Below are positions 1 to 64,000 of a DNA stretch of 64,000 bases, piece by piece. The stretch spans positions 41,456,788 to 41,520,787 of the forward strand of contig CM120640.1 in the NCBI GenBank assembly GCA_051362555.1, in the 5' to 3' direction. The position numbers were made by a program, and so were the translations under genes. The notes beneath the pieces were generated by a model, which ran no database searches, had not been told where the DNA came from, and was given only the letters and a program-made list of their open reading frames with translations. Within the stretch, counting starts at the first letter, position 1, and every line of letters starts with the position of its first letter. Origin of the DNA: Lingula anatina. Its lineage: Eukaryota; Animalia; Brachiopoda.

Positions 1-1910
1 AGTGGAAAACCGCTTTACTTTTTGGTTTCAAACTTACAAAACTGATGAAGATTCATAATTCGCAGATCAAGTTCGAAAATCAGCATGATCAAGCCATTTT
101 TAGGGGAGTTATGCTATTTTTTCACTTTTTTCAACATATATGCAACACTGATAACACTATATAAGAAAAACAGATAGGCCAATTGTCATTATACTTACAG
201 GAGTGGTCAATCTTACTAAAATGCAGGTTGAGTTGGAAAATCAGCATAATCTGGCCATTATTTTAGAAGTTATGCTGTTTTTTCACATTTCCTCAGATTC
301 AATTCTTAAGCATGTTAACAGTCTCATTATTTAACTAATAAGATACATAAAAGTGTTTGTTTGATATTTCCTGCATCTTTACAACATTGTTAGTTGATTA
401 TGTAAAAATGATGGTAAACTTGATGGCGTGTATTGTGTAATAAAGTGTCAAAAATGGAAATAAACTCATATCATATCATATTGCAGTTTGTTAGATTCAA
501 TCATCAACTATGTTCAGAATCTCAGAATGGAGGAAATTGGACATTTAACACTGTTCTATTGATATTTTTCCCATCTCGTCAATTTTCTTAGTTGGTCATA
601 TAAAAATGGAAGTATACTGTTTATTTTGTTTTGTTTAAAAAGTGTTAAAATGGAAATAAACCCATTTCAGAACAGTGCTGTCTTTTTTACAGTTTGGCAT
701 TTTTAAGATGTGACTTTGAAGTTCCATGAGCCTGCAGATCTTTGCTAGTCACATTTTCTGAATATCCATGATACTAATATTTTATGATTAAAAATTGATG
801 ATCATTATGCTGTTAAACATTATGTAATATTGCATCAAGATTCGAAGAAACCCATATTTTGGGCACTGCTCCCATGATGACCATTTAAAGAAAATCATGT
901 CACTTACTGTTATCAAACTTACAGGAAAGAAATGTGGGTCTAAAATACAGCTTCAGTAGGCAATGCAGTCTGTTTGGTAATTTTTTCTGGCAGTTAAACA
1001 GTTTTTTGTGAAAATTTAATTTTTCACTTATTGGCATTTTCAAGGTGTGACTTTGAAGTTCCATGATTCTGAAGACCTTTGCTTGTCATGTTTTCTGAAA
1101 ATCCATGTTACTAATATTCTATTAAGTAAAAATTGATGGTCATATATGCTGTTAAGCATTATGTAATGTTGCTTCAAAATAGAAGAAAACACAATTTTTG
1201 GTGCTGCTGCCATGATGACCATTATGGGAAAACCGTGTTACTTATGACTGTCAAACCTTAAAAAAAGAAACACTGTACTAAAATGCAGCCTGAGTTGGAA
1301 AAGCAGTCTAATTGGCTTCTTTTTCGGGAAGTTATACATTTGAGTGAAATATTCATTAACTTTTTGGCATATTCATTGTGGGACTCGGAGCTCCCATGGA
1401 CATGAAGCCGAATGGTAATCAAATTTTCTACATGTCCATGCTATTTGTAATCAATAATCAAAAATTGGTTATAATTATTCTATAATTTATTATGCAATGT
1501 TACATCAAAATTGACAATAATCTTTTTGCACTGCTACTGCAAACATTATGAAAAGAAAACTGTGTTACTTATTATTATTTTTAACTTATGAGAATGATTT
1601 TTAGGATTGGCATGCAGTTAAAATTAGAAAGCTAGGTCAATTGGGTTATCGTTTATTATTGAATTTATGCAATTTTGTGTGAAATTTTCATTTTTTTATT
1701 CTGGCACTTTCTAAGTATAAACTTGAACTCTGATGGGCCTGAAGCCTTATGCTTTTACTTTGGTCGGTGTTACCTGCTGTGCATAATTAAAATATGATGT
1801 TGACTTTGCAGTTAAACATAATTTATCATTTCATCAGAATTGGTAGTCTCCTATTTTGTGCATTATTGTTTTGTGCTTTTCTTAAGATGTGACTTACGGG
1901 CCTGAAGGGT
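1..1910. repeat. Degenerate ~335-bp tandem repeat array (possibly built from ~165-bp subunits) in a vasa intron
   Basis: Motif TGGCA..T.AAG.TGTGACTTTGAAGTTCCATG..CTGAAG recurs near 694, 1031, 1364 and 1700 (period ~335 bp). AAACTTAC...GAGTTGGAAAATCAGC..GAGTTATGC-like units recur in 30-280, ~915 and ~1255. Confidence 0.65.
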
Positions 1911-2125
1911 CTTTGAGAGGGTCAGTCTGTAAATTTCCCTTGGGTATCACTTAGCTAAGCTCTGAGTTATAAAGTAATTTGCCTAATTGATTATTAATAG
2001 GCCATTAAATGAGATTACATAAAGCACACTTGTTGATATCTCCCTGTAAACTCCCAAAGGTTAAGCTCTCTGCTAGATTAATAATAAGGAAGCAGTGATA
2101 ATTATGGAGGTAAATTATGCAGGTA

Positions 2126-2127
<2 letters not shown>

Positions 2128-2168
<41 letters not shown>
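2128..2168. repeat. (TA)n microsatellite
   Basis: Direct reading. Confidence 0.95.
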
Positions 2169-2170
<2 letters not shown>

Positions 2171-2865
2171 CAACAATTGCTGCCTGGGCAGAGGTCTGCA
2201 CTCTCGGAGTGCTTTTCTAGTTTTGTTTATTTTCCTTAATAACTTTTTTCTCAAACACTTGCATTTGTGATATTTAACCGCCTGAAGCTTTGCACATTTT
2301 CTGTATTTCCACATAAGCAGTTGTATGTTATTTATGTTTTCAAACATTATGTAATATTATTTTATGCACTGTCATCATTTTTCAAATATTGAGACTTTCA
2401 TCATGTGACTTTGGTCTCTCATGGTCCTGATACTGTAATCTTATTGAAGGGATGGATTGAGACCATCTTCTGGGTCAGCTTCCGGAAGACGTTCGGATTT
2501 TTAAGTTTATATTGACTGATATTTATTTTTTTTTTCTGTTGGAAGATCATCAAAATAGAGGATGGATCAACAAAGATACTTTGGAATACTGTCAGAAAAT
2601 ATCTCTGGGTCAGCTCCTGTTATTGACCATGTTACCTGTTGTGCATGATTAAAATTCAGTGTTGACTAACAGTGCTATTATAAGCATTATTTATTATTGC
2701 ATCAAAATTGGCAAAATGACCTATTTTGCATCATTATTTTCTGTTTTTTGTCTGTACATTTGACAGCTTTGCTGCCTTGTTTTTAACAATAATTAGAATT
2801 AAAATTCTAATTGGGCATGCATTTTGGATTGGAATGAAAAGATTTTTTTCTCATCCATGTTTCAG

Positions 2866-3226
2866 GCTCAACAGGAAGTCCCAGACTGGTTAGAGAACCA
2901 GGCCCAGAGTAGCTTTGGCAGTGGAGGTTTCTTTGGTGTGGGTGGCAAGTTTGGGGGAAAGGATGCAAGAAAGGGAGGAGCTAGGGTAAGGATTTATCTC
3001 TGCCTGGAGTAGAAAAAAAAATGCCCTTTAGCTCACAGAGCACACTTAGAGTTAAAAAATCCACGAAATTTGGTTAATTTATACCACAAAAAAAACCTTA
3101 AATGATTATTTTTTTCCATTTGCTCATCTTCAGAATGGCGGTGGTGATGACTTTGACGCAGGAGATATGGGTGGAGGTGGTGGATTCTCTGCCCCTGTTG
3201 AAGCAGATGAAGAAAGTTGGGATTAG
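2866..3226 (+). CDS. vasa: Vasa/DDX4 DEAD-box RNA helicase, last two coding exons (2866-2985, 3134-3226); rest of gene upstream of window
   Basis: AG/GT-bounded phase-0 exons translate to AQQEVPDWLENQAQSSFGSGGFFGVGGKFGGKDARKGGAR / NGGGDDFDAGDMGGGGGFSAPVEADEESWD*. The AQQEVPxWL motif and acidic EESWD C-terminus are characteristic of Vasa. Confidence 0.88.
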
Positions 3227-4574
3227 ACACAGCATAGCCCTGCAGAAAAAAACTTCATCAATAGACAATCATTTTTGTATTAACAATTTATAGTTTAGAT
3301 AGTTATCTTTCTGTTCCATGATATTTCTATATTGGAGCGTCTGCAAAGTGCTTATCCAAGGATTAGGATAATTACTCTTTTCCTTTTGGGAGATCTGTGT
3401 TGAACTTCTATCTTCCCTTTGAAGCCATGTACCAAACGAGAGATTGTGCAGCAGTTCATTTATGAACTGGGTTTCTTTATTCTTTTGTAATGTTTCTCTT
3501 TAAATCTATTGATGTTGGTTGTTGCTACTGCTGCAGTTGAGCTCTTCTTAAAGCATGTAGGATCTGTGCCATATTGTCTGGGAATTGCATTTTGTTAAGC
3601 TGACAGTGAGTTGCCTTTACCATGCAGGTAAAAACAAATTTTGAAGGGAATTTTATGAAAGCATTGGAAGTTTATGGCACACATTTGCCCATGTTTTGAA
3701 AAGGATATTGCTCAGTATGTAATTGGTGTGAAAGATGAAAGCATTTTTGTGTGGCATATCAAAGTTGACTTTTTACATAAATACATTCCAAATAAAATCT
3801 TGATAAAATAACCCTTTACCATGATTTGCTCTCCAAAATTTTCTTCAGCAAATTTCAGTCAGTTTGTTATCCAGGATGATTTTTTTCCTTGCATAATAGA
3901 ACTGAGAACTGTTGGAAATCTGGTCATAGTGCTCAATTTAAAAACCCAGAAAGCTTGCTCTCAGGTATATGTTGTTCAAAATGTTATTTGGTTGTACCAT
4001 GTTTATGGCCAAGTTTTTCTGTTGGTGAATGGTGCCAAAATTTTTTTCACCAGAAAATTTGTGCCATACCGATTAGCTGTAACTTTAGTAAACTTGAAAG
4101 TTCCTCCTAGACAAAATCATTGGAACTTTTTATCTTCCATCTCTTTAGATATTTTTGTATTCCATTTATATTTTATGTAACCAGTGTATATTCAAAGCCA
4201 TTGTAGATTTAGAGGAAACATTTTATGCCAAATATCAAGTGAATAGAGAAGCAGTTTAGTCAAGTGCTAGAATGATTACACAGCCCTTTCCTCAAGAGGT
4301 GATCAAATGAACTGGAAATTGAATGTTGAACACCAACACATGCTGTCAGTGTTTTCAGTGAAGCTGCATCTGTAATGCAACGAGACAGGATATGCTTGTG
4401 TATGTCATGATATACAGGGATGAGATTTTTTCGACTGATTGTGGATATTCAACTTTCTGGGAGCCAAAAATATCATTGACCTAGGTGGCCCTTTTGACTT
4501 AATGTCATGTTTTCCAACTTTTTTTCGCTAAATGGTAGTTTCATCCCTGGATATATTTGGCTAAAGGTGCACAG

Positions 4575-5390
4575 GACTGAAAACCCACTCCTAGACCCCC
4601 TTCCCAGAGATTAGATCGATCCAACTTGATCAACCTTACTCCCTGGGGGTTCACGCTAAACAGCTGTCAGCCGAGCGTGCACAAAAGTTAATTACCCCCT
4701 TACAGATTGTAGTAGGCGGGACGGACATTTAAGCCGTATTATCTGACAGTAATCTAGTGAGACTCCCCACGGGCCTAGATCGATCTAAAATCTATGGGAA
4801 TGCACCCCTAGTCATTTAAAACCCCAGTCACAGCAGCTTCATGTGAAGCTAGTTCTGTTTGACATCTGTGGGGGAAGAGGCTGTGTTCTTATAGCACTGG
4901 TAGAATTACATAGCAGCAGTAGTAGCAACTCCATTTTATTATTCCTTGTTGTATCCTTCAGTGTTCTAGATAGAGTTAGTAAACAATGAGCATCTTTTTG
5001 CTTTGTACTGAACATTCACTTGTTTCCTAAAGAAGACAAATTAAACTTTGATTGCAGAAAAAAGGACCCCCCTCACAGATGATGACAACAGAACTAGCTT
5101 TGCATGGTAGCACTAAGCAGTCACTTATGTTGTCTTTGAGACCATTTCCAGAGCCTATCATACTAACTGTGGATCGATCTATCTCCAAATTCTCGCTAAA
5201 TTGCAATCAAATAAAGCAGCTTAATGTCTGTCACGCCTACTAAATCAGCTAGGGGATAATTAATTATCATTTAGCAGCTTTAGTAGGTGTGCCAAACATC
5301 TAAGGTGCCTTAGCTGAAACAAATTTAGCGAGAAACCCCTTGGAGATGGACCAATCCTGTTAGATCAATCTAGGTATGGGAATCCAGTCT
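4575..5390. mobile_element. Possible decayed non-autonomous DNA transposon downstream of vasa
   Basis: Left GACTGAAAACCCACTCCTAGA resembles the reverse complement of right TCTAGGTATGGGAATCCAGTC. AGATCGATC-type motifs recur internally and CpG is locally higher than in the flanks. No TSD resolved. Confidence 0.35.
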
Positions 5391-7364
5391 TTGATGCTTT
5401 GCCTGTTTAAGGTTGCTTTGATGATCTAGTACTTACAAACTTGCTATTTTGAATTGTGTATGTGGGTTCTTTTTATCAGAAATAATGTAAAATGTGGTAA
5501 AATGTTGTTTTTACCTACCTACTCCACTATTTCATCTGCCAGATTTCAGAGGTGCTATTGTTAATTAACATTACTTTTGAGGAAGAGACCCTATATACAG
5601 AACTGAATATATAGCAAATGTCACTATAAAGCATAAGGTATGTGCAACCTTTTATTTGTAATTTACATACCACATGAGATTAAGTAGATTTGTTTTATAT
5701 GAGATGTGACATGCTAGAGGTCTGATTCAATAAAGGATGTCCAGTTTTGAAGCAAGTTGTGATACTTTCCCCGGTGAAATATAGGTTTTAGTGGTGTGTG
5801 GACCAAGCTGGGACTTTGTCGTCTAGGAAACATTGCTGTCGGGGAAGACCCATGCAACATTGTCTTTATACCCCTGGGCTCAAGCAAAATCAGTTATATT
5901 CTTGGATCTGTAGAAAACAGTTTTATCTAGTCCAATGCTACAGAAACATTCATTTTCAGTGGTAATTTTTTTACACTGTTTATTGATACCATTAGAAAAC
6001 AAAGTGTAGAGGTCTTGAGCTAAAAAGTGAATCTCATTTGAAAGTGTTACAAGCTCTGAGAAACTGGATGGATCAACTGGAAATAGTTAAGGTGTTAATA
6101 AAGTTAACTTCAGCATTATGAAAAGTTTTGACTTGTTATTTGACCACTAATCAGTTTTCTTGTTGAATTTGAACCCTGTGAAACTTGAGCCTCTGATGAC
6201 CAGTTCAACTACCCTCGCATCCTCGAAGCATGGCACTGCCATCACTGTTTACTTCGTGAAAGAAACCAAATATATTGCTATATCTTTAACATTAAAATCT
6301 GTCATTCATTTAAATTAAAGACATTTATTGTCCAAGAGTTAAGTTCATAAGTATCAATTTACCCATCATTGGATGGTGGAAGGAGTCATTTGGTACAAAA
6401 ACCATGAAAAATTGCAATAATTGCCTTTGAAGGTAAATTTTAATGTGGTGGTGTAAAGTTTTAGAAGAAACTCTTGGCAAGTTGGCATGAAGCTTCTATA
6501 TTTTAAAACATTGAAATGCAAAATACCAGTGATTACTACGTTTTATTAGTTTGCCTCGATATATTTACACATTGAAGCAAATCCATACCTTTGCATATGC
6601 AAACCAGTGTATATGCTGCACAAAGGTGCCAGTTGTAATTTGAAATCTTGATTATGCAGCATCAAAGATAATTGCACAAAGTTCCTTTCCTATTATTATG
6701 CAACAGAATAAATGCCAATGATTATGTTTCAAAGGAAAGGACATTGAGCAATGCAGAAAACCACTAGAAAAATACAGGCAAGTTCATGAACAACTGAAGT
6801 CATAATTTTACGAAACAAATTGTAGAGATACCTATTGAGCACATATAGCATTAGCAAAATATGAAATATATATACTTATATATACACAAGCTACTTTTAT
6901 CACAGAAAACTGAATTATCAAATGATACAAGTAGATAAAAGCTAGCAAAATAGAAACTGTTGAGCAAAATATTACTTACTCCAACACTATATGACTGTGT
7001 TATTCTTCATGCAGATTGTCATGCTCACATCGGTGGTTTTAAAGAGATTCAATTATTCCACAATTCACATAATAATATTGTAAAAAAAATATTGTGGAAT
7101 GCATTGGTTACTTTCAGCAGCATAGAACTGAGTTCCTTTTTATATCCCTTTGAAATAAAAAATGTCACCAAAATCTCTTCTCAGGTAATTCTTTTTGCCT
7201 GTTTTGACCACCTATTTAGTAGTGCATGCACTTGTATTTGTACATATTGAGCAGAAGGCAGCTTTGATTTCTCAATCCACGCCATTCTATGTCAACCCCC
7301 AAAAATGGCTATCTGCCGCCATCAGTTCATTTAACAGTATTTGGACTGTGAACAGTCCCACAGC

Positions 7365-10300
7365 TTATGCAACAGTTACTGCCTTCTTTTTTGAAAACTG
7401 CATGTGCATATCTGTTTTGGTCATGTAATCGTCTGGCTTCTCTGGCGGTATGATAAATACTCTCTCCTTTAAAGGGACATCTTTGGCTCTTAACCTCTCC
7501 CTGTAAGGTAAGTGTGAAAAGCCCATTAAGAAAAGTGCTCTGGTTAGAGATTACAGTAAATAACATAAGCAGCATGACTACAGATTCTTTACTACAAATG
7601 TAGGCACCACCTTTTTCAAGCAATTTGCTGATATGAAATGCATAACAACTCACTTTTTGAGTTTGAAAATAAAATAAATCACACTGATCTATTCACAGAG
7701 TAAACAATATAACATGAATGCTTACTTTAAGAACTGTTCCCTCTTCAATGATATTTTTCCTGACTTTGATTTAAATACACTCTCATGTCCATTTACATGC
7801 TGTGCCTCTTCCCATTTTTGGACATCATAACGACCTGCACCAACAGGATTCTACATTGGAGAAAACATAATCATATAAACATATTATACATATTTAAGTG
7901 TTATTTATTTATGTTTATGGTCATATCCAAGTTCCATTACAGTGCTCTTTAACAGAAACAAAATGAAAGGAACATTTTATTGCATATTAAAACAAAGTTC
8001 ACTACATTTTATAGCTACTGAAATCGTACAATATCAAAAATATCAGACAAAAGTAAAACTCACAAAGTTTCGTGTGAAAAATTTCTGTGCCATTCTGTCA
8101 TCTCTCCTAGCAGATGACAAGAAGCCAGGGGAATTGTGAGCCTGAGGCTTGGAAATTTCTTTAGCATTATAAGCTCCTGGTCCAGGGGCACCCTACAATG
8201 TAAACATCACGTGAAAAAAAAATTACATGTAGCACAAGGTGATGTTGTGGGTCATTTATGAATTAATTTTTAGACATTTTTTCTTTTTAGTACAAAGATT
8301 CAAATAGTTGGGATGTATCACAGCAATAACACACAATCTAACAGACTTCAGTACTATGCTAAAATCTTTATTTAACCTGGATCATCACCAGATGATCAAT
8401 ACTTGAGTACATATTCAAATATCTCTTACTATGAGTATGTTTTCCTAATTACAAAAGACTGAAAATTTACCATTTCTTTTGGACATTGTGACAGGGTGGA
8501 AACTAGTATTCTCTCTGATGGTTTGTCTGGGTGCTGCTGCACTTTGCCCATCTTTCCATGTTTCTTCTTATGTATAGTTCCCCAGTCATCCACGAATGAT
8601 TTCAAATCATACTGACCAGGGCCAAGTGTATGCCACGTCTGGATAGAAAAGAACATATGACACAGATGATTATAATTATGAACATTTTCAAAATGCTCTG
8701 TATCTATATAATATATACATTTATCAGTATTATTATGAAATTGTTTTAAATGACTGTGATGCAAAGTGAGCAATGACTTACTGGTACTGCCAAGTGACCA
8801 GTGGTGATTGGCTTATTTCTTTGTCCAGAGAAAAGATCATATGGTCCACGAAGACTGGTCACTTTCCTTTCAAGCTGTTTTGTGAAGCTTTCAAAATTAT
8901 AACTACCTGGTCCTAAATCTGAGCCCTGTGGGTGAAAGATATGTAAAATGAGTAAAGTAAAAATAATATCCAAAATAAAAAAACAAAAATACCTCTAGGT
9001 ACAAAGGTGCAGCGTAAGGGGTTCAAAAATGATTTACATTACGCAGTCAAGTAATCATCATTTAACAATTATCTTAATATAAAACAATATAAAATACTGA
9101 CCACTAAGGGCAATGATCTTGGCATAGAGGACACAGCATCCAGCATTCCTACTGTACTTGTGGATGCCATTTCCTTCTGTTCTAAGGCTGCATGTGGAAC
9201 TCCCCCAATACCATATGTGCCAGGACCAGGGGTAGCATTCTATACATATATAAAATGATGTATCATATGCAAGATCAATCATATGTTGTTTTTTTTAATC
9301 AAGCAATAACCAGTTCAAGATATCACAAAACTCAATTTATTAATTCAATGAAAGTAATCATAAGTTGCAAATATGATATGAAATATGATTTGTAAACAGA
9401 TAATTTTTTCAAGACATTATTGAACCATATCATCTGCAAATCAAAGATGGTTTTTAATCAGCATTTAACAGCACCTTTGTGCATACAAACATTTTATGTA
9501 TACTTACAGTGACAGTATTTCTAAATCTTGGTTCTTTCGTTGCACAAATGCCATAAATACTTCTTGGTCTTTCATCTGATGTTTCCAAAAAGTCTTTGAT
9601 ATTGTATGTTCCTGGGGCAAGTTTTCTTTTCTGTAAGAACAGGTTTAAAGAAAATTAAAATTAGACAAAATCACAGCAACACCACCAATCATGCATTCTC
9701 CTAATTTATATGAGATTTTCCTGCCAAAATGTATTTTTCCTCAAAAAAAAAAAATAAAAAAATAAATAAATAATATAAATAAATATATTTGCTCCTACTC
9801 ACTTTCGATAATTGTACATAAGCACTGTACGAACATAATTTTGCCACTTGAGAAGACAAACAGAAAAAAAGAACAACTCACCAAAAGTCTTTTTAGTTCC
9901 CACTGTTCTTTATGCAGTAGATGTGGCATTGCAGCCATTCTTTGTACTTCATACTGCCTTGCCCAGCCAGGACCAGATGCTCTCTCCTCCACAGACTTGG
10001 GTGAGAAACCACCAACTTCAACAGCATATTTCCCAGGCCCTCTTGTCCTGTTCTAAAATATACAAAAACAAGGTATTAATAAACTATTTGTATTAAAAAT
10101 AGTAAAATAATGTGCATTAAACATGTTTTTAACATATAGAAATATAGATATATTCAAGCTTTTTACATATAATTTTGGCATCAATTGGAAAGCAATAACT
10201 AGTGTCAAATTGCTTTTGGTAAACTTTAAATGTAAAAAAAGAATAGCATTGTCCTAAATCATGAAACATAAGGGACATAAAAATTCCCTTACCAATGATT

Positions 10301-10534
10301 CCATGGACACTCTGCAGTATGGTGTCTGAGTGAAAGTACCAGGCATCTTATTCTTAGGATGGACAGCAGACACATCAAACCTAGAATGCAATATGAAATG
10401 AATTAAACATATCATGTACACAGATATTTTTTGATGGATTTATAATTAATTTTGTGGTGCAGGCTGTTTACCCGTGAGATATTATGTTTTTAAACTATAA
10501 TGAACATCTTATTAAATGGCTTTATTTAATTTAT

Positions 10535-10576
<42 letters not shown>

Positions 10577-10867
10577 TGTGTGTGTTTGTTCGTCTGTCTG
10601 TCTGCCTGACCGTCTGCGTGTGCGTGTAATTACCGGTAATTAAAGACAAATTCACAATAACCATCAGAGTAATGTCTGTCAAGGCTTCCAGTGCAGAGCG
10701 TTCAACAATCCTCGTATCATTGGTCAAGGACAAAATCGCCTATACATCATATTTCAATGCAAGACATTTCTATCTTACTGCTTACTGCTACTGTATATCT
10801 CCTACAGAAATCAGTACCTTGCTGTTTGTGTCCCGAAGGGAGCTCCTTTGTATTTCTTCTCTGCCAT
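7365..10867 (-). CDS. CIMAP2: LEXM/CIMAP2 (C1orf177)-like ciliary microtubule-associated protein with PGPGxY (SHIPPO-type) repeats, ~423 aa, 10 coding exons
   Basis: Exons 10867-10818, 10380-10293, 10052-9882, 9630-9508, 9239-9102, 8925-8782, 8638-8471, 8192-8064, 7850-7726, 7500-7365 join in frame with GT-AG introns. N-terminus MAEKKYKGAPFGTQTARFDVSAVHP matches the LEXM GAPFG..RFDVSAV motif. Repeats include GPGKY, APGTY, PGPGTY, GPGSY, GPGQY, PGPGAY. Confidence 0.85.
10535..10584. repeat. (CT)n(GT)n compound microsatellite
   Basis: Direct reading, in an intron of the CIMAP2-like gene. Confidence 0.95.
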
Positions 10868-11444
10868 TCTACTTGTTTAATGTGGTTCCTGCAACGATGG
10901 ACTAAATAAAGACCGTCTCTTTAGGCCCCCAATCGCCCTGACTGATACATCTGTCAGTGGCAAAAATCTCGTAAAGTATCGATTACCATGTGTCTATGTT
11001 CAGCTTGGCCGCTCGATGTCCGTCACATGGCAACGAGGAAGCCTTTACTCTCTAAACCTTGTAAATGTTTTATTAAATATAACACCGCTTGTTAGAATTT
11101 TGTGATCAATATATAGAAACAGAGTAATAATATTTATTTTTTATATTTCTAACATACCATCACTGATAGTTTGTGAAAATTTAAAGAGAGTATACAGTAG
11201 AAGTTCTACAATGTGATGATTTGTAGCTACTACGGCATGTCTCAGAATTATTACTAAAATATGGAACGGCACCGAACTCAGGTAGCAACAATGTTTGTAA
11301 ACGTGATATAATACGGAAGAGTCTCATTTTTATATGTTTTGGCTTGATTATAATTACAAATATTTACAATTTAGATTTTAGTGACATAACGTCCATTCCG
11401 GGTGACGGTAATAATAATCTACAGTATCCTACATACCCGAACTA
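10868..11444. promoter_or_regulatory. Divergent (bidirectional) promoter region of CIMAP2-like and DPYD, containing an RFX X-box-like site GTCACATGGCAAC at 11022-11034
   Basis: The two ATGs are 577 bp apart head-to-head, CpG is locally enriched, and the X-box half-site ATGGCAAC lies upstream of a ciliary gene. Confidence 0.6.
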
Positions 11445-22034
<10,590 letters not shown>

Positions 22035-23436
22035 ATGGGAGATAACTCTGGCTTAAGGTTACATTATCACTGCTAAGACTGCACCATTTATATTATGGCT
22101 ATGCAAAGTTTAAAGACAGTAAATGTATGAAAAAAAGTTGAAGAATTGTCTGTCACCATATGCTCTTAGGTCTACCTCGTCCTATAGTCAGTACTATCAC
22201 TTGCTGTTTGTTGAAGAACATATTTTGGAATAGGGAAGTTTGCATTAGGGGACCAGTCTTCTATAACATGCACATGACACACAAAGATCATTGAAGAATA
22301 TTCTTATGTATATTATGCCAATTTATATGGAATTGATATATTTCTTTTCATAGTTTAGTGAGTTTTTTTTTTCTTAGATTGCAAGTTTATTGAATGCTCA
22401 GGCAAGGCTTGTAGGACACTGAGACACTGGGTTCTAAAAAGAAGTGCCATATGATTAATTTTAATGCTTAACAGGTGCTAAAATGGGATAAGTTTATTAA
22501 ACGCCAAAGTATATAGTGGTGCAGCACTACTGAATACATTTGTATTTTAGAGTATTTATTGGATTTATTCATATACAGAACTTTTATTTTACATATGATC
22601 AATAAGTACTTATAGGCTGATCTAGAATATATTTTAATTTTTGCATTATTGTTATTATGATAATCATATATACATTTGGTATTAATCATTATATGTATTT
22701 GTTCTGAAATGATTACTTCACATATCAAACACTGGTTTTCCTAAATTCTATAAAAATTTTGCACATGTATGCACTTGATATCCAGACATTTTATTTTTTA
22801 CAATTAATCAAATTATGATGCTTATTATTATGAAAATTACTGTTTAGTTATAGTATGATTTTATTTTAGAAGGAAAGGGGGCTAAGGTCAAATATGGATA
22901 AAGTAAAAACCCACCCTATCCCCACCTTTCCACATAGTTGTTTTAATATTGGATAGCAGCAAGCCTTGTGTGACCGATTTTTACAATAATCACTGCCTCG
23001 CCTCAGGACTGTAGAGAATCAAAATAGAGTGATAATGTATGTGATTGCAGATTCATTACCATTAGGTCATATATTTCTTACATATCACAGCAATAAAATG
23101 TAGACACATAATAAAACTGAAATAAAAAAAGGCGATCTGTTCCTTATGTAACTGTGTTTTTATGTATATGGTATTGGAGTTTGCCATCAACAAGGAAATG
23201 AGAGACTGTAATTCTTCTGTATTTAATACAGTTCATTTTATTTTTTATGGCATCCATGCTGCACATTTCGATTGCATTGAGGATAATTTGTGTTTGTGAT
23301 AATTTTTTGATTAGAAATATATATCAGTCTAAGACGAAGAAATTTATAGTTTATTTTTTAATTTTGTACATAAAATAGCGTTTGTATTAGTACATTTTTA
23401 TCCATGATTGCTCTCAGACAAAAAGTTTTATTACCT

Positions 23437-23910
23437 GAATAGCACTCGGGGAGCACAACCTCTGCCAAGACAAATAAGTAATTACTTATTTATTTATTTA
23501 TAAATCAATTAAATAATTAGTTCATGGATCATCAGCAAAATCTAATCATCTCTTTCTTAATCCATTTCTGTCTTTCCTGAAAATTTCATAAAATTGGTCC
23601 ATTTCTGACCTATCCTGAAAATTTTTGCATTAAATAATTAATTTGATAAATAAATGGATCATAACCGAAATCTAATCATTACTTACCCGACCCATTTCTG
23701 ACCTAATTGAAAATTTCATTAAAATCTTTAAATAATAAATTACTTAATTTAATCAGTGGATCTTCATCAAAATCAAATCTTAGGGCAATTTGTGACCTAT
23801 CCTGAAAATTTCACTAAAATCCACTTATTTCTTTTTTGCGTAATGCTCTCCACAGACAAACCCACTAACGGTGACAAAAACATTACCTCTTCCATTGTCC
23901 GAGGTAATAA
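23437..23910 (+). mobile_element. Non-autonomous Helitron/Helentron-like interspersed element with internal tandem units
   Basis: 5' AGCACTCGGGGAGCACAACCTCTGCCAAG; internal repeats GGATC..C..AAATCTAATC...CCATTTCTGACCTATCCTGAAAATTTCA (3-4 copies); 3' hairpin ATTACCTC...GAGGTAAT. Family assignment is from recalled structural resemblance. Confidence 0.6.
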
Positions 23911-25015
23911 GTTGGTTTAGATATATCCCGATTTTCAAAAATAACGTAAATTACGCCAAATGGAAGAATACAGAGGTTAAGAAGATGGTCTACCATTGCA
24001 GCCTTTTGTGTACAGGTTGGGCAAATAGTAGATAAGGCGACACACATTTGCAGTATGGACTATACATGTAAGGCAATATAAGTAAACGCCCCACAAAATA
24101 GATACAAGGATGATATCATTGCATTACTTATCTATTTCACCGACTTCTTCAGACTACTCGGGGCAACATGAGTGGGTAACGTGACTGAGGCAAGTGCCGA
24201 CGGACCAACAGTCGATGGAGGATAAGCATTGTGCTCGCATTGTCAGGCGGGTTTAATAATTATTACAAAATCAACAGATGAGTCCTTTATCTGCTGGTCA
24301 TGGGATTTCTAAATGGGTCATCGACTAAAATCATTATTAGAGGCTGTTTCGAAGGGGCCGTAACTGGAGCTAATTTCATAAACATTCCCCCTTTTTTTAT
24401 ACATTTGCTGCAATTTGGATTCATGAAGAAGCAGGTAAAGTTTTTTAATTGTTTTATATAGATTGCACTTTTGATGATGAGAGTATTAGATGGTTATTAT
24501 TAGGTGAAATGATAGTATTGGAGCAAATGGAAGATTCCCAAATGGGATAGAAAAAAAAAACATTGTAGTGTTTTGAACATCATATCTGTCGTGAGCCTGT
24601 TCTTTTTTTCTATAATCTTGCAAAATAATGTTCCTATAAGCTAATTTCATCACCAGAAGGCGTTCCACTGATGCTTTCAAACCTGTTGTAAATACTTAAC
24701 ATCCAAAATACCTCAGTGGAGTCTGGATTTGTAGACCATCCACCATTGCAGGGTGGAGAAAGGGGCGATATAGTATTAATCGTAGTATTACCAATCGGTT
24801 TAGTACAATAACCGAAATAATGCATTTTTGTACCCTCTACCAGGGCCATTGATTTCATTGATTTTTCACTAGATATTATCTGATATGTCTCTGGTTAATT
24901 TGACTGTAATTCTCTGCACTGTGAAAAAAAGGCCACATAATATAATATGTGACCCTGGTCGAGGGTAACATTTTTGAGCCAGAAAATCTTATATTTTGCG
25001 CATTGCTTTCTAGAG

Positions 25016-27323
25016 ATGAGAGTCATTCTGCAGTTGTCGGTCTACGCTTTCGTCACAGTGGTGGCTCTAGCGGGGGTGCCGGACCCGAACGTCTGCGTAC
25101 CTCTCCCATATTTACGTAAGTTAAAAGAGCATCATCTGCAAACTTCTGATCAAAGCAATCAATTGAGACTTAATTAGCATGATTTATCACACATAAAGCA
25201 ACCAAAGCCGTAAACAGACCATCCATAACACTCGCGCATGCACACAATCATTTTTTCTTCAAAGTAACTCAATACAAGTTTTCATTCCAGCACAGACCTT
25301 ATAAACATATCCCAAACAGTATACATTTTAAGATGCTCTAGTATTGCTTTTTAAGAAGTTTTATTATAACATTAAACCGAGTTCTGAGACTGCCAATTGA
25401 CAAGAGTGATGCGGTTGACATTTTTTTATAATTTAATATGATTTTAATCACCGTACCTAAAATTGACTGAAATAGGCGATCTTAGTAAATATAACATGAA
25501 CACATCGTTATTTATAGTGGAAGCCCATTCATCGTCTCGTCGTTCTACTTCCATATAGCTCTTGGTCCATTCTTATCATAATACAATATGTAACTTCAAT
25601 GGAGGAGATGTGATAAAAACACTGATTAACCCAAAAGCATTTAATACCTACTCTGGCACATTTAACACCTACTCTGGCATCATTTGTAGCCTCTGCTTTA
25701 TTTGCTTGTGAAATACTTCCAGTGAAACAGGACGTTTGGGGTGGGATGGGGCAGTAAATGAAAAGAAGGTCTACTTATACCATTGCTCACATAGCATCTG
25801 AGGTTTCCCCTTCTTTTGAACTCCGGGAAGCTGAGAAGGAATAACAACTCGAGTTTTGTGTACCGGATAGTTTCGATACACGAGGGGGAAAATAATGGGC
25901 AGGAGATATATGTATTTGTTGTCTGGAAAAGGGGCTGAGGCAGTTGGTTGTGACACATATTTTGCCCTCGCGCCTTAACCTTTAACATTCAGCTGCACTC
26001 CTTCATACCCGTATCTTTTTCTTTATCTAATAATACTTATGTCACAAGCAATACAAGTTACCAGCAAAATATTCAAATATGCAGTTTTTTGAACGGACGA
26101 TTGATTTAGACAAAAAAAAACGCGTTTAAAACCAAACTCCAAGGCAACAAAATGCCCAAATCCCTAAATCTCGGTATTGGCTATTTATATAAGCGTTCAA
26201 CATTTGTTAACGTGAGTGGCAATCGATGCCTTAAATCTTCTATAAAAAAACGCGACCTAGGACCAGTTGGGGAGGGGAGGAGGGCTAAAATAGCTGTGAT
26301 ATAAACATAGAGACGAAAGTTTAGCACAATTTTTAATGTATTGTAGCGAGTTCTCTAACTGGGCCCTGTCCATAGCTCTCTCGAGATTATACTCTATTAA
26401 TATAATATAATATAATATAATATAATATAATATAATATAATATAATATTTAGCTGGAACCATCAATGGCAACAGTAACGGAGCTCCATGCAGTCCATGGT
26501 ACATGTACAAGAGTGTAAACACAACAGGTTGTATCAGCACAAAGGACCATCAGGGACCGTGGTGTGCCACTACGCAGGATTACGACAAAGACAAGAAATG
26601 GGGAAATTGTGCAGGTAATAAAACTTTTCATTTGACCGAGCATACGTAAATATATACAGAGTCAATACTTAGTGAGGAATATTTTTTATCATTGTTATTT
26701 TTGAGTGATGATTAAAAACTTTTGGCTTTATTGATCAGAAAGGTTTGTCATTGAGTGATAAAAATATCCAGTCTTCTATTGTGAGATATTTTGGTTAATA
26801 ATATCAAATAATATCACATCTGACAAAGATGTCATGCAAAATAAAAAACAAACCAGAAAACAATATCAACACTTTTTTGTCAGTATATATTATCTGTTGA
26901 GTATTGAAATTATGTTCTAAAATATTCTGAAGTGTTTTTGTTTCTTCAGCAATATACCGCACGTGGTGTTGGTTGGTTTTGGGGATTTTTTACATGGAAA
27001 TCTAACCTAATATTCCAGCAATTTCAAACTCCGTTGAAAAAATTCTAAAACTGAATGTAATTTTCTGGAGAAAAACAAGTTTTGAAGGATAATATAAAAT
27101 ATAGTCAATGCATTCTACTGATCAAACCTGTTCCAATTTACACCAGGAACTACCGGCGGCAATGGCAACGGAGCCCCTTGTGTATTTCCCTTCAAGTTTC
27201 AAGATGACATGATCAATCAGTGTATTTTCTCCGGACCTCCCCAGCCTGGAGCCTGGTGTTCCACCACCGCGGATTTCGACAAGGATCAGAAGTGGGGATT
27301 GTGTCCTGGTAAAATATCCACCC

Positions 27324-27365
<42 letters not shown>

Positions 27366-30300
27366 AATGCAAAAGTGCATTTTTATTAGCCCAGATGTTT
27401 TGTTATTCTAGATCGTATTTTTGTTTCAGCATTCATACATTTTCACTAATACTTTCTAAGGTAAAGCATTCAAAAAATAATTGCAAGACCACGGCTTACA
27501 AAGTGGCAGTGATTGTCGCATGCAGATCTTCTTATATTTTCAGATGTGGGTCAGAACCTTCCAACCCTCCCTGATAAGTTCCAAGCGAAAATCAACTGGC
27601 AAAACACTTTGACTAAATCTAGTTTGTACCTCGAGGAATATTACGATAAAGTCAACGACTTTGCTTCCATGACAACCATGGGACTTTCAGCCACAGGAAA
27701 GAAAACCACAACTATCACTAGTTTTAAAACAAAAGAAGTATTTAAAGTCTACGAGGACGGTGGGTTGACATTGCATGTACAAGGTGTCCCAAACATGTAC
27801 TCACTTTTTGACTGCCCATTCCTAATTTGTTTTGATTTAGATTTATATTGACATAGATACAATTTTAATAAGCTAAATGAAATAAAATAACATCATCATA
27901 ATAATAATAGAATGTTATGGCATTGAATAAAAAACCTTTTATGTTTTTAAATTAAAAATACATATATTAGCAACGGCAATTAGCAGTCAAGAATAAGTAC
28001 ATTTTTGGGACATCCTGTATATTAGTAAAATTCATCAAAATTTTTTTAGATCCAACTCTTTCAATTTCACAATATTTCCTTAAAAGTTAGCAATTCATTT
28101 CTTTAAAGAAAACTTTGTATTTCATTAAAATCACGAGAGTCATTTGCTAAGAATAAGTTTTTACGTTTTTAATTTCTTGATAAATATTAATGTTTTTGTG
28201 TTGCAGGAGAAATGTGTGTAGTATCTCCTCTGGACCCGACGAACGATGTTGCCTTCCCTTTCAAGGTTTTGAATGGATCAGGTGGGGCACGACTTTTCAT
28301 TTCCCTCCTCCCGGGAAGGAATGAAAGGAAATTTTAAAAAAATCATATACGTAATACAGACTGTTATATAAATTTTGGTTACTTGTTTTTGATATTTGAA
28401 CATGCAGAAACAACAGTTCTGTCCATTAGAAAAACAGCTCCTCTAGAGGTCGGTGTCTTTCAATAAGAGCTGTCTTAGATTAAATATTTTTTTCCAGGAA
28501 ACAACAGTTCCTTTTCTTGGAAAGATGCCAAAATTTGAGCTCTTCAACTTGCTGTAAATTGATTGAAAAAAACTCTAGTTATTAGTAAAAGTAAACTGAT
28601 TTTCTATTCAGATTTCATAATGAGTGCGGGGGATTCTCTTAAATTTGGCAAGGATTACCAAGAGGTTTATTTGGGAAAGGACACAGTGAATGGTGTTGCC
28701 GTTAACCACTGGACAGCGTGCGTATTCCGACCAGAGATGGGGGATGCAACTCTTAATATTGAATACTACTGGTCAGGTAAGTTAACATTAAATTAAGCAA
28801 AAAGAAGCCCTTCTTTCTTAGTTCGTTTGTTTTTGCTAGGATGTGTGCAAATATGTGGAGGAATGCAGAACAGACAATTCATTTTTATTGTGGAATTGCA
28901 TCTGTCAACAAACAAGATTTTATTTAGCACGTCTCTGTGCATGTAATTTTTAATAATATTTCTGTACAAAAAATTCCCTGATAATTCCACGCGCCATGTT
29001 ATGAATATCTCTTTTCTATCTCTCTTTTTAAACACAAGGATGCATGACCTCTTTGGTATCTGATTTTAAAGGGACAGGTTTCATATATCTATAATCATCA
29101 CATGCACTCTCAATTAATTTCTTTTTAGACCCAGATAGTTGGTCTACTGCGTCTGGCATGTCAACGGTCCCCGTTCAAGCCGTCATCACAGGGAAGCGAA
29201 CAGATGCGTTTGGGCAGCCAGCAACGGTTTCTCAAATTTACGACTTTGCCTTTTTCTCCGATGAACTGCCAGACGGTGCCAGTGAAAAGGTGTTCCAGGT
29301 TTGTGTGTTTTATCCAAGTATGAAATAAAAATCTACGTCACAAGTTGTTTGTAAAATAACTTTGTTCAACATCTGGAAATTTTAATAAGCTTTATGTGCA
29401 TTTTTAAGGCTTAAAGAAATAATCCTAATCGGTTCCTCAATAGATGTTTACCACTTTTTGATGCTGCTTACATGAAATATAACAACGTAATGCTAAAATG
29501 CATTTTAGTCATTTATTATGAGCAATAGGATTTTATGAAAAAATAACACAGAACAAACATGCCTTCATGAATATAGTACATACTATAAAGTAATTGACTT
29601 TGGGTGTGGTCACCTCTTGGACTCAAAGCTGGGATAATTGACCGACACCAAAGGTACACATTTACATATTTTTCAGACCCCAAGAGGTTATGTATGCGAC
29701 GGCAGAAAAAACGAAAAGAAACTACCGAAAGTTCCAGACAGATTTTCATTTCGATCAGAGCAAATATCTGAGAGTGCCGGCACTGTACAGAACATTGATG
29801 TATGGGCTTTTTAAAAATTCTCATTTTCTGTCTCATTCTTCAGATGAAAAGCAATTTCACTTTTAAGCAAAACGTATGTCTTCAACAGAAAATAAATTTA
29901 ATAACTTCTCTCTACATCCCCGTCAGCGTCACATTTCTTCTATTTTAAGTCACAAGTACTCTCTTCTGAGAAAGAAGGCAAACGAGGATGGCAGGACATG
30001 AATGATCTATGATATCATTTATATTCCAGGAATGGTATGATTTTAACGCAAAACTTTTCCGCATGGATTTTATACCCCAAGGTCAGCTTATTTATCAGGG
30101 CTTTGGCAATCGACCACTGTCCACGGTGCACGATTTCTATACAGGTAAGTGAACAACCTTCTCACTGTAATATCTGTAATTTAAGATATGATGTGACTTT
30201 GCCTATCCAAGACAGTATTAATTATAATTCTATGTGTGAATTGGTATTAATTCTATGGGAGTTTAACTCCCTCTTTTTGATGTTATTTTATTTCAGACAT

Positions 30301-33300
30301 ATAAACGAATTCAAATCATAGCTTATTACTGGGAATATAAAAATCCTCAAAATATCGGTTTATGTTTTCCTTAGATATTGAAGATATTGGTTTATTTCTT
30401 AGTTTGCTCTCAAATTTGAATTACTAGGCACAGCATATGTGATGGATCGTTACTATGGCAACTGCACCGTGATGCCTATACCTGACGGTGGGGTGGACAC
30501 AGTCAACAACGGCGCTGCGAACTATACACAGATTCGCGATCCCATGCAGTTCTTTGATTTTTCCGGAGAGACTTATTATTATGAAGGGACAGTGAGTCGT
30601 ATCTAAAAATACTATTATAATTTTACTTGTATTTGACCCTTGCCAATATGGAGGCTCAGTAAACAAGTCTAGCTTAAACTTCATAAATAGGAATTGACTG
30701 TTCCTTTTACTAATTCTGTTGGATATTTATTCTTGTGATATTTTTATTTAGGGGTCAGCTCGCCATATTGGAGCCGATATCTATAGTAGTAGGAGAACAG
30801 ACTGGGATGGGATCATGTCAATTTGGGAGTGGTATTTTTCAAAGGTAAGACCTCACTCTCACTTAATCTCATTCTCACGCTTCTGTTTTCATTCAAAGAG
30901 TGGCACATCATGAGGATGTTTGTGAAGAAGAGTGTCTTCTTAATCGAATAAAATTTTTGGTGTAACTAATGGTCCAAACAAACAGACAAACAGGTCTATG
31001 AGAAATAGTTTAATAAAGTAAACCTTACAGGCAAGATATATCAACCTTTTTAGGATGGTTGGACACTTGAGGATGGCTTGAGACCTGAATACAATGAACC
31101 AATTAGACTTGTGGTCAGGATACCGGCGGTAAGGCTTCTTTTCTTATGTCTAAAGATGTGTTATACATGTACTCGTAAACACATATACTATTCAATGATT
31201 TGTAGCCTTCTATTATCTCACCTTGTTTGCATCGTGTGGAATGCGATAATTTCAAGGAAATTGAACTAGAAAAAATAATATGTCCAACAGTGGATGTAAA
31301 ACGCCCGCACGCGCGCACACACACACAGTGATCTCTTGAACAAAAGTATTCAAACGTGCAGGAATATCAATTTATAGACATAAAACGTATTCACGGTGTA
31401 AGAAACGTGTAGTCATGTTTGATTTCTGCAGCCTTGATTTGTTACATTTTTTTAAAAATTCCGTATCAACAGACAATGCCTGGTGGGCAGGACGACGTCA
31501 GCGTACTGAATATTTTTAACTTCGATGACTCCCCTATGGATTACAGCGCTTTTGACGTAAGCCTGTGTTACCGGGACTTGCCACAGAGGACCTTTAGGTT
31601 CGTCATTGTAGGTAAGTTGTTTTATAAATATAAAAAAAACGATACCCATATGTGTTTTCCATACATATGTGGTTTTCCGTAAGCAACCAAAAAGTTAAAG
31701 TCGATGTCCAAAGATCCGAAGTTTTCCGAATTGTCAGATTGCTCATCTAATATATTTAGTGTAAATACATGTAGATTCAACAATAAAAGTAAGATTAGTA
31801 TTTATCTTTGTGTGACAACTATCGAAATAATTTTGTATTTATCTAATGATCTTTCTATTTACATTAAAACAATAAAATTATGTTTTTAGTAATGTTTCAA
31901 GTTAAGTTAGAGTTTTGATTTTAGAAACTTAATTATGTTTTATTATGTTTCAGGCGATAAATCTTACGTAGAGGGTAACTGGTTTGCCTTTAAATATTTG
32001 GTTTTGAATGCCATAGAAGATTTTACAGGTCTGCGACCAATCAGAACTCAAGACGTATCGGTAAGCACGTGATGTCGTCGGCTTCTTTTAAATTCGATTC
32101 TGATATACATAGTTTACATTTAAACGTGCATCAAGCAATTTACTAAGGTTATCTTTCATTGACATTCAAATGAAATGTCACCACTGGATATTGAAATAAC
32201 TGTTACCTAATGTATCCGTCAGTAGGCCTTTACATGGAAACGAATAGGGGCTACTACAACAAGTAGCCTCCCTTCTGTATGTACATTTTATAGGCCCTTT
32301 CACCAAAAACAAATAATGTGTGTGTGTGTGTATTCGCATTGATTATTATAGTTTTACCTGACAAAACGATTGTTTCTTTGCAGGTAGAAATAGACCCCAA
32401 CTCGCATTTGATTTTTTTTACTTTCACCATGCTTGATGTGTCTCCACTGACGGGGATACCAGGAGCAGAATTTGTCCCGCAGACCCCAAACGAAGTGCCA
32501 CTGGACGTGGCAGCCAGCAAGCTTATCGCCACCATCAACTCCAATAATATGAGCATCCTAATGACGAAGGACGATTTCTCAACGGTAGATTTCAGTTCTT
32601 ATTTACATTCGATATTTAATTTACGATTGATCTAACACTTTACATTTTATTTATGCAACCTATTTACCAATTCCAGCACGTTTTTGAAAGGGAGGTATAG
32701 TGTAGATCCGTTTTATTTCCTAGCCAATAGTTTCATTTTAAGTTAAACGCGAAAGTAAGAATATTTTATATGTTCATCAAATGTTAAATTGTAGATAAAT
32801 ACCTTTGGAGAAGAATTTCATCAGCTGTGATATGTTTATAAAAATAAAGTATTTTTTCTTCAACGGCTAATATTGTCAGCTAATATTACCTCTGCTCTTA
32901 GAGACAGTAGGTGTGGGGTGCTCTGAGAGACAACGAATTATTGGAGGTAATATTAGCTGTTGATATAAGAAAAATTAGATATATACCTTATTTTTTCCAC
33001 TAGACCACTATGTTGCAAGCGATGCCGGGGGAAATCTACGAATCGGTCAAGTTTGATAATGGAACCGTGGTTTTCATAAAAGCAGGATCAAGTACTCCTG
33101 TCACCCCTCCATCTGGTCCTAGTAAGTATATCTTATCACAATAAAATGTTTATAGTTTACAAGTTTAATTTCTGCTTGTTTCACTGAGCATCATTGTAGG
33201 CCCTATATAGCCTTGGTTATGAAAAATGAACCCATGTCCAGTAAGGCACAGGGCGTTATTTCGAAAGCGGGGCGTGACCCGGACATGCAATTACACCAAA

Positions 33301-34044
33301 TAAAGTAAAATAAAGTAAAATTGATTACAGGGGTTTGAAAATATTGAACAATTGTCGTTCTGTTAATAAACATTTAATTGATACTTGTCTATTTTTGCAG
33401 GTGCCCAAAAAATTGTAAATGGCGTGAATGCAGGTAAGAAAACCAATACAAAAATTGAATTTACCCATACTTTTTAATTTGTTAAATTTCTAGCTATCGA
33501 TAAAAGGCAATGAAGCTTAGTAATCCAAAAGTGAAAGACCGAAAATTCAACAAAAGGTTCCAATATTGGAATAAGAAAAGAAGTAGGCCTAAATGTGTTT
33601 TGTTTGCAATGCATTCATATATGCAAAATAAAATTCAAAAGAGAAACCTCAGCTCAGTAAATGATGGCAAGTGCCTCCTGTTACGCCCCCACCGGAAGAC
33701 CTTCCCATCCACATAATCTTTGTCACATTGTAAAGCGGTAGATTACATTTCAGTTGCAAAGTTAACATGAGAACAATGTAGGGTTTCCTTCTTTATTTAT
33801 TTATTTAGTTTTTCCCAATGAAGTCAATTCAAACTGTGTTCAAATTTCAGGAGCCGTCGCAGGAATTGGTATCGTGATGTTTCTGGTAGGAGTTGCAGCA
33901 GGTTTTGGAGGGGCATGGTGGTTCTGGAACTATAGGAGACGTACCATGGACATGCAATACAACAGGTCGGAATTCAAGATGGATGCAGTTCCGGAGGACG
34001 CCCAGGTTTTGGACTCTGAGCGTGCGAGAGCACCGTCGTATTAA
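25016..34044 (+). CDS. Type I membrane protein: signal peptide + 2 fibronectin type II domains + LolA/ependymin-like repeats + TM + short cytoplasmic tail
   Basis: Exon 25016-25115 signal peptide MRVILQLSVYAFVTVVALAG; 162-nt phase-1 FN2 exons 26453-26614 (GNSNGAPC..WCATTQDYDKDKKWGNC) and 27147-27308 (GNGNGAPCVFPF..WCSTTADFDKDQKWGLC); LPTLPDKFQAKI..EEYYD and LPKVPDRFSF..EWYDF..VHDFYTGTAYVMDRYYGNCTV repeats; last exon 33851-34044 GAVAGIGIVMFLVGVAAGFGGAWWFWNYRRR...RAPSY*. Internal exon boundaries only partly traced. Confidence 0.8.
26398..26447. repeat. (ATAAT)n pentanucleotide microsatellite abutting the FN2 exon acceptor
   Basis: Direct reading. Confidence 0.9.
27780..28017. mobile_element. 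Tc1/mariner-type MITE in an intron
   Basis: TA|CAAGGTGTCCCAAACATGTACTCACTTTTTGACTGC ... GCAGTCAAGAATAAGTACATTTTTGGGACATCCTG|TA: imperfect ~36-bp TIRs with a TA target duplication. Confidence 0.8.
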
Positions 34045-36334
34045 TGATCTTATTGATGTGACCTTAAGGGATTATTTGGTGACTTTTATTCTTTTTTGGC
34101 ATCCATGTCCAGGTTTAAAGTACCAGTATCGTCTTGTAATATATCCAAGACAAAGCAGCTCAGTACAAATAGTATACAAGTTTTGACTCACATTCTAATC
34201 GATAGACAGCGCATCAGATGCCTTTCCTCTTTCTTCATGTAAGAATATTTGATCTACATCAGCTTCTATTTCAATACAATCCAATTGCATTTGAAATCAA
34301 ATGTTACCGAAACAGGACATATGGTTGTCAAGTGATCATTCTAGTGCTTTAATATAGCACTGTACATTATCATGTTTTAAGCCTGCAATGCGTACAAAAA
34401 TTGTCGTAGCCACTGCATTCGTAAATGTTGCATCAGTGTTTCAATGAAAGTCAAGGGTAACGAAGGCAGCTTGTACCTAAACAATGTGTGTGTTCAGAGT
34501 CAATGTCATATTAAATTATTAGCTTAGTATTTAATTAAAATTGTAACAAGGAACATTAGCTTTAACATAAGTGGCAGTGGTGCCAACCGCATTGACCTTT
34601 TATGTGTTCAGACCGCAACTACGGCAATACGGCGCCTGGTTACATGTAGTTATCTTTATTTCTTATTGATAATTTGCAATATAATGTTCTGATTATCATC
34701 TCGGATATATCTCATAATAGCAAACTGGCTGACAAATGTGTTAGGTAGGACTGAAAGAATATATTTACAGTTCATCTGAGGAGATCTTCGACAGTTTTGT
34801 TTCAGCAGAAATATTTGGAACATTAAAGGCTTATCAACGTCTCCTAACACGAAGGTATATTGAAGGCAGTGTATATTTCGTCATGTAATGTAATGTTATA
34901 AATTGTTAACAGCATTCTTTCTCAACCATCCAAAGTCAGCGATTTGTTATTATTATTTTTTTCCTTCAAAATGTATTAACTTGTTCATTTTATTCTATTG
35001 TTTGTTGTGCATGTTTCTGAAAAAGCATCGAGTTATTGCCTGGGCTTGAAGAATGCGTTCCCATTTTTTTTATCATCGAAACTTTTCGTAACATAATTCG
35101 TGTATCACGTATAATTATATATTTGAACACTATCATAATAACAACAACGTTTTATTTCCGAAAATGAAATGATTTCATTGAATAAATGAAAATGATAACA
35201 TACAATTAGAAAAATCTCATATTGCTGTATTCATAAGATTAATTTAAACTCTTTTCTTTATTCATGATGTTGACATCTGCATTCATTTCCATGTTATATA
35301 TACATGTTTATATGTTGACAAAACGTGACAATGTTTACTATACATTTAAAATGCAATATTTACATGGTTTCTCCCCTGAGATTCTACCATCTTGTTTTGA
35401 TGACGCAATACACAAAACTGATTTACACCTCGCATATATCTATTTACACAAAATACAAGAAATCAAATAAAACATAATATCCTATTCTAAAGACAACAAT
35501 AATAAGATATGTACATTAATAAATTTTGGCTGTGGTGTGGAATTTTTAAAGAGAAAAGAGGCTATCTATTCCTACAGTAGCAGTTACAGCAATACAAATA
35601 CAACTGTCGATCACTGAAACTTTATTCTACTCATCGCCCCCATCTGGGTCCAAGTCCACGACTGAAATATTTTGCTTGATGTTGCACTTTTACATAAAAA
35701 ATCTCAAGATTTAAGTTCGAGCCTTGACCGCCATGTTCAAAATATTCTACTTATCAAACCCTTCTAGATTTTACCAAGAAGTTTTGATATCACATTGAGG
35801 ATCAAAGCGTGCACAGACACGTTGACATATTAGGTGGTATAGTCATAAAACGGGATATATTCTTACACACAGTTACTTCACGCACCATAACTGCGATTTT
35901 CTATTACTCGAAATCTCCCCAAATCATTTACATCTTTAGGTTAGTTGAAAACAAGCTGTGTATCGGGCTGTGTATTCAACCTCTTGGCTTGTGACGCATT
36001 ATAGCACATCCTCATTCCATCATTCTAGCACGCAAATGTCAGTGTACGCTTACCGACAAAAGTGCACGCATCCATCTGGGGCCAGGTTCTAGCCGAACAA
36101 GAGAGCGGAAAATTAAAATTCCAAGCACTTCTTGAGAAAGTAAGTATTGGCTTCTAAGCAGTGCTCATCGGCAGGAATGATGAAACTAATTTTGGCTCTG
36201 AAAGACATAAATCGTTTCTGGTACCATATCTTGGGCTTCAAATTGCCGAGCTGATGCACCATCCGCTGAGTTTCCCGGTGCCAGAAACGAACTACGCCAT
36301 TAATGAAACATATTGGATCAAGACGTTTAAGCCA

Positions 36335-37044
36335 TCAAGCGCTGATAGTTAGTCCATTTTGATGATGTCCATTTTGCTTTTCACAAGCTGGCGATAAAGG
36401 AAAGTCAATTGACTTTACATTATTATGCAGAAAGCCATTGGATGATGGAATGGTGCTGCTGCTGTCCACGTCTTCATTTTTTGATGTTTTGCCGTTAGCA
36501 ACAATGACGTTAATCTCGGATAAGTCTTCGGGACTTGTGCGTATGTCAGATAGTGGGACAGATGGCGTCTCGTCGTTGCTAGTGAAACCGGAATTTATTT
36601 TTCCGTTGCTTATTGGGCTAAGCGGCACAGTACAAGAATCACTTGGTAACGGCTCCGTTGAGGAGTTCTTATGTTTCTTAGGCATTGTCAAATGCACTTT
36701 ACGCCAGAAGCGCTCTTCTTCTTTTTGCCTCCGTTCTTCTTCTTTTCTAGCTTTTTTGTCGTCTATGGCTTCTAGTTCATGTTTGTTTGCTACATCGCTT
36801 GCAAACCCTGGCCATGTTATGTAAGTTATGCTTCTCAAAAGCTCGTTCAGCGTTGGATCAATGTCCTCGATTGATGAAATATCCTTATACATAATTGGTA
36901 TAATTCGTGTCTTATTCCTCAACATTTCCTCTCTGGCTCGGTGGTATTCAAACTTGGTCCACTCGCTATTGCAATAGTCAGGCGAAAGTATCAATATGGT
37001 ACGCCGACTGTTGTCAATAGCGTCTATAATCTGGTCACTGATAT
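36335..37044 (-). CDS. TIR receptor constant exon C3: second half of TIR domain + charged insert + Ser/Pro-rich tail
   Basis: Acceptor TTTTAG (AG at 37046-37045), phase 1: YISDQIIDAIDNSRRTILILSPDYCNSEWTKFEY...RIIPIMY...ITYITWP...ERFWRKV...LTISA*. Confidence 0.92.
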
Positions 37045-37165
37045 CTAAAATAAATAAAAATAAATAAACACTGTTAATCAACTTACATGCGTTATTTAGC
37101 TTTATACGGGCTTCAAGTCCCATGCTAATGCTTTGCTTCACATTTCCATGATACTATTTTCTTTG

Positions 37166-37167
<2 letters not shown>

Positions 37168-37200
<33 letters not shown>
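37168..37200. repeat. (GA)n microsatellite in TIR gene intron
   Basis: Direct reading. Confidence 0.95.
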
Positions 37201-37202
<2 letters not shown>

Positions 37203-37350
37203 TTGGGTGGAATAACTGCAGTGTATGAACTACAAATAGAACAAATAAAAATATTTTTAACCGCCAGCCAGAACTCTACTTCCCCCTTTCTTTATCACAC
37301 AGTGACCAGGGAAGCAATGAATGAAATACAGGAGAGATTCTTAAGCTTAC

Positions 37351-37494
37351 ATTCTCCAGGAATAAAATCCCTGTCATGGAGACACAACTTGAAGTTCATC
37401 TCGTTCTCCAGTCTCAGTGCTAGCGTCCGGTACACGAAGGCTTCGTCTTCTGTTCGACCTTTGAATGAGACGAAGGCGTCGTACTTCTTTTCAT
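37351..37494 (-). CDS. TIR receptor constant exon C2: TIR box 1 and box 2 (not in the ORF track)
   Basis: CTACAG|ATGAAAAG...GGAGAAT|GTAAGC, 144 nt, phase 1-1: DEKKYDAFVSFKGRTEDEAFVYRTLALRLENEMNFKLCLHDRDFIPGE. Confidence 0.93.
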
Positions 37495-37758
37495 CTGTAG
37501 AATACGGAATGGTGGCGTTAAATAAGCATGCTTTTAAAAGGATGGCGTTTGTAGTTAGAGAAATCTATATTACAAAAAGAACTCAGTAACAAAATACCTT
37601 TTGTGCATCTCTGTATCAAATGGTTTGGTTGTTACCTCAATCTGTTGATTAGGACAAGGTCATTTTGGTACACTCATGTTGACATCTAGGTTTTATTCAC
37701 AGCACCAAAATATTTTGCATTGCTAGTCATAAATTAAACCGACTGAAGCAGCACGTAC

Positions 37759-37935
37759 CGTCATCTTCATAAGGCTTCAGATAATACACGATCTTCAAGA
37801 TGAGTATGTTCCTGTGCTTCCACAAGTAGAGCGGCATCACCACCGCTACCACAATTAAGAGGATGAGGAGAAGGATACAGGCAGTCACTATGTACCACAA
37901 CCAGTCTGGAGTAGATTGAACTTGGATCACCGCCG
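37759..37935 (-). CDS. TIR receptor constant exon C1: short stalk + transmembrane helix + juxtamembrane segment
   Basis: TTTGTTTCCAG|CG GCG GTG... phase-1 acceptor; AVIQVQSTPDWLWYIVTACILLLILLIVVAVVMPLYLWKHRNILILKIVYYLKPYEDD; donor G|GTACGT. No signal peptide or ATG upstream of the TM helix. Confidence 0.9.
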
Positions 37936-40900
37936 CTGGAAACAAATTAGAAATACTATTGTTAATGCATGTTGGATCTTATTTTATCAGCGCGCAAGTG
38001 CTACTCATGTTTCTATCCACTTCACAGCAAGAGTAGCATCAAGCAATTTTACTGTTGATGCTTCCTCTCCTCTTCTTCACCAGAAACCAAGCCAAACATC
38101 AAAGACAAATTGGCACAGCCAAAGGAATGAGTACGCACGTGGTTGGATATGGACTCATAGAATACAAAAAAACGAAAAAATCCCTATCCACTTTAATATT
38201 TACCATATGAAGAAACCCTTGTGCGTAAGTCAGGTTGCACAGAAAACAACCATAAGCATTAGTTAGATTGCCATAAATCGCATCTTTGCTCTCAGCGCTC
38301 TGAGCTCCCATAAAAAAAGATCATAATTAATCAAGATAGATGGATCTTCGTAACATTTTATATCCTAAAACAGTACATGTTGTGGTCACAGTTGTCAACA
38401 CATTGGAGGTAATTTTCTTTGGCGGAGGTCTAAAACACTTTTGTTTCATTTTCACTACTTTAAATTTGGACGCGCGAAATAATGAAAGAAGGTTTTTGCT
38501 GTTCGCGGGGACGCTTTTCTTCTCAGAGATTTATAATGTAAATTTTTTACACGATAAAACGCATTTTCGGCCTTTTTAAATGTTACATTACTCATGAAAA
38601 AATTAGATAAATAAGTTTCATTATTTATTAAGAGGAACAAAAGAAAAAATACTGACAGAGCAAGCAATCAATACAGAATAACATTATTTGATAAAATTCA
38701 AGTCACTGCTATTGAAAAATAAGACACTAAGGTACATCTACTGCAATTAGTTCAAATAATTAATAAACCCTTGGGATTTAATTGCTAGGCTATATATAAC
38801 TTATATAAAAAACCCCCTCTTAATTGGATGAAGATAGGGAAGACCCCACAAATGAAAATATGTGCACTATTTATTTGGATATTTATTATTTATGCTATAA
38901 CATTACCCAATTTTAATCAATTAAACATTATCTAATGCTATAACTAGAAGGACCTTTCAATAAAAGCGACCGCTACCGGCCAAATTTCGAACACTATATT
39001 TGTGTTTGTCCTTTACTTATACTTTCTCTTAGGTTAATGAGGAGACGTAAAACTGAACTTCGATAAAGCAACGACACTTTTAACAGCGCATACGATGGCC
39101 ACCCAAATGCCGAGAAAATACGTTTATAATCAATGCATTGACAGGGCTGGAAATGAGAAACTTATTATTTTTCAAGAGAAAATATTGCAAAAGCGATAAA
39201 ATCCCTTTCAGTTTACTGCCCACGTGTCGTTTCCTTTACCTTTAAATGTGTGGGCGCAATAGTCCATCAATTCCTTCAGACACCAGAAACAGAAAAAAAA
39301 ACAATTTTATTATGGCATGTGCCTCATACTCATTTAATGACACTATCATGTCATGCTTTTAATATGGGAATATTCTTATATCCTAATATATTCTTATATC
39401 CTAATGCAAAGTACATACCCACGATTTCCTAATAGAAACGATGATGTTTCAAATAAATCATAAGTATGTAAATCAGTTAGCGAGCACTCATGCAGTAGTA
39501 GAAACCGTATTCAAACAGAGTCAACGATTTCTAATTTATCGTCATTATTCAACCATCATCCCTATTCACTGTCACTATTCATTACAAGCAATTTGTCAGA
39601 TTTATTCAATGAAAAGATACTCAAATATTTTTTTATGAGAGGGGGTATGAATGAACAAACATCAAATTATTCTAGAGTTATTCTCGATTGAAACTATGAA
39701 ATTTATCAGAATTTTGATATAAATGCCGAAACTACATATATAAATCCTCAGAGAGCTGCAGGGAAAGTGAAGCTAAAACCTGAACAAAACAGCCACATGC
39801 AGATGTGAACAAATAGGCAAAATGTGAAAGATGCGTGATGTCACGGATGATGCTGTTGGTTTAATAATTTCATATTGATTTTGATATCTTGTTGTGGTGT
39901 GCTCTATAGGTGAATTATTTCTCTTGCAACAACATTCTTTTTTGCCCACAAAAAATTCTCTTGAAAAAGCAGGAGTTACGAATGTCAATTAACAGACATT
40001 TTTGCAGGTCCCATTAGCTGGCCCAAAATTAAACTTAATCTCTCTCCCCTACTCAAGTAAATTATGATATTGATTATTACACTGTCGGATTTATAGTTTT
40101 ATTATTTCGACATTTTAATATAGAATTAGAATCTCGCTGTCGAAAACTAAAAACGCAATTTTTTTCATTGCCACCATATAGTTACATTCGCATTATTTTA
40201 TATTATATGTTGGCGTTGACCATCTTTTGGCAATTGCCGTTCCAACACAGTTATTACCTTAAGCAAGAATGACTTATTGCGCTTTCTGCCAAAATCGCGC
40301 AATGAATGGAGATGTACACATACACATATATAAAACTTGCTTGAAGTAAAAATATCATAATAAAACATTAATATTTGGGTTACGTGAATGACCTTACGCA
40401 AGAAAATTTTACATTTTTAATACTGAAAATCATATTTACATATATGTAAAAAAAAACTTTTCGAAACTTTTATAGCTGCGCTTAGCTGGTATACGTTTCA
40501 TCAAAGACATGGACCAAAAATTAGCGTACAAGAAATGCAGATACACGCCAAAGTTAAAATTTCATCGAAAATGCCACCAAAGGGCACCATACTTAAAACG
40601 ACTGTAGTTTGTTTTCGTCTAGCCTAGTTATACTCAATACATCCAAGAAGAGACTGCTTTAAACGGGCAAATAATTGCCTACAGTGTTTCTCTTTTTATG
40701 GCCCATAAAAATTTTACGAGTTATACTCCCCAACCTTGTTGTTTTAATGACAATGGACTAAAGCACTTTATAGACACCATTTATTATTTTGGCGAAACTA
40801 ATACTTAAAAAAGGTACAAATTACGACCATCCCTCGAAGCAGTAAATTATGACGAAACATTTGTTCCTGTCGGCTTAAAGTAACAAAAAATCACACATCC

Positions 40901-42092
40901 AGACTGAGGTTCAGACTGTTAGGCGACTTATATCGCTCCTCTTCCAGTGCGCATGCATACCTTGATCAATGCACCTGAGGGATGTGACTATATGATAGAG
41001 GTAAACACATTATTCATTAGACTGAAAAGCTTCGGGTGGAAACAGTGGCTGCATAATTGGCAGGTACCAGAGTGGTTTTATTACATTCTTGGAATAGAAA
41101 GAGCCGGTAGTGAAAACAGAGTATGATGTATGGCATAAAAACACTCATATCTGTCGCATCACGCTCTCTCTACCTTCAGACAGTTACATAAATAAACCAC
41201 CTCTCCGCCCCATGCCACATTTGATGCTTTCAGATATCAACACAACGCCGGTTGTCTTCAAAAAGGGCGGGCCCAGACAGTCAAAAAGTTCGAACTATTG
41301 TGCCGCACCCTTCAAAAATAAATAAATAAATAATATGAATATAAGGATGAGTGCTGAGTAAACGATGTAGATAAATGATGCCCACCTATATGTAGCATGA
41401 CATATAACTATATAAAGATTACTTAGAAATGAGTCACACCGCACAATAAAACAGATGTTTCACGATTATGTTCACCGAGAACGGCAAAGTCAGCACTCGC
41501 CCCGTTCCCCGAATCGTTTCTCGTCCGTTATGATCGTAATTATAGCTGTTAAATCATTTATTTAATTATATTTAAATATTTTCTACCAATAAAATAATAT
41601 TTAAACTTATTTAAATAATATGTTTCATCAATCCATGATCACCCGTTCGCCATTTATGACACGAGTTAAGTCCTTTACACATTTCATCCTATGAAATCTA
41701 CCCCACCAGGCTACATATAGCTACATGGGTCAGTTTGACTTTTCGTTGATGTATTTTATTTTTCAATTTCCATTAATTGAGACTGTTTCCGTGGATAACA
41801 TGGACAACACGTGGAATATCCTACTTGTCAGATTTGAGCAGCATACCAGGAAATGTTGAGCATATTATAAAGATGTCCAAAAAGGACACCAAGCAACCAA
41901 CCAATGGGAAGATTACGGTGACTTGGGTTTCCTAAGTTCTGTATCCAACCATTGTATTTATGTTCAATTCAGCAGTCTCAGAAATGTTTTAAAATTATTT
42001 TAAAGCAACGGTAGTCTATAAGCATCTCAAAATTCGTCGTCATGTCACTCAAACCTCTCGCCTCTATCCCCCTCATGAACAATTACAAAATA

Positions 42093-42143
<51 letters not shown>

Positions 42144-42144
42144 A
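42093..42144. repeat. (AAAT)n microsatellite
   Basis: Direct reading. Confidence 0.95.
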
Positions 42145-42252
42145 TGAAAATCTACCTGAACAAGTACCAAAAAATGATCAGACAAAAAAAACCTTTAGAA
42201 CAATAAATGTAGTACAAATACCCAACCAAACCACAACAACATATCTACCTAC

Positions 42253-42826
42253 TTCCTACTATTGTTGACAGAGTCGTGATCGACTGTTGACAGTAACTCC
42301 CCGTGTAAGGCCAGTTACACTGACAAACCGGGACACCTTTGTGGATAGTGCAGGTACCATTGGATCCACAGTTAAGAGGACAAAATTTGTCACAGTTCTC
42401 TCCTGTGTAGTTATCATAACAGATACACTTAAAGGCGCGCCCAGAGGTCATTGTGACGGTGACACAAGTTCCATTTTTGCAGGGGTAGTTTTGCGGACAT
42501 GTGCCAGAGCCCGATTCCTCGGTGGTATTAACGACGACAGATGTCAAAATGTCGTCTTGATGCTGGGTAAAATTTCCATCGTTTTTGGGAAAAGATTTTA
42601 GGATTTCACACGAGTCGCCAGTAAATCCTTCCCTGCACGAGCAGGAGCGCTGACAGCTCTCTGGATCAAATGTGCAGTTACCTCCATTTTTGCAGTATCC
42701 CTTTGCCCTGAAACCGCAATCGTTCATGCACCTCCACATGAAGGTTTCATCCGAAGAGGCAGAAGAAAACACGAGGACTACAGTTACAGCCATTAGTATC
42801 CGAGCTCTTATTTTGGAACGAACCAT
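42253..42826 (-). CDS. Variable exon V1: signal peptide + 8-Cys EGF variant + linker + tandem EGF pair
   Basis: MVRSKIRARILMAVTVVLVFSSASS signal; 574 nt = 191 codons + 1; donor A|GTAGGT (GT at 42252-42251), phase 1. Confidence 0.85.
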
Positions 42827-44246
42827 AGTTCAAGAAGTTAATAACGCCAAAAACACCATGCACAGCTTCCATGCACAAAATAGCTGACACACCAAATATG
42901 AAAATGGAAAACATTAACAAAAGTCCTGCCGTGAGTCCACGCCCGTTCCGATAACTCTTTGTTTCCAGGTGATACTTTCGTCGCCAATTTTTTTTAGTAA
43001 TATACCCAAAGTATAGGTGGCTTGACCAGCTGCCGCAACTTGGCTGGGTGCCGCTATCAGACTTAACACTTGTGACAGCGAAGAACGTGGCGCAGCCGGT
43101 CAAAATGAATTTCTCCGAAAAAAGGGGGTAGAACCGACTGTCCAAGTGCATTGGTACCAGAAAGTCCGTTTAGATCTACTGTAACTTAACCGAACATACC
43201 ACTGCAATCAGGTGACATGACAAGTTCAGGCCGCGTAAACCGTCCACACTGTGCGAACAACTACCCCAGACTCACTGTTGACGCTCCATTCCATTTGACA
43301 TCATGTAACTAACATTGGATTTCTCTATCAAGCTATCGATTATGTTGCACTCGTAAAGTATCATTATTCTCCCCCATAAACCTCTTAATCAACCTTAATC
43401 CCGATAAGTATCTCCGCGATCGCTGACGTGGGAGTCCGGGGAGGGAGTGAACCACGTTATTCGCCGAAGACGCATACCTGTCAATCATTTCTCAGCTCGT
43501 GACATGTAGATAACGACGTCTTTTTAGCTCTTTGCACTTATTAACTGCTTGCTGCCCATGACTTTTCTGGGCCAGGTAAAAAAATTATCTCTAGGTAAGG
43601 TCATTATTTTCAGGTTATGTTATATGCATTTTCTTCATTCTGCTAGTGTATCAGAGTGAAACCCCAATCATTTTAATGATTTATAAACGATTATTCTTTA
43701 ATGCCCTTATTGCCGTTATATTATACAATCCGCATTGAACAGAAAAAAATCGTTAAAAACCGTTAGATAAGCTTGAGGGATGAAAATAAAAATGAAAAGA
43801 GACCAAATTTATCTTCGATAGTTTGCGCTTTTAAGTTGTGTGCGTTTAAAATTAAAAGAATTGTGTTTAAAGTCGCCACATTGATCTCAGAAGTCACAGA
43901 TTTGCGCTGAATTAGGTCAACTTGCATGGAGGACCTGATCTTACTATATCTATTCGTTACCAAAAACAAGTTTTTTTTAATTCTATTTAATTCACATGAG
44001 AAATTAGGCCTACACATCAAAGATATGGGAGGAAGTAAGTACGCCGAACTAGTGTCAAGGTCACGTAACCGGAAAAGATCGAACCTTATGTAAAAGGTCA
44101 TTTGGAAAAAAGTCCTACCTGAATAACAATATGGAATCTTTTTTAAAATTAAATAGGAATGAACCCGTTCCAGATGTTAATCTTGATGTTGGGGATTTAA
44201 AACACCATTTAAATCCCCAAAAGCAATCAATACCAAGGCTACCTAC

Positions 44247-44655
44247 ATCGTGTGGTCATCATCTCCTCACAAAAACTCCCTGTATAGGGCCAGTTACACT
44301 GACAAACCGGGACATCCTTGTAGATAGTGCAGCTACCGTTGGCACCACAGTTACGCGGGCAGAATTTGTCACAGTTCTCTCCTGTATAGTTATCGTAACA
44401 GTTACACTTAAATGCCCGTCCCGTTGGCATCATGACGGTAACACAGGTTCCATTTTTACAAGGGTAATTTTCCGGGCAGGTGCCCGGTTCCCAGTCCGAG
44501 AAGTTGTTTACAACAGGAGTAAAGATGCTGTGTTGATCAATTGTTAAATTGTCACTGTTTTCCAAAATAGTCGGGCGTCCATCCGGGAAAGTGACCAAAA
44601 CCGACATGTTCACAACAACGGTCAAAAGTAACGTAAATATTCTCTTATGGCGCAT
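44247..44655 (-). CDS. Variable exon V2: signal peptide + tandem EGF pair (close paralogue of V1 3' half)
   Basis: MRHKRIFTLLLTVVVNMSVLVTFP signal; 409 nt = 136 codons + 1; donor T|GTAGGT (GT at 44246-44245), phase 1. Confidence 0.82.
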
Positions 44656-47486
44656 TATTTTTGTCTGTTGTCGGGTGCAGATTAGGGATTCCTTTCCATC
44701 AGAATGAAACCTGAATGTCAAAGATATCAAGCAAACACTGCCATGAGTTGATTTCCAATTTTTTTAGAAAAACACTGAGATTCTGCCACACGTTGATTAC
44801 ATATAAGCAGACGCTCTCCGCCTTGCTTTAGGACAGATGTCTCATATGACGTGTTGACAACGACAAATCCTGCGATGTTTGAACTAACCAACTTCCATTG
44901 TATGCCTCACTTTCACAATGTGACAAGCGGGTATATGTCACCAAATATATTGAATTAAAATGTGTCCTTTACTGCAGTATTCTACCCTAAGACGCCTTCG
45001 ATAGCGCAAAAAGACATCAAAAACTTCAACTCCAAGGTACCATAGGCGTAAATCCTTTGCGAAAACAACATACGTCATCTTGTTAATTTGATTGTCACCA
45101 TAATGACATAAATATTCTAAGTTGAAGTAATTCTATTCCGAGGATTAATTCCCAACATTTTTTTCACAGTATACTTCAATGGCGACTTCATCTAAAGACC
45201 AAAATGTTCTCATGATGTTTGAACCAAAACTTCCATACAACTCACCATCATGCATATTGGTATTGCACCGTCTGTGGATATTATTTTATATGACTAATTA
45301 TAAAGTCAATTGCTGTGTGCTGTTCAGTTTGCCCAAAGCGGTAGATGATCGCTAACTTGCATGACAATAAGGTCAAAAAATAATTACAGTCACTGTAACA
45401 GCTGAAAGGCACTGGGACCGAAAAGGTAACAGATAAAGTAAAGGTGGCGGTAGTGGGAGTTACTGTGTGCTTGCCCCTAAGATATATCGTATTCCCGTAC
45501 AAAACTAAGAGTAACCATTCTTTCTAATCATGACTTGTTGCCCGTCATTGCAGTAGGAATAATAACAAGTTCTATTTTGATTCCCCAGTAAAGAACGAAT
45601 AACGTTCTAGGCAAAACTTGACTCAAATCTTCTCGCCTATTCCCCAAGACATGCACTTAGACACGCATGCAAACAAGCACGCACAAAAGATATTTTCCAA
45701 AATTCGCTTTGTACATTGGAAGCCTAGGTACGTGATTTTCTAACTTTTTTTGTAATTTAAGGGGTGTGTCGGTATGTTTCGTGTAAGCTTGGATTACGTA
45801 TAATCTGTTGTTAGTCTTCTTCGATGGGAATGATCTCATCTCAAAAAGTACATGTCATCAAGGAGCATGTATAGAAATATAACGCCTACACTATTTAGTT
45901 ACTTAACCTCAAAACACTAAAGGTATAATCATTTACCCAAAATATGTACTAGTATACACGAATGTTATGGTCAACTCAATCACAGTATTATATCATTCAA
46001 CTGAAGTAAGAACTCTCGGGTTACTTCCTTCAGTGACTATAGAATCTCGCCTGTGATTGGCTGCATGACGTCTTTCAATAAACACAACAGAAAAAATATC
46101 TCCCCTATTGAAAATAATTTCTTAGAAGTACATAAAGGAAAAAAATGTTAAGTTGGACAATTGGCAAAACAAAACAGACCCCTTCCATTTTCAATCTAAA
46201 ATGCAATTCATAGGGCCCCAAAAAAGTTAATGTGAACGAAAACCTGACAGTTCTCATCTGGTAAAAACTATTTATTCACATGTTATATTAATCTGCAGTT
46301 CGGCATACATTTATCAATGCTTTAGCAGCACTTGTGCCACTCATTGTTATAGGAGGTATACTTCAGTAAAAATCACTACCAACACATTCCATTTGGAAGT
46401 GCGTCACCCTTGGTATTGGATTGGCTAATCTATACATGTAATTACGAAGGACATCATTTTGGTTCTGTATTAGATGAACAATCCACCTTTTCTCTTACAG
46501 TATTCCATATGTCGCTTTCGAAAGATTTTTTATGACAGTCACACTCTTTGGTACTTTCATGTTGACAAACTCATTCGAGGACATGACATCGACATAAAAC
46601 CAAATGTCATGTAAATGAATAAGGAAATACTCAAATGTAACATCTGAGGTGCTTAAAGTAAGATCGCGTTTCTAGGTGGATACGCACATTTACTCGCTTT
46701 TCAGATTCCATTTACTCTTCACTAAAAACGTCACTATTTTGAATAGCGAAGTCGCTCTCCACCGTTTTAAGATGGTCTTTTACATTGACCCGTGACTTAG
46801 ATAACATAATACTGAAAACCATACTTCGTACACACCAATGATTTGAATATAGAAGACTAAGTCTTTGAGGTTAACGGCATTTTATAAAAATTAAATATCA
46901 ATGGTAATTGTACATCGTCTAATGTAAAAAAATATATTTGTCAATTAAACAACATGTGAAAGCTGTTGGGTAACTGTTAACCATATAATGATAAATATAT
47001 AAATAAATACTTTTTCGACCATTGAGATTATTTATTACGGCTGTCGAAGGTGCTGATGTGTTTATCCATTCGGTCGCTTCACTTGCTTGTCCTTACTCTT
47101 CAATAAACCCTCGTTAATTAGCTATCACTCTCCTCAACATCTTGACAACCTCTGTTCACGACCAGTTAGGCTACACGATCGAGCAACTCGTCCTAATGGG
47201 AGCTGGCAGAATATTTGCGATCACATTTACTTTTTGGTGTAATTCGTGTTCTATGCCTACCCCGATACAATACACTTGTCAGAAGATATTCATGATAAAT
47301 ATTGTAAAACGCCAGTCTGGCCCAAGTCAAATAGCCTACCCACTGGCCAGGAAAGCGCTTAAAAAACATAAAAGGGTCAGTGAGGTATTGGTCATCTTGA
47401 TGTGTCTTGCTGGAAAGTTCGAGGTAGAAAAATAACTTTTCTAAGTAGAAAAAAAAACGTTTTCCTTCCAAGTTGCCCAATTTGTC

Positions 47487-48071
47487 TCAGTTTGTCTTCC
47501 TTGTTTCATTACAAAACGGTGGTATAAATCCATCGTCGCAATCGCATACAGGGTTTCCCGGTGTCTTGGCAAAACATTGGCCATGCCCATGGCAGTCTAA
47601 ATCTCCACAGTCGGTATTGCAGTCCGACCCAGCCCAGTTTTCGTGACACTGGCACTGGTAAAAAGGACCAGTAAGACGGGGCGAAATCAAAGTCAAATTA
47701 CCCAGCTCTATCTCGACACAGTCTCCGTGGACGCATGAACCACACATCGAAGGGTTAAGCCCCCTTTTGTTTGCAGTCGTTGTGCTGCCATCTTGGTCTG
47801 TTGGTGACGTTCCAGTGCTCGAATGCAGCATGGCGTCAGGTGTCACTGTTGATGCTAACTCTTCAAGACAGGAGCACTTACATAATTTTTTATCAAAGCG
47901 TAGGTTGCTAATACCACATCGTTTGAGAAGTCTGATGCACCCTTCTATATCACAGTTCTTCTTCTCGACTCGGTCAATGTTAAACCCAAACGCTCTACTG
48001 CTGTATCTGCTGTACTCCCATAACACAAGGGAGACAAATATCCAAATGGCCTGCTTCAATATCATTCTCAA
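47487..48071 (-). CDS. Cassette V3: signal peptide + Cys module + S/T linker + tandem EGF pair; no intact donor after the last Cys (secreted product or donor-dead exon)
   Basis: 194-aa ORF; EGF pair homologous to the V4 C-terminal pair; A|GGAAGA at the position where a phase-1 GT is expected. Confidence 0.75.
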   Translation of the reverse strand: MRMILKQAIWIFVSLVLWEYSRYSSRAFGFNIDRVEKKNCDIEGCIRLLKRCGISNLRFDKKLCKCSCLEELASTVTPDAMLHSSTGTSPTDQDGSTTTANKRGLNPSMCGSCVHGDCVEIELGNLTLISPRLTGPFYQCQCHENWAGSDCNTDCGDLDCHGHGQCFAKTPGNPVCDCDDGFIPPFCNETRKTN

Positions 48072-48653
48072 TCAAAATGTTCGAAACGTGTTTTGGAGTT
48101 CTTATCAGTCCACTTATATATGCTTCATTATGCATATAAAGCATGTGAAAACTTCTGAATATTTTCTCAAACTAAAGAAAGCAGCTGAGACATGTGAAAG
48201 GAACCACAGATTTGGTTGCCATGATGTGCGTCATTAATGCTTTTAATTTGCAAATGAACCCGGAAATTTCGCTTAAATTGACCACACATTGAAAGTTCAA
48301 AAGACTCTTAAAAACGTTGAGGAGGTGCGTGCAAAGAACAACGAATGCCTTTAAAAGACGTTCACAGGGACATAAAATGTCAAATTGACGTAAAGTTACT
48401 GATGCATTGCTATGGAACTAATTTGAGGTTATATACCAATTGAGGAAGTGGCAACTGGCTTAATTGTATTTCGTTTATTAATAATTGTATGATTCGTACA
48501 ACAAGTATGAAAAATCTAAAGGATACCCTAAAACCGCAAAACATTCCCATTCAAATTTATTATTTTTGCACATTTAGAATATAGGTTATTCACATTATAA
48601 AAATCGTGACTATTTAATACCTATAACCGCTACACATATGCTATCTAACTTAC

Positions 48654-49827
48654 TTGCAGTCGCACTTGTAGTCGGCCGAAGTTCTTTGCATTCAGGTGGC
48701 ATATACTGATCGTGGCAGTCGCACACCGCATGTTTGGTACCATTGACCATGCATTTACCATTGCCATTACAGTCTAGTGAGCACTCTGAGTTGCAGTCAT
48801 GTCCACCCCAGTTGTCATAACACTGACACTGATATGACCGGCCGGGCAGCCCAGGGAGAGCAAGGAATTCAGTTCGATTCATCGATATTTCAATGCAATC
48901 GCCATGAACACAAGATCCGCACAGAGATGGGGAACGGGACTTGGCGGCAGTGACAGTACTTTCATATGGAATGTTACAAAGAGGTCCCTTCCATCCTTGA
49001 TCACAAATGCACCTGTCAAACTTCGCAAAACCACCCAAACTAAGAGATTTGCATTCACCATGGATGCAATTCAGGCGGCACTTTCGAGGAGTAGCAGAAG
49101 AAGAAGAAGAAGAAGAAGAGGTGAATGGTGCCACACTGGTTGTCATTGCGTCCCCAGTACCATTACCAGTGGTATTGAGAGGTATAATTTGGTTATTACA
49201 GCTTGATCCAAACCACGTTTCGTGGCACTTGCACTGATAGACGTATCCTGGGAGATTGAAGCCACCCGGGAACGTTCGGGATAAATGCGATGTGCCCAAA
49301 GCAACTCGAATACAGTCTCCGTGGACACAGGTTCCGCACATCCACTGGTAGGTTTTGACGGTGCTGGCGTTTTCTGTTATAGGCAGTGTACTGAGTGAGC
49401 GTAACGACGTACCGTGGGTAGTTATTTCAACGACGGGACTGTCGCAAAGGTACCCTTGCCAGCCGGCATTACACACACAGACTGGGAAATGATAAAGCAG
49501 CCTGCACGATCCATGGAGACAACTCAAATCGCAAGGAGACGTTGTCGATGATGACGTGTTATACGTTGTCCGTTTTTCGGGGCTTGAAGTGGTCGCATTG
49601 TATGGTATGACAGGTACAGACGCGTTTACACACCTGTAGGTACATGTCGTAGTGTTGAATTCACAAACCTGCCCAGGCTTACACAGGTTTAGCGCTACGC
49701 GACACAGATTCATAGGGCATCGTCTACTCTGCCTTTTTGAACGATTTCCTACTGACACCTCCTCAGTAAAACTCGTTTCCAAACGGATCAGGAAAAAGAC
49801 TAAGATCACATTTAGAAAAGACTTCAT
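48654..49827 (-). CDS. Variable exon V4: signal peptide + RSKR furin site + 6-Cys module + 5 EGF domains with S/T-rich spacers
   Basis: MKSFLNVILVFFLIRLETSFT signal; 1174 nt = 391 codons + 1; consensus donor A|GTAAGT (GT at 48653-48652), phase 1. Confidence 0.88.
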
Positions 49828-52016
49828 CCTTCCGCAATCCACTGCCGGATACTTTAAAACCTCGAAAACACATTGAAAAAAGACTAGAAACTGTGTCAAA
49901 GGAGAGCTAATCATCATTTGAGGTCAAGTATGACGAAGCACGTTGAAATAGAAATGAAGGAGACACATTAGGGTCGTTGTCAATATCACGTCATGGGTGA
50001 AATTAAACTTTTTCACTATTAAACCGCAATTTAATAGCGACCTTTTTGGGGGTTTTCAATTCATTTGCCGTTCCTTTGATACTGCATGTATATTTTTCCG
50101 TTACATTTTAGAACTGCGCGTTTTTACTCAATGACCGCGATCTACCTGAGATTTAAGACGCACCTTACTTTGCAATTCAGTTGTTCATGAATATGGTGGT
50201 CAGAACAAGAGATGAAAATAAACTTACCATTAAATCAATTTCATGTGACACGAGAAACAAAACACTTTGGAGACTATGGGAAACAAGCACCAAGTTCATT
50301 TATACTTTTAAATGTGCCCCATGAACAGCGAGCCAATAATTTTCTTTTCTTTTTCCTTCAGCAAATACTATAATGTCAGCCTAAAGCAATTTACCTTTTT
50401 TTTTTTGCAGCCAGCATTATTATACACGTGAAGGTGTTGAACCAAGCAACTCCCTGCCAGTGATATTTCTATTAATAACCTCACTGTCTGTATTGAATTG
50501 ATGAAACTCCTTAACAAAAATACAATATGTCTCCTCATTATTTCTCTACTTTAATCAATATTTTTAAAATCCTCTATTTCTTAAAATTTTCACTGGGTAA
50601 GTGCTTTGAAAAGATCTCAACATTTATCCTTATCCTAGACTCAATCTTTAACGCCCAGACTAACGTCCCGTGCAAAGAATCTATCAAAATCAACACTATG
50701 GGGAACTAATGAGTGAAATGTTTTTCTTTTTATCCAAACACAATCTTTGCTAAGTCATCTAAACATTCCACTTCCCAGTAACTCACCGCTTTGGTGCTTA
50801 CGGCGGTTAATATCTACGTATTACAATACACTGACTAATGCCCATTACTTAATTTGTCACTTATTTTGTATATAAATGTGTATCATAAACGAGAAAAGGG
50901 CGGTAGCAAGCAGATAGCAGTAATTTACATACCGATACTCCGCATGATTTATGAAAAAGACCTAAATTGAAATCTGACAAGGTGAAAACATTTTTGAAAA
51001 CGGCGAAACTACGTATATAGAGAATAAAAGACGGCTATTCGACCTTCGCGAAGAAAAAAAATGATTTCAAGAAATCAGAAGACATGCACGTACAAGTTGA
51101 AACAATTTCTCTGTTTGAAATAATTTGATATGCGGAGGATGATTTCTACCCGCTAATGAAGCAGTAACATTTGATTCTCGGAATCATGACAGTAACTAAA
51201 TGTTAAAGTCTTTTTATAGTTGTTTTTACCATTCTCTTCAACGCGTCACGCAGATTTTGCCGTGTGTTTATTAACTAAAACTTATTAAGGTACATCATGC
51301 ATTAGGCCTTATTTGGTAAAATGCCGGGTAGACATAGTTTGTTGTCATAGCTAACTTAAGGAAATAAACGGTCGAGAAAGCACAGAGTATGCGAGGAGAT
51401 GTACGTTATTGTCCTATATAAGAAGGCAAGGGCCCCATTGTAGAAAGAGACCAGCACGAAAATGTGCGTTAACACTCCTGTTTACGTTTTCTAATAGCCA
51501 CGTGTACAGGTAATAAATATCAGAAAACGTTAGTTTTTAGGAGTGCTTATGCACGATTTTTCGTGCTGGGGGGGGGGGGGTTGGACAAAATTTTATTGTC
51601 ACTTACGTCTCAATTGTTTAGGCATGACATGTTGTAAAACAGTAACTGCTCCCTAAAAGTCCCCCATTCCGGTGTAACGAAACTGAGGGTCCATGTAACA
51701 GAAAGTCCGCCCTCCATTTAGTTATGATGGTTAGGGCACCGGTTAGCCTGACTTAAGTGGGTCAAAATTTAGGGCGAAGCTTACCTGTACAAATGAATGG
51801 GAAGCGGACTCTTCATCATGGGGGACTCACTGTCACGCTACACCGAGATACGTGAGAGTTGGATCGTACGTGGGCGCTTTTACTTTAGGTTACGTCAACT
51901 CGGAACTATATTTTCTGTTTAAATTTGCGAGATTTTTAAAAAACCCAAACTCCTACAAAGGCACTAACAAACAAGGCTACCAATACGCATTCATACATAT
52001 TCATTCATATACCTAC

Positions 52017-53505
52017 TTGCCAGAGTTGAATTGGACGGTTTGGGCTTATTGCACAAGGGTCCCGTGAAATTAGGATGACAGCTACATCGCATTCCATCAC
52101 TGACAACCACGCAATTCCCTCCATTTGCACAGGTCAAGTTACAGAAATCACTGCAGTCCGCTCCGGTGTAGTTTTCATGACAGGCACACTGGTATCCTCC
52201 AACTTCTGGAACCAATATGCAATCCCCATGATTGCACCGGCCGCATTTTTTGTCGATAGGGGGCGGGGTCAAGTCCCGTACTTGAGTATTGTTTCTGAGA
52301 ATTGCAGGTATGGTGACTCGCGGAGGCCCAGACACACAGTGCATCTCGCCTTCGTCGTTTATGTCACAGTGGTTCTGATCTCCGCAGGACAAATCACAAA
52401 CCTGTCCGCAATCGTCACCTATAAAGCCGTCGAAACAAATACAAGTGTACCTATTGATACCTGCATAAAAAGCACACATTCCCTCCAGACACGGCCCGTC
52501 ACAGTATGAAAATTTGGAAGTCGTTGGAATGACCGAGGCAGATGTAGAGCTGGCATCTGTAACGGGGATACAGTCAACTCTGCAAGTTGCTTCATCAAAA
52601 ACACATTCCGTGTCGTCTTCGCATGGGTTTAGGAATGGTTGACTGCACAGATTGTAACAAGGGGCTGCCGAATCACCATCAGTAGTACTGGTCGGTTTTT
52701 CCGTATTCCTGGACTGCGTGGTTTCTGACGGCGTGGGTGACGATGTGGTAGGCATTGGTATACAATTTGGACGGCAGGTAGAGAAATCAAACTGACATAA
52801 CATGCCGTCGTCACAGTTTTTGAGAAAAGGCATAGCACATACATCTAGACATGAGACTGGGGGAGGGGTGAAAGGAACTGTCGCCCTTGCAGTGGTAATA
52901 CTAGCGCTTTGGGTCTGTCCTGGAATGTCAGAATCTATTTGCCCAGCTTGAGTGGCACTTGGCGTACTGTTATAATGGTCCGATCCTGTTGTGCTGGTAG
53001 GGCTTGGGGGTTGAATGCAATTCGGCTTGTAAGTTGAATAATCAAAAACGCAAAGCAGACCGTCTTCGCAACTTTTTAAGAACGTCATAGCACATTCATC
53101 TAAACAAGCCACTGGTGGCGGTGTAAAAGCACCAGTCGGCACAACAGTGGTTGCAGTTGTACTCGTAGGCTGTCCAGTAGAACTGGCCAGTGACAGATTT
53201 ACGGTAGTCACAGAGCTTGTTGGTTTAGTGGTACTTTCGTTCTCAGAACTTGCCGCTGTGGCGCTTGATGGTTCAATGCAGTCGGGCCGGCAGGTAGCGT
53301 AGTTAAAAACACACAGCATGCCGTCGTCGCAATTCTTCAGGAACGTCAAGTCACAAACATTAATACAGGATAAAGCCGGGGGAGCTACTCCACCTTGCCG
53401 TTTCATTCTACTAATCAGTCCAGCAGAAGATACCAAACTGTCGGCCAACAAAAAAAAACAAAAAATATAAACAAACGTCGCCGTTTTCCAGTGTGGATCC
53501 GCCAT
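52017..53505 (-). CDS. Variable exon V5: signal peptide + RMKR furin site + four 6-Cys modules with mucin spacers + EGF domains ending in the tandem EGF pair
   Basis: MADPHWKTATFVYIFCFFLLADSLVSS signal; 1489 nt = 496 codons + 1; donor A|GTAGGT (GT at 52016-52015), phase 1. Confidence 0.88.
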
Positions 53506-56500
53506 CTTAATCGTGTGTACTTACAATAGTGACCACATGTAGCTTGGCCAGCGACCTATATGCATACACACTATTTCATGAGTATGGGAGCGTTAGCGTG
53601 ATTCAGTCACCGTAACATCCGGCCCTGATGGAGAAGATTGAAGCCACCCGGACCTGATGCTGTGGATAACACAATAGAAGCCACACAATCATATAAATAG
53701 TCAGAAAGACCTTCGGGGCGTGAGTTAGGGCATAAAATACGCGGCCAACGTCATCACGCATTACGTCTTTTGTTCACGGCCCGTCCCGTCATCCAGTAAA
53801 AGATAACGTACATAGCTGTGTGAATGGAGCCTCATTATTATAAAAACCCTTTCTGTGGTCGCTTTCAGAGCCATAAACACAAATCGAAAAACATTCTCGC
53901 TTAAAAAATCTAGTCACAATACCTATATATACTGTACTAGTAGTTTGACACAGTTTTACGTCGCCCGATGTAAACAGCTGACCTTTTATGTCCTTTCACC
54001 ATAATCGATGATCAATTTCATTCAGTAACAATCGTTGTTATTAATCAAAACATTTCTTAGAGGTAAACGATAATGGTTTTTTAATAAAGAACCGACGATG
54101 CATCTTGATTTACTTGACATTCGGAAATGATCTCTGGGCAGTATAATAGTTCAGTGTTATATTACACAACTATCTGTAATTCTCTACAGCAAATCATGAT
54201 ATTCTTATTCAACCGAATTCAGCTATTGTGACTACAAAAAAAAAAAAAAAAAAAAAAAAACAACCTCGAATGAGCGGTTTTTACATTACGTAAAATCAGG
54301 TAGGCCTATATATCCTTTTTATGTATTGTCAGAAATACGGAAGAAACAATGTCTCTTTTGTCTTTGTATTTCGTTAATATACATGTATCTTCATATAGGG
54401 CAATAATCACATCTTATTAGCAGTCTTACTTCCAAATAACTGCATTCAACAAGTGCACATTTAAATCTCTGCTATCATGCACTTAATATTTATGTTATTC
54501 ATTATAGAGTAGAATTAGGATAAGCCATACAGAATAAAAAATGGTCGAGAAAAGCGAACAGTTAGTGCTCGTGCACTTTTGTTTTTACAAAATTATTGTC
54601 TCGGAACTTGGCTTTTGACGACATTTGATACTATCATAAACTGTGAGAGGGATAATACAACTTGGGTCCTATAGCACAAACATCATGATCATGCTCTGAT
54701 ACTTTATTGCGTTTTTATATTTACTGTAGCACTTAGTAAATAGCGGTATAGAAAAACGCAAATAAAAGTGGTACATAATGTACACGAGGAATATTTATGC
54801 TACCGTGCTTGAGACCCAATAGGCGTTTTACTTCTCTTCAGGAGAGCCCCTACCTTACCTTTTTATACGAAAAGAGGGAAGTATATGAATGGAATTTTTT
54901 TTAATTTGGGTGTTTTTGTTAACAACACTTATAAGGTAATATAGGGGGCTACGTACAAAATTTCAATGTAAACATGTTTAGAACAACACGAAATACAGTA
55001 AATAGAAATGCCCTCATGTGAACTTGAGAAGGCACAAAATATGGTTTAGTAGTGCACTGTAAATAACAAAAGAAAATACAAATATTACACGTAAGACCAG
55101 AAAAAGGGGGGTGCACAGTGGAGTACATATGAGGTCCTTTAAAAAAGCCCCAAAATGGAAAGAAAAGATAAAAAGGGAAGTGGGAAATTTTTGGAAAAGA
55201 AGGAGGTACAAGGAGACCAAACATGCCCCTGCCTAATAACTGGCATTTTTATAGAAGCAGCTGTTTGTTTTGTCTATAAAGGGTGGTATTTGGACCTCCA
55301 TACCTATTGTATCCTTATAAATGATACACATAAACTCTATTCTAAGCCAAGAACAGGCACTTACCATTTGGTCAACATCGGATGATTCCGTATTTGTGAC
55401 GTTACTATAAACTGTGCAGTGCAATATGTTCTTCCTAAATTTTTGACATTCATAGGATATGTCAGGAAAATTATATGTCATGATATGACACATGAGCGAT
55501 TTTAGTGAATGTTGACATCGAAACATATCTGTGAGTAAATCATGAAACTTAAGTTTGTGAAAAAATATTATAATTCGACAATTACATACAGATCCTGATG
55601 AATCTATAAAACATCTTATTAACAGCTTTTGTACATGGAGATTTCATTCTGAGTACTCAATAAACAATACAGCTCAGTCGCCACAGTTATTTGATGAACT
55701 TATTTCATATCCAACCTTGATTACCTCGGTATGGAAATATATTTTAAAAAATAAACTTGTCTGTCAGGGATGAAGTAAAGTAACATTTCCCACTTTCATG
55801 AAAGAAGACAAATATGTGTACTGACAACTGACATCGCCTGTCACTAATTCCAACTTTGTCTGAAAAAAAAATACTATATGTCATAAGAAATGAGAGTCCA
55901 TTTTAACTGTGTGGAACAGTCAAGAGTCATATGTGGGTTGGAAATTGCAATTACATGGTCTACAGTGAACGTATTATACTTGCTTTGGTTGTAATTGTAA
56001 CTTTTACCGTCACTCAGAACAGCAGGACTCATCGTTGCGGACTTCAGGACAATGATGTCGTGTCATGTGCATACTACAGGGGATGACTCACGTTTTACAC
56101 GTATTCACTCTATCAGTCCACCCTGTTACTGTCGGTAAATTTTCTATCAGAGCTCTTCTTTTTATCTACAACCCGTGGCAATTACCAGAAAAACTCCTAT
56201 AGTGATTAATTATATAGCCGGTGATACATGTACACGCTATTGGAAGACCTACTTGTTGTGAGTACATGACCTTAAAATCGTGACATTCGTTCCTAATGAT
56301 GCTATTTGATTTAATGGCCTATTTGACATTTACATGATCACCGCATGATATATGGTTCGGGCAGAAAGTGGCATTTTTACGGATTGATATTCTTTATAGT
56401 TTCTTAAAAAATCGAAGTGACAAGAGAACAATGTCAAGGTCACATATACTGTATATATCGTATAATATGTACACAAGACGAAACACCGGATGGCGTGTTT

Positions 56501-57283
56501 TTCGTCATTATTTTATCTAGTTAGTAATAAAAAATGTGTCTTACTGTAAAATAATTTGTAATGGTCACAACCGAACTTGCACAGAATAAAAGAACAACTG
56601 TAGATCGGGGTCACTTAATGCCTCGTTACATCATATTTGACAATCACTGAGACTGATTTTTTTACGTTTTGTGTGGGTGGAAATTGAAATATTTTATTCT
56701 ATTTTGTTCAGAGATTCACCTTAGTTACATTCTGCTAGCACACAATAATTTCCTTGTTTGCTTAAACCACATTCACCCTGAGCTGTGAAGGTAGGGTTAA
56801 TTTGAGGTTAAATGCCTTTGTCTAAACCCAATTAGAAAAGAAAGCGACTCACAGACGTGTTGGTCCTAAAAATAGTAAGGTCATTTTTTTTTTTGGGTTC
56901 ATTCTATATGTGTATTTGAGCACTATCAAGCCCTTCTCATTTTATTTAGATATGATGATGATGGTGCTTATCATTAACAAGAATCTTATTTATTGATTTT
57001 TTTAAAAAAGCTCGCAAAGTTTAACTATGTATTGAAAAAGCAGACCTAACGTCATTTCATCAGTCCATTACTCTCCGCACTATCAACTGCATTTCGTGAT
57101 AACTTATTCGGGTGCAATCATTTCTATTCCATTTTTATTATTGACAATACATGTATATACAAACACTATTGTGCATAGGGTCTCGTAGAGAAAATACAAG
57201 CAAAAAAAAGGTTATTTCAAAATAGTACAGCGAAAACTACCTTCAGTTGAATGTTAGTATTATCGAAGAGCAGAAAACCTCAC

Positions 57284-57647
57284 CTGCCGTGGGCGGCTCA
57301 CCGCAGCTAAAACCACTCCATCCTCCGTAACAGTTACATACAGGCTTGGAATATTCCGGGTGTATTTCACAGGACCCGTGGGGCCCACAGTCCAGGGGAC
57401 AATGCTGATCACAGGCCAGCCCAGTCCACCCGTCATCACACGAACACGAGAAGGCTGGTAGATTCATGAACCGCAGACAGATTTGTAGACAGTTTCCGTG
57501 CACGCAGCGGATTCTGCAACTGTCTTTGGGAATGGACTTTTTCTGACACTTGTTTTCCATTGCTTCGGTGGACGGGAGTAAAATCCAAAGAAGAAAAACT
57601 GTGTTTAAAGTGTGAAAAAGTACCATGAAGCTACATCCCTGCCTCAT
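57284..57647 (-). CDS. Variable exon V6: signal peptide + tandem EGF pair (first EGF with an extra Cys pair)
   Basis: MRQGCSFMVLFHTLNTVFLLWILLPSTEA signal; 364 nt = 121 codons + 1; donor CAG|GTGAGG (GT at 57283-57282), phase 1. Confidence 0.85.
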
Positions 57648-58124
57648 AACATCTGTGGCGGAGTTTTCTCAGCAGTCATTCTCCCAGCTAAACGTGCGTG
57701 ACGCGCTAACATTAACCCCTTCATTAATTCCACTTTAGTCCTTAAGTGTGGTGTTTCCAAAACGGCGTCGAAAGTTTAGCAGAATACAACTTTGTGGTAA
57801 TTGCCAGTCTTTAGCAGATAAGGCTTAGGCTAATTGTAGGCTACATTTAGCATACTTTGCATATAATGAAGGTATTTAGGGGTATATAGTCATAGAGGGA
57901 TCTTCAGTTGCGATAACGTAACAAAATTTACTAATTTGTTGTTATTTTCTTTTTTTTTTTAAGAAACAAAGGACGCTGATGTTTTAAAAGTTTTAATTTT
58001 AACATCGAAGAATGACTCCATCCATTGACTGTTGCTTTAACATTAATCTCCTTTAGCTCAATTTTGTACAATTCAGAGAGGGATCTTCATATTGAAAAAA
58101 TTAGTCATACCAAGTACAAAGAAA

Positions 58125-58125
<1 letters not shown>

Positions 58126-58182
<57 letters not shown>
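58126..58182. repeat. (TA)n microsatellite
   Basis: Direct reading. Confidence 0.95.
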
Positions 58183-58186
<4 letters not shown>

Positions 58187-59378
58187 CAATTGTGTATTTT
58201 ATGTGACCTTGCACCGATTCTTTATAATATTTCAAAACACTTAAATGCTACTGACAAAGCTAGTTGGTGCACGCAAACAGTCATAGGACACTCTGGGAGA
58301 GGCTAACTCCCATAAAATGACTGAACTGTCTGAAGGTAGAATGGCATGAAAAAAGAAAAAAGCCGAGAGACCTGGGCGTCTCCGTTTAAAACAGGCATTA
58401 TTTCCTCATGCCTTCACAAACACACACACACACACGCACACACACACACGAGAGAGAGAGACGATAGAATGTGTTTGTTGTCAATATAATTGTGAAAGTT
58501 GAGACCACTTAATCGTAATTTCAGGTGAGAGATGGTATCTGTTGTCTCCGTGGGACCTACAATTTTACGGTCCAGGGTTACTGTTAATTACAAATTCAGG
58601 TAGACACTTGACGCTAGACTTAGAATTCTTTGAAAAAAAAAAAAAAAAAAAAAAGCAATCAGAATAAACAAACAAACAAACAAACAATAATAATAATAAT
58701 CCGAGAAAAAAATAAACGCTCAGTGGCCTTTGTTTGATTTAATAGGGTTTCGTAGGGTTTCGCAAGCGAGAGGACACATTTTGTCATCATCCTCATCGTT
58801 AATTATTAAAAAAGATATTGCTCTATTACTGTGTTTCAGTGTACATTTTTAAGTTCACATAAATCAAATCAATTCAAATTTTAATTTGAGGTTATATTAT
58901 CGTTAAAAAAACGAAATGGATTATGAAAGTTTTAAAATGTTTGGCTACAGGTAATATTGTTATTTCGTTTAGATAATACATGTATTTTCGTTGTGTGTTT
59001 TTAAAGTATTGGTTATACAGGAGTTGGAGATTTTTTTAAAGTTTTTTTTTACCATAAAATTAGGTTCGAAACAGAAAAAAATATCTTGATCTGTGCGTGG
59101 CGTGGATGCTTATGTGCCGCTGACACGCTTATCTTTAAAACAACGCCCAAGTCGTGATTGTTTTTACAGTCACATTTTGTGAAAAATCATATTATTCTTT
59201 TCTATCTTCGTAATGTTAATTCAGTATGCTTATTTCACATCGATGCCCTAATACCCGTAAACATTGTATCACAAAGACGATGCCTTTGCCTTATATAATC
59301 TCAAATGTATTCCTCCCATAAATCTTATCACAGTATAACACTTGTATTATTTCACTTCAGTAGCTGTTTTATCATAGT

Positions 59379-60303
59379 CAGGCCTAACCAACTACCAGAC
59401 TCGGCACCTAAGGATCCAGAATTAACCGGTATATCGGACCACACTACCCGTTTTCAAGGTGTGTGTCAGATCGCATTTCGGAGTATCAGTCAGAACACCG
59501 ACAGGATAAGCCCACGCTCGGCTGTCACCTTGATTATATAGTAAACAACTGTCGTATTTAATCACTATATGATTTTAAAACCGAGGGCATAAATTTGAAA
59601 GCCACCTAGATGAACCTTAGACTGCCACATCAATCTAATACAATGCAAAAAAGCCCTATCAAAAGTGGTTAAAACATTCAAACCGAATGTCGTAAAGTCC
59701 CCATATACCCCCATAGAGACAATGAAATAGAGTACTCTAAGTAATAGATAGACCCCTCGTCTGACGAGGGGTCTATCTTATTTAGACCACGGGTCCATTA
59801 GCGGGTTATTAAGGGCCCCTTTACACTGGACGGCGTCCTTTCTGCGTCCAGCAGTACGGCCCCATTTGAGAGTTAAATTTTTTTAATATTTTACGTGCCG
59901 ACAACTGGCTGATCATTGAGCATTCATTCTGATAAAAAATTAATGCTCGTGCCTCCTTATTAAGACCACAGCGATGCCAAATTTCATGGTCGCAGAAAGG
60001 ACGCAGAAAGGACGCCGTCCAGTGTAAAGGGGGTATAACGCATTCTTGAGAGAAGTGTGGTTACGCGAGTTACACCACATCTGAGTCTTCTGTTCTTTAC
60101 TTCCACTGTGGTCTAAAGTAAGAGTACAGTTTAAGGTTGTTCAGCCGAGCGTGGATGAGCCCGCAGTCGTCCTACAAAATTTGTTCTAGGGTATGATACT
60201 CCTATATGCGATCTGACACACACCTTGAAAACGGGTAGTGTGGTCTGATTTACCGGTTAATTCAGAATCCTTAGGTGCCGAGTCTGGTAGTTGGTTAGGC
60301 CTG
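59379..60303. mobile_element. Non-autonomous DNA transposon, 925 bp, ~100-bp near-perfect TIRs, 5-bp TSD ATAGT
   Basis: ATAGT|CAGGCCTAACCAACTACCAGACTCGGCACCTAAGGAT...GTCAGATCGCAT matches the reverse complement of ATGCGATCTGAC...ATCCTTAGGTGCCGAGTCTGGTAGTTGGTTAGGCCTG|ATAGT. Confidence 0.9.
59813..60035. mobile_element. PIF/Harbinger-type MITE nested inside the 925-bp element
   Basis: TAA|GGGCCCCTTTACACTGGACGGCGTCCTTTCTGCGTCC ... GGACGCAGAAAGGACGCCGTCCAGTGTAAAGGGGGTA|TAA: ~34-bp perfect inverted repeat with a TAA TSD. Confidence 0.85.
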
Positions 60304-61405
60304 ATAGTCATTACATCTTATTTTAACTTTATAGCCTCATTCCATGTATAGAATTGAATCAGTCATATTAATAATTGCACTTTGCAATGTAATATGAAAA
60401 ATTCATTTTCAATACGTCGACTAACACGCTGTCGTATGATGGGTCATTTCTTAACTCACTTAAAATGCCAATATTTACTGGTTTTTGTATAGAAATGAAA
60501 AAAAGTGTCATCAGAAATTTTGTGGCATCGAAAGCGCTATCAATCGTGATCATCAGTGTGATAAAATAATCTGAATATTTCTGCCTTTATTTTATATGAG
60601 AAAAAAATAAAGAACAAGACTGGAGCGACTCTATCTGCCGGCATAAAAATGGAGCTGAAATGAGTTTTCGTCTAAAATTTAAGCCATTTAGCACTAAATA
60701 TCTGTATCCAGATGTTTTTTGTTTTTTTTTCGATCATGGAATTACTTCAATAATTTGATGGACTTCTCATTTATCCAAGGCCCTTTGTTGATAAACGTCA
60801 CAAACTGATGTGATGTTGAAAAGACTAAGCTAAGTTTTGTAGAGCCTGGTGACATTTTTATGGAAGTCAGAGTGGTGCAATGACCTCGAATGGCAGCACA
60901 AAGTTCTTCATCGTCATTAATCTACTTTTGGATCTCGGCTTGTGCACATTCTTAGTTTACGTTAACTGCTTTTACATATAGGATACCATAAGAAGACACT
61001 TGAATTTTCAAAATCTCGATACCAAAATAAAAAAAAACGACAAAAAATAACAAAAGTAACAATATATTTGATAAAGCAGTATGAAAGCGTATGACATATA
61101 ATGTAATGTATATAATGAAAAGTAAAGCGATGGTGATAAAATCTCAATTAAGATGCCAGTGGTAGCATTCTATGAATGAGTAACGTACACTTTTTGCTGC
61201 AGGGAGGAATGACAGTTTTGCCATGATTTTTTTTGCATCTACGACCTTACATATAACATACATTTAGTTCAACAGTGAGTTTCATGTTGGAACACATAAA
61301 TCTTCTTTCCAAACTGACAGATGATACAAATGAGATTTTTTTAAAGAAAAGAACAATTTTGTCCTGAATCCATAATTAAACAGGCAAAATGGAAAACATC
61401 CAGAT

Positions 61406-62068
61406 CTACTTAAAAATCTGTGTCAATACGGATAATACTATTGACATGCACAAAACACGTGGTGATGGTATTGACATCGTTCCTAGTCCAGTGTACGGTG
61501 CAACCTTGTTGTTTGAAGATGTCGCCGTCGTTGTCACGTCCGCCGTTGTTGTGGGCATAGCCTCCACAAAAACTTCCTGCGAACAATTGGGACCCATGAA
61601 CTCAGCAGTACATTTGCAGCGATGTGTGCAAGTTGTTGCATTGAATATGCACTCCGCGCCGTTGTAGCATTCGTGAATGCCTTCGTGCGTGTTGCAAAGA
61701 TTGATGCAAGGTCCAAGGGGCCTGTGTGTGACAGGAGGCTCTGTGCTACTAGTTGTAGTTGTCAGCACATCGTTGTCACCAGTGTCGGTGCTCGGGGTTT
61801 GGCATGTCTCCCCTGTAAATCCAGGCGCGCACGTGCACTTTTTGGTACAAGTCGTCCAGTCAAAGTCACATTTGGCGCCGTTGTAACATTCGTGAATGAG
61901 TTCCTGCATTTGACAAACATTGAACCAACATTCGCCAGTTGCTCTTTTTTGTAGTAAGTGCATCAGTGTATTTGTCCTTTTTAATTCTGCCCCTAGTGAT
62001 GGACATATTAGAAAGACGAATGTTTGTATGATACATATATGATACACAGTCCTGAGGGTCTTCATCAT
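61406..62068 (-). CDS. Cassette V7: signal peptide + KR site + two 8-Cys EGF variants + Thr-rich stalk + hydrophobic C-terminus (GPI-anchor-like); probably a stand-alone single-exon paralogue
   Basis: 220-aa ORF; CxNxC..CYNGAxCxF..TTC...CxC...F.G..C twice; ends RVLCMSIVLSVLTQIFK*; no strong phase-1 donor seen. Confidence 0.8.
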   Translation of the reverse strand: MMKTLRTVYHICIIQTFVFLICPSLGAELKRTNTLMHLLQKRATGECWFNVCQMQELIHECYNGAKCDFDWTTCTKKCTCAPGFTGETCQTPSTDTGDNDVLTTTTSSTEPPVTHRPLGPCINLCNTHEGIHECYNGAECIFNATTCTHRCKCTAEFMGPNCSQEVFVEAMPTTTADVTTTATSSNNKVAPYTGLGTMSIPSPRVLCMSIVLSVLTQIFK

Positions 62069-63501
62069 GAGTTAAAACGTCAAAGTTCTATACCGAAGAT
62101 TATCCAAATGGGTCTTCTCCAGGATAAATCGTCCCTTCGTCTCAGTTGTTATAATCTTTGGCATTAACGTCGTAGTACCAGTGTGTGCCCATATATTCAG
62201 ACACAAGAGACAAGGCGTCCCTTTAAAACAAGACAACAAAATCCACCTATCTCAACATTAAATGAACAAGACTTCTTGTCCTTCCTGGGCTAATCATGAT
62301 CGTCATTTGTCACATTCAGACTTGAGAAACTTCAAACTTTTTCATAGCACACTATAATTTCGTGACAGATGCCCCATCTTTCTCTCTCTCTCTATGTATG
62401 TACTGTGCTGGAACAACAGTGCCTACCACAGTGTCGTTCTGCGTCCTGCATGCATATCTCCACGTTAATTTGAAGGTCAAGAAGATGGACCCCTTGATTT
62501 CAGCATTGAGATACGCACGTTTCTGTTCGCGGTGCGCGTACCGCAAGATGAACTGATAGCAGTGGAGCGAGAATCAGAACTTAATTATAGTGTATACCTT
62601 TCTTATATCAGTCTTGCCAACAAAAGCCATTTGTCTTCGTCTTTTTTTCTCAAGATGAAAGTTGAATTGCTGATTATATTAAATTTATAAGCATTTTCAA
62701 GGCAGTGATTGATAACCCAATCCCTAACTTATCGCAAGACCAAAATTCCACAGATTTATAGACCGAATAGAAAGTTTTCGGTATTCTTTCGAGCTGTACA
62801 GCTTCCAACCTAGCCACTCTACAGAACCATCGATTTTTTTCTTTTTTTTTCTCTCAACATTTTTTCTTTAACTACGACTTATCTGACCGTATATTGTACA
62901 ATTATGATTTGGTCTGTAATAAAAACTTTGACAATTGTACTGACCCAGTAGAAAGAGTTGTAGTATGGCTAAAATGCAGGTACCCCTGAGAATCTATTGC
63001 TAGTTTGTCCATGGTTTGTCTAATCAATTATGAAAGACACAAATGGCACATTGTAGTAGAAATAATGCTCATAAATTTTAAGTTTGATTTCAAAATGCAT
63101 GTGTCGCAAAAGTAAGAGAGAGAGAAGGGTAGAAGACCGACGCGCAGGAAGTAGTATGAATTATTGTACACAATGGACCGTTCATAAATATAACACACGT
63201 GTATAACTTCATCAGTCTGTATTATTTAAAATAAGTCTCTAGCTTGGGCCTTATGTCTTTTCTGCATGACATGATGAACAATTAATGAATATTTCTTGAT
63301 TATCTTTTGGAATGAATATTGATTACAATCATCTTATATGATTAGGTATGTTATTAACTACATGTACCTTAAATAAATCATATAGATATTAAATACAAAA
63401 TATATATTTACATGTTTATCACATACATTAATTTATTTGTCAGCTGAACTTGTGAAATGTGATGTTATATAATAAAGACCAGAGCTAAGTGTAATGGATG
63501 T

Positions 63502-63597
63502 TGCACTCTTATTAAGTATGAATGTTAAAAAAGCAGTCATACCTTATACTGCACTCTTATTAAGTATGAATGTAAAAAAAAGTAGTCATACCTTATA
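63502..63597. repeat. ~48-bp tandem duplication
   Basis: TGCACTCTTATTAAGTATGAATGT.AAAAAAG.AGTCATACCTTATAC occurs twice. Confidence 0.85.
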
Positions 63598-64000
63598 CAT
63601 TATTATATTGTATAAAGCCTTAGGTGAAAAACACAAGTGTAATGTTTTGAAACCATCTGATATCATATTGAAGCATTTTGCATAGTTCAGGAAAGAATCA
63701 GGTCAAAATGTTACAGTATTTTACCATAATTTTGGTACACACCTTTGTTGAAAGTAAGAAAAGCGTTATTTAAAGTTATAAATGGTTACTCTTGACATTT
63801 CGATCCCGATGTAGGAAAGAATCGTCAAATGTATCGGTAATCAGGACGCATTCAAAGCCGCCACAACACTAGTGAACTGTGCTCCCCCCCCCCCCCCCCC
63901 AAAAAAAAAAAAAAAAAAAAAAAATACTGTGATCCCACTTGTTCAAGTAATAAGACAGAACTTGCAGTTGGAAATCAGATTCCCTGTTGGTCCTGGGGTG

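What the first reader, a model, noticed from the sequence alone, without database searches (positions are those of the whole stretch)
36335..62068. Clustered variable-exon / constant-exon locus encoding a diversified family of EGF-TM-TIR receptors
Seen: one TM+TIR unit (exons 37935-37759, 37494-37351, 37044-36335) begins at a phase-1 acceptor, has only ~12 extracellular residues and has no signal peptide. Upstream on the same strand are seven intronless cassettes, each with its own ATG, signal peptide and a different EGF ectodomain. V1, V2, V4, V5 and V6 are each 3n+1 nt long up to a GT donor (GTAGGT, GTAGGT, GTAAGT, GTAGGT, GTGAGG) placed just after the last EGF, with an in-frame stop soon after, and none has its own TM exon. 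Because each carries a signal peptide they cannot sensibly be chained in one mRNA. Established: this layout defines vertebrate clustered protocadherins, UGT1A and chelicerate sDscam (alternative promoters, variable first exon spliced to constant exons). TIR domains signal in TLR/IL-1R pathways, normally behind LRR or Ig ectodomains. Inference: promoter choice yields at least five receptors (~534, 479, 734, 839 and 464 aa) that couple different EGF sensors to one TIR output, a candidate innate-immune or cell-recognition diversification system. I do not know of this genomic architecture being described for TIR receptors, but could not search.
Basis: partly seen in the sequence, partly recalled or inferred. 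Interest (0 to 1): 0.95.

Follow-up and report, generated by a model that had tools for sequence, protein, structure and literature searches.

The report
Five swappable sensors, one TIR tail
In a brachiopod, five tandem exons that each code a different EGF-repeat outer part lie upstream of one shared membrane anchor and TIR signalling tail; RNA reads join one of them to the tail and database gene models join all five, so one gene likely makes five immune-type receptors by switching promoters, a layout known from protocadherins that our searches did not find described for TIR receptors.

Summary
The architecture is real. Five intronless EGF cassettes (V1, V2, V4, V5, V6) end in phase-1 donors that fit one TM+TIR unit, the only one in the window. 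RNA reads join V5 to the TM exon across 14 kb, skipping V1-V4: 22 reads in 4 of 8 runs. No other junction was listed, but depth there was too low to expect one. The five predicted joins match five RefSeq isoforms of Lingula anatina LOC106167474; that record's V6 carries a frameshift. The receptor belongs to a broad mollusc/annelid/brachiopod EGF-TM-TIR family that groups apart from LRR Toll-like receptors. No ectodomain swapping was seen in other species (weak test). The cassettes are old paralogues under purifying selection. No shared promoter motif, CTCF-like site or docking/selector pairing was found, so it looks more like UGT1A than like a stochastic protocadherin code. V3 (predicted secreted) and V7 (GPI-like tail) cannot join the tail. 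Separate promoters, ligands and immune role are inferred. New variant of a known kind.

The parts
36335..37044 (-). Constant exon 3: rest of TIR domain, charged helix, disordered tail, stop
   Evidence: (PF01582 E 9e-15); identical to RefSeq isoforms but for one residue
37351..37494 (-). Constant exon 2: TIR box 1 and BB loop with proline
37759..37935 (-). Constant exon 1: phase-1 acceptor, short stalk, TM helix, juxtamembrane helix
   Evidence: acceptor used in junction reads
42253..42826 (-). V1: signal-like N-terminus, N-type EGF, Ser/Thr linker, terminal EGF pair; closest to the mollusc ectodomain layout
   Evidence: RefSeq X3 XP_013401732, 534 aa; no junction reads listed
44247..44655 (-). 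V2: signal-like N-terminus, terminal EGF pair only; young paralogue of V1
   Evidence: RefSeq X4 XP_013401740, 479 aa; no junction reads listed
47487..48065 (-). V3: orphan cassette, stop 7 codons after last EGF, no donor in frame; predicted secreted EGF protein
   Evidence: low sense-strand depth in stranded runs X4, X5, X3
48654..49827 (-). V4: Cys module, three single EGFs and terminal pair with Ser/Thr linkers; in-frame upstream ATG at 49917
   Evidence: RefSeq X2 XP_013401725, 765 aa; no junction reads listed
52017..53505 (-). V5: four Cys modules, mucin-like linkers, EGFs; the dominant expressed cassette in the runs laid
   Evidence: 22 junction reads in 4 of 8 runs; RefSeq X1 XP_013401717, 839 aa
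57284..57647 (-). V6: signal-like N-terminus, terminal EGF pair only; open in the window, frameshifted in the RefSeq record
   Evidence: RefSeq X5 XP_013401749 uses this donor; depth about 0 in 8 of 8 runs
61406..62068 (-). V7: orphan cassette, two N-type EGFs, Thr-rich linkers, hydrophobic C-terminal tail (GPI-signal-like), no phase-1 donor
   Evidence: outside the stretch on which reads were laid

Best explanation
One TM-TIR constant region is preceded by five EGF ectodomain exons, V5 is spliced to it in RNA reads and all five in database gene models, and each exon is likely started from its own promoter to give five surface receptors that would signal through the same TIR domain. The ancestral gene held signal peptide and whole ectodomain in one first exon followed by a phase-1 intron; tandem duplication of that exon with its promoter built the array (inferred). 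In a transcript started at a given cassette the first donor would be used and downstream cassettes, which mostly lack acceptors, are removed with the intron (shown for V5). Ligand binding to the EGF modules would cluster receptors and let the proline-bearing BB loop recruit a MyD88-type adaptor towards NF-kB (inferred from TLR/IL-1R family knowledge). Choice is most likely set by tissue, stage or stimulus, as in UGT1A, not at random per cell. V3 and V7, which cannot reach the tail, would be soluble and GPI-tethered decoys or co-receptors (inferred).
For: Junction 52017-37935, GT..AG on the minus strand: X1 6 reads, X7 7, X8 7, X9 2; X2-X5 0. RefSeq X1-X5 use the five predicted donors; X5 joins a frameshifted, senseless 52-aa leader, which a de novo predictor would hardly build, so its intron probably came from transcripts (inference). 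V1, V2, V4, V6 have no acceptor-like site in 600 nt upstream of the ATG (4 of 7 cassettes; V3, V5, V7 have some). V5 depth drops to 0.34 or less in the bin above 53748 with no upstream joint listed up to 57730. V3 has sense reads where V5 has almost none (X4, X5), pointing to separate starts. Two other species show unnamed ORFs that hold the whole ectodomain and break off where the TM exon joins (P0014; P0028, P0030). V1/V2 dN/dS 0.08-0.15; V5 read variants 19 silent, 24 replacing, pN/pS about 0.37. TIR closest to TLR2 and IL-1RAcP by sequence and fold; AlphaFold model gives confident EGF, TM and TIR parts.
Against: Only 1 of 5 junctions seen directly; V6 has about no reads in 8 of 8 runs and is frameshifted in the RefSeq record. 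No transcription start was mapped; loose-end tables were cut (46 and 149 rows hidden), so a shared leader exon beyond 57730 is not excluded. No shared upstream k-mer above the shuffled level, whereas UGT1A and Pcdh variable exons have one. The BB-loop proline is kept in only 42 of 65 EGF-labelled relatives with a readable loop. No ligand, infection or signalling data. One origin of all six EGF pairs is not shown (V1-V5 87/83; V6 unplaced; p-AU 0.32).
Confidence: 0.62

Rival explanations
1. One promoter and a shared non-coding leader (upstream exon or trans-spliced leader) feed mutually exclusive internal ectodomain exons, Dscam1- or PGRP-LC-style.
For: V3, V5 and V7 have acceptor-like sites upstream of the ATG; no shared promoter motif; 5' ends unmapped; loose ends hidden.
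Against: V1, V2, V4, V6 lack such sites within 600 nt; no docking/selector pairing above null for 7 of 7 cassettes; no upstream joint of V5 listed within 53.5-57.7 kb.
Confidence: 0.12
2. There is one working receptor (V5) and the other cassettes are rarely used, decaying copies; the extra RefSeq isoforms are low-level leak splicing.
For: V5 is the only listed junction and its depth is 0.57-0.87 of the upper-bound TM-exon depth in X1, X3, X7-X9; V6 frameshift in RefSeq; V3 and V7 lack donors.
Against: All cassettes are open frames with full Cys patterns despite near-saturated silent divergence (V1/V2 dS 1.1-1.3, dN/dS 0.08-0.15); at depth 1-2 a junction would be listed in only 3-14% of runs; V1, V2, V4 bins have depth about 1-2.5 in X7-X9.
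Confidence: 0.1
3. A protocadherin-like identity code: each cell picks promoters at random and the EGF ectodomains recognise like or unlike isoforms on other cells, with TIR as output.
For: Same exon layout; orphan cassettes recall single-exon Pcdh-beta genes; faint antisense reads over V4 in X4 and X5 recall antisense-driven Pcdh-alpha choice (abstract).
Against: Five isoforms only, 121-496 codons, 30-40% alike in the EGF pair except V1/V2 81% and V3/V4 51%; no CTCF-like site; bulk use strongly skewed to V5.
Confidence: 0.08
4. Same splicing, but the role is developmental or neural (an orphan IL-1R-like receptor for host ligands or matrix, in the manner of IL1RAPL or Drosophila Toll in development; both recalled), not defence.
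For: TIR fold ranks IL-1RAcPb and IL-18R-beta first; the family groups with Ig-TIR receptors, not LRR TLRs; purifying rather than rapid evolution; Pfam EGF hits are teneurin/Delta-type.
Against: Freshwater mussels expand the family as tandem whole genes, as immune genes often do; V5 carries 24 replacing variants among 43 listed against 0 of 3 in the TM exon.
Confidence: 0.2

Closest known systems
Vertebrate UGT1A (and GCNT2) variable-first-exon clusters
   Same: Each large variable exon codes signal peptide plus recognition part; shared constant exons code the effector part and the TM segment (PMC1885805, passages).
   Different: No sequence kinship; receptor, not enzyme; variable exons here differ widely in length and content and share no upstream motif.
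Clustered protocadherins alpha/gamma
   Same: Tandem large variable exons spliced to three constant exons; orphan single-exon members (PMC7811963, passages).
   Different: There the TM is in the variable exon and exons are highly similar, with CTCF-bound promoter elements; here TM is constant, EGF not cadherin, TIR output, no CTCF-like site found.
Chelicerate sDscam
   Same: Invertebrate surface receptor with 5' tandem cassettes, alternative promoters and shared constant exons (PMC9258826, passages).
   Different: Ig domains, 50-100 isoforms, RNA docking/selector pairing; here whole ectodomain swapped, five isoforms, no pairing found.
Drosophila PGRP-LC
   Same: Immune receptor with three alternative variable-region isoforms that differ in recognition (PMC6191721, abstract); one shared signalling part (recalled).
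   Different: Variable region is 3' and chosen by splicing with RNA pairing; IMD, not TIR.
EGF-TIR proteins of oyster, Aplysia and other lophotrochozoans
   Same: Same domain class (PMC4346834 one legend passage; PMC9334734 passages); homologous ectodomain, TM and TIR.
   Different: Listed only as a domain class of unknown function; relatives found here are single genes or tandem whole genes, each with its own TIR.
Toll-like and IL-1 receptors
   Same: Type I TM protein with TIR and BB-loop proline.
   Different: No LRR, no Ig; RefSeq name 'toll-like receptor Tollo' for X4/X5 is misleading.

Membership tests
Variable-first-exon cluster (UGT1A/Pcdh/sDscam-type layout) | Tandem paralogous large exons, each with signal peptide and recognition domain | tested here: met
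   (signal peptides by hydropathy only)
Variable-first-exon cluster (UGT1A/Pcdh/sDscam-type layout) | Each variable exon spliced in one phase to a single set of constant exons | tested here: met
   V5 in reads; V1, V2, V4, V6 through RefSeq isoforms only; single TIR in window
Variable-first-exon cluster (UGT1A/Pcdh/sDscam-type layout) | Own promoter before each variable exon | tested here: inconclusive
   no acceptor-like site before 4 of 7 cassettes; V5 depth ends near its 5' side; no start site mapped
Clustered protocadherins | Cadherin repeats; TM in the variable exon | tested here: not met
Clustered protocadherins | Conserved CTCF-bound promoter element | tested here: not met
   no shared 6-8-mer above null, no match to a recalled CTCF-like pattern; a degenerate motif could be missed
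Clustered protocadherins | Stochastic per-cell choice and homophilic binding | not testable with these tools
   needs single-cell RNA and aggregation assays
sDscam | Ig variable cassettes; docking/selector RNA pairing | tested here: not met
   (1.5 kb before the acceptor against 300 nt after each donor)
Toll-like receptors | LRR ectodomain | tested here: not met
   0 of 40 LRR-labelled rows inside the clade that holds this TIR
IL-1 receptor family | Ig ectodomain | tested here: not met
TLR/IL-1R-type TIR receptors | Single TM helix followed by TIR with BB-loop proline | tested here: met
TLR/IL-1R-type TIR receptors | Recruits MyD88-type adaptor, activates NF-kB | not tested
   inferred from family knowledge
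EGF-TIR domain class (oyster, Aplysia) | EGF-like domains plus TIR in one protein | tested here: met
   orthology to the named Aplysia loci not checked

The most novel reading that the evidence does not exclude
A third, independent origin (after vertebrate protocadherins and chelicerate sDscam) of a promoter-choice cell-surface code, here in a lophotrochozoan and wired straight to TIR signalling: cells pick among EGF ectodomains, isoforms mix through the shared TM-TIR part, V3 and V7 tune the response as decoys, and antisense transcription over variable exons sets the choice.
Probability: 0.1. Interest if true: 0.92.

Novelty: new variant of a known kind. Interest (0 to 1): 0.66.

Why it matters
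It is a natural ectodomain-swap series on one TIR output: five sensors of very different size and content share the same signalling part, so ligand specificity of the unstudied EGF-TIR family (dozens of relatives in molluscs, annelids, brachiopods) can be tested with the output held constant. It extends the variable-first-exon design to TIR receptors and to brachiopods, and contrasts two routes of expansion in one family: exon-1 duplication here, whole-gene duplication in freshwater mussels. Gene counts of invertebrate TIR receptors miss such diversity, since the locus counts as one gene with a misleading TLR name.

Tried and rejected
No listed run is an indexed RNA holder; runs came by species label. 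No whole genome held, so cassettes beyond 64000 and other copies could not be sought. A second joint, 51717-51780, is non-canonical and inside a repeat; dropped. Protein search with V5 alone found nothing at E 1e-8, although X1 is in the collection, so that search is insensitive. Ectodomain swap in other species: of 51 pairs with at least 97% identical TM-TIR among 194 proteins, 10 Lingula pairs and 1 oyster pair differ in the last 70 ectodomain residues; the oyster pair differs by an internal deletion, not a swap; clustering at 50-90% hides isoforms, so this is weak. Private TM exons, second TIR, hidden cassettes: none. Shared promoter k-mers, CTCF-like, kB-like sites: none above chance or none found. 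Docking/selector pairing: none. Atlas: V1 isoform falls with a mollusc-rich TIR+EGF cluster (0.96); V7's best hit is under 0.9, lead only. Earlier scan findings: none. No complex prediction was obtained. My EGF/LRR labels are regex labels; several 'EGF' rows at the edge of the clade are Ig+EGF receptors of deuterostomes, so the outer clade is 'non-LRR TIR receptors', not pure EGF-TIR; 17 near-duplicate rows and short matches were left out of that tree.
Full report
Observation. On the minus strand three exons (37935-37759, 37494-37351, 37044-36335) have canonical ends and, read from phase 1, give a short stalk, a TM helix, a TIR domain and a disordered tail (Pfam TIR). Seven intronless Cys-rich frames lie upstream. 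Five end, 6-12 codons after the last Cys, in a phase-1 GT[AG][AG]G donor (42253, 44247, 48654, 52017, 57284) and give open products of 534, 479, 734, 839 and 464 aa. Such a site within 45 nt occurs at 3.4% of positions; five of seven has probability near 1e-6. The window holds one TIR, no private TM exon and no further cassette.

RNA evidence. Nine raw-read RNA runs were listed by species label; eight were laid on 37740-57730, reading about 6% or 25-30% of each. One canonical joint was listed in both calls: 52017 to 37935, skipping 14,081 nt with V1-V4 inside. X1 6 reads (4 starts), X7 7 (6), X8 7 (6), X9 2 (2), X2-X5 none. In the stranded run X1 all six lie in the direction usual for a minus-strand RNA. 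No joint for V1, V2, V4 or V6 was listed. V1, V2 and V4 bins had depth of 0-2.5 in X7-X9; at the V5 ratio of 0.64 junction reads per unit depth, an exon at depth 1-2 reaches the three-read threshold in 3-14% of runs, so the blank says little. V6 had about no depth in all eight. V5 accounts for 0.57-0.87 of the upper-bound TM-exon depth in five runs.

Annotation evidence. Protein searches returned five isoforms that the sources name Lingula anatina LOC106167474 X1-X5. They are V5, V4, V1, V2 and V6 joined to the constant part at the predicted donors. X3 and X4 differ from the window by one residue, X1 by eight; X2 starts at ATG 49917 and is one residue longer than the window's form. X5 keeps the last eight codons of V6 in frame and before that follows another frame, so that record has a small indel in V6. 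That alternative RefSeq isoforms rest on transcript alignments is my knowledge of the pipeline; I could not view the evidence. A model with a senseless leader is more easily explained by an aligned intron than by de novo prediction (inference).

Family. The TM-TIR part finds EGF-TM-TIR proteins in oysters, scallops, freshwater mussels, limpet, abalone and Capitella. In a tree of 156 TM-TIR parts, all 87 EGF-labelled rows and none of 40 LRR-labelled rows fall on one side (SH 0.74; inner group of 85 rows 0.99). That side also holds Ig-TIR proteins of Mytilus and Lingula and Ig/EGF-TIR proteins of hemichordates and echinoderms; 69 rows of the inner group are EGF-labelled without an Ig motif. Five Cys of the terminal EGF pair are invariant in 55 aligned proteins. 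V1 matches the mollusc layout best. Unnamed ORFs of two other species hold the full ectodomain and break off at the point where the TM exon joins (P0014, P0028, P0030), which suggests that the one-exon ectodomain is ancestral. Freshwater mussels have several separate genes, three with consecutive locus tags, each with its own TIR. No ectodomain swap was seen outside Lingula among 51 near-identical pairs, a weak test.

Cassette history. The terminal EGF pairs are 81% alike for V1/V2, 51% for V3/V4, 30-40% otherwise. FastTree groups all six (0.82); IQ-TREE groups V1-V5 (87/83), leaves V6 unplaced and does not reject one clade (p-AU 0.32). V1/V2 dN/dS is 0.08-0.15 at dS above 1. Among the 43 V5 differences shown in the lay tables (best-supported rows only; 141 and 411 rows hidden) 19 are silent and 24 replacing, pN/pS about 0.37; all 3 in the TM exon are silent. 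The cassettes are old and maintained, not hypervariable. V3 stops seven codons after its last EGF with no usable donor and has low sense-strand depth in X3-X5, also where V5 is nearly silent. V7 has two N-type EGFs, no terminal pair, no phase-1 donor and a hydrophobic C-terminal tail; GPI anchoring is my reading by eye, and the Atlas hit to a P28-type cluster is under 0.9.

How choice is made. Four of seven cassettes have no acceptor-like site in 600 nt upstream; V3, V5, V7 have one or two. V5 depth falls off above about 53.75 kb with no upstream joint listed. No k-mer is shared by the upstream regions beyond random sets, no CTCF-like or kB-like match was found, and no donor-side stretch pairs with the acceptor side better than null. 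Promoter choice with use of the first donor is the simplest reading; start sites are unmapped.

Protein mechanism. The AlphaFold model of the V1 isoform (mean pLDDT 73.8) has confident EGF modules, TM helix 202-231, a juxtamembrane helix and a TIR fold. The TIR is nearest to TLR2 and IL-1RAcP by sequence and to IL-1RAcPb and IL-18R-beta by fold and keeps the BB-loop proline whose TLR2 counterpart is needed for MyD88 signalling (recalled). Ligand-driven clustering, MyD88 recruitment, mixing of isoforms and decoy roles for V3 and V7 are inferences. V4 and V5 have an RxKR site soon after the signal-like stretch, a possible propeptide cut.

Known work. EGF-TIR appears as a domain class in an oyster figure legend (PMC4346834, one passage) and an Aplysia table, function unknown (PMC9334734, passages). 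The variable/constant layout is described for UGT1/GCNT2 (PMC1885805, passages), protocadherins (PMC7811963, passages) and sDscam (PMC9258826, passages); PGRP-LC (PMC6191721, abstract and outline) is the nearest immune analogue, with a 3' variable region. Ten searches of the open library (listings only unless named above) showed no paper on this layout for a TIR receptor or on this locus. Subscription papers on bivalve TIR proteins and the Lingula immune system (recalled; not held) and supplements were not seen and may bear on novelty.

Verdict. Architecture confirmed (about 0.93); own promoters likely (0.75); immune role somewhat more likely than not (0.55-0.6). The isoforms sit in RefSeq under uninformative names. 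Known design, new cargo and new phylum: new variant of a known kind, interest 0.66.

Noticed in passing
window 48412-50412: In two stranded runs of one study (X4, X5) most of the few reads over V4 and its upstream lie in the direction opposite to the gene's other reads (roughly 9 and 7 reads' worth of depth): possible antisense transcription over a variable exon.
   Followed up: no
window 51669-51812: Short repeat just downstream of the V5 donor with very high read depth (up to about 290 per direction per bin) and many loose ends; a widely transcribed interspersed element; no tRNA called.
   Followed up: partly
window 59378-60304: Nested inverted repeats (111 nt at 95%, 34 nt at 100%) between V6 and V7, like a non-autonomous transposon insertion.
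   Followed up: no
window 42747-42917, minus strand: A 56-codon frame with a hydrophobic start overlaps the start of V1 in another frame; possible upstream ORF or remnant.
   Followed up: no
window 57284-57647: V6 is open here but carries an indel in the RefSeq record: assembly error or a null allele.
   Followed up: partly
window 17455-20499, plus strand: Exons that read like dihydropyrimidine dehydrogenase (DHO_dh hit; name from recall).
   Followed up: partly
window 27122-27851 and 32294-32635, plus strand: Exons of a fibronectin type II domain gene and a further unassigned exon, convergent with the TIR locus.
   Followed up: partly
proteins P0116, P0144, P0125, P0090, P0140, P0111, P0098: Hemichordate, echinoderm, mussel and Lingula TIR receptors with Ig, EGF and cadherin- or HYR-like outer parts group with this family rather than with TLRs; several Patiria copies share one contig.
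   Followed up: partly
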